Part shown: piece by piece, positions 1-64,000 of the stretch
How the letters are laid out: each line of letters starts with the position of its first letter
How positions within the stretch are numbered: position 1 is the first letter of the stretch
DNA from: a plasmid
DNA length: 64,000 nucleotides
Sequence record: NZ_CP033968.1
Reading direction: 5' to 3' (one strand)
The notes under the pieces: model-generated
The model's database searches: none
Told to the model about the DNA's origin: nothing
What the model saw: the letters and a program-made list of their open reading frames with translations, nothing else
Translations under genes and position numbers: made by a program

Positions 1-310
1 CGACGCAGTGGACTTCCGTAAGAACATCAACGGCCTGGCACTGCTGGTCGAGCAGACGCTCGGGCTGGATCCGTTTGCATCGGCTGTATTTGTGTTCCGT
101 AACCAGCGGGCCGATCGCATCAAGATTCTCGGGTGGGATCGCAACGGCTTCTGGCTATTGTTGAAGCGATTGGAGGCGGACCGGTTTGCCTGGCCACGCG
201 AGGCGGCTGTGGCTACGCTGACGGTCGAACAGTTGCACTGGCTGCTCGAGGGAATCGACATCGAGGCGATGCGCCGGCACCCGCACCGAGAATACCATCG
301 CGCTGCGTGA
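1..310 (+). CDS. tnpB: IS66 Orf2/TnpB accessory protein (N-terminus cut by window edge)
   Basis: GLALLVEQTLGLDPFASAVFVFRNQRADRIKILGWDRNGFWLLLKRLE core typical of IS66 TnpB; 32 nt upstream of tnpC. Confidence 0.8.
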   Translation, partial: DAVDFRKNINGLALLVEQTLGLDPFASAVFVFRNQRADRIKILGWDRNGFWLLLKRLEADRFAWPREAAVATLTVEQLHWLLEGIDIEAMRRHPHREYHRAA

Positions 311-341
311 ACGCTGTTTGGCGGCAGCGGTCTAACCCGCC

Positions 342-1931
342 ATGCCATCCACGCCCGTCACCGTTACCGCCGCCGAGCTGCAACTGTTGCGAGACGCCGA
401 GCGCGAGCTCAAGGCAATACTCGCGGAACGCGAGGCAATCAAGGGCGAACTGCGTGTGATGACGGTCCAGCGAGACCTGCTCTTGGAACAGCTCAAGGCG
501 TTTCAGCGTAAGCTGTTCGCCGCAAAGAGCGAGGCGCGAGGCTCGGAGCAGAAGGACTTGTTCCTCAATGAGGCCGAGGCCTTGGCGACGGCGGCCGCGC
601 AGCCGGCGCAGGAAGAAGAAGGTACGCCCGAGACCGAAGTGGCCGGACACAAACGCAAGAAGCGCGGCCGCAAGCCGCTCGACCCGGCGCTGCCCCGTGT
701 CGAGGTTCGTCACGAACTACCCGAATCGGAACGCGTCTGCCCCCTCGATGGCCAGGCTCTGGTCGAGATTGGCGTCGAGGTCAGCGAACAGCTCGACATC
801 GTGCCGCAGCAGGTCCGCGTGATCCAGCACCAGCGGGTCAAGTACGCCTGCCCATGCTGCGACGGCGGCATCAAGACGACGCCGGCACCGGCGCGCATTA
901 TTCCCAAGGGACTCCTTACCGAATCGGCGCTGGCCTGGTGCATCACCTCGAAGTATCAGGATGGCCTGCCGCTGTACCGCCAGGCAGCGCTGCTGCATCG
1001 CTTCGGCGGGGACCTCTCTCGCGGCACCCTGGCCGCAAGCATAGTGCGAGTAGGCCAGGCGGTGCAGCCAATCATCAACCTGCTGCGTGACCATCTGCTG
1101 GAAGCAGACGTCGTGTACGGTGACGAGACAACGGTACAGGTGCTCAAGGAGCCCGGCAGGCCTGCCCAGAGAAAGAGCTTCCTATGGGCGCAGATGAATG
1201 GCACAGGGCCGCCGGTACGGTTGTTTGCCTATAGCCCGACACGCGAGACAAAGCAGGCTACGGCTCTCTATGCCGGCATCAAGCCTGGGGCGGTGTTGAT
1301 GACCGACGGCTATGCACCATACGACGACGTCGCAAACACCTATCAGTTGGTGCATCTCGGATGCTGGGCACACGCGCGCCGCTACCTGGTCGAGGCGGAG
1401 CAAGCCTTGCCCAAGGACAAGCGCCCCGACCACCCGGTCACCGGATTCCTGCAGCGCATCGGCAAGCTGTTTGCCATCGAAAGCCACACGCTCAAGATGA
1501 AGCCGGAACAACGGCAGCAGGTTCGCGCCGAACAAAGCCAGCCGCTGCTGGCCGAGATCGAAACGATGCTGCTGCAACATCTGCATACCGTGCTGCCGCA
1601 AAGCCTGTTCGGCAAGGCGCTGCACTACCTGCATGGGCAGTGGCCAAAGCTCGTGCGCTACATCGAGAACGGAACCTGGCCGATCTCGAACAATCCCTGC
1701 GAGAACGCGATTAGGCCATTCGTGATCGGACGGAGAAACTTCCTCTTCTGCGACACCGTGGCCGGTGCCAACGCTAGCGCAAGTCTTTACTCGCTGGTGG
1801 AAACCTGCAAGGCCAACGACGTCGATCCGTATCAGTATCTCGTTGCCTTGTTCAAGGCGTTGCCACACGCACAGACCGCCGACGACTACGAGGCTCTGCT
1901 GCCCTGGAGGCTCAAGCCCTCAACCGTCTAG
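342..1931 (+). CDS. tnpC: IS66-family transposase TnpC/Orf3
   Basis: 529 aa. N-terminal coiled-coil/leucine zipper, Cys cluster (CPLDGQ...CPCCDGG), central DDE-type region (YGDETTVQVL, MTDGYAPY, GCWAHARRY) and C-terminal IS66 domain. Confidence 0.9.
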   Translation: MPSTPVTVTAAELQLLRDAERELKAILAEREAIKGELRVMTVQRDLLLEQLKAFQRKLFAAKSEARGSEQKDLFLNEAEALATAAAQPAQEEEGTPETEVAGHKRKKRGRKPLDPALPRVEVRHELPESERVCPLDGQALVEIGVEVSEQLDIVPQQVRVIQHQRVKYACPCCDGGIKTTPAPARIIPKGLLTESALAWCITSKYQDGLPLYRQAALLHRFGGDLSRGTLAASIVRVGQAVQPIINLLRDHLLEADVVYGDETTVQVLKEPGRPAQRKSFLWAQMNGTGPPVRLFAYSPTRETKQATALYAGIKPGAVLMTDGYAPYDDVANTYQLVHLGCWAHARRYLVEAEQALPKDKRPDHPVTGFLQRIGKLFAIESHTLKMKPEQRQQVRAEQSQPLLAEIETMLLQHLHTVLPQSLFGKALHYLHGQWPKLVRYIENGTWPISNNPCENAIRPFVIGRRNFLFCDTVAGANASASLYSLVETCKANDVDPYQYLVALFKALPHAQTADDYEALLPWRLKPSTV

Positions 1932-1982
1932 CGGATACCGCCGGCGGCCGCAAGGGGCGCCCTTAAAAGACCGCTTACGGAC

Positions 1983-2624
1983 GTGTTCGGCGTCGAGCCG
2001 CCTTCCGACGAATGGCGTGCAGAGGCGTGGCGAGACTACCCTGCCCCGATCATCCGCGCCGGCGACCACGGCCAACGGGAATGCGTGCTGGCAGGTTTTG
2101 GGATGGTGCCCAAAGCGGAGATAAAGCGGCGCAATGAGGAGACGATGCAACGGACTGGCGCTCCCCCAAAGGTGCGGGACTACGACACCATGAACGCCCG
2201 CTTGGAAACCATTGGCAAGCTCCAGTCGTTTGCAAAGTACTGGCGTGAATGCCGGCTCGCGCTTGTGGGGGCCACCGCTGTGTATGAGCCCTGCTGGGAG
2301 ACAGGCAAGGCCGTGCGGTGGCGTATCGGGCTACCTGATGGCGAGCCCTTCGCCATTGCCGGCTTGTGGCGCGATTGGCCGGACGGCTCGGCCACCTTCA
2401 CGATGCCAACGGTTGCGGCCGAAACCCATGCTCTCATGCGGCGCATGCACGCGCCAGGCAAAGAGAAACGCAGCGTAGTGATCTTGCCTCGCGACGAGTG
2501 GGATGATTGGTTGAACTGCCGCGATCCGGAACTCGCCCGCAGCTTCCTGCGGCTCTATCCGGCTGATGCCATGGTGGCCGAGGCAGCACCGGCACCACCG
2601 CGCAAGAAAGCCGTCGAGGCCTAG
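1983..2624 (+). pseudogene. SRAP (SOS-response-associated peptidase, YedK/DUF159) gene, 5'-truncated by the IS66 insertion
   Basis: AIAGLWRDW, TFTMPT and RMHAPGKEKRSVVILP regions align to SRAP family. The ORF begins with GTG 3 nt after the IS right end and lacks the invariant N-terminal MCGR (catalytic Cys2). Confidence 0.55.
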
Positions 2625-3082
2625 AGCGTGGGCCACTCGATTTTCTCTTGGGGCCCAGTCTCGTCCTCCCAGGAGATCTTCACCTGGAACTTCCGTTCCG
2701 CGAGCCCTAGATGGGCAGTTGCAATCAGGTCCACCCCGCACTGTGGTTCCAGCCGCTCCAGCGGGAACGTGCTGCGCACCTGTGACTCGACCAGAATGCT
2801 ATTGCCGTCCACGAACTCGATGCGTACGTTCCTGGCAGCGGCCCGTCCCCGGTTGAAGACCTTGAAGCGCCTGTCGTTGGAACCGCGCATGGCAAACGCA
2901 GTGCTCACGTCAGCCTTTTTCTCTGCCGCTGCTTCCGCCTCCTCTCTGGCCAGCAGACGCTCGTTCAGCAACTTCTGGCTCTGATTGACACCCTTCTGCC
3001 GATGGTTGAAGAGCACCGACGCGCCCGTACCGACAACGGAAACGATCAGCGCCGCGGCTGCGATGAAGTCGCTCTCAGTCAT
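2621..3082 (-). CDS. hypothetical membrane-anchored protein (N-terminal TM helix, coiled-coil, C-terminal beta-rich domain)
   Basis: 153 aa ORF. Hydrophobic N-terminus AAALIVSVVGTGASVLF. Start overlaps stop of upstream gene by 4 nt (operon). Confidence 0.5.
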   Translation of the reverse strand: MTESDFIAAAALIVSVVGTGASVLFNHRQKGVNQSQKLLNERLLAREEAEAAAEKKADVSTAFAMRGSNDRRFKVFNRGRAAARNVRIEFVDGNSILVESQVRSTFPLERLEPQCGVDLIATAHLGLAERKFQVKISWEDETGPQEKIEWPTL

Positions 3083-3387
3083 TTCAGCTTGAACCCCGAG
3101 CCCTTGAAGATGTTGGCGATCTCTTTCTTGATGTCAGCCACTACCTCTGCCTTCACCTCATCTACATGGGCTTGTATGTGAGCACCGTTCTCGCTCACCA
3201 GGTTCTCGCGGGAAATCTCACGTCCGCAACGCGTGCACTTCAGCAGCTCCGGAACTGGCGCGTTCTCGATGCTGGCGAAGTCAGTGCCGCCACATGTGGG
3301 GCACTGCAGTTGGACTGTCCTGTCGTACTTTCCCTCTTGCAACATTTCTGATCCCTCTGTGGTGTAGTTCATTGGCCAGCACGGCAC
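3079..3387 (-). CDS. hypothetical zinc-ribbon protein
   Basis: 102 aa. Two CxxC pairs (CPTCGG ... CTRCG); translationally coupled to 2621..3082. Confidence 0.5.
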   Translation of the reverse strand: MPCWPMNYTTEGSEMLQEGKYDRTVQLQCPTCGGTDFASIENAPVPELLKCTRCGREISRENLVSENGAHIQAHVDEVKAEVVADIKKEIANIFKGSGFKLK

Positions 3388-3548
3388 TAAACCACACCAG
3401 AAGGTACGTGGCAGGCACTTGCTCGACAGCTCCCTGTCCGAGCTGCTTCTGCTCGTTGGTCGACCTCGTCAGATTCACCCGCCTAGATCAAAGCCGGCAC
3501 GGCTCGTCAAGTGCCTGACGTTCCACATCGTCCTCCCCGGCGCGATCA

Positions 3549-3593
3549 GTTCTATATGGTATTGCGTCGTTTTTTCCACTCACACCATATAGA
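3549..3593. promoter_or_regulatory. Inverted repeat TTCTATATGGT-N23-ACCATATAGAA upstream of parA; candidate ParA/ParB autoregulatory operator or promoter
   Basis: Perfect 11-bp inverted arms about 85 bp upstream of the parA start. ParA has an N-terminal HTH extension typical of autoregulating type Ia ParA. Confidence 0.4.
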
Positions 3594-3677
3594 ACGTGAC
3601 GTTTTTCCTTGCCCCGCTACCATCTAGCCCCTAGAATCGGCTCAAACTGCATTTTGTGACGTTTCATACTTGGAGGG

Positions 3678-4808
3678 TTGCCTATGACCGCAACTGAGGT
3701 AGAAATCGATCCCTATCCCTATACGGACTTTGCGAGCCTGGCTTACCCGCCTCAGTTTGCTGCCGAAGCACTAGGGGTTAGCCCACAAACACTCAAGATC
3801 ATCGAACGCGACAACGACCTGAAGATTTCTCGGGTGCCCCGGGGGTCGGTCGAAGTCCGCAACTACTCGCTGAACGATATCTTTCAGATCGCGCGAATTC
3901 GGCGAGAGAGCAAGCACATCAAGGGCTTCACGCGGCCCATCACCATTTCGGTCTTCGTCCCGAAGGGCGGTACCGCGAAAACCACCACCACTTGCAACCT
4001 GGCCATTCAGTTTTCCCTGATGGGTTTGAAGGTGCTGGTGATCGACAATGATCAGCAAGCTGACGTGTCGACCATGATGGGCTATGACCCTGACCTTACG
4101 GCGGAAGAACTCATTGACATGGGTATCCCTGGCGAAAGGTCCATCAATGGGCACATCGGCAACCTGATGCGCGTTGGCAACTTCTACCAACCGATGTCGC
4201 TTGAAGAGGTCGTCAAGAAGCCCTTTGGTGAGCACGGCCCGCACCTGATCCCTGCGGAAGACTCGTTGGACGATATGGACTCTGCTCTGCGCAGCGCCAA
4301 TGGCTCGGACTTCCGCTATTCGCTGTTCTTCGAGCAGGCTCGCACTGGCGCCCTGCCCCACTGCAACTTGTCCAGCTATGACGTGATCATCATGGACAAC
4401 GCACCAGCGGGTTCGCTGCTTTCCCGAAACTCGATGGTGGCTGCGGACTTCCTGATCTGCCCGATTCGCATGGACAAGTTCTCATTCCGGGCACTCTCCC
4501 GTCTCGCGTTCCGGCTGGGTGAGTTCGCCAAGGATTTCAAGCGTGCGCCGGAGATTGTCGCGATCCCCACGATGTACGTTCGCAACCGGCCGCGCGTTGA
4601 ACGGAACATGGCCAGCCTCATCAGCCTGTTTCCCGGTAAGGTGACTGAGAGCCGCTTGTACCATTCGGAGGACTACTCCAAGAGCCTCGAGGACGGCGTT
4701 CCGCTGTCGCTCTGGCGCACCGGCACTGAAAATTCGCTCGGGGCAATGCGGGAAGTCTTCGAGGAGTTGGTCGCGCGCATCCGCGCAGTTACGGAGGTCG
4801 CTAAATGA
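3678..4808 (+). CDS. parA: Type Ia partition ATPase ParA (SopA/P1-ParA-like, N-terminal HTH extension)
   Basis: Deviant Walker A KGGTAKTTTT, ParA/MinD fold motifs (VLVIDNDQQAD, IIMDNAPAG). About 95-aa N-terminal extension with HTH-like FAAEALGVSPQTLKIIER. Confidence 0.85.
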   Translation: MPMTATEVEIDPYPYTDFASLAYPPQFAAEALGVSPQTLKIIERDNDLKISRVPRGSVEVRNYSLNDIFQIARIRRESKHIKGFTRPITISVFVPKGGTAKTTTTCNLAIQFSLMGLKVLVIDNDQQADVSTMMGYDPDLTAEELIDMGIPGERSINGHIGNLMRVGNFYQPMSLEEVVKKPFGEHGPHLIPAEDSLDDMDSALRSANGSDFRYSLFFEQARTGALPHCNLSSYDVIIMDNAPAGSLLSRNSMVAADFLICPIRMDKFSFRALSRLAFRLGEFAKDFKRAPEIVAIPTMYVRNRPRVERNMASLISLFPGKVTESRLYHSEDYSKSLEDGVPLSLWRTGTENSLGAMREVFEELVARIRAVTEVAK

Positions 4809-5914
4809 AACAATCCCGACGCCTCGGCCACGATGCAGCACGGCCGCCAGCCGCTGAGGCCCCGCCTCAGCATATCCAGGGGGTTGTCGTACCCGCGGAG
4901 ATGCCATCGGCCAATCTGAATCGGCCGATGTCGGAGATTCTGCGCGAGCAGGGAATCTTGGACGAAGATCCGCTTGCCCCCCCTCCCCCGCTGCAGAGCA
5001 CGCCGGCACCAGCTGCTGCACCCACTCCGAGTCCTTCGCCTCGGACAGCTCCCGTCTCTGGGGGTGCATCGGGGGTTTCGCCCCCCCCGAAGGCCCTTCA
5101 CATCCCCATTGGGTCCCAGCAGATGTTGCCGATGGACCAGATTGATGTCAGCCCACATCAGCCTCGGCTCGTCTTTGATCAAGACGCCCTTGCTTCGCTG
5201 ACAAGCACCATTGATCTCGTTGGGCTGAACAATCCGATTACCGTCCGACGCAAGGATGACGGTCGTTTTGAGCTCATTGCCGGCGAGCGTCGCTTCAGGG
5301 CGTTCCAACTGAAGCATGAGGCATATATTCCAGGCTTTGTCCGTGATCTTGGCGAGAAGGAAGCCGCGATCCTCGCAATGACGGACAACGATGCCCGGGA
5401 AGACCTGTCTGATTTCGAACGAGCCCTGGGCTATCAGCGATTGCTGAAGTTGGGGCATTGCCTCAACCAAATGGATATCTCCCGGTGTGTCGGTCGAAGC
5501 ATGGCCACCGTCAGTCGGTGCTTGGCTTACTTCAAGTTGCCGCAGGTAGTGATTGACATGCTCATGCAGAGGCCGGGGCTGATTGGCACTAAGGTTGTGG
5601 CTGATTTCGTCGCGTTCCATGAGCAGGGCTGCACCGAGCTGGTGATAGCGGCCGTTGTTAAGGTAGAAAAGGGCATGTCCCAGGAGAATGCCTTGAACTG
5701 GCTGAAGGCCGAGGCCCGGAAGCTCACGAACCCCGCGGCTGTCGTGATCCCACGCCGCCTGCAGATGTCCGGGAAACCGGTCGCTGACGCCAAGATCGAC
5801 GGGCGGAACCTCATTCTGAAGTGTCCGAAAGACGTCAATCCGGAGCTGCTACTCCGTACGATCGAGAAATTCCTCTCCGAGGCTGCAGCGGATGACCTTG
5901 ACGAGGCAGCATAG
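4805..5914 (+). CDS. parB: Partition protein ParB (ParB/Srx N-terminal domain)
   Basis: NPITVRRKDDGRFELIAGERRFRAF ParB box. Proline/alanine-rich N-terminal linker. Start overlaps parA stop (ATGA). Confidence 0.8.
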   Translation: MKQSRRLGHDAARPPAAEAPPQHIQGVVVPAEMPSANLNRPMSEILREQGILDEDPLAPPPPLQSTPAPAAAPTPSPSPRTAPVSGGASGVSPPPKALHIPIGSQQMLPMDQIDVSPHQPRLVFDQDALASLTSTIDLVGLNNPITVRRKDDGRFELIAGERRFRAFQLKHEAYIPGFVRDLGEKEAAILAMTDNDAREDLSDFERALGYQRLLKLGHCLNQMDISRCVGRSMATVSRCLAYFKLPQVVIDMLMQRPGLIGTKVVADFVAFHEQGCTELVIAAVVKVEKGMSQENALNWLKAEARKLTNPAAVVIPRRLQMSGKPVADAKIDGRNLILKCPKDVNPELLLRTIEKFLSEAAADDLDEAA

Positions 5915-5921
5915 CCGCCTC

Positions 5922-6826
5922 GATTTCACCGTGAAAAGCCCGCGCAAATGACGCGGGCTTTTTTTGCTCTCGACCAACTCTCCGGGCCGCCTAGAGCGCG
6001 AGAGCATTCACGGTATCCCAGCCCGGAACGGGCTTGGCCTGTCCTGCGGGCGCGGGGACTGCGCAGCGGCGAACTTACGACAACGCCCCCGGGGGGATTC
6101 GCGAGAGATTTCACCGTGAAAACTGGTTGGATCACCGCCAGCATTTCGCGCCCGAATTCTACCCAGCGTTTTCACGGTGAAATCTGCGCCGGCGCCAACT
6201 AGGGCGGGCGTTGCCCACGCGAATTGGGCCCACTTCAAATAACTCGCTCATGGGAGCGTCGCGGTGAAGATTCGCTGACAGGCCACCCCAGGTGCATACG
6301 CGCCCAGCGGCTAGATTTTCACGGTGAAAACTGCCACGGCGGCTACTCAGCTGGACGCTGCCAACGCCTTGTCCCGGAAGCGGAAATGCCGGCAGGCCTT
6401 TATGTGGATGCGCTCCTCGATCTTTCACGGTGAAAAGCGCCAGGTAGCCCTCGCTGCGCAATCGTCCAGCGGCGTGGTTTTCACGGTGAAATCCCAACGT
6501 TGATGGCCCCCTCAACGTCTCAAAAGCATCACCGTCCTTGGTGCGAGCGGAGCTTTTTCACCGTGAAAAGTCAATGGTCGCTCAATCGGCGCCTGCGGTC
6601 AGGAAGCAATTTCAAGCCTGCCGTCAGCATTCAGGGGCGAGGACGCACGAGCCTACGCCAGGCTGGTCTTCGACGAAACCGCTCGGCGCGTTGCATTCCC
6701 AGCCAAGGCGCGCTAGGAGAACGCCCAGTCTCTGCGCATTGCGCAGAGCGCACTACACATTGCGTACTCTGTGCGTCATCGCGTTTTCACCGCGAAACCA
6801 GCGGCATCACAATTTTCACGGTGAAA
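5922..6826. repeat. Array of ~9 copies of the 13-bp palindrome TTTCAC(C/G)GTGAAA downstream of parB; candidate parS centromere
   Basis: Copies at ~5924, 6108, 6169, 6316, 6422, 6478, 6556, 6783 (degenerate), 6813. Arms TTTCAC/GTGAAA are inverted repeats around a single central base. Resembles the chromosomal parS core (tGTTtCACGTGAAACa) with one inserted base. Overlapping ORFs are spurious. Confidence 0.6.
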
Positions 6827-7168
6827 ACGAACGCGATCGCCGGCCGGGCATTAGGAATACCATACAACTATTGCTACGTGTTATGTATCGCTATTGTGAG
6901 AAACGAGGAGCTAGTTGCAGTTCGCAAATGGCAGGAGAGCACACTGGGCACTTCTCCGAGCACTAGCCATTCGGTCAAACGTGATCATCGCGAGATTGGA
7001 TATCGGCTTGCCGAGGTTGCACTCAGCAGGACACCAAGAATGAACACCGGGAATTTCGAGAAAGAGGCGGGAGGTTTCGTGCCTCGCGTAGGGAAGCACT
7101 AGCAAGCTCGACGAGCTCAACCGCGCGCACTCTGGCGGCGGTCTTTCGCATGTATTGAGGAGGGCAGG

Positions 7169-8527
7169 TCAGGCAGCCTTCTGTTCCTCTGCCTGTCGCT
7201 TCACGTATTGGGCCAGTTCGACCTTCAGTGCCTTACGAGCCATGATTGCCGCCTCATCCGGCCTAGCCTTTACCTTCTGCCGCCGCGCAGCCATCTGGAA
7301 CGTAGTCTCCTTGTACAGTCCATCAAGGACAGCAAGTCGTTCGTCGTCCGTCATCGAGGCGAAGATAGCCAGACCTTCTTCGATATCGCGCTCAAGATTG
7401 CGCGCAAACTCGATCTCAGCGACCGGTACCATTGGCTTACTCGGGACTGCTTCGGCTGGGCTACCAAACGCCGCCTCGCGCTCCATTTCGCTAAGTGCCC
7501 AACCCTCTTTGATCGCGGTCATTAGGTAGGCACCAGGCGATTTCACCCCTCCAACTTTGACTCGGTACCTCACGAGCTCAATCGCCGCACGGATTCGCTC
7601 ATCCGTGTTCACTTCGCGATTGCTGATGATCTCATTGATCTGCCTGGTGCTCAGCCCAAAGCCCTTAACGAGAGTCTCATACAGATCCTTCAGCTCATGT
7701 GGTTGCGCAAAGTCCAGAACGAGCTTGCCCTCTGCGTTGTCCCTAAGCTTGAATCGAATCGCCGCAACGCGTCGCGAACCCTGCGCGGTCTTCGTTTCGT
7801 ACTCAACGTAGAGATCGGTCAGTTCATTGATTTGGGCAATGTTCTTATCCAGAACCAACCGCTTGAACTGCTTGTACTCGGTGAGTGATTTGACCGCGTC
7901 AGCATTGACCCACTTCCTGACCTCTTCGATCGGAAGCCAGTTCGTAGTCCCCATGAATCGAAGGGCGCCCAAACGCTCATACAGGATGTACGCGTACTGG
8001 CTGAGTGCCGCAGACATGCGCAAGGATAGATAGGTATAGCGCTTCGGATCTTTGAGTTGTCGACGGATCATCTCGTCGACCTTGAACACAACGCGCCCGC
8101 CTGCGATCCCTACAGAACCAAGAAGCGGCACTGACACCCATTGCGGGTCGCCGCCGCCCTTGCGCTCAACAGAGACTTGAACCGATGAGCTCTGGCACTC
8201 GCGCAGGGCCTTCTTGAGGTGCGCGACGTTGTTCGATGTTTCGAACTTAGCGAGCCATTTGAAGTAGCCGAGCTCGATATCGTAATGCTCAAGATCCGGG
8301 TTCTCCGACACCGTGAGCCACAACGCATTGATGGCCCGCCTTGCCACGAGGGACATAGGGGTGACGTCAATCAGAACATTGGTTTTGCGGTACCCAATGT
8401 CGCGCGTGGATTCAGTGATTGCGGTACTAGGCCCGAGCTCCTCGCGGACAGCGTTGAAGATATCGAAACCCAGCTGCTCCTGGATGTTTTTTGGGAGATT
8501 AGACATGGCAGAGTGCGCCCAATGCAC
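7169..8527 (-). CDS. repA: Plasmid replication initiator protein (RepA/TrfA-like, winged-helix)
   Basis: 452 aa, basic, between parS array and iteron/DnaA-box field. Sequence character consistent with RPA-family initiators; no closer family assignment possible without a search. Confidence 0.65.
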   Translation of the reverse strand: MHWAHSAMSNLPKNIQEQLGFDIFNAVREELGPSTAITESTRDIGYRKTNVLIDVTPMSLVARRAINALWLTVSENPDLEHYDIELGYFKWLAKFETSNNVAHLKKALRECQSSSVQVSVERKGGGDPQWVSVPLLGSVGIAGGRVVFKVDEMIRRQLKDPKRYTYLSLRMSAALSQYAYILYERLGALRFMGTTNWLPIEEVRKWVNADAVKSLTEYKQFKRLVLDKNIAQINELTDLYVEYETKTAQGSRRVAAIRFKLRDNAEGKLVLDFAQPHELKDLYETLVKGFGLSTRQINEIISNREVNTDERIRAAIELVRYRVKVGGVKSPGAYLMTAIKEGWALSEMEREAAFGSPAEAVPSKPMVPVAEIEFARNLERDIEEGLAIFASMTDDERLAVLDGLYKETTFQMAARRQKVKARPDEAAIMARKALKVELAQYVKRQAEEQKAA

Positions 8528-8559
8528 TAAGAGACTGCCGTAATATCTCCGTAATGGTG

Positions 8560-9945
8560 TAATGAGTCAAGTATACGATTGCACCTTTGCGCAACACCGT
8601 TGCCAAGAGGCACCAATCAATGACACCGTCGAACCAACTGATGCCACCATGACTGAGCGCCACTCCCCGGAAACCTAGACTGGGCGCGCCTTTCCGGGAT
8701 ATACGCACATCAAGCCAACGGTTAACACCTTCCACCAATTCATTGCACCTTGGCACCAATGGATAGCACCGTAGGAAGCCAATTTCTTACACCTTTGCGG
8801 CCCAATGCGGTACACCAATCCCCCAACAGATATCACCTTGGCACCAACAGTTAACACTTTGCTGCTCGTAAGCCATTGAATTATTTAAGCAAAACGAGAC
8901 CCGTATACGTTGGTTGGTTTACGTAAACAAAGCTGCTAGCTCTCCGCAGAAAAATGCGGAACGTCAAAACCACCGGTACTTATCCACAGCCATCGGCACT
9001 TGCCGCTTCGTCACCGCGACCGCTATCGCAGTACGGTGCAATCTGTTGGACCGCAATGAGCTCCGCCACACAGAGATGCAATCAACTCGACGCAACCCTC
9101 CCTCTCTAAACCCCATGGTGCAATCAGTTGGTCCGCAATCTTCCATATCGGTATGGGTGCAATGTATTGGCCCGCAAAGCCCCAGGGGGAAAGGTGCAAT
9201 GTATTGGCCCGCAAAATCGGCGTTCACTTGCCGCTATGGTGCAACGTATTGGTCCGCAAGAGACTGGGCACATGGTGCAGTCAATTGGTCCGCAGAGTAC
9301 CTCTCAACGACATGGTGTAGTTTATTGGTCCGCAAACGGACTCTCTACCATGGTGCAATGAATTGGCCCGCAGGGGGCTAGAACCGATAGCGCAGTTCTT
9401 TAGTCCGCAGAAACCCTAGCGCGTCATGGGCCCGCTACCCCCAGGCAATATGGTGTATCTGATTGGTCCGCAACCGCACGAGTACCGGCTATGGTGCAGT
9501 CGATTGGTCCGCAACCATGGCGAATCAGCGGCGTTAGCAGCTCTGCGCAGGCTCAAACACGCGCAAGGTGGCATCCGTTGGTCCGCAAAATGTGAGGACA
9601 AATAAGCACTCGCCTCGAAAGGTGCAATGACTTGGTCCGCAAAGATTGGCCACTGATTCCAGCATCTCTTACAGCACCTGCACTGCGCAAAGGTGCAATG
9701 GTTTGGTCCGCAATTTCTCCCAGCGGGGTTCAACCGGCAAGGTTATGACAACAATTAGCGAGATCTAGCGATAGGAAGCACTCACTAAAGCTCCGCAAAT
9801 TGCGCCACGGTCCACCAAACCGTTACACCTTGCCCGCGGGAGCGGGCTTTGCGGTCCAAAACGCATCACCCTAGGTAGTGCTCCATGGGGCACCTCCGCA
9901 AACTTTTGCGGGTCTGCGGGCCAAATCGTTACACCTTTCACCGCT
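8560..9945. repeat. oriV-like iteron field: 12 direct copies of ~22-bp GGTGCAATnnnTTGGTCCGCAA plus at least 5 inverted/degenerate copies
   Basis: Direct copies at ~9115, 9154, 9193, 9237, 9273, 9313, 9351, 9451, 9492, 9567, 9620, 9690 (first seven at ~39-40-bp spacing). Inverted copies at ~9803, 9849, 9915 and degenerate inverted copies at 8560-8870. Immediately upstream of repA. Confidence 0.6.
8980..8988 (+). promoter_or_regulatory. Consensus DnaA box TTATCCACA next to an AT-richer stretch (8870-8940, candidate DNA unwinding element)
   Basis: Exact 9-mer match to the DnaA box consensus, located between repA and the iterons. Confidence 0.4.
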
Positions 9946-10051
9946 GCCGCGAGGCGTAGACAGCCTGGAGCATCAGTACGCGGGGAGGGCGAGTTCCGGA
10001 TCAGATCTTTGCTTGCCTGTCGGCTGAATGGAGGGGCGGAACACGTTTCTC

Positions 10052-10197
10052 GATCGTGCAATGCGCATTGCACCACCCGCCTTGTTCGGCAGCGTTCCTG
10101 CGGGTCTTACTGGCCGAAGCACTGCGCAATACGTAATGCGCCCTGGGCAGTGCTCAATACCCAATGCGCAATGCTCACTGCGCATTGGGTACTCATC
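10052..10197. promoter_or_regulatory. Cluster of (A)ATGCGCA(TT) palindromes: TGCAATGCGCATTGCA (perfect 16-bp) and ACCCAATGCGCA-N8-TGCGCATTGGGT
   Basis: Seen directly; lies between iterons and the DUF736 gene; candidate operator sites. Confidence 0.3.
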
Positions 10198-10433
10198 TCT
10201 GAACGCGCCGCCGTTTTCACTGTGAAAAGTGGCGCTACCACGGTATGCCAGCCCCGGAACTGTAATCAGTGACGGGGGCCATCCAAAGACGAGCGATCGC
10301 ACGCAAGACATGCAACTCCCAAGGACTCCTGCGCTAGGCGGCCGATACACGCTGTTGTCAGCCATATCGGAGTACCAGGGCAACCCGCAAGCTTGCCTCG
10401 GACATCCAACCTCAGAGCTTCCAGGAGAACCTC

Positions 10434-10919
10434 ATGTCAATCGCATTGATCCTCAAAGCCGGCGAAGGCTCCATCTTCCCGAACCACGCAAAGACGTCCG
10501 ACAAGGACCCGCTGTTCCTCGGGTGGATGGAGTTTCCCCTCGACGAACAGAAGAAGAACTCGCTCCGGCTCGATGTCGCTGTTTGGCGGAAAAATAACAG
10601 CGGCAAAGATTTCTACTCGCTGTCCATCGGCGGCATTCCTGCAACCCTCTTCAAGGAAGAGAAGCAGGACAGGCCGGAGAGCTCCCCTGACTATGCCGGC
10701 AGCTTTGGCTTCGGCCGAGAGATGCGAATCGCCGGCTGGCGCAAGAAAACGAAGGAGGGCGACAACCCTTACATCAGCATCTCAGTAGTGGAGAAGAAAG
10801 CCGCTGCGAACAGTGAGCGCGCGCAAACGCCGGCAGCCGCCCAGGAGCAAAAGGCTCCCCCCAGGCAACCGGCCCCGTCACAGGAAGCAGCAGGACATCC
10901 GGGATTTGACTTCATCTAA
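10434..10919 (+). CDS. DUF736-family protein (plasmid/ICE backbone protein commonly near rep genes)
   Basis: 161 aa; good RBS (CAGGAGAACCTC ATG); pattern ...GWMEF... DFYSLSI ... WRKKTKEGDNPYISISV recalled as DUF736-like. Confidence 0.5.
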   Translation: MSIALILKAGEGSIFPNHAKTSDKDPLFLGWMEFPLDEQKKNSLRLDVAVWRKNNSGKDFYSLSIGGIPATLFKEEKQDRPESSPDYAGSFGFGREMRIAGWRKKTKEGDNPYISISVVEKKAAANSERAQTPAAAQEQKAPPRQPAPSQEAAGHPGFDFI

Positions 10920-10927
10920 CCGCAACA

Positions 10928-10965
10928 TGCCCCCACGAGAGATTTCGTGGGGCTTTTTTTTGCCC
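10928..10965 (+). terminator. Rho-independent terminator after DUF736 gene
   Basis: Hairpin CCCCACGAGAGATTTCGTGGGG followed by T8. Confidence 0.55.
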
Positions 10966-11050
10966 CTTTTCCACGGATCGGGCGAGGCGACACGTCCCTA
11001 TAATCGCGCGTTCACTATATGAGGGCGGGCCAGAGGTCCGAGAGCGGACA

Positions 11051-13648
11051 GTGGAGGAGAAGAGACCATCACAAGGTACGGGCGGCCGATCGGCTCGCCG
11101 CCTTGCCATTGCTGCAGGCGTTCTGTCGAGCCTCTTGCTTACGAGCATCTCCATCCACGAAGTGATTGACTTCAGGCGACGGGAATACGCTGAAGCACGA
11201 GAGAGCCTGGCGGTCTTCTCATCCGCACTGACTCGACAGGCGGCTGAGATCCTGAGGAGCCAGAAGACCGTTGTTCGACAGGTAGCTCGCACTTTGAATG
11301 GCGACAGCAACGCTCTCAGCATTCAAGAACGGTTTGCAATCGCAAGGGCAACAACCGAGAACACCTGCGTTGCCCGACTCTTCCTATACACCTTGACTGG
11401 TGCACTTGAGCTCGATACTTCAGGCTCTCCTGAGCCACAAGCTCCTCTAGCGCCGAGCAAAGACCTCCTGACTCAAGCAGTCAGCTATATCGTTGATGGA
11501 CCAGTTCCGGGCCTGCCGTACCAAATCTCAATCTCTGAAGGCCTACTTGGCGGCAACGGCCAATACCGTTGGCTCGCAACATCCTGGATTGACTTCGCCC
11601 CCTTCGCGCAGACAGTGGCCGCGATCACACGCGATACCGGTTACCAGGTCGCACTTGCCACTGAAGAGGGTCGCATCCTCTATCGCTTTCCAGAGTCCGC
11701 TCGCTTTGATTCGCAGGAGATTCGCCAAGGAGCGTTCGACGCATGGGGTAAAGCCGCGAGCCACGCTCCGATTCGCGAGCTTCCCGCCGGCGCAGCCGCT
11801 GAGAGCGTCATAACACGGATCGAGGGCGCACCGCTTGCCTTACAGATCGCATTGCCGACGCAGACTGTGAACACGGCCTGGCAGCGCCGCGCATCGTACC
11901 TCGCGGTACTTTCAACGGCCGGCATAGGCCTGATCTGGCTTCTCATTGCCACAATCCTCCGCCAGGTTAAGCAAACAGAACGTGTCGCCGAGTCCGCGGA
12001 ACGCGGCGAAGCAATGTTCGTCGACGTCTTGTCGCGGCTACGTGAGGCCGTCATTGCTACCGACACAAAGGGCACGATTCGCTTTGCGAACTCGAATGCC
12101 TTTATTGCTCTAGCTGCCACCTCAACCCATCAACTGATTGGCCAGCAGATTCAGACCTTGCTCCCTCCTGAGGTATGGAAGGGCTCGCCTTTAGGCGCGG
12201 GCGGAAATCCACGCCAAGAGGCATCCCACGAGTGGGCGGGCTGCTTGCCGACCCTTGCGGGCTCTTCGTTCCATGCCGAAGTCCGCATCTGTGGCAACGG
12301 CCTCCACGGAACCGATGGTCTCGTCATTACAATTCATGACGCCAGCGAGAGAAAGGCCTACGAGGCTCGAGTTGTTGAGGCGGCCACCATCGATCCGGTC
12401 ACGAACGTCTCAAACATGCACGCGTTTCGCGACAGACTCGATCGACTATTCCTGTCCGAGAGCGATCGCGACCAATTCCACGCCGTTTTGGCGGTGCAGC
12501 TCTCCGCTCCTCAAGGGGCACCGCTTGATGACTCGATTTGCGCACTGGCGGCAGATCGATTGACCACGAGCATTCGCGATTCCGACTCAGTCGCTTCGGA
12601 GGGCAGCGGTCGCTTCTTTGTACTGGCAAGAAATGTGTCCGAGCCGATTGACGTTGCGATCATTGCGCGTCGGATAGCTGCATGCTATGAAGCGCCGCTT
12701 ACGCCAGGCGGAGAGACGCTGCGGCTTCGCGCACGGACAGGCATCGCGCTGTTCCCCGTCGATGCGGAAACCAGTGACGCCTTGGTCGCTTCGGCTAAGA
12801 AGGCCGCGGCAACAGCAAACGCCGAGCATTTTGTCTATGCGAATGAAGCTTGTTCACGGCAACTCGAAAGTTTGCGCGAGCAAGCCGATGCCCTGAGAAC
12901 GTCGTTCGGCGCCGACAACTTGAAGCTGAACTACGCCCCGATGGTCTGTCTGAAGAGTAACGTCATCGTCGGCGCTATCGTAACGCCACTGGTCAGCAGC
13001 AATGGGCGGTACATCCCACTCGCTCGTCTGAGCGCCATACTTGAAGAGACGCGCATCTCTGCCCTGGCCGACGAGTGCGTGCTGAGATCGTTGCTCGCAG
13101 ATCTTCGCGCCTGCCAAGCTATTCCCGCCCCACGCTTGCTGATCGTGCCTGTCCACCGCGATAGCTTCACGAGGCCCGGATTTCTCAACACATTGCGAGA
13201 AGCGGTCGACGCTCTTCCGACGAAATGGGCGCTCGGCGTCAGCATTCTGGAACCCGTTGAATCAGAACACTGGACACAGGCCACGGTAGCGATCAGTGAT
13301 CTCGCGACGTTCGGCGTCCAGGTGTTCCTATCTGACTATGGCAACGGCTTAGCGTCATTGCCGCGCCTCATTACTTCCGGAGTACAAGGCGCAATCCTCG
13401 ACCGATCGCAAGCGCCGTTTATGGCTGGGCGGGACGATGCCTTCGCCTTCGTTACCGCCGCCACGGCCGTTGCGGCTAATCTCGGCATCAAGCTCGTGGC
13501 CACGGGCGTCAAGGACGCTGAAGTCGCTTCGATGCTAGCAAAAATGGGAGTGTCGTACGCCTGCGGTCCCCTTTATGGGACCAGCTACACGGCACCAGTC
13601 CTACCCGAACCTGCGATTCGAGAGTCACAAACGACGAATGCGCGTTAG
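11051..13648 (+). CDS. Membrane sensor protein with periplasmic domain, PAS and degenerate GGDEF-EAL domains (probably catalytically inactive c-di-GMP sensor/receptor)
   Basis: 865 aa; two TM segments; GGDEF position reads SGRFF; EAL position reads YAP, but the EAL fold signature motifs are retained (SDYGNGLASL, ILDRS). GTG start; start uncertain. Confidence 0.6.
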   Translation: MEEKRPSQGTGGRSARRLAIAAGVLSSLLLTSISIHEVIDFRRREYAEARESLAVFSSALTRQAAEILRSQKTVVRQVARTLNGDSNALSIQERFAIARATTENTCVARLFLYTLTGALELDTSGSPEPQAPLAPSKDLLTQAVSYIVDGPVPGLPYQISISEGLLGGNGQYRWLATSWIDFAPFAQTVAAITRDTGYQVALATEEGRILYRFPESARFDSQEIRQGAFDAWGKAASHAPIRELPAGAAAESVITRIEGAPLALQIALPTQTVNTAWQRRASYLAVLSTAGIGLIWLLIATILRQVKQTERVAESAERGEAMFVDVLSRLREAVIATDTKGTIRFANSNAFIALAATSTHQLIGQQIQTLLPPEVWKGSPLGAGGNPRQEASHEWAGCLPTLAGSSFHAEVRICGNGLHGTDGLVITIHDASERKAYEARVVEAATIDPVTNVSNMHAFRDRLDRLFLSESDRDQFHAVLAVQLSAPQGAPLDDSICALAADRLTTSIRDSDSVASEGSGRFFVLARNVSEPIDVAIIARRIAACYEAPLTPGGETLRLRARTGIALFPVDAETSDALVASAKKAAATANAEHFVYANEACSRQLESLREQADALRTSFGADNLKLNYAPMVCLKSNVIVGAIVTPLVSSNGRYIPLARLSAILEETRISALADECVLRSLLADLRACQAIPAPRLLIVPVHRDSFTRPGFLNTLREAVDALPTKWALGVSILEPVESEHWTQATVAISDLATFGVQVFLSDYGNGLASLPRLITSGVQGAILDRSQAPFMAGRDDAFAFVTAATAVAANLGIKLVATGVKDAEVASMLAKMGVSYACGPLYGTSYTAPVLPEPAIRESQTTNAR

Positions 13649-13701
13649 AATTCATAACACGTACTTGTAATAACGTTCGCAAACTTTCACCTCGAATCGA
13701 C

Positions 13702-16368
13702 ATGCCCAGTGTTTCCATGACAGAACGACACGGTCGAAGCAAAAAGGCCACCACGCGGGTCTTCTTGCCGCTCGTCTATGTTGGCGCCGTCATCGGCACA
13801 CTAGTGACTGGCCTCGTAGCGTACGAGATCAACGACAGTCGAACGCAGGCGCTGAATGATGCGTCCAGGGATCTAACTGTCCTTTCGTCTGCTTCTGCAG
13901 CACAGCTAAAGAGCTATCTGGACTCGATAGGTGAAGTGCTATCGGCGGCGGGCTTGGCGAGTCAATCACTGCTGACGGCGGGCCCTGGAGGCGCGGACAA
14001 CGCGCTCAGTCAAGTTCGTGCAGCCGCAGTCGGCACCGCAATCGAAGGTATCGTGGTTGTTGGGAAGGCCGGCGTCCCTGTGCTGCATACGTACGACGAT
14101 CCGGTTCCGGCCTCATTTCTGCCAGGTCAACTCGCCGTGCAGAAGCTTGAGTATCAGCGCACTGCGGGCACAGAGATCGTTGGCCCGATACTGTCAGACT
14201 CGGGCGACCGGGTTAAGGTGTATGCGGTAAAGCGAATCAACGACCAAACAGGCGCGTTTCTCGGGGCTGTACTGACACCCCTTGATATTTCCTCGATCGC
14301 ACTTGTTGGCAAGGAGGCTCTTCGCAAAGATGGTGTGACCGTCGCGGTGCTGGGAGCCGAGAGGGGAAACCTAGTTGCGCGCCTACCAGATCCCGGCGTC
14401 CTCCGTTACTTGAAACAGTACACGGAGACGGAGATCAGTCCGCAGATGGCGGGCAAGCAGTCGGGGGTGGCAGTTGGCGCGAGCGCTGTTGACGGCGTCC
14501 GACGGCTGATGGCATTCGAGCGTGTCAAGGACTACCCACTTTTGGTCGTTACCTCGATGGACGAGCAAGTCGTCAATAGCGAATGGCACGCTGATGCGAA
14601 GCGAATCATAGGTATCGGTTACGCTTCACTAAGCGTGATTGCACTACTCCTGGTTGTAATGCATCGCCAGCTGAGACAGCTCATGCACCGGACAGAAGCG
14701 ATAACCGAAAGTGAGCAGCGCTTCGACCGCGTTGTGCAGCGTCTTACCGATGGCCTCTATGTACGCGACAAGGCAGGGAAGCTTCTCGTGGCCAATCGGC
14801 AGTTCGCGACGTTCTTCGGCGCGTCTGACGAAAGGGCGCTGGTCGGTGCCGACCTGGCGACAATCAACCCCCAAGCTACTTCAAAGTCCATCGCACGCCT
14901 CAATGATCAGGTGTTCTCGTCGCGTGGGAAACCCTACATCCTTGAGTTGGAGACGGAAAGCCATGATGGACGAATGGTGCCGATGGAGTACACGCTGAGT
15001 GCCGTAGAGATTGGTGGCGTCGACTACATACTTGGCCAGATGCGCGACATCACTGCACGGCGCCAGTACGAGAGCCGACTGGTAAAGCAAGCGACGTTTG
15101 ACGAGATCACCGGTTTGCCGAATCGCCGGCTGTACATGGATCGACTCTCGAATGCCCTGCACCGTGCGAAGCGCGATGGTCGGAACGTGGCCGTAATGTT
15201 CGTTGACCTCGACCATTTCAAGAGAGTGAACGACACGCTGGGCCACCGCACCGGCGACCAGCTCCTCGTTGCCGCGGCCGAGCGGCTTACGTCCCTTGTG
15301 CGCGATGGCGATACGATTGCCCGCTTCGGGGGCGATGAGTTCGTTGTTTTGCTTGCAGAGGTCACCTCACCGCTGGAATGTCGTTTGCTCGCTGAGCGCA
15401 TCGTCGAGGAGTTCCGGACGCCGTTCGAGCTGGCAGGCCGGCGGGTCTCTGTGACAGCGTCGGTTGGTGTAGCCGTAGCTCCGGGGGATGGAGCCGAGCC
15501 AGATCTGCTGCTGCAGCACGCTGATACCGCAATGTACGAGGCGAAATCTGGCGGCAGGAGCGGTTTCCGGTTCTTCAACAATGAGATGAACGTACGCGTT
15601 CACGAGATGCTGCAGATTGACGGTGAAATTCGATTCGCACTGGAGCGCAATGAGATGCGCGTCTTGTACCAGCCGATCGTTGATCCTATTGCCCGCAAAG
15701 TTGTTAAGGCAGAGGCTCTTGCGCGATGGGAGTCCACGCGTCTCGGGTCCGTGTCTCCCGACAAATTCATTCCTGCGGCCGAAGAGAACGGCACGATCGC
15801 GCAAATCGGTGATTGGGTCTTGTCCGAGGCTTGCAGGACTGCCGCCTTATGGGCCAGGGACTTGCCTGAGCCGATCGCCGTCAGCGTGAACGTCAGCGCA
15901 AAGCAGTTCAACGATCCGAGATTTGTCGACAGCGTCTTCTCGGCACTTGATGAATCCGGGCTTCCAGCTCACCTGTTGGAGTTGGAGCTCACGGAACGTA
16001 TTCTGATCTCAGACGATGAGACCGCATTCGAAACGATCGCTGCGCTGCGAGAGATGGGTGTCGGCCTGTCGCTGGACGATTTTGGCACTGGCTACTCGTC
16101 ACTGAGTTACTTGACCAGATTCCCTCTGAACACTATCAAGATCGATCGAGCGTTCGTCAGTGGCCTGGCGGAAGATTCGCAGACTCAGAACCTGACAAAG
16201 GCGATCATCGCTCTGGCAAAGAGCCTGGACCTTCAGCTAGTTGCCGAGGGCGTCGAGACGGCCGACCAAGCAAGAGTTCTGATCGCCTACGGGTGTGATC
16301 TCCAGCAAGGTTATCTCTATGGGCGACCGGCAGAGCCGTCGGCAATCCTGAATCCGAGTTGGGGGTAA
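13702..16368 (+). CDS. Sensor diguanylate cyclase/phosphodiesterase (Cache-like periplasmic domain-TM-PAS-GGDEF-EAL)
   Basis: 888 aa; canonical RFGGDEFVVLL, EALARW, DDFGTGYSSLSYL and QGYLYGRP motifs. Confidence 0.8.
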   Translation: MPSVSMTERHGRSKKATTRVFLPLVYVGAVIGTLVTGLVAYEINDSRTQALNDASRDLTVLSSASAAQLKSYLDSIGEVLSAAGLASQSLLTAGPGGADNALSQVRAAAVGTAIEGIVVVGKAGVPVLHTYDDPVPASFLPGQLAVQKLEYQRTAGTEIVGPILSDSGDRVKVYAVKRINDQTGAFLGAVLTPLDISSIALVGKEALRKDGVTVAVLGAERGNLVARLPDPGVLRYLKQYTETEISPQMAGKQSGVAVGASAVDGVRRLMAFERVKDYPLLVVTSMDEQVVNSEWHADAKRIIGIGYASLSVIALLLVVMHRQLRQLMHRTEAITESEQRFDRVVQRLTDGLYVRDKAGKLLVANRQFATFFGASDERALVGADLATINPQATSKSIARLNDQVFSSRGKPYILELETESHDGRMVPMEYTLSAVEIGGVDYILGQMRDITARRQYESRLVKQATFDEITGLPNRRLYMDRLSNALHRAKRDGRNVAVMFVDLDHFKRVNDTLGHRTGDQLLVAAAERLTSLVRDGDTIARFGGDEFVVLLAEVTSPLECRLLAERIVEEFRTPFELAGRRVSVTASVGVAVAPGDGAEPDLLLQHADTAMYEAKSGGRSGFRFFNNEMNVRVHEMLQIDGEIRFALERNEMRVLYQPIVDPIARKVVKAEALARWESTRLGSVSPDKFIPAAEENGTIAQIGDWVLSEACRTAALWARDLPEPIAVSVNVSAKQFNDPRFVDSVFSALDESGLPAHLLELELTERILISDDETAFETIAALREMGVGLSLDDFGTGYSSLSYLTRFPLNTIKIDRAFVSGLAEDSQTQNLTKAIIALAKSLDLQLVAEGVETADQARVLIAYGCDLQQGYLYGRPAEPSAILNPSWG

Positions 16369-16408
16369 GTTACGAAGATTGCATATCGTCGAAGCAGCCC
16401 GTGGTGTC

Positions 16409-17524
16409 CTATCGCAGTCCTCGCGCGGCACCTGTAGTGCCTGCTGCCACGCCGTGCCGGCCGTTGGAGTCGGTATCGGCCACTCGGCAAAACATCTCCC
16501 CCTGCGTTCTCACAAGCATGAGGAGTGACTCAGGGGTCAAGAATGGGTCATTCCGTAGCATCTGCCGCATGAGCAAAGTGCTGAGCGCGTAGGTGTCCCC
16601 GGCCATAATTGGCACCCCTCGTACTGCCTTGCCCTTGCAGTTGACCGACAAGAAGACCTTAGGGCCCTGATTCTCCAGGGTGAACCACTTCTCGTTTGCG
16701 GTACCGTGCCCCTTGCCCTCAAACTTCGGCACCCATTGCATGAGCGTTGCCAGGACAAGCGGCAATTCTCGCTGCGACAGCTGAATCGATACCTTGTCCG
16801 TCCAGTTGTATTGCCGAGAATTACCACTGGTTTGAGCCACCTCGATACGAACAGTTGCTTGGCCGGCGCGGGATACGTCAGTGGAGAAGCATGCCGCGGC
16901 ACTTCCGCCATATACGTGCTGGCTGATGATCTCTTTGCCTTGGCCAGACTGCCTTGCCGGTTCTTCCACCCCCGGCTCCTCGGACAGAGAGAGAGAGCTC
17001 ATCGGCGGGGGATTGCTCTCGCTCCTGCTCGGTTCCATCGGCCGCCCAGCCGGGATAGCCTCAGCGCCGGTGCCGGAGGGTCGAGTAGGGCTAGACTCCT
17101 GGCAGCGCCGACGAAAACCTGAGCGCTCCAGCTCGAGAAACTCGGCCATGGTCAGCCTGACATAGCGGGCGTCATCCCCCTCATTGCCGGTCTCATCCCA
17201 TCTCTTGAGTCGAGCCGCAAACTGGGGCCCTTCGTGCTTGCCGATCTCGATCAACACGCGCAGGGAAGGGATGCGGACATTCAGTCGCTGTAGACGTTGC
17301 TTCAGCTTCGGCGTAATCGAGAAGAAGATGCCCTGAAGGAATTTGAGTGCTTGCTCATTGCCTTGCTTTACATCTGCAACGGCTTGCGTAATGCGGTCTC
17401 CCTCGATGTCGTAGACGGACATGAGCATGCGGACATCGGGCGCAGGGATCTTGAGCTGCTGCAGGTCCGCACATAACGCCGCGGTATCCAAGGTCATGCT
17501 TGTTTCTCCGTCGAGTCGCTTCAT
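16409..17524 (-). CDS. hypothetical two-domain protein (N-terminal helical domain, Pro/Ser-rich linker, C-terminal domain)
   Basis: 371-aa ORF convergent with the GGDEF-EAL gene; no family recognised. Confidence 0.45.
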   Translation of the reverse strand: MKRLDGETSMTLDTAALCADLQQLKIPAPDVRMLMSVYDIEGDRITQAVADVKQGNEQALKFLQGIFFSITPKLKQRLQRLNVRIPSLRVLIEIGKHEGPQFAARLKRWDETGNEGDDARYVRLTMAEFLELERSGFRRRCQESSPTRPSGTGAEAIPAGRPMEPSRSESNPPPMSSLSLSEEPGVEEPARQSGQGKEIISQHVYGGSAAACFSTDVSRAGQATVRIEVAQTSGNSRQYNWTDKVSIQLSQRELPLVLATLMQWVPKFEGKGHGTANEKWFTLENQGPKVFLSVNCKGKAVRGVPIMAGDTYALSTLLMRQMLRNDPFLTPESLLMLVRTQGEMFCRVADTDSNGRHGVAAGTTGAARGLR

Positions 17525-17944
17525 ACAGTGACTTGACTATAGCAAACAAACAGACAGATTATCAATACGTGTTATTCCAATGACTTCGATATGGTCATTG
17601 GGCGAGGCGTTGAAAGTTCTCACAGTACCCACCAACTCTTCTCAGAGTTGGTGCTGACTGTTGTGACCCCTCATCGATGTGCAGAGTGCCGTTCCCGGGG
17701 CATTCGTGAACCTTCCGGCGGAGAAACAGCCGTTGAGCGAGGCGGGGCAGCGCTCGAAGGGCTGGTGGTCTCAGGCCCAGATAGTCTGCCCGCATGTCCC
17801 AAATTTGGAGGTTCCTTTGACACCACAGTCACAAAGTTGCATGGAACTTTGAGAACTCCTGTGCGAGTTCGTGTGAGTCATGTCAGCAGCTGAAAGCGGG
17901 GGACGCAACTGCTTTGGGTGTGCGTCGAAAGCGCGACCGATTGG

Positions 17945-18610
17945 CTACCAGATCTCGACTTCTAGCGCGGCATTGAGCTCATGCTCAATATCTATGCGGG
18001 TGCCGTGCAGCAGAAAATCCTCGTACTTCAGCAGGCCGAGGCCACCCATCACCATTGGGGTACCCACCTCCATCGCAGAGGCCATCAACTTGATCTCCTC
18101 GATGTCGCTCAGTTCGGGAGTTGCCACACCGTTCTTCCAGGCCAGGAGCTTGCGATAGCTTACGGCAACTTTGGTGCACGCTTCGGCAAGCGTCTTTGAC
18201 CAAGTGGCCGCAATAAACTCGCCAACGATGAACTCGGGCGACCCGAAAACATCAGCACTGACCACCGAGTGGAGGTAGAGGGCCGCCTCATTCGCTCGTG
18301 TGACATCAGCCGTGCTTGGGCCTGCAAACAGGCCTGATCCCGAGATCAGCGAGTAGTCTTCCCATTTGAAAACGTCGGCGAGGAGAAATACTCTGAAGCC
18401 AGAACAGTCCAGAAACGAACTGATTGCGTCTATTCTCCTTCGCGTCAGAACGTCATAGAGATCATGGGGCTTGGTATGCGTGGGCTCATCGAAACAACTC
18501 ATGAGGAGGTCGGCACCCACGCCACATGAGTGAGCCGCGGCATCGAAGTCGATGCCGAGAGCTTGGGATTGATCGATGATTGCCTGGTAAAGGCGAAGTC
18601 CTGTTTGCAC
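17945..18610 (-). CDS. hypothetical protein
   Basis: 221 aa, 14 nt downstream of the HDOD gene on the same strand. Confidence 0.45.
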   Translation of the reverse strand: MQTGLRLYQAIIDQSQALGIDFDAAAHSCGVGADLLMSCFDEPTHTKPHDLYDVLTRRRIDAISSFLDCSGFRVFLLADVFKWEDYSLISGSGLFAGPSTADVTRANEAALYLHSVVSADVFGSPEFIVGEFIAATWSKTLAEACTKVAVSYRKLLAWKNGVATPELSDIEEIKLMASAMEVGTPMVMGGLGLLKYEDFLLHGTRIDIEHELNAALEVEIW

Positions 18611-18623
18611 GGGAAACGGTCTC

Positions 18624-19445
18624 TCAGCTCGAAATCACGATCGCATCAACTGCATCTCGCACGGGGCCACGAAGACGTTCCAGCCGCTCTTGCGAGAGGC
18701 CCAGCGCCGATGCCAGTTTGCTGTCAAGCGATGCCATGATCAGTTCTTCCCTTACTCCTGACAGGGTGTACCACGAGTACTCGGAAGACGCACGCAATAT
18801 CTTACCGAGGATTGCTGCGCGGTCAGGCTCGGGGAAGTCCGCGATTGCAGTCCTAACGCTTTGCGGGAATCGCCAGCGGAGCAAGAGTTCCGCAGTGACA
18901 TCGTTGTGGGAAAATCCAAGGATTTCTCGCTCCACGCTTACGCGTTTGGCCAGATCCAGAGGGTGCACCAGAGTGCCAATCTGTTTGGCTTCCGCTGGGA
19001 GTCTCAGCTGGATAAGTAGGACGCCGAGCCCTTGCATGAGCCCGGCGGTGAAGGCCTCTTCGGCGTCCACGCCAAGGGTGCCAGCAATCTCTGCCCCCAT
19101 GTACGCACTGGTGAGGCCGTGCCGCCAGTAGTTGCCCATGCTTATCCCAGCCACCTGTGGGAAGGCACTCATAACCCCAGACGTGATCACCGTGGTGCGG
19201 AGTGTTTGCAGGCCAACCAGATTCACTGCACGTTCCACGCTGGCGATTCGGCCGCTTTCTCCGTAAAAGCTGGAGTTCGCGACACGGATGACCTTTGCGG
19301 CAATGGTTTGATCCCGCCGAACGAGATCGATGATATCGGACAGGTCAGTTTTCTCGTACCGCGTCATTTCGACAAGGTCGTACACCACCTGCGGAATCGT
19401 TGGCAGCTTGACGGTTTGATCAAAGACCTTGTTGAGGGGCATCAT
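18624..19445 (-). CDS. HDOD-domain signalling protein
   Basis: LPTIPQVVYDLVEM...DLSDIIDLVRRDQTIAAKVIRVANSSFYG...VERAVNLVGLQTLRTTV matches the HDOD domain; internal ATG (M67 of the longer ORF) chosen as start. Confidence 0.6.
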   Translation of the reverse strand: MMPLNKVFDQTVKLPTIPQVVYDLVEMTRYEKTDLSDIIDLVRRDQTIAAKVIRVANSSFYGESGRIASVERAVNLVGLQTLRTTVITSGVMSAFPQVAGISMGNYWRHGLTSAYMGAEIAGTLGVDAEEAFTAGLMQGLGVLLIQLRLPAEAKQIGTLVHPLDLAKRVSVEREILGFSHNDVTAELLLRWRFPQSVRTAIADFPEPDRAAILGKILRASSEYSWYTLSGVREELIMASLDSKLASALGLSQERLERLRGPVRDAVDAIVISS

Positions 19446-19500
19446 AAAACTCCAGCAGGGCGGCGAGGTGGGGGCGTGATTTCCGGGGTTTGAGGGTCCG

Positions 19501-20460
19501 TCATGTGCCAAGCCGAGCGATTGCAGCCTCCAGGTCACGTTGGCCAGGCCGACGTGTTGCCTCAATGAACGGCTCGATGAACTGACCAACATTGCGCAAG
19601 ATCGCCTGCAGCGAGAAATGCTCCACCCAGTCCGAGAAGACAACTTCGTCTAGTGGTTCGCAGGAAACCGTCACGTCGGATGCCCGGAGAACGGGAGCTC
19701 GGGAAAGGTCCATCAACTTCATGTTCCTTTCATACGTAGCCCGGCCTGCTGCCGAAGCAATGGCACCGAGAGTCTTCTTCTTTAAATCGACCTTGCCGGC
19801 CTCGACATGTGCATAGAAGCTCTCAATGGAGCCGCCATGCTGTCCAAACACCTTGAGTGCGGTTGGGATACCTACCCGCGGAAGACCTTCTATGGTATCA
19901 GACGCGTCGCCCGCCAATGCCTTGGCCTGAAGGTAGGTCCAAGGGTCTGGCGTCCCGACATGGTCATGCAAGTCGTCTGCTGTGGCGATCAGCTTTTTTG
20001 CGCGTGAATCGAACCAACCGATGCCGTGTCCGACGGCTTGGAGCAGGTCCGAATCGTTGGTCACGATAAGTACATCATGTCCACCGGCGGCCAAGACATT
20101 CGCGAGTTGGAACGCGACATCGTCCGTTTCAGCGTTCGGGGCCTCTAACTGCATGAGCCCGAGCTTCCCGGCCATCGTCTGAATGTGGGGGCGCTGCCTC
20201 TCGAAAGAGGCCCGCGCAGCTCGCGACGCCTCGCTCTTCAGGCACTCACTTTTATAGTCGGCATAGAGGTCATATCTCCACTGAGCTCGGCCATCCCAGG
20301 CGAGAACCGGGAAGAAGTCGTAGTGGGTGCGCAGCAGCACGGACAACGACCAGAGAGTGCCGCTGATCGCTTGTACCTCCATCCCTTGCGCGGTCAGGGT
20401 GTGAGAGTACTGATTTGCGTAACCAACTGCAGATCCATCCACGATCATGATTGCGGCCAT
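19501..20460 (-). CDS. 5'-3' exonuclease / flap endonuclease (Pol I 5'-exo, T5-exonuclease family)
   Basis: IMIVDGSAVGYA, ETDDVAF, TNDSDLLQAV and GLPRVGIPTALK (H3TH) motifs; start at internal ATG 20460. Confidence 0.7.
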   Translation of the reverse strand: MAAIMIVDGSAVGYANQYSHTLTAQGMEVQAISGTLWSLSVLLRTHYDFFPVLAWDGRAQWRYDLYADYKSECLKSEASRAARASFERQRPHIQTMAGKLGLMQLEAPNAETDDVAFQLANVLAAGGHDVLIVTNDSDLLQAVGHGIGWFDSRAKKLIATADDLHDHVGTPDPWTYLQAKALAGDASDTIEGLPRVGIPTALKVFGQHGGSIESFYAHVEAGKVDLKKKTLGAIASAAGRATYERNMKLMDLSRAPVLRASDVTVSCEPLDEVVFSDWVEHFSLQAILRNVGQFIEPFIEATRRPGQRDLEAAIARLGT

Positions 20461-20629
20461 CAGTGTTGCTCCCTCTACGCCTTTCACGTTTGATGTGTTC
20501 CCTTGTGCGACGCGCACAACTGGAGTATGCGTACATGATACTGCGGAAATGCGAGGGGTTATAGCTTGATGAGCTGCATCCCCTACGGGCAAGGCCTCGC
20601 ATGGCCTCCATCACAGGGAGATTCATAAC

Positions 20630-21838
20630 ATGGACATGTCCGTAGGAACGCAAGAACAAGCAATTCGCTTCATCACGCCGAAGTTCCTGGAAGGTGCCCC
20701 GGCCGGAAAGCCCAATCAGGTTGGTTTGTCGCCAGAGGTTGAATCCATGCTTGCCCGCGATGCGGTGGTGGCGGTCGGGGTCTCAGGCGGCAAGGATTCG
20801 GATGCCTGCGCTATTGCGGTGGCAAGGCACTTGGATCAGATCGGCCACAAGGGACCGCGGCTGCTGGTGCATTCCGACCTAGGCCGTATCGAGTGGAAGG
20901 ATAGCCTGCCTAGCTGCGAGCGGTTGGCACATCGATTGGGTTGGGAACTGCTGGTGGTTCGTCGGCAGGCTGGCGATATGCTGGACCGCTGGGAAGTACG
21001 GTGGCAGAACAGTGTCTCGCGGTACGAGGACATGTCCTGTGTGAAGCTCATCCTTCCCTGGAGCACGCCGTCGATGCGATTCTGCACGAGCGAAATGAAG
21101 ACACACCTCATATCCAGTGCGTTGCGAAAGCGCTTCCCGCAGGGAGACATTCTCAACGTGACGGGGATTCGCCGACAGGAAAGCAAGAACCGCAGCAAGA
21201 TGCCGATCTCGGCGCCGAACTCCGGACTGACCCGCAAGAGTGGGATTGGGATGACGTGGAACGCCATCATCGACTGGCCTGTCCAGGACGTGGTGCATGC
21301 GATCCATGATGCGGAACTCGAGCTCCATGAGGCTTACACGAAGTACGGTATGTCAAGGGTCTCATGTTCTTTCTGCATAATGTCATCCGAGGCCGATCTG
21401 ATAGCCTCCGCGATGTGCGAGGACAACCACGAGCCATACATCCGCATGGTGGAACTGGAGGCAAGGTCGTCATTTGCCTTCCAGGGGAACCGGTGGTTGT
21501 CCGACGTGGCGCCCCACGTCCTGCCGCCGTCGCTGCGAATCCGGGCCGACAAGGCCAAGGCAGTTGCGGCACAGCGACAGGTGATAGAGGCCGCGATCCC
21601 GGAACATCTACTCTATACGGCTGGTTGGCCGACGTGCCTTCCCTCGCGGGAAGAGGCGGGGCTCCTGGCTGGTGTTCGCACGGAGGTTTCGGCGCTACTC
21701 GGGCTCAACGCCCAGTGCCTCGATGCCACCAGCGTGCTGAACCGTTACGGCAGTTTGCTGGAGCTGAAAGTGGCCAAGGGCAAAGCTGGCTCGGCGGAGG
21801 ATACCTATCCCCAGCAGACGGAGCTTTGTTTTGGTTGA
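20630..21838 (+). CDS. PAPS-reductase-family PP-loop protein (DndC/IbrA-like) with C-terminal Cys-containing extension
   Basis: PP-loop VGVSGGKDSDACAIAV; TGIRRQESKNRSKMP; 402 aa; divergent from the exonuclease gene. Confidence 0.6.
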   Translation: MDMSVGTQEQAIRFITPKFLEGAPAGKPNQVGLSPEVESMLARDAVVAVGVSGGKDSDACAIAVARHLDQIGHKGPRLLVHSDLGRIEWKDSLPSCERLAHRLGWELLVVRRQAGDMLDRWEVRWQNSVSRYEDMSCVKLILPWSTPSMRFCTSEMKTHLISSALRKRFPQGDILNVTGIRRQESKNRSKMPISAPNSGLTRKSGIGMTWNAIIDWPVQDVVHAIHDAELELHEAYTKYGMSRVSCSFCIMSSEADLIASAMCEDNHEPYIRMVELEARSSFAFQGNRWLSDVAPHVLPPSLRIRADKAKAVAAQRQVIEAAIPEHLLYTAGWPTCLPSREEAGLLAGVRTEVSALLGLNAQCLDATSVLNRYGSLLELKVAKGKAGSAEDTYPQQTELCFG

Positions 21839-21883
21839 CGTGAAACCAAACCCAATATGGATGTGCGATGACAGAGACCGAAT

Positions 21884-22099
21884 TTGACGCCGCTTGTCGG
21901 CTTTGCCAAACGCTGGATACAAGGGCCAGTGACGTCGGAGTTCTTGAAGAAGGCCGATGAAAAGCGATTCATTTGGATTCGCGACGACTTCCTGACTGTT
22001 GAGCGTGTAGTGAGAACCGGCGAGAAGCTGGCTTTCTTGATGCACGTGGCCAAAGTCAAGAAGGAGGTGCGGGAAACTGGGTACGTGTTCTTCGCGTAG
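21884..22099 (+). CDS. small hypothetical protein
   Basis: 71 aa ORF followed by a strong terminator at 22132-22180. Confidence 0.3.
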   Translation: MTPLVGFAKRWIQGPVTSEFLKKADEKRFIWIRDDFLTVERVVRTGEKLAFLMHVAKVKKEVRETGYVFFA

Positions 22100-22131
22100 T
22101 CGGAACGCATCTGTTGCGTGAAACTCCCTCC

Positions 22132-22180
22132 AAGCCCGCTGACGCGACTTAGGTCGTGCAGCGGGCTTTTCTCTTTGGCG
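22132..22180 (+). terminator. Rho-independent terminator
   Basis: Hairpin AGCCCGCTGACGCGACTTAGGTCGTGCAGCGGGCT followed by TTTCTCTTT. Confidence 0.5.
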
Positions 22181-22337
22181 CTGGCGTGCGCCGGCCGGGC
22201 TGGGGGACGCCAACTGGATCGCCCCCCCCAACAGTCGGCTCATCCCACCCGTGCCGAGGTTCGTGCAACCGCGTGTGGTGCATCTCTCTCCATCTGATCA
22301 ATCGCGGCGCCGTCCGCACACCACAAGGAGAAGGGAA

Positions 22338-22706
22338 ATGACACTTAACCAATCGGAACAGCAAGGCCTGAAGAGCGCGATCTTGGTCCATGAATCCCAG
22401 GCTGGCGTGGTCGAGCATTGCTTCTGCACGAAGGAACAAGCCGAGGCGACGCTGCGCGCATCCCCCGACGCCGATACCGGCGCAAGCATGTTCGTCACTG
22501 AAGAAGCTCTCGAGGCGGAGATGGTGTACTCGACATCTCCAGATCTGCGAGCACGCGTTGAGGCTGCCAAGTCCAAACTTCAATTCGATATCGCTGTCCG
22601 CGACGCGCTGAATCGAAACGGTGTGCCGGCTGACCGCATCCTTCGGGTTGCAGTCTACAAAGCAATCAAGGAGCTGCGGGAGACCGTGCTTCGTCCGGTG
22701 TGCTAA
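22338..22706 (+). CDS. hypothetical protein
   Basis: SD AAGGAGAAGGGAA before ATG; 122 aa. Confidence 0.45.
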   Translation: MTLNQSEQQGLKSAILVHESQAGVVEHCFCTKEQAEATLRASPDADTGASMFVTEEALEAEMVYSTSPDLRARVEAAKSKLQFDIAVRDALNRNGVPADRILRVAVYKAIKELRETVLRPVC

Positions 22707-22730
22707 AGCCTATCGATCTCAGGAGAGACT

Positions 22731-23090
22731 GTGAAATCAACGATCATTGATTGCCTCGCGGAACTCGGCTGGCAGAAGGACAGCATTGTCGATGCCTTCA
22801 GCAAGACGTTCGAAACTGTCGTTGCACCGAAGAAGGCCAGCGTTTGGCTGAGTTTCGATCAGGAGGGCAATCGCTGGTGGCTCCGCAACGGTGAGTTCAC
22901 CAGTGCCGGAGAGAACGTACTGGCGGCCTGCCATGCGATCATTCCCATCGGGATGCCTCCCAATGAAATCCAGAAAGCTGTCGACGCGCTTGTTGCCGAG
23001 ATGGAGTACAGGATAACTGGAGCGTACTCGGTTCGCCTTCTACGTCAACGGGACGCAGATACCGCACCCAGCTCCACATCGCCGTTCTGA
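22731..23090 (+). CDS. hypothetical protein
   Basis: GTG start after AGGAGAGA; 119 aa; terminator ~23096-23138. Confidence 0.45.
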   Translation: MKSTIIDCLAELGWQKDSIVDAFSKTFETVVAPKKASVWLSFDQEGNRWWLRNGEFTSAGENVLAACHAIIPIGMPPNEIQKAVDALVAEMEYRITGAYSVRLLRQRDADTAPSSTSPF

Positions 23091-23237
23091 AGAGCTCCCC
23101 CCTCCCTACGCTACCAAGGCGTTCGGAGGGCTTTTTCATGGTCGACTCCAGAAGAGGAGGTGTCAACTGGACCGCCCCTCAATATGTCCCGGCGTTGCTC
23201 ATCTCCAGCAGCAACTCAACCCTACAAGGAGTCGGAC

Positions 23238-23678
23238 ATGAATCAACAGGAAAATATGGTGCCAGCAGTGACTGGCCAGGTGGTGCAGGGCTACGCGGAC
23301 TCGCCAGTGATTCTGGCGCCCTCTGGCCGGTTCATTACGGACAATCGAAACCGCAAGGTGGCTGAGGTATTCCAGCCGGGAGATTCCCCCGCGGAAGCCG
23401 AAGTGATGAAGCGGCGAATTGTAGGCTCGTTCAACGCGCTGCCAGACTTGGTTGGCGTTCTTCTTCGGGCGGACAAAGAGGGCAGCTTGTGGCAGGCCCT
23501 CTACAACGAGGGAATCACTGACGCCTACGATGAAGCACTGTCGCAGGCAGTGAAGGCATTGGGCGAGGAAGGCCTTACGACCGTCGCGCACCGTTACGAT
23601 CTCGACCTCGAAGCCATCCGGGCCAAAACCGATCCAGATCGGGGCATGAATACCCCTGAGCCGCCGGCGATCGCGTGA
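23238..23678 (+). CDS. hypothetical protein
   Basis: SD CAAGGAG then ATG; 146 aa; terminator 23695-23738 (GCCCACCGTTCTCTTTGAGGCGGTGGG + T-run). Confidence 0.45.
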   Translation: MNQQENMVPAVTGQVVQGYADSPVILAPSGRFITDNRNRKVAEVFQPGDSPAEAEVMKRRIVGSFNALPDLVGVLLRADKEGSLWQALYNEGITDAYDEALSQAVKALGEEGLTTVAHRYDLDLEAIRAKTDPDRGMNTPEPPAIA

Positions 23679-23840
23679 CACATTAACCAGCAGCATGCCC
23701 ACCGTTCTCTTTGAGGCGGTGGGATTTTTATTTCCTTCCTTCTTCCGTGCAGTGACGCTAGGCAGTGGCACGCCTATATCTCCCTGGTACGCATATCCCA
23801 TAGCAAGTCCAACCCTGAACTAACAAAGGAGAACTCCGCT

Positions 23841-24446
23841 ATGGGTTTCAAATCGCAGATCGCACTTTACAAGGCATTCTTGGTCGCCGGCTTCAGTCTG
23901 GCGAAGCTTCGCTCGGTGGAAGCGCAAGACGGGCTCTGCTGGGAGGTAACTCTGAAGAAGGGCAAGGTCGAGATCCTCCACATCAGCAATGGAGGTTTCG
24001 GCGGGCCGGACGAAGTTCGCAGCTTGCTGCAGAACGATGACGAGATCGGCCGCAATGTTGACGAACTGTACGCCGTCCCAGAGGTCGCTCAGATCATCCG
24101 AGACGCGATGATCGACGTACTGAAGGCGGAGAAGAAGTACGCGAAGGATGGCGAAACTCGCGACTTCGACGCTGAAATTGAAGCTGCCAAGGACGCCCCG
24201 CTCAAGCGCGCAGACGACACGACTGCCATGGTGATCGGAATCATGACGGATGCCAAACAGACGATCGATCAACTGAAGCGAGCTGCCAAGCGGAAGATCT
24301 GCTGGCTGGAGAAGTGCGAGGCCGGGGATTCCGATACGTACGTGTACATCAGCGCTCCGCTGAACGCGGAGACCCGTGCACACGTCCACCAGAAGTACGG
24401 CGAGACGCTCGACGTCATCCTCAATGACCTGATCGAAGGCCTTTAA
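23841..24446 (+). CDS. hypothetical protein (Lys/Glu-rich)
   Basis: SD AAAGGAGAA; 201 aa; minus-strand ORF 23820..24389 judged a shadow; terminator 24453-24488. Confidence 0.5.
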   Translation: MGFKSQIALYKAFLVAGFSLAKLRSVEAQDGLCWEVTLKKGKVEILHISNGGFGGPDEVRSLLQNDDEIGRNVDELYAVPEVAQIIRDAMIDVLKAEKKYAKDGETRDFDAEIEAAKDAPLKRADDTTAMVIGIMTDAKQTIDQLKRAAKRKICWLEKCEAGDSDTYVYISAPLNAETRAHVHQKYGETLDVILNDLIEGL

Positions 24447-24734
24447 CCCACGACGCCCCGGACTAGATCCGGGGCTATTTCTTTATGTGGCCTCAGGGTT
24501 TGCGGGGCGAGGCATCTCTCTTACTGTTCTACGCGCCCATGACATGCATTCATTAGTCAAGTTACGCCAATCTTTTGCCGCTTAGGCGCAGATGGCCGCA
24601 CCGGCGGCCCGGTGGCGGGCGGGGCGAGGGGGATAAGAGTGGGCTGCTTCGGGTGGTGCGTACAGAAGCCTGTTACGCATTTCCCTCTGTAAGGCGGTCA
24701 GGCGCCGAAGCCACAACCTATCTCGGAGAATTAC

Positions 24735-25364
24735 ATGACTACTGCTACTCACAACATTCTCACTCCGTCCAACATTCGCGATCTCACCATTTTCGGGTTC
24801 TACCCGAGTGGGCAGAAATTCTCCGGTACCGTGAAGGCCGGCTCCTCCTTCGAGGCAATGATTCGTGTTCTTGCAGACCGTCGCTATTCCGACGACGGTG
24901 GCGACCTTGCAGTCTCCAGCGTGATTGACGCGGAGACGGGCCGGGTGGTTGACGGTGCTCTGCTGTCGGCCCAGCACGACTTGTTGCCGGAAGTTGAAGC
25001 CATTGAAGGGGTAGTCCAGTGCGTCACTGATCTGATCTCCACCATGCAACCGCGCATGGATGGTGACCTCAGCGACCGCGATCGCCTCTTTGCCTACACT
25101 GAGTACGTTGGATTGCTGCTTGCCGAGGCACCGCTTGCGTTCGAAGGACTGACGCATGGTGCCATGGAGATGTCGGACGAGAACATGACCCTGGAATTCG
25201 AAGACTGTCGGGGTCACGTGCACTACTTTGAGCCAGCATTCGCGCTTCTTACACTTGCGGAGGCTGCGCTGCAGGTAGAGGTCACCACTGCCGCGCTTCA
25301 AGTGAAGACGCTCGCGACGGTGGCACGCAGCTCATTGAATCTTGCTGCGATCGATGCACTTTGA
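24735..25364 (+). CDS. hypothetical acidic protein
   Basis: 209 aa; SD GGAGAA; followed by terminator 25370-25408 (GGGAGATCCCTTCACCAGGGGTCTCCC + T8). Confidence 0.5.
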   Translation: MTTATHNILTPSNIRDLTIFGFYPSGQKFSGTVKAGSSFEAMIRVLADRRYSDDGGDLAVSSVIDAETGRVVDGALLSAQHDLLPEVEAIEGVVQCVTDLISTMQPRMDGDLSDRDRLFAYTEYVGLLLAEAPLAFEGLTHGAMEMSDENMTLEFEDCRGHVHYFEPAFALLTLAEAALQVEVTTAALQVKTLATVARSSLNLAAIDAL

Positions 25365-25422
25365 TGTCCACGGGAGATCCCTTCACCAGGGGTCTCCCAT
25401 TTTTTTTGCGCGAGCGTGCCTG

Positions 25423-25836
25423 CTAGTCCCACACGACGTGGACAGGCTCCATTGAGTTGATCCTGCCTACCAGGCGAGATCCATCACCCACTGCGTACGC
25501 CTTGATCAGGAGATGTTGCGACTTGAAGTTGCCGTCTTCCTGCCAGGCCGTCTTCCAGACCGGAATCGTGCACTGCAGCCGGCCGGTCAGATCCTCCACC
25601 CACAAGCTGTAGCAAAGCTCACCCTGGACGGTGGCTACGGTGGGGCGCTGCCTGAGGGTGTACAGCCCGTGGAAATGCAGGCCTGATGCCAGGGTGGCAA
25701 GGTGATCATGCTGCCCGCTCAATGCGAACTTTCGTGCGACGATGGTTTGCATCATTTGAGTACTGCCGTGGGTTTGAGTCCGCGATGGATTGATGGGAAA
25801 GCTATGCCCTTGGTGTTGATGGTCGCTGTTCGCCAT
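25423..25836 (-). CDS. doubtful ORF (His-rich motifs SGQHDHLATLASGLHFHG); possible metallo-hydrolase fragment or spurious
   Basis: Long ORF overlaps the methyltransferase start if extended; no convincing RBS. Confidence 0.2.
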   Translation of the reverse strand: MANSDHQHQGHSFPINPSRTQTHGSTQMMQTIVARKFALSGQHDHLATLASGLHFHGLYTLRQRPTVATVQGELCYSLWVEDLTGRLQCTIPVWKTAWQEDGNFKSQHLLIKAYAVGDGSRLVGRINSMEPVHVVWD

Positions 25837-25873
25837 TACGAGCTGCAAGGACCAACCAACAAGGAGCATACCC

Positions 25874-26926
25874 ATGCAATACGGCACCTGTCACTTTACT
25901 TCAAAGCAAGCAGCCGATCGCTACTATCAACAGATGGGCTATTCCTCTGCGGACATTCCACTTGCAGAGGGGAACATCCGGATCGGAGAGCCCGCGTTGC
26001 GGGAGGGCGAGATCGCGAAGCCGGATGAGGACGGTCGGTACCACGTCTGGGTTCCTGAGACCGTGGAGAAAGCGCCTGCAGTTAGGCCGTCTGCCACAGT
26101 TTCTGCGCCGCGGCGCCGCGAGGACGATCGCCTGGCATCTGAGCTGGAGCTGTTGACGATCGAAGAAGGCACGATTCAACTGCCGTCGGAGAGACTGCAA
26201 TGCTATGCGGAAATCAAGCGGCTGATCCAGAAGGGCGGGGGGCGCTACGATTCTCGCGGGTACTTCAAGTTCCCTGCGGGCATTGATGCTGCAGTCATCC
26301 TCGAGGAGTTGCGGTGCGGGAATGTCGTGAATGGAAAGAAGGATTCCCAATCGTTCTTTTCCCCCCAACCTGTTGCACGTCGGGTTTGTGAAGCAGCGAT
26401 GCCGAGACCCGGGAGGCGGTACTTGGAGCCGTCAGCTGGTGGTGGCGCATTGGCGGACATCGTGCGTGCGGCCGGGGCGGAGATTGTGGTCGTGGAGAAT
26501 CATGCGCCGAATGTGCATATCCTAGAAGGCAAAGGCTATGACGTTCTGGACCGTGATTTCCTCACAGTGTCGCCGAGCGAGATTGGTTTGTTCGATGGCG
26601 TGATCGCGAACCCGCCATTCAGCAACAACCAGGATATCGACCACATCCAGCACATGTGGTCGTTCTTGAAGCCAGGTGGTTGCTTGTCAGCGGTCGCATC
26701 AACGGGCTGGCAGCGAGGATCTCAGCGCAAGCATCGCGCGTTCATTGAGTTCCTCGAGCAGAACCATGCCGAGATCGCTGAGATCGAGGCGGGGGCATTC
26801 AAGGAGTCAGGAACTAGCGTTGCTACGGTCCACATTTGCGCCTGGAAGACCGTTCCGGAACGTGCGAAGGCTGAATCGAGCCCTCGCCCATCGGCCGCGG
26901 CTACTCAGTTGGCCCTCATGCTGTGA
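25874..26926 (+). CDS. Orphan DNA N6-adenine methyltransferase with ~150-aa N-terminal extension
   Basis: Motif I LEPSAGGGALADIV and motif IV VIANPPFS about 60 aa apart; strong SD AAGGAGCATACCC ATG; no adjacent restriction enzyme gene recognisable. Confidence 0.7.
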   Translation: MQYGTCHFTSKQAADRYYQQMGYSSADIPLAEGNIRIGEPALREGEIAKPDEDGRYHVWVPETVEKAPAVRPSATVSAPRRREDDRLASELELLTIEEGTIQLPSERLQCYAEIKRLIQKGGGRYDSRGYFKFPAGIDAAVILEELRCGNVVNGKKDSQSFFSPQPVARRVCEAAMPRPGRRYLEPSAGGGALADIVRAAGAEIVVVENHAPNVHILEGKGYDVLDRDFLTVSPSEIGLFDGVIANPPFSNNQDIDHIQHMWSFLKPGGCLSAVASTGWQRGSQRKHRAFIEFLEQNHAEIAEIEAGAFKESGTSVATVHICAWKTVPERAKAESSPRPSAAATQLALML

Positions 26927-26987
26927 AATTCTGAGCTCAACTCAGTCGGATGGCCCGGCCTGTCTCGGCAAGGTCGGCATCTGAAAA

Positions 26988-27030
26988 CTCCCGCCCGCCG
27001 GTCTCTACAGACGGCGGGCATTTTTTTGTC
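26988..27030 (+). terminator. Rho-independent terminator after the methyltransferase gene
   Basis: CCGCCCGCCGGTCTCTACAGACGGCGGGC hairpin + T7. Confidence 0.55.
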
Positions 27031-27186
27031 CGCCTTCGGTCCCGATCGCTGCGCCCACCCGAACACCTCGCGATTCATCGTCCCTCCACAGCACAGCATC
27101 CTGGCCGGTGCTGCCGTGCGCTAGGCACTTCACTGCCGCTGTGGTGCATTCCTTAGCTGCAAGGAACAACGCAAAGGAGAAGCAGA

Positions 27187-27578
27187 TGACGACAAGCAGT
27201 AAGGACCTGGTCTCAGGCGCGAAGCACGATGTCCTGGCCGGGCGCATTAAGCGATCGACGGGTCTGCAGTACTTCGGGTACCGAAAGGGAGCCGATTCGA
27301 TCTTGATCAAGATGGCGGAAGGAAACCTGTTCGAGATCCCGGTGACCCCCGCCGGCTCTGCAATCGTAGTAGTGGCTGCAGTTGCCAGTGCTTTCGACGC
27401 TGGATCTACCCCGGCCGATGTTCTGGATGACTTTCGGCGACGAGGGGAAGTGGAAGGAGCTGTGCAATACCTTGGAGCTGATCCATTTGTTGGCGAATGG
27501 GCCGAGTTGGTTCAGACGCCGATGGAGAAGGAGGCTTCCGCGGCTCCTGCAAACACTGCCTTCACCCTGGAGATCTGA
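27187..27578 (+). CDS. hypothetical protein
   Basis: SD AAAGGAGAAGCAG ATG; 130 aa. Confidence 0.4.
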
Positions 27579-27580
27579 AG

Positions 27581-28153
27581 ATGAACCAATCCGAACTTCG
27601 CGACACTTTCCAGAATCTTGGTTTGCCCCTGAGTGACGTACAGGAGCTCGATCCCGACTCGCTGTTTCCCGGCGTATCAAAGTGGCATGTGTTGATAGAG
27701 GCCGTCGAAGGGACGTTGGTGAACCTGATGGCCAATGCAGCAGTATCGGCGGTGTCCAGTCCACTATCGGTGCCAATCGAGTTCCGGCTGGACGGTAAGC
27801 CAAGCAAGCTGGAGGTCTGGAATGTGCGTCTCGTAAGCGGGGTGAGTCTGATCCTCAGTGCGACTGTTGAACCGAAGCCTCTCACCGCTGGCGAACTCGA
27901 CATCCGTGCGACGGTAAGTGTGGTTTCGGACCAGACCCTGATGCCGTTTGTTGAGGAGTTGGCGGTAGAGGGGCGACGAATCGAGGCGATCGATCGACTA
28001 AGGGCGGAGGTCAAAGGTGTTGCGTCAGCCATCGAGAGCCTACTCGATGGTGTAAAGCAGCCTCGCGCGACCTACATCTATCGGGAACGTCTGGAATGCA
28101 CGGCGATGGGTTGGGCCAGGCCCGATACACAGCAGCACGCCATCAACTCGTAA
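27581..28153 (+). CDS. hypothetical protein
   Basis: 190 aa, 2 nt after previous stop; terminator 28160-28198 (AGCCCCCTCTTCCAGAAGAGGGGGCT + T-run). Confidence 0.45.
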   Translation: MNQSELRDTFQNLGLPLSDVQELDPDSLFPGVSKWHVLIEAVEGTLVNLMANAAVSAVSSPLSVPIEFRLDGKPSKLEVWNVRLVSGVSLILSATVEPKPLTAGELDIRATVSVVSDQTLMPFVEELAVEGRRIEAIDRLRAEVKGVASAIESLLDGVKQPRATYIYRERLECTAMGWARPDTQQHAINS

Positions 28154-28302
28154 CCACAGTAGCCCCCTCTTCCAGAAGAGGGGGCTTTCTTTTCATTTCG
28201 CAGCGCGCAGAGGTTTCGGGCCCTCGCCGTTGTGGTCCCCTGTGAACCATCTCTCAGCACCAACAATCGCGGCATTGCCGCACCGAACTCAGGAGAACGA
28301 CC

Positions 28303-28542
28303 ATGGCAATCCACTACGACAATGCGGACGAGAACAAGGGCGGTTTCACGTCGGAGCAGATGAACGCACTGATTGAAGGGGCGAGCGAGCAGCAGGTCCG
28401 CCTTGCATTGCAGAAGGTGCTCCACGTTATGGCGAAGCTTGGCTTCGGCACGGACGAGGAGATCTCCGGGGCGGATGCTGTCGACGCAATCGGCGAAGTA
28501 TTCGCGGAAGTCACTGAGGAAGTGCTGCAAGGGCAGGGCTAA
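28303..28542 (+). CDS. small hypothetical acidic protein
   Basis: SD CAGGAGAACGACC ATG; 79 aa. Confidence 0.4.
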   Translation: MAIHYDNADENKGGFTSEQMNALIEGASEQQVRLALQKVLHVMAKLGFGTDEEISGADAVDAIGEVFAEVTEEVLQGQG

Positions 28543-28577
28543 CTCAGTTCAACCGAAGCAAATGGAGGGAGAACGAA

Positions 28578-28781
28578 TTGCCTACCAGTCCTGAACTCGC
28601 AAACATCGACGCGGCATTCGAGCGGCTCAACACGATTCTCGATACGACTGGGGCGCTAGATTCCGCGGCGACCCAGCATGCAGCCTACGCGTTGCGGCTC
28701 GCCATCGTGCAAGCGCTCGGTGACCAGGATCGAATCGAGGCCGCCGAAGCCTCTCTCGCGGAGCTGAAACTCAGTTCCTGA
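28578..28781 (+). CDS. small hypothetical protein (TTG start)
   Basis: SD ATGGAGGGAGAACGAA TTG; 67 aa; hairpin + T-tract at ~28795-28835. Confidence 0.3.
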   Translation: MPTSPELANIDAAFERLNTILDTTGALDSAATQHAAYALRLAIVQALGDQDRIEAAEASLAELKLSS

Positions 28782-29287
28782 ATTGTGTAGCCCGACGCCC
28801 GCGTGACCGACTCAGTCGGCCGCGGGCTTTTCAATTCAACGCCGGCGTTTCCCTGGGGCAACACCACGCCAAGCAATGTCGAAGCAGCAACTGCTGCTGC
28901 TGTTCATCGTGCGATGGCCATTGTAAGGACTTACACGAGCCTGTTCTGCATGCCCATTGTGCAAGGACTACGCAAAAAGCCCTTTGCACTTTCCCTCAGG
29001 ACACTCTGGAGTTGACAATGCTTGCTGCTATCGCCCTCTCGCTTTTCCTGTTCGCTTGCGGTTATCCGTTTGCGAAGAAGAACTGATCTTCGAATGTGGT
29101 TCGCTCCACGTCCGTCTGACGCCAACTAGGTCTTCTGATGCCATGCTTCGGTTGGCTATGCCACACCCAAGTTGAGCCGTGCTCACTTGGGTGTTTTTTG
29201 TCCGCACCCCCGCATGGAAAAGTTTTTTTGGCCTTTGTTGCAATAGGCTTTGCAGATCTATTGTTTCCCCACACTGCTGCAGCCGGG

Positions 29288-29320
29288 CAAAAAAAAAACC
29301 CACCGATTCCTCAGTGGGCT
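29288..29320 (-). terminator. Rho-independent terminator for the sigma-like gene (minus strand)
   Basis: On minus strand: CCCACTGAGGAATCGGTGGG followed by T10. Confidence 0.55.
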
Positions 29321-29339
29321 TGATGGCGCATGGAGAAGG

Positions 29340-30485
29340 TTAGCGCTGCTTGATGGCGGCAAGCCGATTCTTAAACGTCCGGACAACCTGCTCATATCGG
29401 TTCAGTGCAGTATTGTCCGGCTTGGTTTCATCCGTACGCCACCGGAAGATGGTCATCTTCGTGACGCCCAGGATGGTAGCAAGATCGGTGTCCGACTCGA
29501 CTTGCAGGTCGTTCGCCCAGCGCCCAAGGATATCGCTCATCGGCCGATTGAACATCTCGCGACGTGCCATGGCCTCAGGCTCTTCGTCGCGCAGCTTTCG
29601 GGCGGCGGTCATAATGTCTGCCGGCACCGAGGCCGTGCGGCCGTAGATATACGAGGAGAGCCGCGGCAGGCCGATGCCGAGTGCTGCGGCAAAGTCCTGG
29701 TTGCGCATTTGCAGATCTGCGCAGATTTGTACCAACTCGAGCTGGTCGGCCGAAAGAGTCTCGTTGCGGTTTGCACGGCGAACCCGCGGCTTAGGCGCGG
29801 CAGGGGCTGGGAGGGCCTCCAGATTCTTGTCCGCTGCGGCGGATTCGGGCGCCGGCGCGACGGGCGCAATCAGAGGATCAAGGTCGAAAACGCCGAGATT
29901 GCTCAATTTCTCTTCTCCATTCAAATGCCTTCGGAAGGCCAGGGCCATTTTCGCAGCAGCAGTCCTGGAATCGATGACCTGGTCCCTATCAATTGGTTCG
30001 CTGTCTACCAAGCCAACATTTTCCAGCTCTTCACCACGCTCTCGCATCTCTTCGATCGAATCGTGGTTGATGGTAAGTGCGAGAGCGTCACGAATGTGCT
30101 CCCGGCAAACATTGCTCGCAATTGCGTAGATTACCGCATAGATCGCGTTTGCCTCGCGCAGCTTATCCAGTTGCTTGGTGGCGAAGAAGACTACCACTAC
30201 TCGCTGCAGGATCTCGTCGACATCGCCAAGATCGACCTTAGACTTCAGAGCTCGTACGCGGCAAATCTTGTGCGTACGCTCATCTGCATACATCGCTTTG
30301 ATGAACCGATCGATGAAGGTCTTCGGGCGCTTGGGATTGTCCAGGAACTCGGCGCTCATGCGCTCAAGTTCCGACGGCTTGCCCGTTGCGGTAGGGGTGT
30401 CAAAGCCGTCAACCTCAGTGGTGTCCACAGGATCGACGCCTTCGTCTTCGGCAGGAATGAATTCGGCTACTTCTTCAGTCACCAT
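29340..30485 (-). CDS. Sigma-70-family-like protein (acidic N-terminus, region-2-like and region-4-like segments) with an extra C-terminal HTH
   Basis: LSADQLELVQICADLQMRNQDFAAALGIGLPRLSSYIYGR resembles sigma-70 region 4; DLATILGVTKMTIFRW is a second HTH; plus-strand ORF 29250..30488 is a shadow. Confidence 0.55.
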   Translation of the reverse strand: MVTEEVAEFIPAEDEGVDPVDTTEVDGFDTPTATGKPSELERMSAEFLDNPKRPKTFIDRFIKAMYADERTHKICRVRALKSKVDLGDVDEILQRVVVVFFATKQLDKLREANAIYAVIYAIASNVCREHIRDALALTINHDSIEEMRERGEELENVGLVDSEPIDRDQVIDSRTAAAKMALAFRRHLNGEEKLSNLGVFDLDPLIAPVAPAPESAAADKNLEALPAPAAPKPRVRRANRNETLSADQLELVQICADLQMRNQDFAAALGIGLPRLSSYIYGRTASVPADIMTAARKLRDEEPEAMARREMFNRPMSDILGRWANDLQVESDTDLATILGVTKMTIFRWRTDETKPDNTALNRYEQVVRTFKNRLAAIKQR

Positions 30486-30511
30486 TGAATGGAGTTAGAT
30501 GGACTGTGTTC

Positions 30512-30796
30512 CTAGGTAGCAACCCGGTCAACCACTCGGTCCAGGCGCGGTAGAACTGCGCGTTGCACTTGCTCCACTGAATCCACCAGGTCGAGCATGA
30601 TATGCACGCCGGCTACCAGGATGTCTGACTTCATCTCTGGGTAGAGCAACATTGCGCGTTCCATACGCTTGTTCACAAGAGCGACCGCCTGATCGGCCGA
30701 TTTACCTTCGAGCCGGAGTGCAAGGACCGGGTTTTGGTTCTCTCGCACGCCGAGCGCGTCAAGGCCGATTTCGATAGGGCTGTACTCACGTTGCAT
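30512..30796 (-). CDS. hypothetical protein
   Basis: 94 aa ORF. Confidence 0.4.
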   Translation of the reverse strand: MQREYSPIEIGLDALGVRENQNPVLALRLEGKSADQAVALVNKRMERAMLLYPEMKSDILVAGVHIMLDLVDSVEQVQRAVLPRLDRVVDRVAT

Positions 30797-30980
30797 GACT
30801 GTTCCATCCTTGGCCGCCTTCTGCCGAGCGACGCTTTAACAATTATACCTACGGGGCAACACGTGTCAATAAACCAACCAGGCAGATGGTTGGGATACAT
30901 AACACGTACGAATGACCGGAGGGTAATCCCTCAGGCCGGCTTTGGCGCGACTACAGCAGATGCGATCGCGCGGGAACGGA

Positions 30981-31265
30981 TCAGGCTGTGACCTGGACAG
31001 CCATCTCCATGCGGGGGACGAACTTCCGGATCTCGAGGATGTTCTTGGAGGATTTGCTTACAACGGTGAGGCCTGCCAACAAGATTTCCGCACGCGCCTC
31101 GGGGTAGTCCTGGAGCGCATTGCTCATACACGTCATTGCTCGCATCCCCGAGCAGCTGGCGTTCACAAACTTGGAGCACTTCGGTTGACCCTCGGAGTCG
31201 ATGCATCCCATGGATGCCATCCCGATTGTTGTGGCGAGCGACGTTTCCCCGGCGGTTTTGTTCAT
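30981..31265 (-). CDS. hypothetical Cys-rich protein
   Basis: 94 aa, 8 Cys (GCIDSEGQPKCSKFVNASCSGMRAMTCMS). Confidence 0.4.
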   Translation of the reverse strand: MNKTAGETSLATTIGMASMGCIDSEGQPKCSKFVNASCSGMRAMTCMSNALQDYPEARAEILLAGLTVVSKSSKNILEIRKFVPRMEMAVQVTA

Positions 31266-31541
31266 CGTGACCTTCCTTGCAGCTATTCGTTTTTGGTTTG
31301 TGCTTGGCCCTTGTTATGTTGGTAACAAGGTGAGATGCATTATAGATACGTGACAAATGTCAGGTCAATTGAAATCGTCCGTAAGTTGTTGTTTTTAAAG
31401 GGGTTTGTTTGCAAAAACGCGTAATGCAAGTTTGGTCACCGAAAACACGTCTGCGTTTTTTCGCTTCTGTAAGTGGCTTAAACGACGCGCGTCGAGCGTT
31501 TTGGTCCAGATTCGGTTTCTCGGCCAGAAAACGGGGCAAAG

Positions 31542-31578
31542 CAAAAGAAAAACGCCACCCTACAAAGGAGGGTGGCGG
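31542..31578 (-). terminator. Rho-independent terminator (minus strand) after gene 31584..32234
   Basis: On minus strand: CGCCACCCTCCTTTGTAGGGTGGCG followed by TTTTTCTTTTGC. Confidence 0.5.
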
Positions 31579-31583
31579 GCCAG

Positions 31584-32234
31584 TTAAAGGAAAGGATCTT
31601 CGCTGGAGATGTTCGCGTTCAGTGCCCTCTCTTCCTCAGGGAACAGAGGTAACGAGAACTCATCTGGATGCCGAGCTTGGCGATGGAGCTTGGCCTGCCA
31701 GTAATCCTTAGCGGCGTCGGTCGTTTCTTCAGCGTGGTCGGTCATCGCTGCCGCTGCCCCAGGCAAGCCTGTCGGTACAGTCGGTACAGAGTGCTTCGAG
31801 ACCGAGGCGCGCTTCCCATTCATTGGCTTGTCAGCCATTTCTGGTGTGGGCAGAGTTGCCGGCCGTTGAGCAGCAGGCACCCGTTTCGGAGTTCGCGCCT
31901 CCGGCGGAGATGGTTGCCGCTGGTGCTCCATGGGCGCCCGTCGAAGCAGCTCCAGAGAGCTTGGTCCTCGCCGGCGCACGGGGCGCTCGACTTCGATGCA
32001 AGGCAATTGCGTCTCGTCGCATCGCAGCTCGATCGGTTCGACGTAGTGCGGTGTAAACTGAAATTTTCCGCAGTAATACCACATGAAGAATGGCCAACTC
32101 ATTAGCGCATACAGGAGGGGAGGGGCCCACCAGTACCCGTGGCCAGGATTGGCTTTAACCGTGATCACAACACAGATTGCCACGGCGTAGAACATTGCGT
32201 AGCACATCCATCGTTTTGCTTTCATCTGCTGCAC
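31584..32234 (-). CDS. hypothetical membrane protein (2 TM) with disordered basic/Pro-rich C-terminal tail
   Basis: 216 aa; hydrophobic AMFYAVAICVVITV and LLYALMSWPFFMWYY. Confidence 0.5.
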   Translation of the reverse strand: MQQMKAKRWMCYAMFYAVAICVVITVKANPGHGYWWAPPLLYALMSWPFFMWYYCGKFQFTPHYVEPIELRCDETQLPCIEVERPVRRRGPSSLELLRRAPMEHQRQPSPPEARTPKRVPAAQRPATLPTPEMADKPMNGKRASVSKHSVPTVPTGLPGAAAAMTDHAEETTDAAKDYWQAKLHRQARHPDEFSLPLFPEEERALNANISSEDPFL

Positions 32235-32396
32235 CCTTGCGCGGTAGTCTGGACGCGAGAGAGATGACGAACATCCGCGAAGAATGGGTACTTGTCTCGG
32301 GTGGAGAACGAGAAGGTGGCTTCCATGTCAGCCGTTGGGGGCGCAGCAATGAGAAAACCCGGCCACGAAATGTGGCCGGGTCGGAGGGGTTACCAA

Positions 32397-33140
32397 TCAG
32401 ACGAGCGATTTGAGTCGGTTCCACTCGGCGTCAACGTCCCAGGCTGAGACTGCGGAGAATCTCGCGACAAGTTCGTGGATGGTGATGTCGTGGGTGGGCT
32501 CATCAAGCGTGAGTATCGCGCTCAACTGGGGAGCGCCGCTTTCAAACGCCTCAAGGCAAGTGAAGACATGATCAATCTCGCTCGGCCACCCGCTTGTGCC
32601 CTGCAGCTGAAGACTCGGCGTCGGCAGTCCAACCTGTTGCGCAATTAGCAGCCCGCCTTGTTGCAGCTTTCCGGCGATCAAAGCAAGCTGGTCATTGGAG
32701 ATCGCTCCTGCGACGACGACACACTCACTTACCTGGCAGCTAGCAGCGTCGCAATACACCAGCTCAAGTTTTGTGTTCTCACCTTGGTACCGTATGCCAT
32801 GGTGGTGGGGATCGTCGAACACCGTGGTGACCAGTTCGCGATACGCTTCCGGAAGGAGGCGCGTGTCGAGGCCGGCGGCCGTATCAAAGTCGATCACCTC
32901 GATGGTGACCTGTCCATCGTGAGCGGTGTTGAGGATACCGTCCTTGGTGGTGACAAGAACGATAGCCGGACTGACTGCCCCGGTGCCAGCCTCGAGCTCA
33001 ATCAAAGTGATTGCGGCTTCGAGGCCAATGATGTCGTTTTCCTTTGGATCATACAGGTTCGCTTCGATGCCGCTCCTGATATCTTCCAATTGCGCCTTGG
33101 CGGCTTCGATGACTCTCACGAGTGCTGCTTGCTGATTCAT
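32397..33140 (-). CDS. hypothetical acidic protein
   Basis: 247 aa ORF downstream of the YqaJ gene, same strand. Confidence 0.5.
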   Translation of the reverse strand: MNQQAALVRVIEAAKAQLEDIRSGIEANLYDPKENDIIGLEAAITLIELEAGTGAVSPAIVLVTTKDGILNTAHDGQVTIEVIDFDTAAGLDTRLLPEAYRELVTTVFDDPHHHGIRYQGENTKLELVYCDAASCQVSECVVVAGAISNDQLALIAGKLQQGGLLIAQQVGLPTPSLQLQGTSGWPSEIDHVFTCLEAFESGAPQLSAILTLDEPTHDITIHELVARFSAVSAWDVDAEWNRLKSLV

Positions 33141-33269
33141 GCTGGGTCTCCGTGAAAGGGGAGGTTGAAGGCCGAGATGGAAAGCCTTGTGAGGAGAAAT
33201 GGCGCACAGCTCTGCGTAGATCTGGCCGCGAAGAAGAAAAAAAGCCTCCCGGGTGTGGGAGGCTTGGGG

Positions 33270-34265
33270 TTAGATGACAAGCTCGACGGTGTCTCGATAC
33301 TTGCCAAGATTCGGTGGAGCGTCGGGCACTGCGATCGCCTTCGGACGATGAATCTGCAAGGGCGTCGTATCCACGTCAGTGAGATTGAAGTCCTTTGCAA
33401 CGGTGATTCGGAAGGACTCTTTGCCTTTGCCGCGGTACGAATCCACATCCGTGTCGGTCACTACCACGCCTTTGTCAGCAAGCAGCTTTGTGTAGTCCAC
33501 TTCGCCTTTCTTGTTGGTTCTGGATAGAAGCACGCCACAGCCTTCTCGCAGCTTTTCACCAGGTGCCAACAATGCAATGAGTGCTTCACGGGCCAACTGC
33601 TCTCGTTCCTCCAACTCGTCTCTCTCGCGCTTGATAAGGAGGTAGTGAGTCGCTGCTGCTGCCCACTCATCGGACTCCCATATCCCAGACTGTACTCGCT
33701 CCCAGAAGATGACCTCTGCGGCGACAATCTGGTCAATGCGGGCCTGATCGCGAGGCACTCGCAACAAGACGCCGTCCTGGCCGTCAAACGAGTAGTAGTT
33801 CCCGTAGTCAGCCTCAGCAACGAAAATCTGTTGCTGGACCTGGTCGACGTACTCCTCAGGCACCAGGCCGCTGAGGGCCAGTTTGTGGGCACGTTCACCA
33901 GGACACTTGACCTCGAGCGGCTCGCCCGAGAACAAGTCGAAACCGTCGAACGACGCCCGAATGAACGGGTGGACGGCACTCTCGGCGACGAGGGGGGTGA
34001 CTGTGGTGTTCGTCAGCTTCTCGTACTGCGCCCGCGCAAGAGGTTCTAGGAGTTTTCCCCGCTCGCGGATCTTCTGAAGGATGGGATTGCGTTTCGGGTC
34101 GGTACCCTTACCCGTCTTATGCTTGAAAAGCTCATAAGCGCGAGTGTAGTGCGACTTTCCCATGATGATTGGGGCATCTGATGCTCCGATGCCCTTGAAG
34201 CGCCAAGCAAGCCATTCAGGTGAGCCCTGAATAGTTGCTGGCCCTGACAGGACTTGCATTGCCAT
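33270..34265 (-). CDS. YqaJ-type viral recombination exonuclease (lambda-Exo-like PD-(D/E)XK)
   Basis: GSPEWLAWRFKGIGASDAPIIMGKS matches the YqaJ domain N-terminal signature; SD AAGGAGATCTCC ATG at 34265. Confidence 0.75.
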   Translation of the reverse strand: MAMQVLSGPATIQGSPEWLAWRFKGIGASDAPIIMGKSHYTRAYELFKHKTGKGTDPKRNPILQKIRERGKLLEPLARAQYEKLTNTTVTPLVAESAVHPFIRASFDGFDLFSGEPLEVKCPGERAHKLALSGLVPEEYVDQVQQQIFVAEADYGNYYSFDGQDGVLLRVPRDQARIDQIVAAEVIFWERVQSGIWESDEWAAAATHYLLIKRERDELEEREQLAREALIALLAPGEKLREGCGVLLSRTNKKGEVDYTKLLADKGVVVTDTDVDSYRGKGKESFRITVAKDFNLTDVDTTPLQIHRPKAIAVPDAPPNLGKYRDTVELVI

Positions 34266-34573
34266 GGAGATCTCCTTGGGGTTGCCATGCCATAGCACGG
34301 CGTCTTCGCTTGACCCAAGGAGATGTCGAACGTGTGCAGCTAAGCCGCGCTGGTGGCCAACGGAGGGCCGCGCTAGAACGGCCTAGACAATTCCGGTGAT
34401 GATGTGAGAGGCATCGACACGGCGTAACGACCGGGGCTCCTGGGCGACGAAACCCGCGCCAACGTGATCCAGGGAAAACCGTTCCCGAAGCCGGGCCGAC
34501 AGAACGAGACGTAGGGGAAGTTACTGTCCAGCAGACAGCGGAAGTATCTAGCTGGCAGAAAACGTATTTCAGA

Positions 34574-34608
34574 TTGAAAAAGCCCTCCGCTACGAATAGC
34601 GAAGGGCG
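34574..34608 (-). terminator. Rho-independent terminator (minus strand) after the lipoprotein gene
   Basis: On minus strand: GCCCTTCGCTATTCGTAGCGGAGGGC followed by TTTTTC. Confidence 0.45.
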
Positions 34609-34639
34609 TGTCTTACTTGCGCGGGCTTGCGAACGGTGC

Positions 34640-35074
34640 TTACTCCTTTAGGAAGAGCCCAGGCAGGATGCCAACTCCGGCACCCGAACGTAGCCTCTCG
34701 CAGTCTTGGCACCAGAAGGACTTCTTGTTACCCATCAACGTTGTGGTCAGCGGGTTCAGCCCAAGCACGAATGCGTCCTTACGGCTTGGCACCAAGATCA
34801 TGAACTCGTGCCCCTGGCTATCCCAACTCTTCCAGGTGACGTCGAACGTTCCGACGGACCCTGCCCATTGGCTGCTTGGGTCCTTCGTGACCTCGAGAGT
34901 TCCGGTTCCTTCCTTGGCATCACCACCGAAATTGTTGAGGGAGAGTTTCGCCGTGACACCGACAGAACTTCCCCCAAACATATTCGTCGCGGTGTACACC
35001 GCAGGCTTGTCCGAGCACGCAGAGACCCCAATGGCTCCAATGGCCACCAGCAGGGCGAGGAAGAGCTTTCTCAT
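34640..35074 (-). CDS. Lipoprotein (signal peptide with lipobox VSAC)
   Basis: MRKLFLALLVAIGAIGVSAC...; SD GGAGAAAAAATAC ATG. Confidence 0.55.
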   Translation of the reverse strand: MRKLFLALLVAIGAIGVSACSDKPAVYTATNMFGGSSVGVTAKLSLNNFGGDAKEGTGTLEVTKDPSSQWAGSVGTFDVTWKSWDSQGHEFMILVPSRKDAFVLGLNPLTTTLMGNKKSFWCQDCERLRSGAGVGILPGLFLKE

Positions 35075-35247
35075 GTATTTTTTCTCCGATAGGTTGGTTG
35101 GACGCAAGTTCATCGTCATGTCCTTGCGCGGAAGGAATGACTCACAGGAAGCCATAACTGGCGTCACGTATATGCGGTTGTCGGGCATCTCAGAGGGTCC
35201 TGCTATGCCGAATCGTCGGCACAACCTTCATTAACGGAGAGATACCC

Positions 35248-35919
35248 ATGACGCTTTACTCGAAACCATGTTCGATTCACAACCAGCTCCGGACTGGGGC
35301 TCATATGCTGAGTGGTGACGTACGCGCCTTCGTGGAGAGTCAGGCGTTCACTGATGGCTTAGTCACCGCTGAGAAGTACGATGTTGAGAAGGCCAGAATG
35401 ACCATCGCCATGCTGAAATGCGTCGCCCTGGACCCCCTGCGCGGAGCAGATCTCCATGCGTTCATCACGCAGGGGGAGGGAAAGCTTCGCTGCAACCTCG
35501 CGTTTGACCGCCTGGCAAACTTTGTGGGTTTGTTCGAGATCGATTTGGCGGCTCCGCTCGCCAAAGCACTGGTCGATGCCGTCGAACAGAACCTGCGCGG
35601 CCGAATGTTCAAAGCGGCGCAAACTAGTCGGCGTATTGAGCGTAGGTCAGTAGGCATGCTGGCAAAGGCGGCCAGGAGGGGGAATGCCGCTTATCGGGCC
35701 TCGCTTGACGCCGCCATGCCAAAAGGAGTGCTTCGCTGGAGCCCTACGCCAGAGGACTACTTCCGCGCCAACGCAGAGTTTGATCGAGCGTACGGTAATG
35801 CCAGGGAGAACATCGAGCGCCGACTTAGCGCTCTGGGCCGAGTGGCTTCGCCGGGGTTCACCGGCGGCTACACGGAAGCCGTCGCTGGATTCCTGCACAG
35901 TTACCTTTCGAGCAACTAG
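35248..35919 (+). CDS. hypothetical protein
   Basis: SD ACGGAGAGATACCC ATG; 223 aa. Confidence 0.5.
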   Translation: MTLYSKPCSIHNQLRTGAHMLSGDVRAFVESQAFTDGLVTAEKYDVEKARMTIAMLKCVALDPLRGADLHAFITQGEGKLRCNLAFDRLANFVGLFEIDLAAPLAKALVDAVEQNLRGRMFKAAQTSRRIERRSVGMLAKAARRGNAAYRASLDAAMPKGVLRWSPTPEDYFRANAEFDRAYGNARENIERRLSALGRVASPGFTGGYTEAVAGFLHSYLSSN

Positions 35920-35933
35920 GCGTTTGCAGTCCA

Positions 35934-35981
35934 TAAACAAAAAGGGCCCGCTTGTGTTACAAGCGGGCCTTCTTCTTTGTC
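35934..35981. terminator. Bidirectional Rho-independent terminator between convergent genes
   Basis: AAACAAAAAGG GCCCGCTTGTGTTACAAGCGGGC CTTCTTCTTTGT. Confidence 0.55.
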
Positions 35982-35993
35982 GGTTATCCTGGC

Positions 35994-36668
35994 CTACTGG
36001 GCAATCTTGAGATTGATAGCGCGGCTGAGTCCTTCGCTGGCGTTCACCAGCCGCAGATCGTCGAGCGTCAGTTCAGGATTGTAGGAAGCCGCCACGGAAG
36101 TCGCGCAGCTGCGGCCCACCCGGCAAACCTCATACTCCACGACGAGCACGGGCTTCTTTACGGCCGCCGCGGAGCCTGCTGCCGCAGGATCGGTAGTCGC
36201 TGGATTCTGGCTAGTGAGGTCCTTATTCACGTGGTCCAGATTCACCAGCACATCGTTGGCCATATAGCTTGGGTCGGAACAAGTGCCAAAAGCCAGGCAA
36301 AGTCCAATTGAGGCTGCGATTCCAACCCCTGTGCTCAGGCTGACTTTACCGTCTTTGCCTTGTGGTGTGTACTTGTCTGCCTCGCCGGCGTAAAGCTCGC
36401 GCACGGAGTAGCGGATGCCTGGGTCGTCGTTGGAGACGTTGTACCCAGCCGCGGCAATCTTCTGGCTTAGCTTTTCAGCTACTGCCTCTTGTCCCTCTGG
36501 AGCAGTGACCCCAACCTTGCCCGAAAAGGAGCCGAGATTGGTATTCACATGCGCAGCGATAACTCGATAGTCGTCAGTCGCAACAATTGACGGCTTTGCT
36601 GCGAATGCAGGGGAACTGCAGGCCGTGATCAGGACCGCGATGGCGGCGAAAACTCCTCGAAAGTTCAT
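35994..36668 (-). CDS. Lipoprotein (signal peptide, lipobox ITAC)
   Basis: MNFRGVFAAIAVLITACSSP...; 224 aa. Confidence 0.55.
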   Translation of the reverse strand: MNFRGVFAAIAVLITACSSPAFAAKPSIVATDDYRVIAAHVNTNLGSFSGKVGVTAPEGQEAVAEKLSQKIAAAGYNVSNDDPGIRYSVRELYAGEADKYTPQGKDGKVSLSTGVGIAASIGLCLAFGTCSDPSYMANDVLVNLDHVNKDLTSQNPATTDPAAAGSAAAVKKPVLVVEYEVCRVGRSCATSVAASYNPELTLDDLRLVNASEGLSRAINLKIAQ

Positions 36669-37617
36669 GTGACCCTCCTAGTAACACGTATGTATATTAT
36701 TGCTGGGGTTGATTGTATATGGATTGTCAAGTTTTGGGGAAGTTACCCCGGGGATGTGTGATACGACTGCGCTGTGTGAGAGCTCATAAAAAAACTGGGC
36801 TCGCGTATCACGTGAGCCCAGTCTTGAGAACATCGAACGCCGTAGCATTCGACCAAAGGGTGCCGAGGCACCGTTTCAAGACTGGGCCCATAGCTTTACC
36901 TGATTGGATTCGTCGACAGCAGTACGACGTTTCTAGGCTAGGTGTGCCTTTGCGACTCCCCACCAGTATGCACATGGCCGCTGTGTGATGGACTTTGCGT
37001 CCGGGGATAGTCATTGGCGCTTGCTCCCGTAGGGGGGAGCACTTGAGGGTTTGTATCTCTACGACCCATTCCTCCGTTGGTTCCGTGCGGAATCACGTGT
37101 TGTCCAACGCTCGGGAGACACCCGGCGTGCGACAGTTGTCGGTTCTCAGCGAATCCAGTGACCGAAGTCACGTTCATCTAAGACATCGGCGTGCATAGCC
37201 GTCGTCGAGCACACAAAACAATCACGTGGGAGGCGTTGGGGAAAGATACGCTCAAGCGGTGATGGGGCATTGCGCTGGCCCGTCACCCTAGATGACTACA
37301 AGGGAGGCGTCGCTACCTCGGATCAGCCTGGTGTCTCCAGTTCCTGCATCCGTTGAACCTTGCCCTTGGTGATGTGCAACATCCGCGCATACAGGGACTG
37401 GGCGGGTATGCCGTGTGACCTCTCCTTCTCCTTCCTTTCCTTCCTGTGCTGCAGCCTGCCTGTTCCTATCTTGCTGGGAGGGTGAGACCAGACCCGATGG
37501 GGAAGGGTGTCCGCGCCCGACCACCCACCGAAGCCGACCGGGGACAGTTGCTAATTCATGTGACTCATCTCTCCAGAGTCAAACAACAGCGGCGCTGCCG
37601 CCCCCTAGGAGCTTTGG

Positions 37618-37887
37618 ATGGACACTAACGAAACTCACTCTGGCGAAACGCGAATCGAGCGCATCACTGGCGGCCACAATCGCGTTCTCGTGCTGCATAC
37701 CAAGGACTCGGAAACCACCATTGTCATTCCGCCTGGTGTCAACGAGCACGATTGGATGGGACTGGAAGCCGAGCGGAACAGGCGAGAGGCGGCAAGTCTC
37801 TTCGATCGAGCACAGCAGCTGGCGGCTCGTGCTAAGCGGCTGGATTTGGCCGCCGGCTTGTGCAAGCCGTCAAATCCGTCGAACTGA
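37618..37887 (+). CDS. small hypothetical protein
   Basis: 89 aa; followed by hairpin CCCACCG...CGGTGGG + T-run at ~37928-37975. Confidence 0.35.
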   Translation: MDTNETHSGETRIERITGGHNRVLVLHTKDSETTIVIPPGVNEHDWMGLEAERNRREAASLFDRAQQLAARAKRLDLAAGLCKPSNPSN

Positions 37888-38096
37888 ATGGGGATCGCCT
37901 CGGCGATCGCTCCTCCTGTAACCGTGGTGCCCACCGAGTACCCTCTCACGAGGTACCGGTGGGTTTTTCTTTTCAGGGGACTCAAATGGCTACCAACTGC
38001 ATGAACTCGCCTCCCGCTCCGGCGCCGCGGCATCACCGCCACATGGCGTGTCCAAGCACCAATGAGAAAGGCCCCTCAAAGAGGGGCCGGTGGGAG

Positions 38097-38324
38097 TTAG
38101 AAGCCTTGCTGGGCCATGAGAGACCTAACAAGGGCGGGGGCCACACTGACGATGATGCCAATCAGTGCCAGTTTGAAGCCCAGAGACTGAGCGTCCAGAC
38201 TGGCCACGAATGCGCGAAGGTGGAAGGCGACAAAGACGACCTTGTACATGAAGTCAAGAATCTCTTTGGCTACCCACCCTGCGATGTTCGCGCCGGCGAT
38301 GATGATTTGGACGAATTTGTCCAT
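38097..38324 (-). CDS. small hydrophobic (holin-like?) membrane protein
   Basis: 75 aa from internal ATG; two hydrophobic segments. Confidence 0.3.
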   Translation of the reverse strand: MDKFVQIIIAGANIAGWVAKEILDFMYKVVFVAFHLRAFVASLDAQSLGFKLALIGIIVSVAPALVRSLMAQQGF

Positions 38325-38514
38325 TGGTGCTGCTCCACGCGAGAGGTTGGCCGGCTTGCGCCGGGTGCCCGGGAAATGGGCCACCCACCGGATCGGGGGT
38401 GAGAGCGGCCAGCTCGCTGGTCTGGCGTTCGATCAAACTACTGAACTGCTCTCTCGCGTATAGCTAGGACGATTTGGACGCCTGCATCCGAACCACATTC
38501 CTTCAATCGGCTTG

Positions 38515-38850
38515 TCAAACCTGGCCTGTAGCCGCCGTTCTCAGGTAGCCGGCGTGATACGGGGCGCAGCCCATAATCCAGCGGCCTTCTAGTTCGAGGT
38601 CGTAGTCCGAGAACGACGTTCCCGACGCATTGCATCTGGCCTCGTTCTCGATGACGGCATCGAGGCGGACAATCTCTGTCTCATTAAGCGGTCGAATGCC
38701 TGTCTGGCGGGAGCTGCTAGCCCAAGCCTTGTACTCGGGAGTACCGTGCTCGTCGAGCCAATCTCGATGCTTGAACATCTCCCTGTCCGTGGTGAAGCCG
38801 AGGGCGACCGCTTCGTCGCTGACGCCTGAAATTGCTGCTTTTCCTGTCAT
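38515..38850 (-). CDS. hypothetical protein
   Basis: SD GAAGGAGTACGAA ATG; 111 aa. Confidence 0.45.
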   Translation of the reverse strand: MTGKAAISGVSDEAVALGFTTDREMFKHRDWLDEHGTPEYKAWASSSRQTGIRPLNETEIVRLDAVIENEARCNASGTSFSDYDLELEGRWIMGCAPYHAGYLRTAATGQV

Positions 38851-38873
38851 TTCGTACTCCTTCGAGTTGAACC

Positions 38874-40061
38874 GTGCAAGCTGATATGCCGCACACGAAG
38901 GAAGAAGGGCGAGACCTGCTCCGGCAAAAAAAGCCCGCTCCGGATGAACCGGCAGCGGGCTGGGCGGGAGTCAACGGGTGTATTGTTAAAGCCGACCAAG
39001 TTCGACGCTGCCGGGCAGCGGCAAATCGGGGTGAGACCGTGATTCAGTTCCTTGCAGACCAGATAGACCAGCTCGACCTTGCTCTAGACCAGCTCGCGTT
39101 GCAGGATCGGAACTTTGACCGGTTCGCTATGATGCTGACGGACAATGTCGTCGAACTGACATTGCACCGGCATGCAGAAGACACTCGAGTACTTGAATCG
39201 GATCTGCGCCTTGGGGGCCAGACTCCAGGAATCGATCAGAAGATTGTGTCGGAAGCTTTGGGGGCGAGGTTCGACGGCAAGGTAAAGTTGGCGCGTACGA
39301 CCGGGCTGATTGATGCGGAATTGAGCGCGACGCTGCTTTATCTCCATGGTTTCCGGAATACTGCGTACCACCGCGGTGCCCGGCATGAGGGCGTTCTGCA
39401 TTCGGTTTCGCTCTTCTACGTGCGGTGCGCCTGCGAGATTCTTGCGCGGTACCAGCCCCTTGGGTGGTACTCAGCGAGCGGGGACAAGATCTCGCACCGC
39501 GCTGTGAAGTACCTTGGCTCCATGAAAGGAAAATTGCCAACCGAACCTTTCGGGCGCGCATGGGCCCAGATATCGGAAGTCGCACTGCATCTGGGGGACA
39601 GGCTCGTAGCTGATCTGCACTGCGACATGCAGAAGACTATAGAGACGTTCGCCGAAAGCCTGGGATTGCTTGCGCAGTACCCTGAGCCTGGTGGTACACC
39701 GCGCAGCACTGTGATCATTGAGAGTCAGGTGTGGCACGTTGCCTTTTCGTCCGTGGGGGAAGACTATGCTCGAGTCCACGGTGGACCGACGTCGCCGTCG
39801 GCTGACTACGTGCGCTGGATAGAAGCCAACTTCCCATGGATCGACCGCGTTGACCCGGTTCCGTCGTGGCGAAGGCGAGCCGCCACACTCGCGAAGGAAA
39901 AGAATCCGCATTCGGCCGTTAAGAAGTACTGCGACTTCATGCGGCAGTCTGAAATGTTGCGTGAAGCGATCGATGCGGCTGCTGCTCAGCTCAACGCCCA
40001 TCTGAACAACCTGGTGGATTCGTACCTCGAAGAACAGGCTCTTCAGCGAGGGAAGCCGTGA
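38874..40061 (+). CDS. hypothetical protein (start uncertain)
   Basis: 395-aa ORF; no recognisable domain. Confidence 0.45.
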   Translation: MQADMPHTKEEGRDLLRQKKPAPDEPAAGWAGVNGCIVKADQVRRCRAAANRGETVIQFLADQIDQLDLALDQLALQDRNFDRFAMMLTDNVVELTLHRHAEDTRVLESDLRLGGQTPGIDQKIVSEALGARFDGKVKLARTTGLIDAELSATLLYLHGFRNTAYHRGARHEGVLHSVSLFYVRCACEILARYQPLGWYSASGDKISHRAVKYLGSMKGKLPTEPFGRAWAQISEVALHLGDRLVADLHCDMQKTIETFAESLGLLAQYPEPGGTPRSTVIIESQVWHVAFSSVGEDYARVHGGPTSPSADYVRWIEANFPWIDRVDPVPSWRRRAATLAKEKNPHSAVKKYCDFMRQSEMLREAIDAAAAQLNAHLNNLVDSYLEEQALQRGKP

Positions 40062-40098
40062 AGGAAAAAAATGAAAACGCCCCTTCGGAAAGGGGCGT
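40062..40098 (-). terminator. Rho-independent terminator closing the minus-strand small-gene array
   Basis: On minus strand: CGCCCCTTTCCGAAGGGGCG followed by TTTTCATTTTTTT. Confidence 0.5.
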
Positions 40099-40110
40099 CA
40101 CAGCGGTTGA

Positions 40111-40284
40111 TTAAGCATCCTGAGCGGCGTCGCGCATCAGTGAAGTGGCCTCAGCGTACGAGAGCCCATTGTCACGATAGTAGAGCGCACCCTGATGGAT
40201 GGCGCCGTCGTGGCTGTAGCCTTCCTTGCGGTACTCGAGATACTTGTCGGTTGCCCGAGCGAGCTGTTCGAGGGTGAACTGCAT
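40111..40284 (-). CDS. unlisted small ORF, 57 aa (MQFTLEQLARATDKYLEYRKEGYSHDGAIHQGALYYRDNGLSYAEATSLMRDAAQDA)
   Basis: Hand-translated; SD GAGGCAGAA ATG; directly followed by the terminator; below the 60-aa ORF-track cutoff. Confidence 0.35.
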   Translation of the reverse strand: MQFTLEQLARATDKYLEYRKEGYSHDGAIHQGALYYRDNGLSYAEATSLMRDAAQDA

Positions 40285-40332
40285 TTCTGCCTCACTTGGT
40301 GGTGCGTTGCAAAGCGCCGCGAGAACGACGGA

Positions 40333-40605
40333 CTAGAGTTGATATGCGATTGCCTGACGCAGGGCAGAGGCGTCCATGTAGGCGCCATGCTTCGCGATGT
40401 AGCGGCCGATTGCTACGTCCAGCTTGACTACTTTCAGCTTTCGCATGCTGTTCAATGCTCTGAACGCTTCTTCGCGAGTGCATCCCGTGATCTCCTGTAC
40501 TGTTTCCACGAAGTTCTCTTCAGCGTTCGCAATGCGTTGGGCGACGGGTTTCGCTCCAGGGAGCCGTGCGTTCTGGTGCATACCTGCCTTGGCCTTAGCG
40601 GTCAT
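40333..40605 (-). CDS. hypothetical protein
   Basis: 90 aa; start overlaps stop of 40605..40823. Confidence 0.4.
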   Translation of the reverse strand: MTAKAKAGMHQNARLPGAKPVAQRIANAEENFVETVQEITGCTREEAFRALNSMRKLKVVKLDVAIGRYIAKHGAYMDASALRQAIAYQL

Positions 40606-40823
40606 CAGATGCCGCCTCCGTACCCAAGCTGGGACATGATCCAGTCGCAGACAAAGCGGCGCTTCACCTGATCAGCTTTCAGCTCCGAGTCCTCACCTGC
40701 TTCACGAATCACCACCGCTGCAATGTCACCGCGCGTGCGATCGTGGCCGACGGTAGGCAAAGAGCGAACAACTGCGCTGAAGACTCGCTTGCCCGCCGTT
40801 GCCTTGACTGCGTCAAAGTCCAT
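40605..40823 (-). CDS. hypothetical protein
   Basis: 72 aa. Confidence 0.4.
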   Translation of the reverse strand: MDFDAVKATAGKRVFSAVVRSLPTVGHDRTRGDIAAVVIREAGEDSELKADQVKRRFVCDWIMSQLGYGGGI

Positions 40824-40885
40824 TTCTTTCCTTTGTGTTTCGACCGCAACGGCGGCCGTCGCATATGCCTGGTTGTCGATAATCG

Positions 40886-41116
40886 TCAGATCACTTGCCC
40901 ATGAAGAGCTTGAACCTCGCGATAGTTGTTGGCCATGTCATGAAGCCAGCACACCTTGATGCGTAGATCGTCCGATGAGGGAGACACGTCCCACTCAACA
41001 AGGCTGTAGCAATGCCCGCCTTCATCGAACACTCGTGCTTCTGAACTTCCCATGGAGATGCGGTTGAACCCCTTGTTTCTAAGAAATTTCTGAACGCGCT
41101 TCCCGTTTGCGGTCAT
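40886..41116 (-). CDS. hypothetical protein
   Basis: SD AGGGAAAGAACG ATG; 76 aa; stable hairpin CGCCCGCCGAAGCGGGCGGG just upstream (41150-41169). Confidence 0.4.
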   Translation of the reverse strand: MTANGKRVQKFLRNKGFNRISMGSSEARVFDEGGHCYSLVEWDVSPSSDDLRIKVCWLHDMANNYREVQALHGQVI

Positions 41117-41175
41117 CGTTCTTTCCCTTGAATGTTGTGTTGTTCCATCGCCCGCCGAAGCGGGCGGGTCGGGTG

Positions 41176-41373
41176 CTAGATCTTGCGAACGGTACCGCTC
41201 GCGATGTTCCAGCCGTTAGGCGCGAAACCTTTGCGGTTTCCCCACTTGTCGCTTTCGATGAAGGAGCCGTCGTTCAGGTTGAACTGCTCGCCGCCATCCT
41301 GCAGCGGCTTTACGCTGCGAGAGTTGGCGCGAAGAAACGTGCTGGATTTCAAGATGAAGTCTTTGGCCTGCAT
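41176..41373 (-). CDS. small hypothetical protein
   Basis: SD GAAGGGAATCGAGAA ATG; 65 aa. Confidence 0.4.
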   Translation of the reverse strand: MQAKDFILKSSTFLRANSRSVKPLQDGGEQFNLNDGSFIESDKWGNRKGFAPNGWNIASGTVRKI

Positions 41374-41414
41374 TTCTCGATTCCCTTCGCCCGGGTTTGC
41401 GGGCAGATTTGTGG

Positions 41415-41954
41415 TTAGCGTTCCGCGGATTCGCCGTCGATCTCGAAGCAATATGGGTTGCTCTCGTCCGTGGAGACTTCCGCGAGGATCGGCTCGCCGT
41501 TAGGCCATGAACCAAGGTTGGCGGAGTTGCCTTGAATACGGTCGAGCAACTTGATTGCTTCCGCCTTGCTGGTGGCCTTGACGCGCACCGCGCAGGACAG
41601 CCGTACATCAAACGCGTACTCGTGAATCTCTGTCGTAGTACCGATGGTCACCGGGTCCGTCGACATGTCGGTCAGTGCGGTCGCAAAGTAGTGACCGTAT
41701 GCCAGCGGATCGGGGTCACTTGGCATCGAAACCAGGAATAGCAGTTCATCGCATTTGGCCAATCCGTTGACCTCCATGCCGACGGCTGCAATGGAGACCC
41801 GTTGGCCGCGGTACTTCTCCAGGTTGGGCAGCTTCTGAATTGCCTCGTCAGAGAAACGAGCCGATTTGAGACTGGCAGCAAATGCAGCTGCCTTGCTCGG
41901 GTCCTTGAAAATGCTGTCTGCTCCGCAGACGAGTTTGTTGCGGGCTTCTGCCAT
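41415..41954 (-). CDS. hypothetical protein
   Basis: SD CAAGAGGAGAGATCC ATG (inside duplicated cassette A); 179 aa. Confidence 0.5.
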   Translation of the reverse strand: MAEARNKLVCGADSIFKDPSKAAAFAASLKSARFSDEAIQKLPNLEKYRGQRVSIAAVGMEVNGLAKCDELLFLVSMPSDPDPLAYGHYFATALTDMSTDPVTIGTTTEIHEYAFDVRLSCAVRVKATSKAEAIKLLDRIQGNSANLGSWPNGEPILAEVSTDESNPYCFEIDGESAER

Positions 41955-42060
41955 GGATCTCTCCTCTTGAAGGTTGGACTTGCATGAGGCAATGAGACAC
42001 AGGCAAGACTATGTGCCAGCGGAAAGGAAAACGCCCCTCACTGGCTGGCCAGGAGGGGCG
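41951..42060 (-). repeat. Duplicated terminator-promoter-5'UTR cassette, copy A
   Basis: CATGGATCTCTCCTCTTGAAGGTT..CTTGCA..AGGCAATGAGACACAGGC..GACT ... CCCCTCACTGGCTGGCCAGGAGGGG is nearly identical to 42729-42840. Confidence 0.6.
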
Positions 42061-42082
42061 GGGGAGTTGGGAGGTCAGAGCA

Positions 42083-42253
42083 TCAAGCCGTGTTGGAGGG
42101 CTGGTCGACGCAGAGCTCCTCGAAAGCCGGGCAGCTTTCAACTTCATCTACGTCTTCGGTTGGCCAGTTCTTCGAGCACTGGCTCAACTCTCCAGGCCTG
42201 TACGTGCAGTGCGCGCAGGTCGCGCACAGATCATCATCGGAAATTGAGCGCAT
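42083..42253 (-). CDS. unlisted small Cys-rich ORF, 56 aa (MRSISDDDLCATCAHCTYRPGELSQCSKNWPTEDVDEVESCPAFEELCVDQPSNTA)
   Basis: Hand-translated; excellent SD AAGGAGACGAGAAAA ATG; ends just before the terminator hairpin of cassette A. Confidence 0.4.
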   Translation of the reverse strand: MRSISDDDLCATCAHCTYRPGELSQCSKNWPTEDVDEVESCPAFEELCVDQPSNTA

Positions 42254-42285
42254 TTTTCTCGTCTCCTTGCGTGGTGTTCCGTGGT

Positions 42286-42510
42286 TCAGTGGCCGCCGAG
42301 TAGCGCGGGTTGTGGTTCGGCAGTGAGGCTAGCCTTGTATTGACGGGCAAGCTTGAGGCTGTACGACGCGTTCGCCCGTGTTCTGTCCGCCAGCCAGGTT
42401 CCGGCCAGTTGGCCGCGCGCCCGGTGGATGCGAGCCCAGCGGGCGAGATATCGAGCGTCACGTACGAGCCACTCAATAGCCTCGCGGATTTCAGCCTGAG
42501 TCATGGTCAT
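42286..42510 (-). CDS. hypothetical protein
   Basis: 74 aa; start overlaps stop of 42507..42731. Confidence 0.4.
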   Translation of the reverse strand: MTMTQAEIREAIEWLVRDARYLARWARIHRARGQLAGTWLADRTRANASYSLKLARQYKASLTAEPQPALLGGH

Positions 42511-42731
42511 CCCCTTGCCTGGTGACCCGGCTCAGACTTGCCCAGGTTGATGAGCGCCGCGCGAAGCTCGTTGTGGTCCATGCGGTTGATAGCTACTTGT
42601 GCCTCGATCTTCCGCTCCAGCGGCAAGAGCGCGTGGATGTTCGCCTTCAAAACCTTGCGCGCCGTTTCGCAGAATTTGATGGCGTCCAGGCCTGCTTGGT
42701 TCGGACTGTGTTGGCTGGGGATTTGTGGCAT
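42507..42731 (-). CDS. hypothetical protein
   Basis: SD CAAGAGGAGAGATCC ATG (inside cassette B); 74 aa. Confidence 0.4.
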   Translation of the reverse strand: MPQIPSQHSPNQAGLDAIKFCETARKVLKANIHALLPLERKIEAQVAINRMDHNELRAALINLGKSEPGHQARG

Positions 42732-42840
42732 GGATCTCTCCTCTTGAAGGTTTATCTTGCAAGAGGCAATGAGACACAGGCGGGACTAAGCGTAGACGGG
42801 AAGGGAAGAAAAACCCCTCACTGGCTGGCCAGGAGGGGGT
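42729..42840 (-). repeat. Duplicated terminator-promoter-5'UTR cassette, copy B
   Basis: See copy A. The inverted repeat CCCCTC-ACTGGCTGGCCAG-GAGGGG followed (minus strand) by a T-rich run forms an intrinsic terminator. Confidence 0.6.
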
Positions 42841-42845
42841 GGAGG

Positions 42846-43235
42846 CTAGTTGGCAGGTACGATCCGGAGCGTGAAGGTATCCGGAAGCTTTCGCCCGAGG
42901 ATGACGGAGGCGCACTGTCGGAATCGCTCCGACCAGGCTCCGGTTGTTCGGCGCCCGCTAGGTGCGCAGATCTTCCAGGCAGTTTCAATCTGGTCGTGCT
43001 GATCCTGAGTGACTTCGATGATCGAAGCGATTTCCTTCTCAATCCACGCGTCCGCAACTTCCACAGCGCGGCAGCGCGATGATTCGGTTCCCGCCGCGAC
43101 CCAGTCGCCGCCGATTTCGCCTAGGACTTCAAACGTGCCAAGGATTCTGTTGGACGGTACGGCATGGATTACGCGAACGACGATTTCGCCCTCGACGCGC
43201 GAATACACTTCAGTTCGCTCTACTTGGTTCGGCAT
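42846..43235 (-). CDS. hypothetical protein
   Basis: 129 aa; ends 6 nt before cassette B. Confidence 0.45.
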   Translation of the reverse strand: MPNQVERTEVYSRVEGEIVVRVIHAVPSNRILGTFEVLGEIGGDWVAAGTESSRCRAVEVADAWIEKEIASIIEVTQDQHDQIETAWKICAPSGRRTTGAWSERFRQCASVILGRKLPDTFTLRIVPAN

Positions 43236-43350
43236 CAGTTACTCCCTACGGGTTGGTTTGCAGAGGAGTAATGCGGCGCATGTGGGAATAACCGCGGTGC
43301 CGTAGTCGCGGGCAGGGGCACGCTGATGTGCAGGTGCCCGCAGGGCGGAC

Positions 43351-43620
43351 CTATCCATTGCTTCCACTGAACGGATTGGGTGCAACTCCCGGGGGTGCCA
43401 CGGCAACTTGATCTGGCAACGGCCCGGCCTCGAGCGAAGCGACAATCAGGTCGAGGTTTGCTTTCAATGCCTTTGCCATGCTGAGGCCCGCTTTGTCCCT
43501 TGTCAGGTCTAAGCTTCCATAGATGGATACGCGATCAAGGCGGTTCTCGATGGTCATCTCGCCGATGGCTACGACCTCGGACTCGTTTGCAAACGGGCTG
43601 AGCGTTTGTGAGGTGGACAT
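43351..43620 (-). CDS. small hypothetical protein
   Basis: SD AAAGGATCTGAG ATG; 89 aa; start overlaps stop of 43622..44221. Confidence 0.4.
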   Translation of the reverse strand: MSTSQTLSPFANESEVVAIGEMTIENRLDRVSIYGSLDLTRDKAGLSMAKALKANLDLIVASLEAGPLPDQVAVAPPGVAPNPFSGSNG

Positions 43621-43621
43621 C

Positions 43622-44221
43622 TCAGATCCTTTGTTCGGCCTTGCCGAGCTTTGGGGCGATCGCCTTTGCCTTGGCGACAACGTTGGTCCCGGGAATGAAG
43701 TCGTGCAGGAACTGGCCGTTTGCACTCATCAGGGGGATGAGAAGCAGCAGGCCAGCCACTGCAGCGAGGAAAGCCGGCGAAGCGATGAAGAGGAGGCAAG
43801 TCAGGGTAACCACCTTCATCGCACTTCGCAGCAGAATTTCCCCAAAGCGCAGCTTTCGGTCGGCCGCGCTGCGCGTGGCCAGTCGGAACAGCCACTTGCC
43901 GGGAGTTCCTTCCATCCGCAGCTTGGCAAACATTGATTCGTAGGCCCACCAGATGGCGGGGAGGCCGGCCATCACGTATGGCGCGATACCTCGCGCGATC
44001 GCTTCGTACCAGGCAAAAGTCAGGTGGTCAGCAGGCACACCCGCAAAGATCACCTGCAGCTGCTCGGCTGACGGCATATCCATCATCATCGCCGCTATCC
44101 ACGCTGCACCGATGGTTGCTGCGGCCACTACCGCTGCGAGGATACATGCATCTACGGCATTTGCGCCCAGCCGCCTACTGATGAGCAGGACCCTTGGCAG
44201 GACGTTTCGTTTCGTGATCAT
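43622..44221 (-). CDS. multi-pass membrane protein (RDD-family-like)
   Basis: 199 aa, 4-5 hydrophobic helices; start overlaps the nuclease gene stop. Confidence 0.4.
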   Translation of the reverse strand: MITKRNVLPRVLLISRRLGANAVDACILAAVVAAATIGAAWIAAMMMDMPSAEQLQVIFAGVPADHLTFAWYEAIARGIAPYVMAGLPAIWWAYESMFAKLRMEGTPGKWLFRLATRSAADRKLRFGEILLRSAMKVVTLTCLLFIASPAFLAAVAGLLLLIPLMSANGQFLHDFIPGTNVVAKAKAIAPKLGKAEQRI

Positions 44222-45075
44222 TGGGAATTTCCTATCGCGTGAGTAGTTGTGCTGCCCGGGAAAAGGTCTTTCAGGACCCGCTCGGCAGATTTTTCGATCC
44301 CCCGATCCGATCTGCCGCGGAGTTCGGGGCGGGGGAGGGGGAGCTTCGATGCCTTGGCTTCTGCCGGCAAACTTGGGAAGAAGACCAAGCCGGCCATCGC
44401 TTCAAGCTCAGGGAGTGAGACGACCTCGTAGGCTGTCCCGGGTTCGTTGTTGACAACGTAGGCCGCTCCCTTCTGTGCGGCTGGGTCGAAGACGACCTTG
44501 AAAATTCGGTCCGGGACCAGGACGCGCCCATTGAGCTGTTTGACCTTGGCGCCGGTGAAGAGTGGGCCGGTGATGACATAGAGCGAGCCGCGACGCTCGA
44601 CAAGGTTGCGGACAGCCATCTCGATTCCGGCAAAAAGGTGGCGGTTGTTGTCCGGGTCCTGAGCGACGATGTTGCTGAGTGTGAAGCTCTCATACCGGGC
44701 CTCGGGAGTGCTCATGTCGCCACTTGGGGCGAGGTGACCTCGGTCTAGCCCCGACCGTGCAAAGTCCGCTAGTTCGGCGCGGTCCTTGGATGGGAGGCGC
44801 GAATCAGGGTGAAACGCGTCCGCCCGCTGCAGCGATCGGGCGGCGCGAATACGCGAAGGCGTGAGATGTTCCGCCGACCAGATAGCCGCACGGCTTAGGG
44901 GCGAATGCATGACGGCGAACTCGGTAAAGCAGAGCTCCGTAGCGCCCTGCGCCAGGCGGGCGTTTGCGACGATAGGAGCCGTGCCCTGGTAGTAGCTTCG
45001 CGCGCAGGCTGGGTCTTGGGCGTACCCCGGGATTGCCAGCACGCACAGCAGGGCGGCGAGCAGGTGCGATTTCAT
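44218..45075 (-). CDS. Secreted non-specific DNA/RNA endonuclease (Serratia nuclease/EndoG family, DRGH motif)
   Basis: Signal peptide MKSHLLAALLCVLAIPGYAQ; catalytic SGLDRGHLAPSGD; start overlaps VRR-NUC stop (ATGA). Confidence 0.75.
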   Translation of the reverse strand: MKSHLLAALLCVLAIPGYAQDPACARSYYQGTAPIVANARLAQGATELCFTEFAVMHSPLSRAAIWSAEHLTPSRIRAARSLQRADAFHPDSRLPSKDRAELADFARSGLDRGHLAPSGDMSTPEARYESFTLSNIVAQDPDNNRHLFAGIEMAVRNLVERRGSLYVITGPLFTGAKVKQLNGRVLVPDRIFKVVFDPAAQKGAAYVVNNEPGTAYEVVSLPELEAMAGLVFFPSLPAEAKASKLPLPRPELRGRSDRGIEKSAERVLKDLFPGSTTTHAIGNSQ

Positions 45076-45587
45076 CGTAATCTGGTCCTCTTTGGCGGCT
45101 CGTACACAGTGCAAGGAGAGATCCCCTGGCCAATGCGTGCAGGAATGAAGTTGGCAAGTTGAGATGCGTCATCGACCCAGCCGGCCAATCCTCCGTTCTG
45201 CGCCACGTTCTGAAGGAATGCCCATTGATCGTCGGTGGGCTCCTTTCCCGGGCGCTTCACTTCCACAGCGAAGAATCGACCATCTTTCAGTTGTCCGACG
45301 ATGTCTGAGACGCCAGGGATAGAGAACCGGACAAAGCGCTTCTGATCCCCTTCGCCGTACACAGCCACGCCTGTGTTCATGCGCATGACCCAAGCAACGC
45401 TGGGATGCTGCTCGAGCAGCTCCATGCATGCCAGCAGTACTTTGGTTTCGCGCGGCGACGGCGGATCGGTCGGCTTCGCTCTCGCCGCCCGCTTCGTGGG
45501 CTTCTCCTGGGGAACCACCGGCGTGCTGGTCTTCTGAGCACGACCGAGCAGCGCCTCGTACTCCTTCTCGCTGAGCCGTTTTCCCAT
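45072..45587 (-). CDS. VRR-NUC domain PD-(D/E)XK nuclease
   Basis: GVSDIVGQLKDGRFFAVEVKRPGKEPTDDQWAFL fits the VRR-NUC signature (D...E.K...Q). Confidence 0.65.
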   Translation of the reverse strand: MGKRLSEKEYEALLGRAQKTSTPVVPQEKPTKRAARAKPTDPPSPRETKVLLACMELLEQHPSVAWVMRMNTGVAVYGEGDQKRFVRFSIPGVSDIVGQLKDGRFFAVEVKRPGKEPTDDQWAFLQNVAQNGGLAGWVDDASQLANFIPARIGQGISPCTVYEPPKRTRLR

Positions 45588-45589
45588 TG

Positions 45590-46180
45590 CTAGCCGAACA
45601 TGTCGCCAAGTTTTTCCAGTGCTTCGAGCGCTACGGGGTCGATGCTCTGGGGGCTCGCCGGCGCCGGATGCGCGGCTGGGACGGTTCCAGGGTTTGCGGC
45701 AACGGCAATGGCAGGGGGCACGATCGTGGCAGGCGTTTCCGCTTCCTCCATACCCTGCGCGAGAAGTGGTTGGATGGGCTCGACCACTGTTTCGCGCAAG
45801 GGTGGTGGTTGCTCCGCCGGCGCCTCTGCTACCGGAGACGGGGTAGCAGGACGGGCAGCCGGCCGGGCTGAAATTGCGCGGGGCTTCAGCACCCTGGCAG
45901 AGCGTCCCTTGGCGCCTCGGCGCACCTGCTTGTCGTGCGGTGCGGATTCGATGAGACCCCCGGGACCAGCCAGTGCCTCCTCAATGGCGTCATCCAATGT
46001 TCCTGCATCCCGGTGCTTGATGAACCACTGATACAGGACGCCCCGGATGAGAGGGGTTTCGGTCCGGTATGGCATTTCTGCGAGGAACTCCAGAGCCCCG
46101 GGGCAGGTTGCCTCCGCGATCACCAGGTTGATGCGCCGCTCCGGTTCGTCTGGGTCGAACACCCGGATGAGCTTAGGCAT
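45590..46180 (-). CDS. hypothetical protein directly downstream of the ParM-like gene (possible ParR-like adaptor; N-terminal RINLVI beta-strand-helix, Pro/Ala-rich tail)
   Basis: 196 aa; start overlaps the ParM-like stop by 8 nt; position equivalent to parR in parMR operons. Confidence 0.4.
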   Translation of the reverse strand: MPKLIRVFDPDEPERRINLVIAEATCPGALEFLAEMPYRTETPLIRGVLYQWFIKHRDAGTLDDAIEEALAGPGGLIESAPHDKQVRRGAKGRSARVLKPRAISARPAARPATPSPVAEAPAEQPPPLRETVVEPIQPLLAQGMEEAETPATIVPPAIAVAANPGTVPAAHPAPASPQSIDPVALEALEKLGDMFG

Positions 46181-47201
46181 CTACGGTTTCCTGTTGGCTC
46201 TGCCGCTTCATCGCTTGGCGCAGCGCCACGCCCATGCCGTAACGGCCGAAGCCATTGGCTACTGACATGCGGGGGTTGTCAAGGAGAATGCAGTGCGACC
46301 ACTTCTTCTTGATTTCCTCATAGAGCAGCGGGGCGCCACCGCCGGCCAGGATCACGCCGTGCAACTTCCGCACGTCCATGGACAGCAAGGAGTCGGCCTT
46401 GGCGTTGATCTTCTGGGCAACGTGCGAGACCGCCTTTGCAACTTCTTCGGAGATGTCGATTTCTTGACCAAACTGCAAAATCGATTTGGTCCGGATCGCG
46501 GTTTCGCACTCGATGAGATTCGAGTGAATCCCGCGGCCATCGAGAATGCGTACCAGATGCTCCGCGGCGAAATTCAGCCCTTCGCATGTGCCGGCGCCGC
46601 GTTCAACGTACTGCCCTTCGAGCATCAGCAGAAAGTCGGTCGTGAAGTGGCCGACTTCGATGACAGCCCAACTCTTCGTCCGCCCGGATGCGTCAGTGAT
46701 ATGACTCCGGATCGGGAGCCCCTTTTCGTCGAGGTAGAAGTCGCAATACGCGCCCATCGGTTGGGGCAGGACCCGCATCTCGGCCTTAACGACACGTTCC
46801 GTGACCTCTTTGAGCCGAGCTTGCTGGGAAGAGAACAAGTTCGCTGGGGTACCGATCACCAGAAGCGGCTTGTCGAGGCCCGGAACCCCCATGGCTTCAA
46901 AGCGCTTCATGGTCGAGGCGACCAACACCTGGTACTCGGGGGTGTTGATCCAGTCGTTCGACAGGCCGGCATTGGCGCCGGGGCTGCCCTGCAACCGAGC
47001 AGTGTCGCCCGTGAAGAACTGCTTTCCCTCGATTTCGACGGTTTCGATGGCGGCTCGTCGAGCGGTCGTCTCGTCGGAGATCCCGATGGCGGGCGAGACG
47101 ATGGAGGGGAAGGTGAGGGGGTAGGACTCGCCTTGGGCAAAGGCGACGGCCTTGACGGCGCTACGGCCCACGTCGAGGCCAATGATGGTTTGGGTCAGCA
47201 T
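46173..47201 (-). CDS. Actin-like ATPase of the ParM/StbA family (type II segregation or phage actin)
   Basis: N-terminal phosphate-1 motif IIGLDVGRSAVKAV, later actin-fold motifs (VIEVGHFTTD, ILAGGGAPL); start at internal ATG 47201. Confidence 0.65.
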   Translation of the reverse strand: MLTQTIIGLDVGRSAVKAVAFAQGESYPLTFPSIVSPAIGISDETTARRAAIETVEIEGKQFFTGDTARLQGSPGANAGLSNDWINTPEYQVLVASTMKRFEAMGVPGLDKPLLVIGTPANLFSSQQARLKEVTERVVKAEMRVLPQPMGAYCDFYLDEKGLPIRSHITDASGRTKSWAVIEVGHFTTDFLLMLEGQYVERGAGTCEGLNFAAEHLVRILDGRGIHSNLIECETAIRTKSILQFGQEIDISEEVAKAVSHVAQKINAKADSLLSMDVRKLHGVILAGGGAPLLYEEIKKKWSHCILLDNPRMSVANGFGRYGMGVALRQAMKRQSQQETVDA

Positions 47202-47436
47202 GAAATTCTCACAGTGCAGAGTCGAAAAGGCCCCGCAACCGGGGCCGGCCACCGATGCGCAATCCGCTGTGCGCAATGTGTACTGCTCATTGTTCACTGC
47301 AGATACCGCACCTGTTACGCGTCCGCATTTTAGAATACATAACACGTATTGACAAGACGACTGTAGCGAACGGAGAATTGCCCCCCCGGGGTTGTTTACG
47401 CAATGTGATAAGCAACCCCCAAAGGACGCTTAATAC

Positions 47437-47961
47437 ATGGTGCGTAACCAACCCCCCGAGATCGACGATTTTGCAGTTGCCCTGACCGCGGCCCGAAAGG
47501 CGGTCGAGGAGACGGAAAACCTTATCCGAATCATTGATTCAACCCTCGAACGTATTGATTCCCTGATGTACGTGATGCAGCCGTTTCAGTCCGGCCGAAT
47601 TGGCATAAAGCGGGTGTTCAGTAACGGGAGATTGCGCTGGCAAGTGCGAATCTTTCGGCAGCTCCGTAGCCGCAAGTGGGTCTCCTCGTTTGCGAGCCAC
47701 AAGGGGTTGCGGCGCCGCGTGAAGCGTTCCCGGGAGTGGGAGGCAAACTACAAGTTCCTGCAGTTGCTCTGCGATCGAGTCACCCTGCTGTTTGAGTTGC
47801 GGTCGCAAGCGGTGGACCGGCTCTGGCGTTTCTCGCATGGATCGACCCGTTCCACCAGGGCCCGAGAGGCTGCGATAAGCGACACGGTCGCCCTAGTGGA
47901 CGGGCTGCTGGAGCGGATCGAGGCACGGTTCGAAGGCGATATGGAACTTGAGGACGAATAG
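47437..47961 (+). CDS. hypothetical basic protein (Arg-rich, possible DNA-binding)
   Basis: SD AAAGGACGCTTAATAC ATG; 174 aa; terminator-like hairpin at ~47975-48015. Confidence 0.45.
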   Translation: MVRNQPPEIDDFAVALTAARKAVEETENLIRIIDSTLERIDSLMYVMQPFQSGRIGIKRVFSNGRLRWQVRIFRQLRSRKWVSSFASHKGLRRRVKRSREWEANYKFLQLLCDRVTLLFELRSQAVDRLWRFSHGSTRSTRAREAAISDTVALVDGLLERIEARFEGDMELEDE

Positions 47962-48019
47962 GCTAAGCGGGATCAATGCCGACCAAGGCCCTGGTGCAGA
48001 GACTGTGCCGGGGCTTTTT

Positions 48020-49500
48020 CTTTATGGGTAGCGAGTGTCTCGGCCGGGCCGGATATTGGGCGAAGATTGGATTGAGGCGGACGTAGAGGAGATAGCTGCC
48101 AGGCGGAGGTCCTGTGGGGAGTCGGGATTTCTGCCACGCGGGGTATTGGGCGGAGGGAGTCCTGGGCTCTGTGCGATGGGAGACGGGACTGGCTCTGGCG
48201 GGATCTCGGGTTTGGCCTGTTCTGCGGCTTTGCGTAGTGCGCTGTTCTGCGGGCGGGTGGATGGGCTGGTTGTCTCACTCTGCCGACCGGTGGTCGTTCT
48301 CTCGCCTGCGCGGGTGTCCGCCTTGTTCCCTTGTTCTCTCTCTGTCCGATTGGGCGGCCGGTGGTCCTGTGCTTGTTGCGGTGGGGCGGGGAGGTAGCCG
48401 GCGATGGCTTGGTGCGGAGTGAGCTTGGGCGCGGAGTGAGAACTTCGGTTGGCGGTGGCTTGGGTTTGGTGTCCCTCGGCGGCCCGTGGTCCGCCGGAGG
48501 CTTTGGTGTCGCCGGCGCATCAGCGCGGGCCCCGTGAGGGGCTATGGTTCTGCCGACGGGATAACTATTTGTCCTGCCGGGGCTCGTTCTGGTGGTGTGC
48601 GGGCTGGGCTTGTGCGCCCTCCTGCGTCGGGGTTGTTGCGCCGCCGTGAGCATAACCATTTGTCCTCTTCCTTCCTTGTGTCGCCGCGGGATCTCGCTCC
48701 CTGTTCTTCCTGAGAGCCGGGTGCGCTGCTGCTGTCCTGCTGCCGGGGCGGGATTGGGCTGCTCCTTCTTGCCCGGTCATCTCTCACCGGAACTGTGGAT
48801 GGGATCGAATGGATCTAATGGATGAAGGGGAGGGGCGGCCGGTGTCGTTCTGCCGATGGCGTGTCGGGGAGCCGGGTGGATCTGTCGGCGGGGCGGAGGT
48901 CTTGGGCTGGGGTGGTTGTTCTGCTGGCGTGGGAATGGTGCTGGTGGTGGATGGTTGTGGCGCTGGGTGGCTGGTTCTGTCGGCGGGGGATCGGGTGGAG
49001 CGGCGTTGTGCTGGCGGGAGACTGATGGTGTTGGTTCTGAGAGTGGCGGCGGTGCGGTGGTGGTGTCAGGCGGAGTGAGAAGTTTCGCTGGCGATGGTGC
49101 GAGAGAAGTCGGGTATGAGCTCGGATCGAGTGGGGCTGGTGTATCGGCAGGCGATGGCGTGGGTGAAGTCGGGTATGGGCGGGGCGGGGGCGGGAGATTG
49201 GCTGGCGATGGCGTGTTGCGGTGTGGTTGTTGGGCAGGCGGTTGTTTTGGCCGTGTGGGGGAGGGCTGGCGTACCTGGTGCCGTAGCCGCCGGCGCCGTG
49301 GGGGCGACGCCCGGCGAAGCCGGGCTGGGGTGTTGCCCCGGGGTAAATGTTTGGCCGGAGGGCTTCTCTTGGGCGCTCCCCTGTGGGTAAATGGTTGCCC
49401 CTGCTACCGGGTTCTATGACCGGCGTCGGTGAGTAAATGCTTGGCCGTTGCTGTTTCGCTGGTCTGGGTGCGGTGTATGTTGGTGTTGCTCTACCCATGC
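48020..49500 (+). repeat. ~1.45 kb strongly A-depleted, G+T-rich, repeat-rich apparently non-coding block
   Basis: Sampled 60-nt window at 48241-48300: A 5%, T 32%, G 40%, C 23%. Short motifs recur (GGATATTGGGCG x2, GTTCTGCCGAyGG x3, ATAACyATTTGTCCT x2, ~35-bp GGCGATGGCGTGGGTGAAGTCGGGTATG x2). The many overlapping low-complexity ORFs on both strands are explained by the absence of stop-codon-forming bases. Confidence 0.5.
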
Positions 49501-49578
49501 GTAACACGTATGCATAATTTGCTTGATTGATCTAAGTACTGTGCGTATGATGGGTATAAATGGTTGGCCACATATGAA
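49343..49578 (+). repeat. Four copies of GTAAATGnTTGGCC-like motif flanking the TAACACGTATGCAT site upstream of gene 49589
   Basis: Copies at ~49343, 49387, 49433, 49564. Confidence 0.45.
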
Positions 49579-49588
49579 GGGGTATGAG

Positions 49589-49858
49589 ATGCGTACGAAG
49601 GTGAAGGTTGGTCTGATGATTGGAGGTGTCGTGCTGGTAGCAGCGGCGATCGTGCTGGCGCCCGTGCTGCGCGACCTGCCTTGGCTGAAGTGGACCCTGT
49701 ACGTGTGCGCTGCACTGATGCTGTCCCCGCTGTTCATGGGCGGTCTCGTGGACGTGCCCGCCACCACCCCGGAAGATCCGACCTTCGAAAAGAATCGCAT
49801 CGGCGATGCAAGGCAGGACGTCTGGGGGTTCAACGGCCAAGACAGCAACAACGACTAA
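49589..49858 (+). CDS. small membrane protein (2 TM)
   Basis: SD AAGGGGTATGAG ATG; 89 aa. Confidence 0.4.
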   Translation: MRTKVKVGLMIGGVVLVAAAIVLAPVLRDLPWLKWTLYVCAALMLSPLFMGGLVDVPATTPEDPTFEKNRIGDARQDVWGFNGQDSNND

Positions 49859-49893
49859 GCGCGGCGAAACTGGAAAGGATGAAAGGGGTCGAG

Positions 49894-51687
49894 ATGAGCA
49901 AGGCTACGCACGAACAACTTACCGCGATCAACAGCGCCGTCCGTCGCCTGGTGGTCCAGGCCTGCCCGGGTGCCGGCAAGACGTTCACCCTGAGGGAGTA
50001 CGCCCTGGTGCGTCCCTCGGAGCGCATCCTGTACCTCACCTACACGAAGTCTCTCCAGACTGAAGCCGAGGGCAAGTTCCCCCAGAACGTCGAATGCCGC
50101 ACCACTCACTCCCTTGCGTGGTCGTTCGGCCGTCGCTTCAAGGACGCCGGTAAGCTGGGCGACCTGCGCCCGAGCGACTTCGCCCGCGCCTTCGGCATCG
50201 AGATCGGCTTTGCCAGTATCCTGGTGACGACTGTCACGAGCTTTCTGTTCTCCGCGGATACCGACTTCGAGCCGCACCATGTGCCGGACACGATCGCCGA
50301 GGCAGATGTCGCTGAGACCCTGAAGTGGGGCCGGCTCGCTTGGGAGGCCATGCAGGATCTCGGCCGCAAGAACGTTCCCATGCCCCATGACGGCTATCTC
50401 AAGCTGTTCCAGCTTTCGAAGCCGGACCTGTCGCGTCGCTACGATCGCATCCTGTTCGACGAAGGCCAGGACGCCAACCCGGTCACGACCTCGATCGTTC
50501 TTGCCCAGAATTGCCCTGTGGTGATCGTCGGCGACCGGTATCAGGCGATCTTTGCCTTCCGGGGTGCCGTCAATGCCATGGACATGATCCAACCGGATGA
50601 AACGGTCTACCTCACCCAGAGCCATCGCTTCGGCCCTGGCATTGCCCGGCTGGCCACGATGCTCCTCTCCGCGTTCCGCGGCGAAGAGCGACCTGTGTAC
50701 AGTGCCTTCCCGGATCGGCCGACTGGCTACACGGTCGACGTTTCCAAGCCGTACGCGGTCATCGGCCGCACGAACGCCAAGCTGTTCGACAAGGCTGTCG
50801 CCATGCTGGGCAACAAGCGTCTGCACTTTGTCGGTGGGCTCAGTAATTACCCATTTGACAAGTTGGTGGACGTTTGGAACCTGATGAGCGGCCAGCCGGC
50901 CGCCGTCAAGGACCAGTTGCTCAAGACCTTTGGTTCGCTGGAGAAGCTCGAGGAGTACGCGACGGGCGTTGACGACAAGGAGATTCTCTCCCTGATCGGT
51001 GTGGTGAAGGAGTACCGCAGCGCGATCCCGTCGCTGGTCGAGAGGATCAAGGCGGAAGCAGTGGAACAAGCAGAGCACGCTGACGTTCTGCTCTCGACGG
51101 CCCATCGTGCGAAGGGTCTCGAATTCAGCCAGGTACTGCTGCTCGACGACTTTGAAGACTTCGTCACGGCCAATGGCGAGCTGCTGACTCTGGATACGCC
51201 CGAACTGGTCCAGGAACTGCACCTGCTGTTCGTGGCACTCACCCGAGCCGAGGACGTTATCGAGCTCAACGCCCAGATGCAGGACATCATCGCGATCCTA
51301 GGGGATCGCGTGCCTGAAGCTCAGCCAACCCCGGGCGAGAGGAGCACCGAACAAGTGGGGGAGCAGCTTGGCCAGATTCCGGGTTTTGATTACGTGCCGG
51401 TTGTGTATACGTGTGATGTAGCGGAAAATGTCACACGTGAACAAAAGGCACCGGTGGTCGCGCTGGCGCAAGTGCCGGTTGGTGCTGGCACTGACATTGA
51501 GAAATCGGTGGAGCTGGCGATCCTCCGGCAAGGCCTCCTCCACGTTCCGCGGCTGGCGCAAGAGGTTGGCGTGAGCCGCGAGGTGATGGCGGATGTCATC
51601 GTCGAGATGATCCGGAAGGGCCTGCTGGCCGAGTCGCTCTTCCTGGGTAGCCCGGAAGTAGTCAGCCGGCTGCGGGTGGCTGCGTGA
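49894..51687 (+). CDS. UvrD/REP superfamily I DNA helicase
   Basis: Walker A CPGAGKTFT, DEGQD, motif VI STAHRAKGLEFSQVLL; start at ATG 49894 (SD AAAGGGGTCGAG). Confidence 0.8.
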   Translation: MSKATHEQLTAINSAVRRLVVQACPGAGKTFTLREYALVRPSERILYLTYTKSLQTEAEGKFPQNVECRTTHSLAWSFGRRFKDAGKLGDLRPSDFARAFGIEIGFASILVTTVTSFLFSADTDFEPHHVPDTIAEADVAETLKWGRLAWEAMQDLGRKNVPMPHDGYLKLFQLSKPDLSRRYDRILFDEGQDANPVTTSIVLAQNCPVVIVGDRYQAIFAFRGAVNAMDMIQPDETVYLTQSHRFGPGIARLATMLLSAFRGEERPVYSAFPDRPTGYTVDVSKPYAVIGRTNAKLFDKAVAMLGNKRLHFVGGLSNYPFDKLVDVWNLMSGQPAAVKDQLLKTFGSLEKLEEYATGVDDKEILSLIGVVKEYRSAIPSLVERIKAEAVEQAEHADVLLSTAHRAKGLEFSQVLLLDDFEDFVTANGELLTLDTPELVQELHLLFVALTRAEDVIELNAQMQDIIAILGDRVPEAQPTPGERSTEQVGEQLGQIPGFDYVPVVYTCDVAENVTREQKAPVVALAQVPVGAGTDIEKSVELAILRQGLLHVPRLAQEVGVSREVMADVIVEMIRKGLLAESLFLGSPEVVSRLRVAA

Positions 51688-51808
51688 TGGTTTCCCAGGA
51701 GGGATGGCTGGTTGCGGCACCCGCGTGGCGTCGCCATAGCCGTCGGTGGCTCCTGAAGGTGGAACATCTCATGTCGTTGGATTGGTCAAGTTTCGGAGAA
51801 TTGGGACG

Positions 51809-52213
51809 ATGAAGAACAAGGTCCGAGCACTCACCGAGCAGCAGGCGAAAGAAGTCTGGGCGATTCTCGTGCGCTGCTGCGGCGCACGAGATGTCGTCAC
51901 GACGGCCGCAATCTTTGCGCGGCTCATGTCCGGTTGCACAGTCCCCATCCGATGGACGTTCGATAGCGCCAATGGCAGCGCGGTGTTCTGCGCTCCGGAG
52001 ATGCGTGTCATCCCACGGGTGTCCATTCCGACCGGCACCTGGGTGGCGATGCTCCTGCGGGCGAACGAAGAGCTCTCTTTCATCGTGCCCGCCGGCGCCG
52101 AGATCGACTGCCGCTCGCTGGCGGAGCTCGCTTCGTGTGACCGGACCCAGGCCGCGGCGTCACTGGACGCACAGGGGGCAGGGGCTCAAGCCACTGCGCG
52201 CGTCGCAATCTGA
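51809..52213 (+). CDS. hypothetical protein
   Basis: SD GGAGAATTGGGACG ATG; 134 aa. Confidence 0.4.
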   Translation: MKNKVRALTEQQAKEVWAILVRCCGARDVVTTAAIFARLMSGCTVPIRWTFDSANGSAVFCAPEMRVIPRVSIPTGTWVAMLLRANEELSFIVPAGAEIDCRSLAELASCDRTQAAASLDAQGAGAQATARVAI

Positions 52214-52215
52214 TT

Positions 52216-52230
52216 TTGACGTTTGGTCAA
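52216..52230. promoter_or_regulatory. Inverted repeat TTGAC-GTTTG-GTCAA upstream of gene 52244; a second copy (TCGACGTTTGGTCAA) at ~52791-52805 and a partial (TTGGTCAAG) at ~51785
   Basis: Seen directly ~20-30 nt upstream of three consecutive starts. Confidence 0.4.
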
Positions 52231-52243
52231 GAAACCAAGAATC

Positions 52244-52774
52244 ATGAGCTCCATTGAACTTCATACTCGCTGCGGCCTAAAGTGCGTTCGTCTCGGCGGC
52301 GGCTGGTACTTCAATCCGAAGGTCAGCACGCAGGGCTTCTGCTACGTCGGCGATTCGACGGCACCCGATACCGAGATCGGCCCCGGCAGTCGCTACTACG
52401 GTCCCGACGTATGGGAGTCCAAAGACGGACCCATGTACGGGCGTGAACTACTCAAGGTTCGCCCGGTGCACTGGGATGCATGGTTTGCCGGTCACCTCAA
52501 CGAAGCATATGGCGGCGATCGCCAGTACGACCGCATGAAGGCGTGGCCTGCGAAACTCGAGCTCACCGATGCCGGGCGCGACAAGGGGCTCCACGAACTG
52601 GATGGCCTGGTGGTGGGCAGCGAGGAAGAGTTCGTTGCTCGCCTGAAGTTCTTCGCCCAGGTGCCTGCCGTGGCAGTGCGCAAATCGGGTGTCACCGAAC
52701 AGAAGGGCGCTTTCCCGCGACCGAATCCAGTCGTGGCAGTCACGTCCGCTGCGTGGCTCGGCGCCCAGCTCTGA
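52244..52774 (+). CDS. hypothetical protein
   Basis: 176 aa. Confidence 0.45.
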   Translation: MSSIELHTRCGLKCVRLGGGWYFNPKVSTQGFCYVGDSTAPDTEIGPGSRYYGPDVWESKDGPMYGRELLKVRPVHWDAWFAGHLNEAYGGDRQYDRMKAWPAKLELTDAGRDKGLHELDGLVVGSEEEFVARLKFFAQVPAVAVRKSGVTEQKGAFPRPNPVVAVTSAAWLGAQL

Positions 52775-52831
52775 CGATGGCACATCTGGATTCGACGTTT
52801 GGTCAAGTCGGAACGGGTTTGGGGGGATTCG

Positions 52832-53395
52832 ATGGAAAGGCTTGATCACGAGCCATCGAGCCGCACGGCGCGGAAGGCGCAACGGCTGCTGTCATTGGGT
52901 TTGCCAAGCGACGAGACAGCAGGGCGCCGAGGTGAATCCCGGAGCGCGGCCTGGCCTGTCGAGCCGGACCCCGCCGCGATCGACCTCGCAAAGGGGATTC
53001 TCGGTGCCCGATTCGAGGCGGACCACAAAGACCTGAATGCCATGCAGCGGGCCGCGCGAGATGCAGGGCTCGCGTTCGAGCTCACGCTCTTCGGCCCGGA
53101 TGCAGCGGATGCGAGGTGCGTTGTCACGGAGGTGGCGGCATGGAACCTGCGCATAGCGCCGGCGGCGCGAATCCATCGACGGATTGGCGCCTTGTCGCGG
53201 AAGGTGAGCAGATCGGTCGCCGCATCGGTTGCTCGTGTAGACCCGACCACCCTGGGCGGCCGTGGGGCAGCCGGCCGTCAGCGCGATCACAGCCGCGCTG
53301 CAGAAGGCCGCGCCATCCTGCGCGGCCAGATCGCCCGGCTTGAGGCCGAACTCACTCGGCGAGCAGCTGAGTCGTCAGCGGACGACCAGCGATGA
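52832..53395 (+). CDS. hypothetical protein
   Basis: 187 aa from internal ATG. Confidence 0.4.
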   Translation: MERLDHEPSSRTARKAQRLLSLGLPSDETAGRRGESRSAAWPVEPDPAAIDLAKGILGARFEADHKDLNAMQRAARDAGLAFELTLFGPDAADARCVVTEVAAWNLRIAPAARIHRRIGALSRKVSRSVAASVARVDPTTLGGRGAAGRQRDHSRAAEGRAILRGQIARLEAELTRRAAESSADDQR

Positions 53396-53436
53396 TCGCC
53401 CGTATCCAATTCTGCGAGATCAACGGAGAACGAAGC

Positions 53437-54012
53437 ATGCCGCGCACCACCACCGAACGCCCACGCATCGACGCGCTGTACTTCGGCGAACGCCTGGAGC
53501 GCGTGCTGTCCGGCATCCACCGTTACACGCCGGCGGAGCTAGCCCGCGAGTTGACCCGCATGGCCATGGTCGCCGCTCCGGACATTGCCGTGAGGGAAAT
53601 CGAAGAGCGCCGCGCGTCGATCGGTAGCGCCGCAGCGGACGCTCCGCCGACAGAAGCTTGCAGCGAGGACGGCGTGGCCACGACCGAGGCCGCGTGTGCC
53701 GATCCGAACGGCACCGCGCTGCGCAAAGCTGTTCTTGCGGGTTTGGTCAAGCTGGGCCACGAAATCGACGATGACCGCGTCACCATCTACCGGGCAAAGG
53801 AGGATTCGGGCAACGCGCTTCACCAGGTAACCGAGGCGATCGTGAGTGCGGTGAGCGCCGTTCTCGCTCGAACGGATCTGGTATGCCGGCCGGCGTCCTA
53901 CGCAAGCCTGTTTGAAATGGACTTCGGCAATGCGGAGATCGTGGCGCTCTCCCGAGACGGGGAAAAGCAGGGCGCCGTACAGGCCGCGGCAGCCGTGGAG
54001 GCCGGACGATGA
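53437..54012 (+). CDS. hypothetical protein
   Basis: SD ACGGAGAACGAAGC ATG; 191 aa; stop overlaps next start. Confidence 0.45.
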   Translation: MPRTTTERPRIDALYFGERLERVLSGIHRYTPAELARELTRMAMVAAPDIAVREIEERRASIGSAAADAPPTEACSEDGVATTEAACADPNGTALRKAVLAGLVKLGHEIDDDRVTIYRAKEDSGNALHQVTEAIVSAVSAVLARTDLVCRPASYASLFEMDFGNAEIVALSRDGEKQGAVQAAAAVEAGR

Positions 54013-54803
54013 ACCACAATCTTTCGCCGAAGCCAGTGCCGGCGATTGCCGTTCTGAGATGGGCACGACAGGCCGGGGACCTGATTCGTCGCGGCTTCAT
54101 CGCCTGGGTGGCGCTGATGGCTGTGTTCTGCATCGCCGCCAGCCTGGTCCGGACATCCGTCGTGCTGGCCACCGTGTTGTCTTCAATGGCGTTCCTCTTT
54201 GGCATTCGCGTCGCTGCACTTGTTGACGACACATCGGAACGCACGATCGGTGAGATGGTGGGCGTGGTAATGGGCGGGTTTGGCGTGACACTGCGCTACG
54301 CGGGTGTTGTCGTACTCACGGTGGCCGTACTGAACGCGCTGCCGGCGCTGCTGCTCGGCAACATCACGGCCGCCTTGCGTCCATTCCACAACCCGGGCCT
54401 GCAGTCGATCTGGAGCGCCACCGACACGTTCACCGCGATCAACGAAATGTTCGTTCTGCCGATCGCAGGAATGCTGATGTTCCTGTGCTGCTTCATCATG
54501 CCGCTCGTGGCGTCGACCTTCCAGTACCACCTGATCAGCTTCTTTGGCGTCAACTGGCGTCAGGCGTACCGAACCGGTCGAGCGGGGCTGCCGCGCATGA
54601 ACATCGGCGCCATCTTTGGCTTCTACCTGGTTGCCTTTGGACTTCTCGCCCTGACGGTCGCGTTCGCGCCGATCGCGGCGCCGGTAGTCTTCGCTTTCCT
54701 TTCCGCCTTCTCGTACGTCGCGTTCCGAGAGATCTATCTCGGAATCGGCACGAATCGGAAGGTCGCCCTGGCCGAGTTGCGTGCCGCGGCTTCCTTTACC
54801 TAA
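54009..54803 (+). CDS. integral membrane protein (6-7 TM)
   Basis: 264 aa, multiple long hydrophobic helices. Confidence 0.55.
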   Translation: MNHNLSPKPVPAIAVLRWARQAGDLIRRGFIAWVALMAVFCIAASLVRTSVVLATVLSSMAFLFGIRVAALVDDTSERTIGEMVGVVMGGFGVTLRYAGVVVLTVAVLNALPALLLGNITAALRPFHNPGLQSIWSATDTFTAINEMFVLPIAGMLMFLCCFIMPLVASTFQYHLISFFGVNWRQAYRTGRAGLPRMNIGAIFGFYLVAFGLLALTVAFAPIAAPVVFAFLSAFSYVAFREIYLGIGTNRKVALAELRAAASFT

Positions 54804-54819
54804 CAAACAGGAGATCCTC

Positions 54820-55047
54820 ATGCATGCAGGACAAGTCAGTATGTCCAACGGAGTCACCATCGACGTGGTGCAACAGGAAACCGGTGCCGTTTTGCTCGAG
54901 TTCGGACGAGCAGGGAACTACACGGGTTTGCTGATGGCGGGCAATACCCGTGACGAGGTCCTCGCCAAGCTGGGTGAGCTCACTGCCTTGGTCGCCGCTC
55001 TGCCGCAGACGGCGCAGGCGGAAGAGCCCGCTCTGGCCGGTGCCTGA
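54820..55047 (+). CDS. small hypothetical protein
   Basis: SD CAGGAGATCCTC ATG; 75 aa. Confidence 0.4.
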   Translation: MHAGQVSMSNGVTIDVVQQETGAVLLEFGRAGNYTGLLMAGNTRDEVLAKLGELTALVAALPQTAQAEEPALAGA

Positions 55048-55100
55048 CGGCGGCCGGTCAACCACCAGAATCCAGAAGAGACCGCGCAAGGGAGCGGGCC

Positions 55101-55469
55101 ATGGCCAAAGACGATTTCATCCGCATCAAGTACACCCGCGAAGTCGACGGGCGCAAGAAGCGCAGCTCGGTTTCCGTGGACCCAGACCTCTTCGAGATCT
55201 TTGCGAAGATCCGCGGCACTGTTCCGGCAGCTCGCGCAGTGCTGCGTGAATGGGCGGTTGCGGTCGACGCGGACCGCCAGTGGCAGGATGGCCTGGGTGT
55301 CGATGGCGGCATCGGCCTTTCTCGCATGGTGCAGAGGCGGATGTTCTCCGAGATCAACACGTTCGTCGACAAGGGCATGGTGGTGATCCAGAAGGAGGAT
55401 GCGGATCTGCATCCGAACGCCCCGCGTCCGACAAGGAGCGCGGCCCGCCGGCGGAGTGTCTCAGCCTGA
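55101..55469 (+). CDS. hypothetical protein (basic C-terminal tail)
   Basis: SD AAGGGAGCGGGCC ATG; 122 aa. Confidence 0.45.
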   Translation: MAKDDFIRIKYTREVDGRKKRSSVSVDPDLFEIFAKIRGTVPAARAVLREWAVAVDADRQWQDGLGVDGGIGLSRMVQRRMFSEINTFVDKGMVVIQKEDADLHPNAPRPTRSAARRRSVSA

Positions 55470-55549
55470 GTGAAGCTTATCGGCTTGACAACATTTACCA
55501 CTCACGTATTATACATACGTGTTATTAATCTATTTTCAGGATTGCGGCG

Positions 55550-55777
55550 ATGAGTGCAGAGTCGGGACGTTCGAAGTTCCCCCAGTTCGTTACCAAGGAA
55601 GCTGAGCTTCGCCACAGGGAAGAAGCCTGCATCGCCAGGATCGAGAGCCTGCAACGCAAGCTTGCTGAAGGCAGTGTCATTCCGGTACCGGAGCTGCGCT
55701 CGGATCTGGCTACTGCGAAGCGGGAGTTGGCCGAGGTACGTGCGAGCATGGCGGAAGAGGGCATTGCGGCCCTGTAA
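55550..55777 (+). CDS. small coiled-coil protein
   Basis: 75 aa. Confidence 0.35.
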   Translation: MSAESGRSKFPQFVTKEAELRHREEACIARIESLQRKLAEGSVIPVPELRSDLATAKRELAEVRASMAEEGIAAL

Positions 55778-55932
55778 TGCGAGACCTCGAGAGCAATCAA
55801 CCATGAAAAAGTACGCCATGGAGTTCTATCGCCGAAACTCGGTTGTGCTGCTCGCGTTGGCGGTAACCGTGGCAAGCGTTGTATTGACTATCGGTGCTGC
55901 GCATCTGGTCCACACATTCATCCTGACGTGAC

Positions 55933-56331
55933 ATGAAACCGCAAGAACTGGCAAAAAATCCGGCAGGACAAGACCAAATTGCACGAGCGCGGGAGCTTTG
56001 CGATGGATCTCTAGCATTGACCGCACGGTTGTCTGCGCTACTGAGGACGAAACCGACACGAGGGCAGATGCTCGACTTTCTCGAAGAGTTGAACAAGTCG
56101 GCAAAACAAACGGCGTACGAGGAAGGCATCAAGCGCATCTGTGAGGCGGTCGGCATCCTGGAGCCGTCTCCACAAGACAGGCTCATGGCTATGCAAGTAG
56201 GCATGCTTCGCGAGCAGAACGAGTTACTGCATCACATTGCAACCGGCGTTGGCGCGATTCCGAAAGACAAGCCACTTAGCTTCACCGGTGCGGTAGGCGC
56301 GGCGATTGTTGGCACCCTGCTCACACGCTGA
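55933..56331 (+). CDS. hypothetical protein
   Basis: 132 aa. Confidence 0.45.
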   Translation: MKPQELAKNPAGQDQIARARELCDGSLALTARLSALLRTKPTRGQMLDFLEELNKSAKQTAYEEGIKRICEAVGILEPSPQDRLMAMQVGMLREQNELLHHIATGVGAIPKDKPLSFTGAVGAAIVGTLLTR

Positions 56332-56516
56332 GCCGTGCTCCGTCTGGAATTCTCCTCTCCTTGATAGTGCTCGGCAGCCGCTGAAATGCATGCTGCTAAA
56401 CAAGGGAAAAGACGGAAGAGTAGGTCGCTGCAAGGTTGCGGTGCGTGGCCCGCGTGAGGCAAACCAACAACGACTGTAGTCCAAGTACACACAATCGACA
56501 CGTAAGGAATCGCGCA

Positions 56517-56723
56517 ATGGCAACGCACATCGACAACGACACTGCTGACCTCATCAATACTGTCGTGGACTTCGCGGCACAGTCGCGCAAGCAGTATGCG
56601 GACAGCAAGGAATGGACGACGACCGATTCGCATGGATGTGAAACCATCCGTGTTCCTGTGGCCCTGCTGAACCGCATTCGCGACCTCGGCATCGCCATCC
56701 AAAGCGCAACCTCTCACGCCTAA
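56517..56723 (+). CDS. small hypothetical protein
   Basis: SD AAGGAATCGCGCA ATG; 68 aa. Confidence 0.35.
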   Translation: MATHIDNDTADLINTVVDFAAQSRKQYADSKEWTTTDSHGCETIRVPVALLNRIRDLGIAIQSATSHA

Positions 56724-56741
56724 CCATCTGAGTGGCAGAAG

Positions 56742-57173
56742 ATGACCATCGAGATCAACATTTTTGGCGACCCGCCGACGCAGTCGGAGATTGACGGGAA
56801 CCTCCGTGCAGACAGGAGGAGCCTTACGACCGGAGAGAAGATAGCACTTGGCCCAGGCGTACTAGGCCTTGAGGTTCTGGTCGGTGCGGCCGTCGACGCA
56901 TTCAATGGTGAGTCCAACCGCATCACCGGGAAGAGCTCTCCGTGGGAAGCCGCTCCGGGCGCCATTGACTGGGACTGGTCCAGATCGATCTTTGCGGAAA
57001 GCTACGCAAACAAAGTGCGTGCCATGAAGCGCGATCTGGTGCGATGTGAAGTGACAGCATTGACGCGCCAGTTCAACCTGGAGCAAAAGGCGATCTCTGC
57101 TGTGAAGGAAGCCGGGGCGGTCGCGGGAAGCATTGCTGATACGATTCTATCCAGCGTCGTCGGCAAGAAGTGA
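56742..57173 (+). CDS. hypothetical protein
   Basis: 143 aa. Confidence 0.45.
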   Translation: MTIEINIFGDPPTQSEIDGNLRADRRSLTTGEKIALGPGVLGLEVLVGAAVDAFNGESNRITGKSSPWEAAPGAIDWDWSRSIFAESYANKVRAMKRDLVRCEVTALTRQFNLEQKAISAVKEAGAVAGSIADTILSSVVGKK

Positions 57174-57223
57174 TCACCAGGGGCGGCGCTTAGGCTGAGG
57201 GTCTCACCGGAGGGTGCTCAAGC

Positions 57224-57520
57224 ATGGTCAATATCCTGGTTGCCGCTCTGGCAGCCTTTGGCGTTTCGGGCTGCATCGAACTTCCTGATTTCGGGGCGGA
57301 ATCCGCCGCACGCGAGGTGGCACAGGCCTATATCAGCGAGGTGACCGGCACCGACCCGGTCGCAATCAAGCAAAGTGTCCGGATCGCCGGTAGCAAGGCC
57401 TACGTTAGCGCCGAGCACGGCAACGGATTCAAAAGATGCGAGTTGGTTCTCAGACGGACCATCCAAGACAACATGACGGGCTGGCGGGTCGAGCATGCGA
57501 CTTGCGGCTACGCAACCTGA
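57224..57520 (+). CDS. small putative lipoprotein (lipobox VSGC)
   Basis: MVNILVAALAAFGVSGC...; SD GGAGGGTGCTCAAGC ATG. Confidence 0.4.
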   Translation: MVNILVAALAAFGVSGCIELPDFGAESAAREVAQAYISEVTGTDPVAIKQSVRIAGSKAYVSAEHGNGFKRCELVLRRTIQDNMTGWRVEHATCGYAT

Positions 57521-57831
57521 AATGCCAAAGAGAGAAATAGACATTCAAGACGTGCTCAGGGAGCAATTTGAGTCCGGCGAAGCGGTCCTGGTACTGCAGG
57601 CGGAAATGCCTGATGCGGCCCTCTTGTTGGCGATCAGAACAGCCCTTTCGTATGGCGCCGCATTCAAGGTGGTGCCGGGGCAGCAGCTGCGACAGTTGAA
57701 CTGAGCGCCGGTGATCGCCGGGGCTCGCATACCAGGAGAGCAGTGAGAATAATGGAAATGGCACAACGCGAAGCGGCACCTCACCGTCCGATTAGTTTCG
57801 AGCTCGCTCAGCAACCCATGAAGCCGGCATC

Positions 57832-58140
57832 GTGATGACCGAGATCGAAAAGCGTGCGTGCGAGGCCTTGCACCAGGCATTCTGCCGGCTCCGCCACTTC
57901 TCCACGCGGGACCTGAACGAGTTGGGCCGAGAGCACTTGTTCATGGTCGCCGACGCGGCGCACAACATTCCGGATGCGTTGGCGGGGAACGCGTGCCATC
58001 GAGCGAATCTGGAGCGAGACGTTTTGGAGCTCGAGGCCCTGCTTGTGGAACCATACGAGATCGCTATCGACAGATACCTTGGTCGAGAGGAAACACGGGT
58101 GTCGTTCTTCGAGAGCCTTCGGTCCGCCATTGGATTCTGA
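57832..58140 (+). CDS. hypothetical protein
   Basis: 102 aa. Confidence 0.4.
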   Translation: MMTEIEKRACEALHQAFCRLRHFSTRDLNELGREHLFMVADAAHNIPDALAGNACHRANLERDVLELEALLVEPYEIAIDRYLGREETRVSFFESLRSAIGF

Positions 58141-58198
58141 CTAGCCGCACAGTCCCGATAAACTACCTAAGTCCGCTAACTGATTCCCCTTTCAACGT

Positions 58199-59020
58199 AT
58201 GCATACGTGTAATGTAGCGAATAGTGGTCAACAAGCGGCGCCGGTGCAGGGTCCAGTGGATTTGGATGCGACCAGGCGCGATGCCGCCAATCTTCCGCCC
58301 GAATGGCAAAGCGGGGTGATTGCCCTGGCGGAAGAACTGGCTGGGGCACGAGCCTTGATCGAGAACTCGAGCAAGGATGCGGTTGACGCTGCCGCGTATC
58401 GTCGAATCAATACCCCGGAAGTGGCGCACTTCGTGCACGCTTCGTACAACGAGGCGATGCACCAGCGATTGCGCTGGGGGCCTGCGCACGACATGGCCAA
58501 GTCCAATGAGGACTGGTATGCGCTCCTGGGTTACCTCGCCGGCAAGGCGCAACAGCCTGACATCCCGCTCGATAAGCGCCTCCACCATGTCATCGCGACG
58601 TCCGCGGCCTGCTTTAACTGGCACGGGGTCCTGACGGGCAGTTGGTCGGACCGTGAAGCCGCCGATGCCCTCGAGCGAGCGCGGACCCAACCCCGAGGCC
58701 CCATCCAACACTCCCTGAAATGTGACAGTGAAGTCTTCAACGCCGTTGCGGACGGGCGGAAGACGCATGAGATCCGGTTCGACGACCGTGATTACAGGCT
58801 AGGTGACGTACTGCTCCTCAAGGAGACTGTCTACTCCGCTGCGGAAATGCAGACCGGAGCACCGGTGCTCTTCACAGGGCAGGAGATCTGGCGAGTCGTC
58901 TCGCACGTGCTGACGGGATACGGCCTTTTCCCGGGTTGGGTTTGCCTCTCCCTTGAGTCCCCGAACACAAAGCGGGCCGCGCTGGGCCCGGACACCGCAG
59001 CGAATTCACCGGAGGCTTGA
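58199..59020 (+). CDS. Two-domain protein with C-terminal ASCH-like DUF3850 domain; N-terminal ~180-aa helical domain of unknown function
   Basis: HSLKCDSEVFNAVADGRKTHEIRFDDRDYRLGDVLLLKE matches the DUF3850 pattern (H.LK..P.yF.A...G.KtfE.R.NDR....GD.L.L.E). Confidence 0.5.
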   Translation: MHTCNVANSGQQAAPVQGPVDLDATRRDAANLPPEWQSGVIALAEELAGARALIENSSKDAVDAAAYRRINTPEVAHFVHASYNEAMHQRLRWGPAHDMAKSNEDWYALLGYLAGKAQQPDIPLDKRLHHVIATSAACFNWHGVLTGSWSDREAADALERARTQPRGPIQHSLKCDSEVFNAVADGRKTHEIRFDDRDYRLGDVLLLKETVYSAAEMQTGAPVLFTGQEIWRVVSHVLTGYGLFPGWVCLSLESPNTKRAALGPDTAANSPEA

Positions 59021-59022
59021 AG

Positions 59023-59694
59023 ATGACCACCATTCAGGAAGATGTCCCACAGAAACTTCTCGCGTTCGAGGTCCACGACGGTGACGATGGCTGGGCGATT
59101 CGCTTTGCGAGCACCAATGTCGTTGCTCGGCGGGAAGGCGCCGCAGAAATGGGTACGGACTTCGAGTCGGTCGAGCACTGCAAGCGCTCACCGAAGTTCG
59201 ACCAGTACGCTCCGGGCCCGGTGCCGGCTTCTGCCCTGATCGAGAACGGCTGGACCATCCAATGCAGCCACTGCGAGCGCGAGGTGGGCCAGCACATGTT
59301 CGACGCACTGGCAGACGAGGACCTCGATCCCGACGACTTCGAGATTGTCACGGAGGGGCAACGAGCCTTCTGCTCGCGAACGTGTCAGGCGGAGCACCGC
59401 GCGTGGTTCCGCGGCCGTGCCGCCGCAGAATCAGCACTGATCGAGCTCGTACTAGCGAAGTACCCGCAGGCGACGATCAAGCGGGTCCATATCTGCGGTT
59501 CCACGCTGGAACCCACCGAGCCTGGCGGTGGAATGCGATGTCTTGCGGAGTTTCTCTTCCCCGGCGCGAAGTACGGCGGCGCAACCTTCGTGTTTGGCGA
59601 CAAGAGCGTCTATGTCGCTCGCGGTGATGTCGACGCTTTCAATGCCCTCTATGGCAAATCCACGAAGACACAGGGCGAGGAGGTATCAGCATGA
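59023..59694 (+). CDS. hypothetical Cys-containing protein (possible zinc ribbon: CSHCE...CSRTC)
   Basis: SD GGAGGCTTGAAG ATG; stop overlaps next start. Confidence 0.5.
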   Translation: MTTIQEDVPQKLLAFEVHDGDDGWAIRFASTNVVARREGAAEMGTDFESVEHCKRSPKFDQYAPGPVPASALIENGWTIQCSHCEREVGQHMFDALADEDLDPDDFEIVTEGQRAFCSRTCQAEHRAWFRGRAAAESALIELVLAKYPQATIKRVHICGSTLEPTEPGGGMRCLAEFLFPGAKYGGATFVFGDKSVYVARGDVDAFNALYGKSTKTQGEEVSA

Positions 59695-61106
59695 CCCGAG
59701 CACCAGTAGTCGTCGGCTCGTCCGCCGCGATAGCGGCCATTGCGTACGCCGTCAAAGCCGACGAAGGCCTTACGTTCTTGCGCTGCTGGCAGCACGGCGA
59801 CTTCGACGAAATTCGGGCCGATTGGCCTGATGCCCCTGAAGCGGTGTTCATCGGCGCCGAGGCGTTCTCGCCGGCGACTGCTGGCCGGAGCGATTTGGCC
59901 CAGGAGCGATCGGCGTTTGCGGAGCAAGTCATCGCGATTCTGGAGGGTAGCGCATCTGCCTGGGACGAAATGCTGGCCGGCGAACCTGACGAGGTTGTCC
60001 GGGATCGGATGCGTGCGCGATCGAATGAGAACCGGGGGAACATCGAGCGCATCCGGATGCTGCTGTCGGAGCCGGGTACTCCGGCGCCGCATAGCAATTG
60101 TCCGATACCGGTAGATGCCACGGAAGCCAAAGAGCGCGAGCAGGTGGGATGCGCGCACTACGGGACGGGGGTGTATGCCGCGGGGCTGGCCCGTGCGGCG
60201 GACATCGCGGAAAGCACCTGCTCTCAAAGCCGCAACCATCTTTTCCGAAGCGCCGCAAAGATCATCGCCGGGAAGATCCGTGCAGAGTCGCCAGAGCCGG
60301 CGCCACGCGCAGGGGACGCCATGCTGCAGGCCTTCAATGCATCGGGCCTCAAGCCGTCGGCGGGGAATCGCAGGGCCTTCCGTGCCGGGTTTGTCGCCGC
60401 CGCTCCACCACCAGTCGTTTGGGATGGGCAACCGGCCGAGACTATTCTCTACTGGGCAGAGGCGTACTCCGGAAACGGGTTTGGTGGCGGGCACGGCATG
60501 GTCGTCAAGCTCCTGAACGAGTATGCGGATCTATGCGAGCTTGTTGCCGCGTTCGGTGCCTCGATTCGCCTTGCGCCATTCCAATGGCGTGTTCAGCCCT
60601 GGATGCTCGAGTGCTTCGGCGCGAAGATCGCCGCGGATCGCGCAGAGCGCAACCATCGCTTCTATGAAGAGGCAACCGAGCTCGTACAAGCCAACGGCAT
60701 GACATGCAGCGAAGCCCATCAGCTGGTCGACTACACGTTCGGCCGCCCGCCCGGTGAACTGAAACAGGAGATCGGGGGTGTGATGGTGACTCTCGCTGCT
60801 CTGTGCCTCGCAAGCGGCGCGGACATGCACCTGGCAGGCGAAACTGAACTGGCCAGGATCTGGACCATCGTCGAGAAGATTCGCGCGAAGCAGGCTGCAA
60901 AGCCGAAGCACTCGCCGCTTCCAGAGTACGTCCCAGCCGCGGTCTCGATGGATCGCTCCCTAAGCGATCGCATTTCACAGATCGCAATGGAAGCCGACGC
61001 AGCAGCGAACCTCGGTGGCAACCACCACCTAGCAACCACGCTAGGTGATATCAGTGAGCGGCTTCTGATGCTTGTCCATGCGTTGGAAGTACCAGCCAAA
61101 CAGTAA
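59691..61106 (+). CDS. Protein with C-terminal MazG-like all-alpha NTP-pyrophosphohydrolase domain and N-terminal domain of unknown function
   Basis: ERNHRFYEEATELVQA ... EAHQLVDYTFGRPPGELKQEIGGVMVTLAALC resembles the MazG/NTP-PPase EExxE helix pair. Confidence 0.45.
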   Translation: MTRAPVVVGSSAAIAAIAYAVKADEGLTFLRCWQHGDFDEIRADWPDAPEAVFIGAEAFSPATAGRSDLAQERSAFAEQVIAILEGSASAWDEMLAGEPDEVVRDRMRARSNENRGNIERIRMLLSEPGTPAPHSNCPIPVDATEAKEREQVGCAHYGTGVYAAGLARAADIAESTCSQSRNHLFRSAAKIIAGKIRAESPEPAPRAGDAMLQAFNASGLKPSAGNRRAFRAGFVAAAPPPVVWDGQPAETILYWAEAYSGNGFGGGHGMVVKLLNEYADLCELVAAFGASIRLAPFQWRVQPWMLECFGAKIAADRAERNHRFYEEATELVQANGMTCSEAHQLVDYTFGRPPGELKQEIGGVMVTLAALCLASGADMHLAGETELARIWTIVEKIRAKQAAKPKHSPLPEYVPAAVSMDRSLSDRISQIAMEADAAANLGGNHHLATTLGDISERLLMLVHALEVPAKQ

Positions 61107-61175
61107 GCAGCTCCGGGTCAGCATCAACGTGAAGGCGGATCTGGCCCCCACCCACTGCAGGAACCACAGATTGAC

Positions 61176-63929
61176 ATGACTGAGACCAGAGACACGCAGG
61201 AGGCGCAGCGAGCTATCGATGCCCGCATCGAACGGATGCGGGCCGATTTCGTGCGGCACTATAAGGCAAAAGGCTGGCCGAACTCCTACTTCGTCCCGCA
61301 CAGCGGTGGGTCGATCGATTTCGGCCGGGCGGAAACGCAGGCCAAATGGGAGGGCTGGCGGGATCACGAGATCTTCGAGTGCTCGGCCTCGCCACATCCT
61401 GGCAAGCGCGTGCTGGCGACGTTGACTGAGCTAGTGGGCGCGTTGGACAAAGCCAATATCACCGTCTCCCAGGAAGTTCGCACAGTGATAGCGGAAGCCA
61501 GCGCTGCCGCGGCACCTGGCTGGGTGCTGAGCGAAGAAGAGGTCAAAGCGATTGGGCTTTCGCACGGGCTGATCGTGCGTGAGGAAGGGCGCTTATTCGT
61601 TGCGGCGTTGGACTTTCCCGGAATGATGGAGGCTATCCGTTCCCTGGTTGCTACGCGGATCTGTGAATCGGATGGGCAAGCAACTTACGAGACCAGGAAG
61701 GCGGCAATCGTTCGTGCGCTCCTCACGGAACAGTTGCTTACCCTCCAACAGCACTTGGCTCACATTCCGCACAAGGATGACGGCATCAGGCGCATCAGTC
61801 AGAAGGCGGTTCAGGAGATGATCGAGACAGAGATCGAACATGTTGCGCAGCTCCCTGACTTCAAGCTGATCCCGTATCACGAGAACGCGCCCGTCGCGCC
61901 AGCGCCGACTGAGGCCGAGATTGCGCAGGCATGGGCAACATACAGCCAGCAGCAACGGATCGGCAAGCCGACGGTCGCCGCATTCGTGCTGGACATGCTG
62001 AGGAAGTACCCCGCGCCAGTGCAGACCGAATGCCAGTGCCGCCGTTTGGGTGGATGGGATGGCGAGCATCATCCGTTGTGCGATGCCGCCCCGGCACCCG
62101 TCGCACCGGCGAGCGATCCTGCGGCGAATAGCCAGTGTACGCATGGGTATGGCTATTTGTGCGGCAGATGCACTTCTGGCGCCGCCACGGCACCCGCTGC
62201 GAAGGCGGATGGCGAGACGATCTACAAGAAGGTCGTTGAGGCTATCAGGCTTGCGGACAACGTGGGCCGGTCACGTGGATCGAACAATTACGCACTGAAC
62301 CGTCGCGCAGTCGAAAAGCTCGTTGACCTGAAAATGGAGATTGCCGCCATGCTGCAGGCCCACCGGCACCAGAGCGGCGAGGCGGGGGAACACGCTGGCG
62401 ACACCTATCTATGCAAAGCGTGGGGCGAAACCGATCTACCTGCGGCGGCTATCGTCGTCGGCATGGCTGGCGTGCGCGCTTTCCTGATCTCGGAATGGAT
62501 CGGGTCTACGGACGCCGCTCAGGACGACGGCACGAATTCGCTGGAGGACGCCCTGCAAGACATGCAAGAGCAATGGGCGCGGGAAGGTGAAGCGTGGGAA
62601 TGGGCGCTGAGGTTCGAGATTGGCGGCGTTAGCGTGCAGAAGGTCGGATGCGCAGCCCCGGCACCCACTGCGCTGGCGGATCTCAGGGCGGTGTTGGTTG
62701 GCGCCATTGTCGAGCATACAGATTCGTCGGAAAGCTGGGCGGAAGGCATTGTTCAGCAGGCGATGCTGGCCGGGCCTTTCGGAGCGCCCGCGGCACGTTT
62801 GCCGAGCGGCGCGCCTACGGCGCAGGCGGGAGAACTCGGGCTCAAACGCACCTTCAAACGGTACGACGCGGACGGGAAGGAAGATCCGCACGGGGTGTTT
62901 GTGTACTTTCTCGACATGCTCGAAGCAGTCAGCATCGCAACGGCACTTCCCGGAGAACCAGATGTCGCGCTCCTGGCCAGCATGGCAACTTGTCTGAACC
63001 ACGGCTTTGGAATACTCCCAGCAGAAGCGCAGCGCAATATGCTTTATGACATGCGCAAGCTCTACAACGAGGTGGCGGGCCAAGGCTACTATCGCCCTGA
63101 AAGCCGGCAGACTTATACCCGTTGGCTATCCATGGAGATCGACGGCGGAGAGCGCGCGTCGGGCGGAATGGCGGACCTATTCGCATCGCAAGCCATTGCG
63201 CCGGAGCCGATCTACCAACTGCGTAGGGCAGACGGCTCATGGATTGACCAGGCCGAGCAGAGCTACCGAAACAACATTCAGTACGCAGCCAACATAGTGC
63301 GAATTGTCTATGAGGCCCCCGCAAGCGTCCAGCGCGTGGGTGGCCTCGCTAGTCATCCAGTCGTAGTCAAGCTGATCGAAGTTGCCCGATGTGCGTACCT
63401 CGCAATGGACGACTCGGAAGAGCAAGTGGTCGCACAACGGCGTTGTCACGTTGTGGATGCCGGGTCTTTCGATTCTCTGTCCAATGCGCTTGATGCTCTT
63501 GACGAACTGCCAGACGACCAACCCGGCCACGCCATGGGCCCCGCTCAAAAAGCAGAGTGGGCGCTGCGCGGGTCGGCGACAGGTGTTCATCAACCCAGCG
63601 CTGCGCCGCCGCCGGCGCCCGATCTGGAGGCGCCTGCTTCAGGCGCTGCGCCAGTTGAGCTCAAGGTGACGCCGGCCATGCGCGGCTGGCTTGAGCACAT
63701 CGGGCGTGGAGGCGAGATCCGGCGCTCTGCCCAGTTTTTCACGGGCCCATACTCGACTCCTGGTCGCGGCGGCTTGACCTATGTGATGGTCGGAAAGCTC
63801 GAGGATGCGGGTCTGATCGAATGGGAGCAGGACGAGCCATTGGGGACTATTCAGCACGTTCGTGCTCGCCTGACCGATGCGGGTCGCGCCGCCATTGAAA
63901 CGAAGAATGCGCGGGGTCGAAATGGCTGA
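61176..63929 (+). CDS. large hypothetical protein (917 aa) with internal Cys clusters
   Basis: Uninterrupted 917-aa ORF; CQCRRLGGWDGEHHPLCD and CTHGYGYLCGRC motifs; no family recognised. Confidence 0.55.
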   Translation: MTETRDTQEAQRAIDARIERMRADFVRHYKAKGWPNSYFVPHSGGSIDFGRAETQAKWEGWRDHEIFECSASPHPGKRVLATLTELVGALDKANITVSQEVRTVIAEASAAAAPGWVLSEEEVKAIGLSHGLIVREEGRLFVAALDFPGMMEAIRSLVATRICESDGQATYETRKAAIVRALLTEQLLTLQQHLAHIPHKDDGIRRISQKAVQEMIETEIEHVAQLPDFKLIPYHENAPVAPAPTEAEIAQAWATYSQQQRIGKPTVAAFVLDMLRKYPAPVQTECQCRRLGGWDGEHHPLCDAAPAPVAPASDPAANSQCTHGYGYLCGRCTSGAATAPAAKADGETIYKKVVEAIRLADNVGRSRGSNNYALNRRAVEKLVDLKMEIAAMLQAHRHQSGEAGEHAGDTYLCKAWGETDLPAAAIVVGMAGVRAFLISEWIGSTDAAQDDGTNSLEDALQDMQEQWAREGEAWEWALRFEIGGVSVQKVGCAAPAPTALADLRAVLVGAIVEHTDSSESWAEGIVQQAMLAGPFGAPAARLPSGAPTAQAGELGLKRTFKRYDADGKEDPHGVFVYFLDMLEAVSIATALPGEPDVALLASMATCLNHGFGILPAEAQRNMLYDMRKLYNEVAGQGYYRPESRQTYTRWLSMEIDGGERASGGMADLFASQAIAPEPIYQLRRADGSWIDQAEQSYRNNIQYAANIVRIVYEAPASVQRVGGLASHPVVVKLIEVARCAYLAMDDSEEQVVAQRRCHVVDAGSFDSLSNALDALDELPDDQPGHAMGPAQKAEWALRGSATGVHQPSAAPPPAPDLEAPASGAAPVELKVTPAMRGWLEHIGRGGEIRRSAQFFTGPYSTPGRGGLTYVMVGKLEDAGLIEWEQDEPLGTIQHVRARLTDAGRAAIETKNARGRNG

Positions 63930-64000
63930 CAACAGAGCCGGACATGCCGTTGCAATAGGGGACTCGAACGAGAAGACGCTTCGGGAGTTGCTGCAGCTAC

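Follow-up and report, generated by a model that had tools for sequence, protein, structure and literature searches.

A parS-like array of one-base-spaced palindromes beside parAB of a pMOL30-family Cupriavidus megaplasmid

Introduction

Plasmid RK2 carries 12 OB sites, which are dispersed over the plasmid and serve mainly as long-range operators with KorA and TrbA. OB is an odd palindrome (15-mer TTTTAGCGGCTAAAA, 13-mer TTTAGCSGCTAAA) at which KorB, a ParB-family CTPase, loads and from which it slides (PMC11790492). The parS2 site of Vibrio cholerae chromosome II, NTTTACANTGTAAAN, is likewise an odd palindrome, with an unspecified central base (PMC7022226); parS2-B lies in the origin region of that chromosome, and spreading of ParB2 from it modulates initiation (PMC3688505). 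The Bsr parS sites of Burkholderiales secondary replicons are 16-bp palindromes with a central CG dinucleotide (PMC5450999), and residue R173 of Caulobacter ParB contacts G1 of its parS (PMC7383237).

Here, we describe an array of TTTCAC-N-GTGAAA palindromes in a 64-kb window (the whole stretch of plasmid DNA analysed). The par/rep backbone of the window (about 2001-14600) is 100% identical to Cupriavidus metallidurans CH34 pMOL30 and positions 40000-64000 are 100% identical to C. metallidurans plasmid NZ_CP037902.1, while positions 1-1979 are an IS66 element. On these identities the window is assigned to a pMOL30-family Cupriavidus megaplasmid; CH34 pMOL30 itself is ruled out by the differing segments 1-1979 and 40000-64000.

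Results and discussion

The par/rep region contains the following elements.

3549..3559 and 3585..3595, plus strand: inverted repeat GTTCTATATGG / CCATATAGAAC, just upstream of the predicted parA promoter
3684..4808, plus strand: parA, 374 aa, N-terminally extended, type Ia-like partition ATPase of the Walker type
4805..5914, plus strand: parB, 369 aa, CTPase-type N-domain (GERRFRA) and helix-turn-helix (HTH)
7169..8506, minus strand: repA, Rep3-type (WH1/WH2) iteron-binding initiator with Pfam Rep3_N and Rep3_C
8980..9719, plus strand: oriV core, DnaA box TTATCCACA (8980-8988) and 14 direct iterons
10434..10919, plus strand: conserved 161-aa ORF, the usual neighbour of such arrays, without assigned function

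ParA matches Pfam AAA_31 (1.8e-25) and CbiA and NCBIfam partition RepA/ParA/SopA profiles, and its residues 25-77 give weak matches to MerR/HspR-type HTHs. A promoter-like site precedes parA at 3609-3637, and the inverted repeat at 3549..3595 is likely to be the operator for ParA autoregulation. ParB matches Pfam ParB_N (4e-19), HTH_ParB (2e-5) and TIGR00180 (121 bits, cut-off 58); its N-terminal peptide NLNRPMSEILREQG is conserved, and the GERR box is invariant among the ParBs of alignment A1. The RefSeq parB annotation is truncated (260-263 aa versus 369 aa). Next to the array there is thus an operon of the type Ia ParABS kind, its ParA being a Walker ATPase extended at the N terminus and its ParB combining a CTPase domain with an HTH. 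The repA gene, with a promoter-like site at 8570-8542, is outside the partition system, yet it lies between the main cluster of sites and an outlying copy. The iterons (about 22 bp, GGTGCAATnnATTGGTCCGCAA, spanning 9033-9719) are a repeat family distinct from the palindromes. The 161-aa ORF has no Pfam or NCBIfam match; homologues 45-57% identical to it lie beside or inside arrays at twelve loci (L002, L004, L098, L100, L111, L115, L116, L123, L125, L157, L160 and L161), and in several relatives the ORF is embedded between sites.

The exact 13-mer TTTCACSGTGAAA occurs eight times in the window (at 5924, 6109, 6170, 6317, 6423, 6479, 6556 and 6814), against a mean of 0.00 in 100 dinucleotide-preserving shuffles. 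A relaxed search, allowing any central base and one mismatch, gave 10 matches against 0.11 expected, adding a one-mismatch copy at 6785 (TTTCACCGCGAAA) and a copy with a central T at 10215 (TTTCACTGTGAAA); by the same search, the window holds no further TTTCAC-N-GTGAAA copies outside 5924-10227. The inverted repeats beside the par operon are thus far above chance. The ten sites, with their state in the plasmid EM10, are as follows.

5924..5936: predicted parS site 1, TTTCACCGTGAAA, starting 10 bp past the parB stop
6109..6121: predicted parS site 2, TTTCACCGTGAAA, kept in EM10
6170..6182: predicted parS site 3, TTTCACGGTGAAA, kept in EM10
6317..6329: predicted parS site 4, TTTCACGGTGAAA, kept in EM10
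6423..6435: predicted parS site 5, TTTCACGGTGAAA, absent at the aligned EM10 position, beside a deletion
6479..6491: predicted parS site 6, TTTCACGGTGAAA, kept in EM10
6556..6568: predicted parS site 7, TTTCACCGTGAAA, degenerate in EM10
6785..6797: predicted parS site 8, degenerate, TTTCACCGCGAAA with one mismatch; perfect TTTCACGGTGAAA at the aligned EM10 position
6814..6826: predicted parS site 9, TTTCACGGTGAAA, kept in EM10
10215..10227: predicted parS site 10, the outlier, TTTCACTGTGAAA (15-mer TTTTCACTGTGAAAA), identical in EM10

The original prediction of nine clustered copies and one outlier about 3.4 kb away is borne out by these numbers, and the coordinates agree with the layout that it gave, nine copies lying between parB and the 3' end of repA and the outlier past the iterons. 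It had also proposed a count to test whether the 13-mer is exclusive to this replicon, and exclusivity holds as far as the two CH34 plasmids show: pMOL30 has 11 sites over its whole length, including one distal perfect site at record position 38700, whereas the co-resident pMOL28 has none at up to one mismatch.

The spacer between the arms is 1 nt in all ten copies; spacers of 0 nt (the 12-mer TTTCACGTGAAA) and of 2-7 nt gave no matches in the window. Of the 20 TTTCAC arms, 18 are preceded by T or A and only one by G, and the extended consensus of the array is TTTTCAC-N-GTGAAAA. The plasmid EM10 (90% identity) carries eight sites next to a ParB orthologue. Columns within the sites are 84% identical between the two plasmids, compared with 48% for the remaining spacer (Fisher p = 5e-14), and seven of the nine cluster sites remain valid 13-mers in EM10. 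The position and terminator context of site 1 are shared with Caballeronia p2 and EM10, and the one-mismatch variant at site 8 recurs in Caballeronia (L002, position 7762). Directly after site 1 there is a hairpin followed by a T-run (about 5938-5966).

Relatives were collected by two routes, protein-first from ParB orthologues and DNA-first by a metagenome scan for site pairs. TTTCAC-N-GTGAAA arrays adjoin ParB orthologues of 33-99% identity in Cupriavidus, Caballeronia, Pseudomonas, Stenotrophomonas and metagenomic plasmids, and ParA orthologues of 52-99% identity adjoin matching arrays. Caballeronia p2 has seven exact sites and two with one mismatch (ParB 52% identical), P. aeruginosa pNY11210-NR has four sites (43%), a Stenotrophomonas plasmid 15 (46%) and a Pseudomonas sp. 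14 (45%); copies centred on A or T are the norm in the Stenotrophomonas and Pseudomonas arrays. The metagenome scan gave 66 loci. Most of those with at least six sites have, alone or together, the 161-aa ORF and this ParA/ParB (33-99% identity); many two-site loci have no ParAB and are probably something else. The metagenomic relative L112 has 21 sites, mostly TGTTTCAC-W-GTGAAACA, that is, the full canonical 16-mer with one added central base. In L012, a close ParB relative (47% identity), no site was detectable within 6 kb.

The arms vary together with the protein. Next to ParBs of 28-33% identity the 1-nt spacer is retained and the arms are altered (ATGCAC, GGTGCTC in pCAR1/pND6, GTCCAAA, GTAGCAA, TATTCTA and GTTGCTT); these distant relatives include IncP-7 pCAR1 and Acinetobacter plasmids, and 6/7 altered-arm loci were tested, every one of them scoring above all 200 shuffles. 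The recognition helix is uniform in the TTTCAC subclade of the window, save for one V/I change, and differs in every locus with other arms, so that sites are both conserved and co-varying with the cognate ParB. In a neighbour-joining tree all ParBs with repeated TTTCAC-type sites or parAB-adjacent N1 sites fall in one clade. The chromosomal-type loci (L016, L018-L091) have an even site or none (an even site in 49, by a relaxed count), and none of them has an N1 TTTCAC site. Among the loci analysed here, the whole clade of plasmid ParBs that includes this protein has the 1-nt spacer as its rule.

Taken together, the sequence comparisons make it very probable that a type Ia ParABS system has its parS centromere in these ten palindromes, which would act as loading sites for the plasmid's own ParB, supporting the suggestion that they are the cognate parS of the adjoining ParAB. 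A dimer of this ParB would place one helix-turn-helix on each TTTCAC arm, leaving the single central base unread. If this ParB works as other CTPases of its family do, the sites would be loading gates at which ParB-CTP clamps close and then slide onto flanking DNA, building a single partition complex of about 4.5 kb that would also cover repA and oriV, because sites flank both sides. The conserved N-terminal peptide of ParB would stimulate ParA, which would in turn drive segregation of the complex across the nucleoid. The additional base between the arms and the T or A before them would be expected to prevent full-affinity cross-recognition with the host chromosomal ParB in both directions.

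The outlier, which ends 207 bp upstream of the 161-aa ORF, is the perfect site that places parS on both sides of repA/oriV. It may plausibly bridge the origin to the partition complex; parS2-B is the best precedent for such an origin-linked role. It is possible, if somewhat less than probable, that the outlier has no special role and is the by-product of a rearrangement that separated the array from the 161-aa ORF by inserting the repA-iteron module, a block of CATTGCGCA array and one parS site being carried along or duplicated. Caballeronia p2 and the Stenotrophomonas plasmid hold parAB, sites and the 161-aa ORF with no repA between, and matches to L002 bracket the rep module (window 6869-6894 to 8005-8030, 10345-10401 to 8050-8106 and, inverted, 10126-10182 to 7561-7505); moreover, related plasmids with rep downstream show no sites past it. 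However, the outlier is a perfect 15-mer unchanged in EM10, and such a site would load ParB whatever its history if the centromere assignment is right. Its surroundings are about 95% conserved as a block, which points to constraint on the block; since the whole block is conserved, this does not single out the outlier.

Given the geometry of the sites, which equals that of the RK2 operator (TTTTAGC-S-GCTAAAA versus TTTTCAC-S-GTGAAAA; PMC11790492), they might instead be mainly operators, with ParB a transcriptional repressor or silencer and partition secondary. The outlier would then control the 161-aa ORF and an EAL operon, and the cluster would act either on a promoter-like element at 6869-6894 or on repA read-through. 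In favour of this, the arrays constantly have the 161-aa ORF as a neighbour, placed between sites in several relatives, the distal pMOL30 site at 38700 is about 130 bp downstream of a promoter-like element (TTGACG-17-TAGCAT), and V. cholerae ParB2 silences promoters near parS2-B (PMC3688505). We nevertheless consider a primarily regulatory function unlikely: nine of the ten sites lie in one non-coding spacer rather than across promoters, the outlier showed no promoter consensus, the protein lacks KorB Pfam domains and is nearer to Spo0J/Noc, and P. aeruginosa, L102 and L112-type plasmids hold arrays without a nearby 161-aa ORF. Regulation and partition can, in any case, coexist. Far less probable still is that the sites are bound not by ParB but by RepA, a host factor or the product of the 161-aa ORF, and serve replication control or handcuffing instead of partition. 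The replication module is indeed flanked by sites, and the 161-aa ORF, to which no function is assigned, co-occurs with many arrays. Against this, RepA has its own 22-bp direct-repeat iterons, the arrays persist beside ParAB where Rep is absent or only 22-25% identical and also without the 161-aa ORF (L003, L102, L108 and L112), and the arm sequence follows the ParB recognition helix.

A wider reading, which we put forward as doubtful, is that the 1-nt spacer is the ancestral trait that defines a large plasmid ParB clade (the pMOL30 family, many Pseudomonas and Stenotrophomonas plasmids, IncP-7 pCAR1/pND6 and Acinetobacter plasmids) and that the partition systems of plasmid and host are insulated from each other primarily by the spacing of the half-sites and not by their sequence. 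The original site may then have been a chromosomal parS enlarged by 1 nt, of which the TGTTTCAC-N-GTGAAACA form of L112 is an example. If so, closure of the ParB clamp would be tuned to one spacing, and, as a further step, sites astride oriV would tie replication control to partition, as in Vibrio chromosome II.

The centromere assignment provides a concrete prediction for the heavy-metal-resistance megaplasmids of the pMOL30 family and, by extension, for many environmental and clinical Pseudomonas, Stenotrophomonas and Acinetobacter plasmids, together with a rule for finding parS in this plasmid ParB clade: search beside parAB for an odd palindrome whose arms are 1 nt apart. Canonical arms with one additional spacer base lend themselves naturally to testing how a ParB dimer gauges the distance between half-sites and how replicons that share a cell keep free of cross-talk. 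In practice, the results could serve incompatibility typing, the design of orthogonal ParB/parS labelling pairs and the correction of truncated parB annotations. The current understanding of partition is unchanged by the odd-spaced array.

Comparison with known partition sites

The window sites and canonical chromosomal parS (TGTTNCACGTGAAACA, Spo0J/ParB) are identical in the inner 6 nt of each arm, in agreement with the original description of the arms as those of TGTTTCACGTGAAACA, and the N-domain and HTH of the two proteins are clearly homologous; L112 keeps the full 8-nt canonical arms. The window sites differ in having an extra central base in every copy and T or A, rather than G, before most arms. 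The recognition helix is GRSMATVSRCLAYF, compared with GKSRSHVANTLRLL in chromosomal ParB, and several parS-contacting residues of Caulobacter ParB are changed (R173 to M and N178 to R among them; PMC7383237); the same arms therefore do not imply the same reading head. The canonical site proper (16-bp, even, central CG, TGTTNCAC/GTGAAACA) does not describe the array: the form without a spacer is absent, and the best match to the 16-mer in the window has three mismatches. The Bsr parS sites share with the window the host order, replicon type, a T-rich 5' end and arrays near parAB (PMC5450999), but the window palindromes are of 13-15 bp with a single central base.

In geometry the window sites match RK2 OB, also a 13-bp palindrome with 6-nt arms, a single central S and TTT...AAA ends, and identical at five of seven extended-arm positions. 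Unlike the dispersed OB sites, nine of the ten window sites are gathered into one array next to parB, CH34 has a single distal site, and the pMOL30-type ParB has no KorB or KorB_C Pfam domain and matches Noc/Spo0J (1e-26) better than KorB (1.5e-9) in the PDB, which places it outside the KorB family proper. Like the window sites, parS2 is an odd palindrome on a plasmid-derived secondary replicon with an iteron-type origin (PMC7022226); the arm there is TTTACA rather than TTTCAC, and the parS2 sites are spread over much of the chromosome, in contrast to the tight array described here. Arms of 6-7 nt, one unpaired centre and TTT...AAA ends place the window sites in the odd-palindrome class of KorB OB and Vibrio parS2. 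The original view that a centred, odd-length parS would be unusual is thus only partly right, because odd ParB sites of 13-15 bp were already known; with a one-base-wider spacing normal throughout its plasmid ParB clade, the array is a real but fairly ordinary member of that class.

Palindrome cluster and par/rep locus

Eight exact copies of TTTCACSGTGAAA occur in the 64 kb window (starting at 5924, 6109, 6170, 6317, 6423, 6479, 6556 and 6814), while none was found in any of 100 dinucleotide-preserving shuffles of it. With the central base left free and one mismatch tolerated, two more sites appear, at 6785 (TTTCACCGCGAAA) and 10215 (TTTCACTGTGAAA), giving ten over the whole 64 kb against 0.11 expected, and the window holds no further relaxed matches. 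The arms gave no match in the window at spacers of 0 or 2–7 nt, so that, as originally predicted, every copy is a 13 bp odd palindrome with one central base; the best window match to the canonical 16-mer parS has three mismatches. The base flanking the 20 arms is T in 13, A in five, C in one and G in one, and the extended consensus is therefore TTTTCAC-N-GTGAAAA. The cluster is real and very probably represents the centromere of the plasmid. The features of the locus, with parA, parB and repA identified by ORF and family scans, are as follows.

1–1979, IS66 element at the start of the window
3684–4808 (+), parA, 374 aa
4805–5914 (+), parB, 369 aa; ParB_N and HTH_ParB, TIGR00180 121 bits
7169–8506 (−), repA, Rep3-type
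8575–8860, inverted iteron-like copies in the repA promoter region
8980–8988, DnaA box TTATCCACA, oriV, beyond repA
9033–9719, 14 direct iterons of 22 bp, oriV
9815–9940, inverted iteron-like copies downstream of the iteron array
10434–10919, 161 aa ORF without family match

The ORF map and site positions bear out the predicted layout of nine copies in the parB–repA spacer and a tenth, the outlier, past the iterons. The nine fill the spacer, the first beginning 10 bp past the parB stop and being followed directly by a hairpin and then a T-run; the tenth ends 207 bp upstream of the 161 aa ORF.

Several other elements were seen in this region. Immediately 5′ of the parA promoter predicted at 3609–3637 is an 11 bp inverted repeat, GTTCTATATGG (3549–3559) and CCATATAGAAC (3585–3595), a likely operator for ParA, whose N-terminus bears an HTH. 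Short palindromic repeats of the CATTGCGCA/TGCGCAATG type (6728–6780 and 10058–10197, including the perfect 18-mer GTGCAATGCGCATTGCAC at about 10057) adjoin the parS-like sites on either side of the rep module, and a homologue of this array lies within the parS cluster of Caballeronia p2 (L002, 7505–7561). A conserved element, ATTGCTACGTGTTATGTA, is found at 6869–6894, at 8005–8030 in L002 and at about 38555–38575 in the CH34 pMOL30 record (L096). It lies ∼100 bp upstream of the 161 aa ORF in Caballeronia, whereas the rep module separates the two in the window. The element is a possible backbone promoter or operator.

Plasmid identity and replicon exclusivity

Over the par/rep region the window and Cupriavidus metallidurans CH34 pMOL30 share 100% identity, but the window as a whole belongs to a distinct pMOL30-family plasmid, a mosaic relative of pMOL30: its accessory part (14600–64000) is collinear with CH34 pMOL30 only in patches, and 40000–64000 is identical (100%) to NZ_CP037902.1, a plasmid of another C. 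metallidurans strain. The complete CH34 pMOL30 (233 720 bp) carries the ten sites of the window and one extra perfect TTTTCACCGTGAAAA (L096, 38700–38712), 32 kb from the par locus, where ∼0.005 would be expected from composition. This site falls within a small membrane-protein ORF (38608–38865), and the segment bearing it is absent from the plasmid of the window. Exclusivity of the 13-mer to this replicon is upheld as far as the CH34 plasmids are concerned, with 11 copies on pMOL30 and none at one mismatch or fewer on the co-resident pMOL28 (171 kb). For the chromosome and chromid (6.9 Mb), ∼0.05 chance copies are estimated from composition.

Conservation and variation of the sites

EM10, a Cupriavidus relative, is ∼90% identical overall in the par/rep region. 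In an alignment of the parB–repA spacer, site columns are 84% identical versus 48% in the rest (Fisher p = 5e-14). Seven of the nine spacer sites are still valid 13-mers in EM10; of the other two, one lacks a counterpart beside a deletion and the second is decayed there. Conversely, EM10 has a perfect site where the window has its degenerate copy at 6785. EM10 parB has an in-frame stop within the Pro/Ala-rich linker.

A tblastn search of PLSDB with ParB gave 290 records, from which representatives were taken for site analysis. TTTCAC-N-GTGAAA arrays lie directly downstream of parB in five relatives, and relatives at 28–33% ParB identity, searched with a motif-blind palindrome finder, have different arms and again a single-base spacer.

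Sites in relatives of the window plasmid (ParB identity where noted)
Cupriavidus sp. EM10: eight sites, T-centred outlier included
Caballeronia grimmiae p2 (52%): seven exact sites and two with one mismatch
Stenotrophomonas plasmid (46%): 15 sites, nearly all A/T-centred
Pseudomonas genome contig (45%): 14 sites
P. aeruginosa pNY11210-NR (43%): four sites
P. syringae: ATGCAC-N-GTGCAT
IncP-7 pCAR1 and pND6-1: GGTGCTC-N-GAGCACC, 3–4 copies between parA and parB
Mycetohabitans: GTCCAAA-N-TTTGGAC
Acinetobacter: GTAGCAA-N-TTGCTAC
Undibacterium: TATTCTA-N-TAGAATA
Azotobacter: GTTGCTT-N-AAGCAAC

In all six other-arm loci tested, the copy number exceeded that in every one of 200 Markov shuffles. The recognition-helix segment GRSMAT[VI]SRCLAYFKLP, with one V/I change, is common to the TTTCAC subclade holding the window and is different in every other-arm locus; this co-variation of arm and recognition helix is the strongest computational argument for ParB as the putative reader of the sites. 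A repeat search found no sites in two loci, L012 and L014. The former, a Pseudomonas sp. NPDC086251 contig with a ParB 47% identical, lacks any detectable palindrome array in the 6 kb to each side, and its par locus is possibly integrated or in decay. pNY11210-NR has two perfect 15-mers inside the parB coding sequence (1438–1450 and 1462–1474), which encode FHREK and FHREN in the disordered linker of ParB, so that part of the putative centromere lies within the gene for the very protein predicted to bind it.

The control set came from a ParB-profile search of genome contigs with a generic GERR pattern; the matches listed were mostly chromosomal ParB/Noc, CH34 not being among them. Among these matches, 49 chromosomal-type loci have the even-spaced TT[TC]CACGTG[GA]AA and none has the odd form, while pMOL30-type loci have 4–15 odd sites each. 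Within the plasmid clade, spacer-0 copies were seen only in L004 (10153) and L013 (12142), as a single TTTTCACGTGAAAA site in each, ∼280 bp from an odd-spaced outlier site. A neighbour-joining tree of the ParB N-domain and HTH region places all loci with repeated one-base-spacer sites, whether TTTCAC-type or beside parAB, in one clade apart from chromosomal ParBs. Two separate subclades of it have TTTCAC arms, suggesting that this arm is ancestral.

Starting from DNA instead, a metagenome scan for two sites 30–60 bp apart returned 66 loci. Most of those with at least six sites have this ParA/ParB family (33–99% identity), the 161 aa ORF or both; ParAB is missing from many two-site loci, which probably have no relation to these. 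L112 has 21 sites (3173–7145), with runs spaced ∼108 bp, most being the 17 bp TGTTTCAC-W-GTGAAACA, which is the full canonical parS with a single base added at its centre. Arrays of AAATTTTCAC-S-GTGAAAATTT characterize another group (L126, L131, L109 and L151), adjoined by ParA in L126, L131 and L151; in L126 the array (1253–5530) has a period of ∼65 bp and a very divergent ParB_N protein follows ParA. L140 contains a 54 bp tandem array (726–1214) with central A only, on a fragment from which par genes are absent.

ParB and predicted site recognition

The closest structural matches of ParB are Noc/Spo0J (1e-26), with KorB distant (1.5e-9), and the family assignment is unambiguous at the sequence level. 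The GERR arginine patch is retained, as is the N-terminal peptide NLNRPMSEILREQG, which is kept in orthologues and is probably the ParA-stimulating motif. RefSeq annotations of parB (L001, L005 and L096) begin at an internal start, giving 260–263 aa versus the 369 aa ORF. From the Noc/Spo0J kinship, the arginine patch and the N-terminal peptide we infer the standard ParB sequence of events: each palindrome would act as a nucleation point for ParB dimers, which would close as CTP clamps and slide, and the clamped ParB would form one partition complex moved by ParA.

An alignment with chromosomal ParBs was interpreted by the residue roles of Caulobacter ParB, in which R173 contacts G1 of parS (PMC7383237). 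The equivalents of Q162, G170, S172 and G201 are retained, whereas M replaces R173, R replaces N178 and the loop preceding the G201 region has three extra residues. These differences fit the loss of the G before the arm and show a reading head other than a plain chromosomal one. In L112, sites with G1 are paired with K at the 173 position, which is suggestive only.

The outlier site and the rep module

The outlier is identical in EM10, but its surroundings (10000–10440) are ∼95% conserved as a block, so conservation does not discriminate it. In the plasmids of Caballeronia and Stenotrophomonas no repA intervenes among parAB, the sites and the 161 aa ORF, and short homologies to L002 bracket the pMOL30 rep module.

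6869–6894 = L002 8005–8030
10126–10182 (CATTGCGCA array) = L002 7561–7505, inverted
10345–10401 = L002 8050–8106

By these homologies the outlier belongs to a block that was rearranged, and it may have come there by accident; the same breakpoints reject the simple version in which an ancestral array ran on unbroken and ended with this site. Its position nevertheless puts parS-like sites on both flanks of repA and oriV. This resembles Vibrio cholerae chrII, on which ParB2 spreads from parS2-B, a site near the origin, and thereby lifts the inhibition of replication (PMC3688505); it is plausible that the outlier would couple replication to partition. A promoter scan gave no promoter consensus at the outlier. 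Homologues of the 161 aa ORF are a constant neighbour of parS arrays (L002, L004 and L098–L161), and in several Pseudomonas-type plasmids the ORF lies between sites. Homology of this ORF to pCAR1 ParW was ruled out, no similarity being found.

Comparison with known systems

The literature searched, with key subscription papers outside it and an earlier description therefore possible, gave neither the 13-mer nor its variants, and that on pMOL30 and IncP-7 does not mention these sites; within the same bounds, the clade-wide 1 nt spacer rule appears to be undescribed. By definition, the Bsr centromeres found on secondary replicons of Burkholderiales are 16 bp palindromes with central CG (PMC5450999), and the window 13-mer differs from these as it does from canonical parS. 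The original prediction regarded an odd centred parS as unusual, which is only partly right: KorB OB, TTTTAGCGGCTAAAA (PMC11790492), and V. cholerae parS2, NTTTACANTGTAAAN (PMC7022226), have the same geometry, and an odd centred ParB site was therefore already known. The sites are of modest interest, being of some use as a naturally occurring variant of parS spacing.

Follow-up and report, generated by a model that had tools for sequence, protein, structure and literature searches.

A conserved putative operator on RpoD promoters of the pMOL30/pBVIE01 plasmid backbone

A short motif recurs in the intergenic DNA of a 64,000-nucleotide stretch (the window; sequence record NZ_CP033968.1) of a megaplasmid from Cupriavidus that belongs to the pMOL30/pBVIE01 family. 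This motif probably serves as an operator, bound sequence-specifically by a protein that the plasmid backbone itself encodes. Since it is found on about 12 promoters of the window and on the same promoters of plasmids in other genera, a single plasmid-encoded regulator is the most likely explanation.

Enrichment, conservation and architecture of the motif

The core 9-mer TAACACGTA is present in eight exact copies in the 64-kb window (0.06 expected), and all eight lie in intergenic DNA, which makes up 21.7% of the window according to the RefSeq annotation transferred to it; the chance of this under random placement is about 5e-6. CACGTAT occurs 13 times versus 3.0 expected, a count reached in 0 of 100 shuffles, and AACACGTATG with at most one mismatch occurs 11 times versus 1.65 expected. 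The excess over shuffled controls on which the first-pass annotation had staked the motif is therefore real, and its ten loci were all recovered, exactly or within 1 to 3 nt. A position weight matrix of 23 columns, trained on sites from other plasmids only, gave 13 matches of at least 12 bits in the window versus about 0.5 in Markov simulations, although the test is partly circular, as the training sites had been retrieved with a window-seeded matrix. Ten of these matches are intergenic; the others lie across the start of a PAPS-reductase-family gene, at an internal promoter in uvrD and, weakly, in coding sequence.

At orthologous promoters of Burkholderia, Methylibium, Piscinibacter, Pseudomonas and Stenotrophomonas plasmids, the motif sequence is kept while the flanks have diverged. 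Thus, ahead of parM, 12 or more plasmids from Cupriavidus, Burkholderia, Piscinibacter/Methylibium and Pseudomonas share the block GATACATAACACGTATTGACAAT without a single change, although identity between their ParM proteins reaches only 46-74%. The site at the helicase operon is kept in pBVIE01, Cupriavidus TMH.W2 and Pseudomonas plasmids, and that at the regulator operon is likewise conserved across plasmids. Beyond the window, 50 kb of adjoining backbone contained at least five strong sites, whereas 50 kb of the plasmid's accessory catabolic DNA yielded none. The regulon proposed earlier for the whole element hence shrinks to the conserved backbone, that is, the window plus at least 50 kb.

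An identical core in plasmids of very different hosts (55% to 69% GC) could also mark the site of a transcription factor which beta- and gamma-proteobacterial hosts encode in common and the plasmids exploit, and such a conserved factor would make a conserved plasmid regulator unnecessary. However, a host factor does not readily account for the confinement of the sites to the backbone, and the plasmid family encodes conserved DNA-binding proteins with invariant recognition elements, which renders this explanation improbable. Among widespread regulators, none of Fur, Zur, LexA, IHF, Fnr/Crp, NrdR and MetJ is known to have a consensus that the motif fits.

In full, the site forms a 22-bp dyad of unequal halves, TAACACGTATG|CATACGTGTTA, in which the left half, containing the core, is strong and nearly invariant and the right half is mostly reduced to ATA; the logo of 43 unique sites reads gATaCATAACACGTAt.tATAAt. 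The "-10-like" tail of the motif can thus be understood as the degenerate right half, and the TATG(T/C)AT that had been ascribed to each copy accompanies only about half of them. Fully symmetric dyads occur at 58195 in the window, at 33703 in pBVIE01 (CGCGTAT-TG-ATACGCG) and at 21069 in Methylibium. The core itself is strongly asymmetric, with A in 43 of 43 sites where symmetry would require G, and a simple homodimeric repressor alone is therefore an insufficient account.

Placement of the copies relative to promoters

Transcription start sites (TSSs) of pMOL30 have been mapped experimentally (Grosse et al. 2022, PMC9045368, supplementary file 1). Carried to the window by exact 91-nt matches, they cover five window promoters, all of the ordinary RpoD type. 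At the second EAL-domain gene (-10 TAGAAT, 13646-13651), TSS 13659(+), from pMOL30 TSS_9976, is A5 of the core, so that operator AATTCATAACACGTACTTGTAAT (13649..13671, core 13655-13663, +) covers -4..+6. The operon of the 94-aa gene and the 381-aa sigma2/HTH gene is driven by the near-consensus promoter TTGACA-N16-TATAAT (30842..30869, -; 12/12 match), where TSS 30835(-) (TSS_13858, strong RpoD, exact transfer; PMC9045368) places the perfect 8-bp palindrome ACACGTGT (30859-30866), overlapping the -35 and the spacer, at -24..-31. Palindrome and promoter are kept in pBVIE01, and Methylibium has the variant TCACACGTATGTGT in the spacer. A second operator, GATACATAACACGTACGAATGAC (30894..30916, core 30900-30908, +), lies 42 bp farther upstream than the palindrome and just beyond a terminator (30893-30874), and is probably a cooperative upstream site for this promoter; pBVIE01 and pKF715B have variants TAACGCGTAT in the equivalent place. 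Ahead of the helicase operon, whose promoter TTGATT-N17-TATGAT (49523-49551) starts at 49558(+) (TSS_16390, exact transfer), operator CATGCGTAACACGTATGCATAAT (49496..49518, core 49502-49510, +) falls at -47..-56, from where it could equally well activate. Operator GCTACATCACACGTATACACAAC (51400..51422, -), within the 3' end of uvrD and overlooked in the first-pass annotation, occupies the spacer of the internal promoter TTGTGT-N17-GAAAAT; TSS 51437(+), from pMOL30 TSS_18269, is the start used by the 122-aa gene (55101-55469) and those preceding it. The RpoD promoter TTGACA-N16-TATTAT (55485..55530, +; 11/12 match; TSS 55521(+), TSS_19137, exact transfer) is overlapped by the best-scoring operator, GATTAATAACACGTATGTATAAT (-, core 55516-55524, 35 bits), which together with its inverted partner CACGTAT (55503-55509) spans -18..+2; the pMOL30 data contain no minus-strand TSS here. 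A sixth TSS, pMOL30 23533(+), also of the RpoD type, begins at A5 of TAACATGTA.

The motif thus lies over the -35, in the spacer, over the -10/+1, at +1 or near -50, in either orientation, and the best sigma-70-like promoter matches of the window coincide with it. This variable placement on RpoD promoters indicates that it acts as an operator and not as a promoter element. Of the two roles first offered for the motif, that of a shared operator-type cis-element stands, on the strength of cross-genus conservation and overlap with RpoD promoters, whereas that of a promoter with the TATGYAT tail as its -10 finds no support. The motif-bearing promoters are active in CH34, with TSS read scores of 29-574 (PMC9045368); any repression is therefore only partial.

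In the promoter reading, TAACACGTA-N2-TATAAT would be a composite promoter lacking a -35, read by the 381-aa sigma-like protein, whose helix-turn-helix (HTH) domains would bind the motif as sigma region 3 binds an extended -10 while its sigma2-like domain melts the -10-like hexamer. In many sites, the hexamer does follow the core after an unvarying 2 nt, residues 81-152 of the protein give sub-threshold ECF matches (NCBIfam), a full-length homologue with 25% identity on an Aromatoleum EbN1 plasmid is annotated as sigma-70 family with a weak Sigma70_r2 match, and the coverage-derived 5'UTR of Rmet_6049 starts at pMOL30 16353, about 10 nt past a motif (PMC9045368). Yet the protein is well expressed in CH34 (294 NPKM; PMC9045368), and no TSS was reported at any of the six to seven positions predicted for pMOL30 (~3177-, 9995+, 13946+, 14355-, 16357+, 19117-, 23553+). 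The reported TSSs use canonical -35/-10 pairs, variably placed relative to the motif and on either strand, at least four copies are antisense to the flanking genes, the constant ATA is accounted for by the dyad, and the protein shows neither a recognisable sigma region 4 nor any sigma HMM match above cut-off in Pfam or NCBIfam. We regard a composite promoter as unlikely.

Further operators accompany promoter-like sequences. TTGGAATAACACGTATTGATAAT (17558..17580, core 17566-17574, -), with orthologues in Pseudomonas pKF715B (25647) and a Stenotrophomonas plasmid (18852), adjoins the -35 of TTGATA-N18-TATAGT (17565-17536), which reads into a 362-aa gene (16409-17497). At the second 94-aa gene (30981-31265), the variant TGTCACGTATC (19-20 bits) occupies the spacer of TTGACC-N18-TATAAT (31339..31368, -; 11/12 match) and adjoins its -10; no TSS was called at the pMOL30 counterpart. 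TCCTAGTAACACGTATGTATATT (36676..36698, core 36682-36690, +), with orthologues TAACGCGTATGTATATT in pBVIE01 and TAACATGTAACTATAAT in Pseudomonas plasmids, lies 13 nt upstream of the start of a lipoprotein-like gene (35994-36668, -) and overlaps a plus-strand GTGACC-N18-TATATT. Several copies, among them those at 6875 and 30900, are away from any recognisable promoter. The former, GATACATAACACGTAGCAATAGT (6867..6889, core 6875-6883, -), is also present in pMOL30 (3184-3206) and is flanked on one side by parS-like repeats and on the other by the rep 3' end; it departs from the placement upstream of gene starts described for all copies, being 279 nt past the rep stop codon with no annotated gene downstream and no mapped TSS close by. 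In pMOL30, the rep 3'UTR extends through it (PMC9045368). The weak variant GATTCATAACATGGACATGTCCG (20620..20642, +; 12.6 bits), across the PAPS-reductase-family start codon, was likewise missing from the earlier list and is a doubtful member.

In the divergent parM/Arg-rich gene intergenic region (47327..47378), operator ATACATAACACGTAT (core 47340-47348) occupies the spacer of P-parM (TTGTCA-N17-TAAAAT, 47355-47327, -), opposite a plus-strand TTGACA-N18-GAGAAT (47349-47378), and a -10-like TAGAAT precedes its core by 3 nt. The most symmetric copy, TTACACGTATGCATACGT (58195..58218, -; dyad ACGTA-TGCA-TACGT, 58195-58208), precedes the DUF3850/ASCH gene at 58256; if its module is built like the mapped promoter at 51437, it would continue through a spacer ATACGTGTAATGTAGCG into a -10-like AATAGT (58220-58225). 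The modules at 51400 and 58195 are alike beyond the motif (CTACAT(C/T)ACACGTAT ... ATGTAGCG), as relics of a duplicated promoter cassette would be, and the best-conserved copy adjoins parM, as might a centromere-like or recombination site, for example for a ParR-like protein; neither would have a role in transcription control. However, only the 15-23-bp site is kept across genera while the surrounding promoter sequence diverges, and its placement relative to -35 and -10 changes from promoter to promoter. Likewise, parM has a single copy and no array, and plasmid-specific repeats between P-parM and the parM start (TGCGCAAT and similar) are a better fit for a parC centromere. Relics or a centromere are thus the least likely of the explanations considered here. 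A ParR-like protein is encoded at 45590-46180.

Candidate regulators

The best candidate for the regulator of the motif, put forward tentatively, is the 381-aa protein (29340..30485, -). It combines an ECF-sigma region-2-like N-domain (approximately residues 55-150; AF2 model) with two Xre-type HTH domains (Pfam HTH_3, 23.1 bits versus a cut-off of 23), whose recognition helices are invariant in an alignment of 31 homologues; the linker that follows the N-domain is disordered. The label "sigma-70-like" given to it earlier suits its region-2-like fold but not the rest of the protein, with its Xre-type HTHs in place of a detectable region 4. Two observations make it a candidate: two non-identical HTHs would suit an asymmetric half-site of 9-11 bp, and its own promoter carries the palindromic core and the second upstream site. 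The co-transcribed 94-aa protein (30512..30796, -) has a paralogue at 30981-31265 and matches nothing in Pfam or NCBIfam; it could act with the regulator as a partner or against it as an antagonist.

Alternatively, and with lower probability, the operator is bound by the 122-aa protein (55101..55469, +) or another conserved backbone protein. The N-terminus of the 122-aa protein, KKRTSVSVDPDLFEIFAKIRG, has the beta-strand/helix/G-x-S/T turn/helix pattern of ribbon-helix-helix (RHH) proteins, a likeness of sequence pattern only, and its strand KKRTS(V/I)S(V/I)DPDL does not vary between plasmids of beta- and gamma-proteobacteria. A KKxT strand resembling it is known from MetJ, which recognises an 8-bp box with ACGT at its centre, AGACGTCT, to be compared with ACACGTAT of the plasmid motif. 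In 29 plasmids of the family, gene and motif are found together. The gene has an operator on each side: one lies in the spacer of the mapped promoter that drives it, and the strongest of all directly follows its stop codon. Nevertheless, the RHH fold found no statistical support in Pfam, NCBIfam or a PDB profile search, remote homologues likewise lack Pfam domains, and hhalign gave a probability of 0.15% against MetJ. A Stenotrophomonas plasmid without the gene retains five motif copies, but the deletion may be recent. Among other backbone proteins, the 221-aa protein (17945-18610) has Xre-like segments, and its homologue in CP031732 is annotated as XRE-family. No DNA-binding fold was seen in the Arg-rich protein (47437-47961), which had also been put forward for binding assays.

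A putative shared control circuit of the backbone

If the motif is indeed such an operator, its copies would place the RpoD (sigma-70) promoters of no fewer than 12 transcription units inside the window, and at least five more outside, under one shared and mainly negative control, in which the bound protein would occlude RNA polymerase and which would probably be autoregulated. The controlled backbone genes would include the ParM operon with its nucleases, the UvrD-like helicase operon, the EAL protein, the ASCH/DUF3850 operon and DNA methyltransferases. It is tempting to speculate that these genes could fire together where the repressor is absent, for example right after transfer into a new cell. 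Such a regulon would be comparable to Kor-type plasmid regulons and thus represent a plasmid control circuit of a known kind, which for the pMOL30/pBVIE01 family has not yet been described.

Enrichment of the motif in the plasmid backbone

The motif considered here is the 9-mer TAACACGTA (positions numbered 1 to 9), the core of the left half of a lopsided 22-bp dyad. All loci listed for it in the first-pass annotation were found in the window (59% GC), and the motif is enriched there: CACGTAT occurs in 13 copies versus 3.0 expected, AACACGTATG with at most one mismatch in 11 versus 1.65, and exact TAACACGTA in 8 versus 0.06. The exact copies at 6875 (-), 13655 (+), 17566 (-), 30900 (+), 36682 (+), 47340 (+), 49502 (+), and 55516 (-) are all intergenic (8/8), with intergenic DNA making up 21.7% of the window under the RefSeq annotation of Cupriavidus metallidurans BS1 plasmid p1, carried over from an incomplete source (PLSDB) and adjusted to clean reading frames. 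An unbiased comparison of k-mer counts in intergenic and coding DNA recovered the motif word together with parS-like repeats and iterons, two families of repeats unrelated to it. A 23-column position weight matrix (PWM) of the full site, built from sites of other plasmids only, gave 13 window matches of at least 12 bits compared to 0.5 in simulations, and 12 of these 13 lie at promoters or in intergenic DNA; since the training sites had been located with a window-seeded matrix, this test is at most partly independent. To the ten loci noted earlier, the PWM added a copy at 51400-51422 (-), inside the 3' end of uvrD, and a weak copy at the start of the PAPS-reductase gene.

Between positions 29000 and 50000, the window shows 100% identity to BS1 p1 and 99.7% identity to a C. 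campinensis plasmid, and about 22% of this interval is common to pMOL30 of C. metallidurans CH34. A search of a phage collection with the window returned no matches. BS1 p1 differs from the window in the place of an IS66-family element (window 1-1979), which here adjoins a truncated SRAP gene, and in a 1.3-kb insertion interrupting the YqaJ-type exonuclease gene, which is intact in the window (33270-34298). The transferred annotation places ParA (3684-4808), ParB (5132-5914), and Rep (7169-8506, minus strand) in the replication/partition region. Most of the approximately 75 backbone genes of the window are annotated as hypothetical; those with names comprise two EAL-domain genes, a 5'-3' exonuclease gene, a PAPS-reductase-family gene, genes for a SAM methyltransferase and the YqaJ-type exonuclease, a ParM operon with VRR-NUC and NUC nucleases, a UvrD-like helicase operon, and a DUF3850/ASCH gene. 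The putatively operator-controlled parts (16409-35188 and 43351-59020) contain many DNA-handling genes, as is typical of plasmid establishment and anti-defense regions. An unannotated stretch of 1.6 kb (47962-49588) is devoid of a convincing open reading frame, its long frames all being of low complexity and rich in P/R or G/W; it includes patches of 72 to 85% DNA similarity to pBVIE01 and to Cupriavidus TMH.W2, and its counterpart in pKF715B is likewise unannotated.

A regulon extending across the whole element, as initially proposed, holds for the backbone but not for the 50 kb of accessory DNA scanned. The 50 kb of BS1 p1 beyond the window (NZ_CP037902.1, 162900-212850) contain five further strong sites, all intergenic, at relative positions 7020, 9586, 23088, 43007, and 47975, whereas none were detected in a 50-kb accessory, catabolic portion of BS1 p1. 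The regulon belongs to the conserved backbone. Two of the five sites adjoin methylation genes, encoding a DNA methyltransferase and an N-6 DNA methylase, which suggests that the regulon includes anti-restriction functions.

Several other repeats are distinct from the motif. Directly downstream of parB, at 5927-6830, the palindromic TTTCACCGTGAAAA is present in eight copies in both orientations, and this array probably represents the parS centromere of the ParAB system. At 9128-9713 (also 8741 and 10066), TTGCGGACCAA is present in eight direct copies, all with TGCACC(A/T) after a further 5 nt and interleaved with GGTGCAATG; located in the 1.9-kb gap upstream of rep, these copies are probably the Rep iterons of the replication origin. 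The motif itself was considered as a type II centromere of the ParR/parC kind and rejected, as parM has just one copy rather than an array, and other repeats lie there. Between the parM promoter and start codon (47202-47320), there are short repeats such as TGCGCAAT at 47256 and 47271, which vary by plasmid (TGCGCAAT/ATTGCGCA in the window and pBVIE01, GCAGTAC/TGCACA types in Pseudomonas). These are likely a parC-type centromere for the ParR-like protein encoded at 45590-46180, separate from the operator.

One operator adjoins a non-coding element of about 600 nt (36785-37400) that is both conserved and structured; the element is situated between the genes at 35994-36668 and 37618-37887 and lacks RefSeq annotation. 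Its DNA is 79 to 82% identical to Burkholderia and Cupriavidus plasmids and 66 to 75% identical to Pseudomonas plasmids, whose proteins show about 45% identity, and its indels are not multiples of three. The consensus fold comprises about 138 pairs, 30 of them with compensatory double changes, and 5% of the cells are non-canonical. A conserved hairpin following an A-run on the plus strand resembles an intrinsic terminator on the minus strand. Rfam gave no matches for the whole window at gathering thresholds or for 36650-37650 at E values up to 1, and the element is absent from pMOL30. It may be a new plasmid noncoding RNA or a single-strand DNA element.

Conservation, site architecture, and mapped promoters

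The motif is conserved well beyond the close relatives of the window. Burkholderia vietnamiensis G4 plasmid pBVIE01 shares synteny with the window at the protein level only, with a single DNA-similar region that is non-coding, and it carries the motif at orthologous promoters, namely, in the parM divergent region and at the helicase operon and the operon of the 94-aa and 381-aa proteins. The same holds for Pseudomonas putida pKF715B, for eleven contigs fetched with a ParM profile (Cupriavidus, Piscinibacter, and seven Pseudomonas species), for Methylibium RPME01 (69% GC), and for one Stenotrophomonas plasmid. The block GATACATAACACGTATTGACAAT, located upstream of parM, shows no variation, with ParM identity at just 46 to 74% and flanking DNA unalignable; the comparison marks this block as a clear phylogenetic footprint. 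No motif enrichment was found in the surroundings of a distant homolog of the 381-aa protein on the Aromatoleum EbN1 plasmid.

A logo of 43 unique sites from nine plasmids reads gATaCATAACACGTAt.tATAAt, with the nine core positions nearly invariant; on the right side, strong conservation is limited to ATA, which is always spaced 3 nt from the core. Within 45 nt on either side, we detected no conserved element except the 23-bp site, and thus no bipartite -35/-10 structure around the motif. Fully symmetric copies are found at 58195 in the window (ACGTA-TGCA-TACGT), in pBVIE01 (CGCGTAT-TG-ATACGCG), and in Methylibium (TAACACGTATGCATACG). Together with the logo, these copies indicate that the ideal site is a 22-bp palindrome, TAACACGTATG|CATACGTGTTA, of which most copies combine a strong left half with a vestigial right half. 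The -10-like tail TATG(T/C)AT, initially read as a promoter element, is explained instead by this vestigial right half. At some promoters, the AT-rich site flanks double as -10 hexamers, which is a by-product of the site sequence and not its definition.

Transcription start sites (TSSs) of CH34 were mapped by Grosse et al. 2022, including a pMOL30 sheet over the shared region (PMC9045368). Because five TSS regions are identical over 91 nt, their coordinates could be carried over to the window; the data represent one strain and one condition, and the table used spans approximately the first 27 kb of pMOL30. Six mapped TSSs carry the motif, all of the RpoD type. The start at 30835 (-), serving the 94-aa and 381-aa genes, has a strong RpoD score (TTGACA-N16-TATAAT) and the palindrome ACACGTGT at -24 to -31. 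At 49558 (+; TTGATT-N17-TATGAT), the start of the helicase operon, the motif is located at -47 to -56, and at 51437 (+; TTGTGT-N17-GAAAAT), inside uvrD and ahead of downstream genes including that for the 122-aa protein, it fills the spacer. The start at 55521 (+; TTGACA-N16-TATTAT), belonging to a 75-aa gene (55550-55777), overlaps paired half-sites at -18 to +2, the best copy lying on the opposite strand. In two cases the TSS is A5, the fifth position of the core, so that the motif spans -4 to +6: at 13659 (+) upstream of the second EAL gene, with the -10 hexamer TAGAAT, and at pMOL30 23533, outside the window, within TAACATGTA and downstream of TTGACA-N17-CAAGAT.

Independently of the TSS data, motif-bearing sites ranked as the best sigma-70-like promoters of the window in a consensus scan; where no TSS is mapped, promoters were assigned only by their match to the consensus. 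Such promoter-like sites are found at 30869-30842 (12/12 consensus positions), at 31368-31339 and 55485-55512 (11/12 each), and at 47349-47378 and 17565-17536 (10/12 each), as well as at 47355-47327, where the spacer of the predicted parM promoter (TTGTCA-N17-TAAAAT, 10/12) holds the motif. The motif thus occurs on ordinary RpoD promoters in either orientation and at a variety of positions, which argues that it is an operator and not a promoter element. A promoter composed of the motif plus a -10 hexamer was rejected, as the distance and strand of mapped TSSs relative to the motif vary, and the pMOL30 table (about 27 kb, one condition) contains none at the starts predicted for such promoters. 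The relevant genes were absent from the supplementary files of the tagRNA-seq paper of 2020. Between the operator copies at 30900 and 30859, a terminator-like hairpin, CCAACCATCTGCCTGGTTGG followed by TTTATT (30874-30893, minus strand), divides the two 94-aa transcription units.

Candidate regulators

The most likely motif-binding regulator is, tentatively and at somewhat less than an even chance, the 381-aa protein encoded at 29340-30485 (-). Two different helix-turn-helix (HTH) domains per chain would suit the asymmetric half-site of 9 to 11 bp. The protein contains an HTH_3/Cro-C1-type DNA-binding domain, with a Pfam HTH_3 match at threshold, and has homologs of 40 to 84% identity on 34 plasmids; both recognition helices are invariant in an alignment of 31 homologs. 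The family is distributed over beta- and gammaproteobacterial megaplasmids and annotated as hypothetical nearly everywhere. Its architecture is unusual, an ECF-sigma region-2-like domain being connected through some 55 disordered linker residues to two Xre-type HTH domains. The AlphaFold model (pLDDT 73) consists of two folded parts with a disordered linker between them.

The description of this protein as a sigma-70-like regulator is plausible in part. In its favor, a region-2-like domain is suggested by several matches: the best Foldseek match is an RpoE chain, residues 81-152 gave several consistent ECF matches in NCBIfam, far below threshold, and the full-length homolog on the Aromatoleum EbN1 plasmid (25% identity) is annotated as sigma-70 family and shows a weak Sigma70_r2 match. 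Against it, we found no Sigma70_r4 match, and both C-terminal HTHs class as Xre/HTH_3-type. An ECF sigma factor acting on motif promoters is unlikely, given the lack of a detectable region 4 and of any fixed motif-TSS distance or orientation. No sigma factor is listed for pMOL30 in the CH34 genome paper, which describes many genes of the backbone as enigmatic (PMC2864759). The 381-aa gene is strongly expressed in CH34 (294 NPKM), and its promoter carries the sole perfectly palindromic core and a second site 42 bp upstream. Paralogous 94-aa proteins, encoded at 30512-30796 (-) and 30981-31265 (-), adjoin the gene and are kept with it in all relatives; one of them is co-transcribed with it, an arrangement that by analogy recalls sigma/anti-sigma gene pairs.

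The 122-aa protein encoded at 55101-55469 (+) displays a sequence pattern resembling ribbon-helix-helix (RHH) proteins, and operators are located on both sides of its gene; like the 381-aa gene, it has operators on its own mapped promoter. Searches for an RHH fold in Pfam, NCBIfam, and PDB profiles gave no match, hhalign against MetJ returned a probability of 0.15%, and remote homologs from a search of 1.8 billion proteins contained no Pfam domain. Membership in the RHH family is therefore not supported, every statistical test being negative and the sequence pattern alone pointing that way. A third candidate is the 221-aa protein at 17945-18610, a homolog of which is labeled XRE-family in one record. 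The model of the Arg-rich protein (47437-47961), also suggested as a binder, shows a coiled coil and no DNA-binding fold. Neither presence/absence nor co-variation told the candidates apart. In Methylibium, at 69% GC, conservation extends to the motif as well as to the HTH recognition helices and the RHH-like strand, and a Stenotrophomonas plasmid lacking the 122-aa gene, by what looks like a recent deletion, retains the motif.

We infer that a plasmid-encoded protein binds the operators and would mainly hinder RNA polymerase at RpoD promoters; that a factor supplied by the host binds them instead is unlikely. The outcome would be a common, autoregulated negative control of backbone genes that function in segregation and DNA handling and probably also in establishing the plasmid in a new host. 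The motif-bearing promoters are moderately active in CH34. Simple occlusion does not fit the site at the helicase promoter (-47 to -56) and the copies at 6875 and 30900, which may be cooperative, looping, or activation sites. It is also conceivable, if improbable, that the 381-aa protein represents a novel kind of transcription factor whose HTHs dock on TAACACGTA and whose sigma2-like domain engages the RNA polymerase core, either as a minimal sigma factor or as a sigma-mimicking repressor. A minimal sigma would use -35-less TAACACGTA-N2-TATAAT promoters, active under conditions other than those profiled, for example, just after conjugative entry or without the co-transcribed 94-aa partner, and a sigma mimic would compete with RpoD at the marked promoters.

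Relation to known systems and significance

A literature search identified no description of the motif and none of a regulator in plasmids of this family, and matches to the motif sequence were unrelated primers and similar. In the kor regulon of the IncP-1 plasmids RK2/RP4, operators for KorA, KorB, KorC, and TrbA occupy many backbone promoters of maintenance and establishment genes. They are confined to the backbone, their positions relative to -35 and -10 vary and include sites tens of base pairs upstream, and their regulators are autoregulated. The present system is alike in that many backbone promoters share one short operator, which varies in placement and is restricted to the backbone. 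However, plasmid family and operator sequence are unrelated, the motif is strongly lopsided whereas kor-type operators are clean palindromes, and the candidate regulator resembles neither KorA nor KorB. Also unlike the kor regulon, no ParB-type protein is implicated, the ParB sites of the window being a different repeat, and repression is a proposal drawn from sequence and TSS placement. In IncW R388 and IncN pKM101, the repressors ArdK, KorA, and StbA act through repeated operators to silence leading-region and establishment genes for anti-restriction and DNA metabolism, permitting a burst of expression after transfer. The regulatory logic of these networks is alike, with no sequence relationship to the motif system.

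Compared to Xre/Cro repressors and the C proteins of restriction-modification systems, the 381-aa chain differs in having two tandem, non-identical HTHs that follow a sigma2-like domain and a disordered linker of 55 residues, and the half-site, with 9 to 11 conserved base pairs, exceeds what one HTH reads. Unlike group 4 (ECF) sigma factors, this protein has no detectable region 4 and matches no HMM at cut-off; unlike their promoters, the motif is not bipartite and keeps no fixed distance to mapped TSSs. The met box recognized by MetJ is AGACGTCT. Similarities to MetJ/Arc RHH repressors are the ACGT-centered box, the 8-bp palindrome ACACGTGT at 30859, the 10-bp distance between subsites in symmetric motif copies, and the KKxT-type strand of the 122-aa candidate; in contrast, the motif does not form tandem 8-bp arrays, and all RHH tests of the 122-aa protein were negative.

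Megaplasmids of the pMOL30/pBVIE01/pKF715B type carry metal-resistance and catabolic cargo and, in Pseudomonas, clinically relevant cargo. They share a backbone of about 60 kb that is mostly annotated as hypothetical and for which no regulatory circuit has been described. One conserved operator links at least 17 promoters of this backbone, spanning actin-type segregation, nucleases, a helicase, methyltransferases, and c-di-GMP turnover. This provides a list of co-regulated genes and a defined DNA probe in the search for the regulator, and offers the testable idea that these plasmids may limit their cost and stage their expression on entry into a new host.

What the first reader, a model, noticed from the sequence alone, without database searches (positions are those of the whole stretch)
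40062..43235. Minus-strand array of ~11 tiny genes punctuated by a duplicated terminator-promoter-RBS cassette
Two ~110-bp segments (41951-42060 and 42729-42840) are near-identical. Each supplies an intrinsic terminator (CCCCTC-ACTGGCTGGCCAG-GAGGGG plus T-rich run) for the upstream gene, and a 5' UTR with the SD CAAGAGGAGAGATCC for the downstream gene. The genes they serve are unrelated in sequence. Modular re-use of an expression cassette for small (55-180 aa) genes is reminiscent of anti-defence or early-gene islands of plasmids and phages. Several genes are translationally coupled.
Basis: seen in the sequence. Interest (0 to 1): 0.65.

Follow-up and report, generated by a model that had tools for sequence, protein, structure and literature searches.

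The report
Repeated terminator plus plasmid-wide promoter-like motif
The two repeated segments are real, but their conserved core is not a private duplication: it is one of more than 30 copies of a gene-proximal control motif spread over this Cupriavidus megaplasmid and its relatives in other genera, most likely a special promoter that restarts expression after each terminator.

Summary
The repeat is real. Segments 41951-42060 and 42729-42840 (minus strand) are 82.5% identical, with an identical 25-nt hairpin. The window is a pMOL30-type Cupriavidus conjugative megaplasmid.

Each copy has three parts:
- a strong hairpin with a U-tract, i.e. a terminator-like site;
- a ~45-bp conserved core;
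- a 16-nt leader with a Shine-Dalgarno sequence (SD) and ATG.

The ten small genes are unrelated to each other and match no known family, including defence models. The array is the variable tail of a conserved parM-nuclease-RDD operon, about 100 kb from the ssb/transfer region. The anti-defence or early-gene reading therefore has no support.

The main new result concerns the core. It belongs to a plasmid-wide motif family, cTTA-N6-CnTGTnnCGCATnTC-N5-GCAAG, with at least 33 copies. All 33 lie 13-63 nt upstream of an SD and start codon on the same strand, and 19 of 33 follow a terminator-like site. The family also occurs on pMOL30 and on Burkholderia, Caballeronia, Methylibium, Pseudomonas and Rubrivivax megaplasmids. 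It fits none of the sigma-70, sigma-54, sigma-32 or sigma-28 spacings and has no consensus RNA fold.

The best reading is a terminator plus a dedicated promoter or operator plus a ribosome-binding site. A conserved 381-aa protein with a weak sigma-region-2 resemblance and two HTH domains is a tentative candidate factor. No start-site data were available, so the promoter function is inferred, not shown.

The parts
42806..42840 (-). Cassette B terminator-like hairpin (10 bp with one bulged U, loop CCAG) followed by UUUUUCUU. It begins 5-6 nt after the TAG stop of the 129-aa gene.
   Evidence: dG -17.9 kcal/mol
42748..42790 (-). Cassette B copy of the plasmid-wide motif (cTTAgtcccg CCTGTGTCTCATTGCCTCTTGCAAGATAAACCT). 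Proposed promoter/operator. Its 5' half is also complementary to the SD/AUG region.
   Evidence: (PWM 36.1; leave-out score 23.3)
42729..42747 (-). Cassette B leader with SD (AAGAGGAGAGA) and the ATG of the 74-aa gene
42021..42060 (-). Cassette A terminator-like hairpin (12 bp with a bulge) followed by UUUUCCUUUCC. It begins 22 nt after the TGA stop of the Cys-rich 56-aa ORF.
   Evidence: dG -23.7 kcal/mol
41971..42013 (-). Cassette A copy of the plasmid-wide motif (caTAgtcttg CCTGTGTCTCATTGCCTCATGCAAGTCCAACCT)
   Evidence: PWM 35.8; leave-out score 27.0
41952..41970 (-). Cassette A leader with SD and the ATG of the 179-aa gene
43250..43292 (-). Third, more diverged motif copy in the 89-aa/129-aa intergenic region (gTTAttccca CATGCGCCGCATTACTCCTCTGCAAACCAACCC). 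It has no terminator upstream.
   Evidence: PWM 23.6; leave-out score 12.2, within the chance range for a genome-wide maximum but correctly placed and oriented
38865..38907 (-). Motif copy upstream of the 111-aa gene (38515-38850), preceded by a terminator-like site
   Evidence: (PWM 31.7; leave-out score 25.9)
42846..43235 (-). 129-aa gene. No family hits; found only in 4 Cupriavidus plasmids.
42507..42731 (-). 74-aa gene served by cassette B. A 64%-identical homologue elsewhere has an unrelated upstream region.
42286..42510 (-). 74-aa gene, start overlapping the stop of the previous gene (translational coupling)
42083..42253 (-). 56-aa Cys-rich ORF (CxxCxxC...C...C). Absent from the PLSDB gene table but conserved in Ni-2.
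41415..41954 (-). 179-aa gene served by cassette A. Its C-terminal ~75 aa form a widespread small domain of unknown function.
40111..41373 (-). Five further small genes: 65 aa (41176-41373), 76 aa (40886-41116), 72 aa (40605-40823), 90 aa (40333-40605), 57 aa (40111-40284). They lie within a 3.7-kb segment (38034-41766) that is absent from the Ni-2/EM10 plasmids.
40076..40099 (-). Canonical intrinsic terminator ending the array
43351..47201 (-). Conserved upstream operon: ParM-like actin (46173-47201), 196 aa, VRR-NUC, NucA-type endonuclease, RDD protein, 89 aa. The small-gene array is its variable tail.
29340..30485 (-). 381-aa conserved backbone protein with a weak sigma-region-2 resemblance and two Xre-type HTH domains. 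Tentative cognate factor of the motif family. It is the last gene of an operon headed by a motif copy at 33178-33210.
10354..37589. Other motif copies in the window with an SD and start called downstream (first base of the 33-nt site, strand). Plus strand: 10354, 20568, 22272, 23191, 23783, 24669, 25825, 27138, 28239, 35177, 37557. Minus strand: 33210, 34334, 35148. For 35148- the script's start call (35113) is wrong; the real start is 35074 by direct reading.
   Evidence: 18 of 21 window hits with score >=9 are followed by an SD and a start codon

Best explanation
Each segment is a composite intergenic module in a long minus-strand operon of a pMOL30/pBVIE01-type conjugative megaplasmid. It has three parts.

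1. An intrinsic-terminator-like hairpin with a U-tract closes the upstream unit. This is shown in silico only.

2. A ~45-bp element follows. It is one copy of a plasmid-wide family with consensus cTTA-N6-CnTGTnnCGCATnTC-N5-GCAAG(G/T)C.A.CC. I infer that this is a dedicated, non-sigma-70 promoter/operator that restarts transcription, with the start site near GCAAG. That would give the 25-30-nt leaders typical of this host. A plasmid-encoded factor may read it; the conserved 381-aa sigma-2-like/HTH protein at 29340-30485 is a tentative candidate.

3. A short leader carries a strong SD and the ATG.

In A and B, and in about half of the family, the 5' half of the element is complementary to the gene's own SD/AUG. 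I further infer that transcripts reading through the terminator fold so as to hide the ribosome-binding site, whereas transcripts started inside the element lack that arm and are translatable. The module would then insulate each gene both transcriptionally and translationally. This last step is speculative.

A and B are the most similar pair because one was copied from the other, terminator and first codons included, before the BS1/MJ1-type and Ni-2-type plasmids diverged.
For: Repeat and hairpins.

Family membership:
- An nhmmer profile of the 4 cassette alleles gave weak hits that all lay just upstream of gene starts.
- PWM scans found 36 sites with score >=8 on the 347-kb plasmid, against 1-5 in Markov-1 controls.
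- 33 of 33 sites with score >=11 are followed within 13-63 nt by an SD, a start codon and an ORF of at least 40 aa on the same strand. The figure for random positions is 13.8%.
- With A, B and their neighbours left out of training, A scores 27.0 and B 23.3. The maxima in ten random plasmids were 10.5-21.7.

Conservation across genera, with the same placement: pMOL30, B. vietnamiensis pBVIE01 and Caballeronia, Methylibium (12 hits in 21 kb against 0.25 expected), Pseudomonas and Rubrivivax.

In favour of a promoter:
- 19 of 33 copies have a hairpin with a T-run within 110 nt upstream, against 5.6% of random positions. Some T-runs start only 13-14 nt from the first motif column, abutting the cTTA box, which leaves no room for a separate promoter.
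- Back-to-back divergent pairs occur 28-29 nt apart in the window, in Ni-2 and in Methylibium.
- RNAalifold finds no consensus structure in 21 members.
- In long-leader members a small hairpin follows GCAAGG, as expected for an mRNA 5' end.

In favour of SD occlusion:
- The SD is predicted unpaired with probability 0.08 (g74a) and 0.18 (g179).
- Duplex energy between each 5' block and its own initiation region is -10.58, against -9.18 +/- 0.40 for permuted pairs, P about 0.0005.

Candidate factor.
Against: - No transcription start has been observed. The one relevant TSS dataset (CH34 pMOL30; PMC7563307, Table S3) is truncated in the held copy.
- The motif fits no sigma-70, sigma-54, sigma-32 or sigma-28 geometry (and direct reading).
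- An ECF-like TGTnnC-N16-GTC reading leaves the best-conserved block, GCATnTC, in the spacer. The GTC is also poorly conserved in pBVIE01.
- The sigma resemblance of the 381-aa protein is sub-threshold: NCBIfam E 6e-4 to 1e-3 with bit scores far below the cut-offs, hhalign probability 6%, and a PDB profile search that finds only Cro/C1-type HTH domains.
- tblastn with E. coli RpoE and RpoD finds no sigma gene on the plasmid.
- The PWM was refined on its own hits, so the site counts are somewhat optimistic.
- The single changes in A (5' arm) and A' (3' arm) weaken the SD hairpin without compensation.
Confidence: 0.5

Rival explanations
1. The element is an RNA leader, not a promoter. It would be transcribed as part of polycistronic or read-through mRNA and act as a translational operator or stability/processing signal. 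Its 5' half would sequester the SD/AUG until a trans-acting protein or RNA, recognising the conserved GCAUnUC or GCAAG/CAACC blocks, opens or closes it. The upstream hairpin would then act mainly as a 3' stabiliser or partial attenuator.
For: - In A and B a ~19-bp imperfect hairpin pairs the core with the SD and AUG. Whole-cassette z-scores are -3.0 to -3.8, and the SD is among the least accessible in the operon.
- Each 5' block pairs better with its own initiation region than with others, P about 0.0005.
- The element keeps a short distance to the SD, and a CAACC/A-rich tract travels with the SD in long-leader members.
- No canonical promoter hexamers are present.
Against: - RNAalifold predicts no shared structure (0 pairs) for 21 members, and fixed-column covariation is at noise level.
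- About half the members have only weak own-pairing, -4 to -8 kcal/mol.
- Terminators abut the element in several copies, and divergent back-to-back pairs leave no room for a separate upstream promoter.
- No complementary trans-RNA candidate was found on the plasmid.
- There is no Rfam match.
Confidence: 0.27
2. The repeat marks a leading-region or early-gene island, possibly anti-defence. The hairpins would act in the transferred single strand as Frpo/ssi-like promoters, so that the small genes are expressed first in the recipient.
For: - The array consists of many tiny ORFan genes in one orientation on a conjugative plasmid.
- One motif copy precedes the gene next to ssb (record 242177).
Against: - The array lies about 100 kb from ssb, rdgC, the coupling protein and the tra genes, on the other side of the replication region.
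- Motif copies occur on both strands all around the backbone.
- The hairpin stems are about 20 bp, too short to hold -35 and -10 boxes, and are absent from many members.
- No ArdA, KlcA, Ocr, PsiB or other known family matches.
Confidence: 0.05
3. The similarity is only a neutral relic of a local duplication or recombination event, for example a boundary sequence used for module exchange, with no regulatory function of its own.
For: - The similarity extends about 15 nt upstream of the hairpin and about 20 nt into both ORFs.
- Cassette A sits at a mosaic junction. Window 41767-42075 is only 82.6% identical to Ni-2, whereas the flanks are 97-98% identical. It is bordered by a 3.7-kb indel and a 244-bp indel.
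Against: - The non-coding core is better conserved than the adjacent coding DNA.
- Both copies are kept in every related plasmid.
- The same motif, with the same invariant positions and the same placement, recurs at more than 30 unrelated genes and in other genera.
Confidence: 0.08

Closest known systems
Plasmid- or ICE-wide regulons with a shared promoter/operator box (e.g. AcaCD boxes of IncC plasmids, SetCD boxes of SXT/R391, KorA/KorB operators of IncP-1; named from my own knowledge)
   Same: - One short DNA motif recurs upstream of many backbone genes of a conjugative element.
- It is conserved among related elements in different hosts.
- It co-occurs with a conserved element-encoded DNA-binding protein.
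   Different: - The motif sequence is unrelated and not palindromic.
- It lies unusually close to the start codon and at a nearly fixed distance from it.
- It is often directly preceded by a terminator.
- The factor is unidentified.
ECF-sigma regulons (autoregulated sigma factor plus bipartite -35/-10 promoters)
   Same: - The motif is bipartite to tripartite and strand-specific, and leaders would be short.
- The candidate factor shows a weak region-2 resemblance (DVDEVLQRV..FF / AVYAVVYAIAxNV).
- That gene lies in an operon headed by a motif copy, which would allow autoregulation.
   Different: - There is no AAC-type -35 box and no CGT-type -10 box at the canonical 16-17-nt spacing.
- The best-conserved block would fall in the spacer.
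- The candidate protein has two Xre-type HTH domains instead of a region 4.
- It fails all curated sigma cut-offs.
Phage 'morons' and synthetic insulated expression units (terminator-promoter-RBS-gene)
   Same: Each small gene is bracketed by its own terminator upstream and its own expression signals, and neighbouring genes are unrelated.
   Different: The expression signal here is one shared family-type element rather than an individual sigma-70 promoter. Several genes between the modules are still translationally coupled.
Frpo/ssi single-strand promoters of plasmid leading regions
   Same: These are repeated non-coding elements with hairpin potential upstream of small plasmid genes.
   Different: - The element here is far shorter, about 45 bp against about 300 nt.
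- No -35/-10 boxes lie in a stem.
- Copies occur on both strands and all over the backbone, not clustered next to oriT.

Membership tests
Intrinsic (Rho-independent) terminator | Stable GC-rich hairpin immediately followed by a U-rich tract, downstream of a stop codon | tested here: met
   dG is -23.7 (A) and -17.9 (B) kcal/mol, followed by UUUUCCUUU or UUUUUCUU. The stop codon lies 22 nt (A) or 5-6 nt (B) upstream. The stem is kept in the Ni-2 alleles despite loop and stem-end changes.
Intrinsic (Rho-independent) terminator | Transcripts actually end there | not testable with these tools
   Needs Term-seq or 3'-RACE.
Sigma-70 promoter | TTGACA-like and TATAAT-like hexamers 16-18 nt apart | tested here: not met
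   0 promoter-like sites in 39500-44000 on either strand. Reading the family consensus gives no hexamer pair with a usable spacing.
Sigma-54 promoter | GG-N10-GC (TGGCAC-N5-TTGC) | tested here: not met
   Cassette A has TGGCAC-N6-TTGC, which is the wrong spacing. It is absent from B and from the family consensus.
ECF-sigma-type promoter | -35 (..AAC) and -10 (CGT/GTC) boxes 16-17 nt apart, plus a cognate sigma encoded nearby | tested here: inconclusive
   TGTnnC-N16-GTC is present in many Cupriavidus copies, but the GTC is weak in pBVIE01 and the strongest block, GCATnTC, lies between the two boxes. The candidate 381-aa protein has only sub-threshold sigma hits.
Frpo/ssi single-strand promoter of a leading region | Long hairpin carrying -35/-10 boxes; location next to oriT; a single orientation | tested here: not met
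   Stems are about 20 bp and absent from many members. Copies occur on both strands. The array is about 100 kb from ssb and the tra genes.
Structured cis-regulatory RNA (Rfam family or SD-sequestering leader) | Conserved secondary structure with covariation | tested here: inconclusive
   No Rfam match. RNAalifold gives 0 pairs for 21 members. However, A, B and about half the members can occlude their own SD, and own-versus-cross pairing gives P about 0.0005.
Integron gene cassette / attC | RYYYAAC ... GTTRRRY imperfect palindrome at the 3' end of each cassette, with an integrase nearby | tested here: not met
   GTCCAAC fits RYYYAAC in some copies only. There is no partner box and no intI nearby. 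The element is tied to gene 5' ends.
MITE/REP-type dispersed repeat | Terminal inverted repeats, and insertion without regard to gene starts or orientation | tested here: not met
   33 of 33 copies are co-oriented with a start codon and 13-63 nt upstream of it. Only the motif positions are conserved, not a whole unit.
Anti-defence / leading-region protein families (ArdA, KlcA/ArdB, Ocr, PsiB, SSB) | Sequence or fold match to a known family | tested here: not met
   No Pfam, PHROGs or PADLOC hit for the ten proteins. The C-terminal domain of the 179-aa protein was modelled at pLDDT 90 and has no PDB match.

The most novel reading that the evidence does not exclude
The motif family and the conserved 381-aa sigma-2-like/double-HTH protein may together form an undescribed plasmid-encoded transcription system. 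It would be a private promoter class driving dozens of backbone genes in a megaplasmid family that spans Cupriavidus, Burkholderia, Caballeronia, Ralstonia, Methylibium, Rubrivivax and Pseudomonas. The terminator-element-SD modules would work as natural insulators: read-through transcripts would be translationally silent, and element-initiated transcripts would be active.
Probability: 0.25. Interest if true: 0.8.

Novelty: new variant of a known kind. Interest (0 to 1): 0.55.

Why it matters
pMOL30/pBVIE01-type megaplasmids carry metal-resistance, catabolic and symbiosis traits, yet most of their backbone genes are 'hypothetical' and their regulation is unknown.

A single conserved control element in front of more than 30 backbone genes, shared across genera, would have several uses:
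- It defines a regulon that can be read directly from sequence.
- It gives correct start codons and operon boundaries.
- It points to one conserved protein as a testable master factor.
- It offers a compact natural terminator-promoter-RBS part for engineering Cupriavidus and Burkholderia.

The result also shows that the finding as first framed, an anti-defence island with a private duplicated cassette, is not the right picture.

Tried and rejected
- **Rfam.** Gathering thresholds on the whole window and E<=5 on 39.5-44 kb gave nothing relevant.
- **More cassette copies.**
  - BLAST against plasmids found only 4 Cupriavidus plasmids with 2 copies each, and the phage collection gave no match.
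  - The genome contigs and metagenome scans returned the same plasmid lineage plus chance hits in Azospira and two metagenome contigs.
- **Trans-acting complement.** No complement or sRNA candidate to the core was found on the plasmid.
- **Standard promoter geometries.** Sigma-70, sigma-54, sigma-32 (CTTGAA-N13-14-CCCCAT) and sigma-28 geometries do not fit the spacing. This rests on direct reading.
- **Other readings of the motif.** I considered and rejected three:
  - a promoter on the opposite strand;
  - a 6-codon mini-ORF on the opposite strand, because ATG...TAA is in frame in only about half the copies;
  - attC-like boxes.
- **Covariation.** Fixed-column covariation between the motif and the translation-initiation region was at noise level, and RNAalifold gave no structure.
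- **TSS data.** The pMOL30 rows of Maertens et al. 2020 (PMC7563307), Table S3, are truncated in the held copy. The paper reports TAnAAT promoters on pMOL30 and no plasmid sigma factor.
- **Literature.** Two searches found no description of the motif.
- **Proteins.**
  - The full-length 179-aa model was poor, pLDDT 46.
  - Its C-terminal domain modelled well but has no PDB fold match.
  - The homologue of g74a elsewhere lacks the cassette.
- **Sigma factor on the plasmid.** tblastn with RpoE and RpoD against the plasmid found nothing.
- **Analogous repeats in relatives.** No similar duplicated intergenic repeat exists in the tail of the pBVIE01 or Caballeronia operons.

Full report
**Where the window comes from.** Region 39800-43500 is 100% identical to two conjugative megaplasmids: C. 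metallidurans NZ_CP037902.1 (364 kb) and C. campinensis MJ1 NZ_CP043439.1 (347 kb; MOBP relaxase, MPF_F transfer system, rep_cluster_332). It has no phage match. The window also holds parA/parB/repA and many backbone genes shared with pMOL30 of strain CH34. The CH34 genome paper notes that about 60 kb of the pMOL30 backbone resembles pBVIE01 of B. vietnamiensis G4 (PMC2864759).

**Checking the observation.** The two segments are real direct repeats on the minus strand.
Weaker similarity continues about 15 nt upstream of the hairpin and about 20 nt into both ORFs.
- The hairpin, the core and the SD block each occur exactly twice in the window and never in shuffles.
- Each hairpin (10-12 bp with one bulged U, loop CCAG) folds at -17.9 or -23.7 kcal/mol and is followed by a U-rich tract. 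The undisputed terminator at the end of the array folds at -17.0.
- The consensus scanner missed both hairpins because of the bulge.
- Ten ORFs of 56-179 aa fill 40111-43235. All have coding-type codon-position GC and an SD. None resembles another.
- Stop/start overlaps link g74a to g74b and g72 to g90, and link most genes of the upstream operon.

**Surroundings.**
- The array is the tail of a minus-strand operon: ParM-like actin, a 196-aa protein, VRR-NUC, a NucA-type endonuclease, an RDD protein and an 89-aa protein.
- That five-gene head is conserved at about 60% amino-acid identity in pBVIE01 and in Caballeronia and Burkholderia plasmids. There it is followed by different genes, so the tail is variable.
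- Compared with the Ni-2 and EM10 plasmids, the window carries an extra 3.7 kb (38034-41766). Ni-2 keeps only a truncated 77-aa remnant of the 179-aa gene.
- The window also lacks a 74-aa gene that sits just upstream of cassette A' in Ni-2.
- The cassette-A segment is 82.6% identical between the two plasmid types, whereas the flanks are 97-98% identical. Cassette A therefore lies at a mosaic junction.
- The transfer genes, coupling protein, ssb and rdgC lie at record 237-276 kb. The array lies at 15-18.5 kb, on the other side of the replication region.

**The proteins.**
- Pfam, PHROGs and PADLOC give no significant hit for any of the ten.
- The 129-aa and 74-aa proteins are confined to this plasmid lineage. 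The one distant homologue of the 74-aa protein has a completely different upstream region.
- The C-terminal ~75 residues of the 179-aa protein form a widespread small domain: 614 cluster representatives at E<=1e-3.
- That domain models with confidence (pLDDT 90) but has no PDB match. The full-length model was poor.
- Nothing supports an anti-defence role.

**What the conserved core is.** This is the main result.
- Searches for further cassette copies found only the same plasmid lineage.
- A profile of the four cassette alleles, however, gave weak hits elsewhere on the MJ1 plasmid. Every one lay just upstream of a gene start in the right orientation.
- Aligning them exposed a shared motif. Iterated position-weight-matrix (PWM) scans then found 36 sites with score >=8 on the plasmid, against 1-5 in Markov-1 controls.
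- The consensus is cTTA-N6-CnTGTnnCGCATnTC-N5-GCAAG(G/T)C.A.CC.
- All 33 sites with score >=11 are followed within 13-63 nt by an SD, a start codon and an ORF of at least 40 aa on the same strand. Only 13.8% of random positions are.
- With A, B and their two neighbours excluded from training, A scores 27.0 and B 23.3. Both exceed the maxima of ten random plasmids, 10.5-21.7.
- The window holds 21 hits. They include a third, diverged copy in front of the 129-aa gene (43250-43292; leave-out score 12.2, within the chance range for a genome-wide maximum but correctly placed and oriented) and one in front of the 111-aa gene at 38865-38907.
- The same motif, placed in the same way, occurs on pMOL30, Ni-2, pBVIE01 and Caballeronia.
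- It also occurs on distant syntenic megaplasmid loci of Methylibium petroleiphilum (12 hits in 21 kb against 0.25 expected), Pseudomonas and Rubrivivax.
- TGTnnnGCATnTC is the most conserved block across genera.

**Promoter or RNA leader?**

Evidence for a DNA-level promoter or operator:
- 19 of 33 copies have a hairpin with a T-run within 110 nt upstream, against 5.6% of random positions. The distance varies, and some T-runs start only 13-14 nt from the first motif column, abutting the cTTA box. Terminator then element then SD is therefore the plasmid's general gene-boundary design, and without a restart many of these genes would be silenced.
- Divergent gene pairs carry two back-to-back elements 28-29 nt apart in the window (35148-/35177+), in Ni-2 and in Methylibium. 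That leaves no space for separate promoters.
- RNAalifold finds no consensus structure in 21 members, and fixed-column covariation is at noise level.
- In long-leader members a small hairpin follows GCAAGG and a CAACC tract stays with the SD, as expected if transcripts begin near GCAAG. Leaders would then be 25-30 nt, matching the 26-nt mode reported for CH34 (PMC7563307).

Evidence against a standard promoter:
- The motif fits none of the sigma-70, sigma-54, sigma-32 or sigma-28 geometries (direct reading).
- An ECF-like reading leaves the best-conserved block in the spacer.

Evidence for an RNA role:
- In A and B the 5' half of the element pairs with the SD and AUG, and the SD is predicted unpaired with probability only 0.08 and 0.18.
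- Across the family each 5' block pairs better with its own initiation region than with others: -10.58 against -9.18 +/- 0.40 kcal/mol, P about 0.0005. Only about half the members contribute to this.

The two lines can be reconciled. If transcription starts downstream of that arm, only read-through transcripts would hide the ribosome-binding site. This is my inference and has not been tested.

**A candidate factor.**
- pMOL30 is reported to encode no sigma factor (PMC7563307). tblastn with RpoE and RpoD found none on the MJ1 plasmid.
- The conserved 381-aa backbone protein at window 29340-30485 is the last gene of an operon headed by a motif copy at 33178-33210.
- Its residues 81-152 give sub-threshold NCBIfam matches to three ECF-sigma models, E 6e-4 to 1e-3.
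- hhalign matches E. coli RpoE region 2 at 31% identity over 45 columns, but with probability of only 6%.
- It has two Xre-type HTH domains.
- A profile search of PDB sequences finds only Cro/C1-type HTH domains.
- Its orthologues occur on exactly the megaplasmids where I found the motif.
- This is a lead, not a result.

**Verdict.**
- The terminator and the ribosome-binding site are supported.
- A promoter is likely, but of a non-canonical, family-wide type.
- The anti-defence or early-gene island reading is unsupported.
- The cassette's core is a member of an apparently undescribed regulatory motif family, conserved across genera, on pMOL30/pBVIE01-type megaplasmids. No Rfam family matches it, and nothing turned up in two literature searches.
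- Its function rests on position, conservation and architecture. No start-site or expression data were available.

Noticed in passing
window 29340-30485 (-): A 381-aa conserved backbone protein, identical in pMOL30. It has a weak sigma-70 region-2 resemblance (sub-threshold ECF model hits; hhalign to RpoE residues 41-85) and two Xre-type HTH domains. Orthologues occur on Burkholderia, Caballeronia, Ralstonia, Pseudomonas, Methylibium and Rubrivivax megaplasmids in conserved synteny, after two ~94-aa genes.
   Followed up: partly
window 10354-43292 (21 sites); plasmid NZ_CP043439.1 genome-wide: A plasmid-wide motif, cTTA-N6-CnTGTnnCGCATnTC-N5-GCAAG, lies 13-63 nt upstream of the SD and start codon of at least 33 genes. 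These include genes next to ssb, the coupling-protein operon, the lambda-exonuclease gene and a VWA-domain gene. Many of the downstream ORFs begin ATGAATCAGCA (MNQQ).
   Followed up: yes
window 35116-35209: Two motif copies lie back-to-back on opposite strands, 28 nt apart, between divergent genes. The same 29-30-nt offset between site starts (28-29 nt between the sites) recurs in Ni-2 (L003 3118-/3147+) and Methylibium (L026 12011-/12041+). The minus-strand gene probably starts at 35074 (MRKLFLALLVA..., signal-peptide-like), not at the annotated upstream start.
   Followed up: partly
window 41415-41639 (-): The C-terminal ~75 aa of the 179-aa protein (HEYAFD...RVKA...ANLGxWPDGxPILAEVS...EIDGE) form a widespread stand-alone or fused small domain with 614 cluster representatives. 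AlphaFold gives pLDDT 90, there is no PDB fold match, and Pfam has no entry. pMOL30 keeps a truncated copy (Rmet_6050).
   Followed up: partly
window 38034-41766 and 42075-42089: Two indels relative to the Ni-2/EM10 plasmids. The window has an extra 3.7-kb segment carrying a plus-strand 395-aa gene, a further minus-strand ORF (38097-38384), the 111-aa gene, six small array genes and most of the 179-aa gene. It also lacks a 74-aa gene that in Ni-2 is translationally coupled to the Cys-rich ORF. The cassette-A segment between the two indels is far more diverged (82.6%) than the flanks (97-98%).
   Followed up: partly
window 42083-42253 (-): A 56-aa Cys-rich ORF (C-x2-C-x2-C ... C ... C ... C) with a good SD. 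It is conserved in Ni-2 (59 aa) but missing from the PLSDB gene table. It may be a small zinc-binding protein.
   Followed up: no
window 41996-42012 (-): Cassette A alone contains TGGCAC-N6-TTGC, a near sigma-54 box with a spacing one nt too long. It is absent from cassette B and from the Ni-2 A' copy, so it is probably fortuitous.
   Followed up: yes
window 1-64000 versus NZ_CP043439.1: The window is not collinear with the MJ1 plasmid along its whole length. Its first bases map inside an IS66-family element of MJ1, and there is a 1-nt offset between the 33-kb and 42-kb regions. The source is therefore a close relative (possibly NZ_CP037902.1) rather than MJ1 itself.
   Followed up: no
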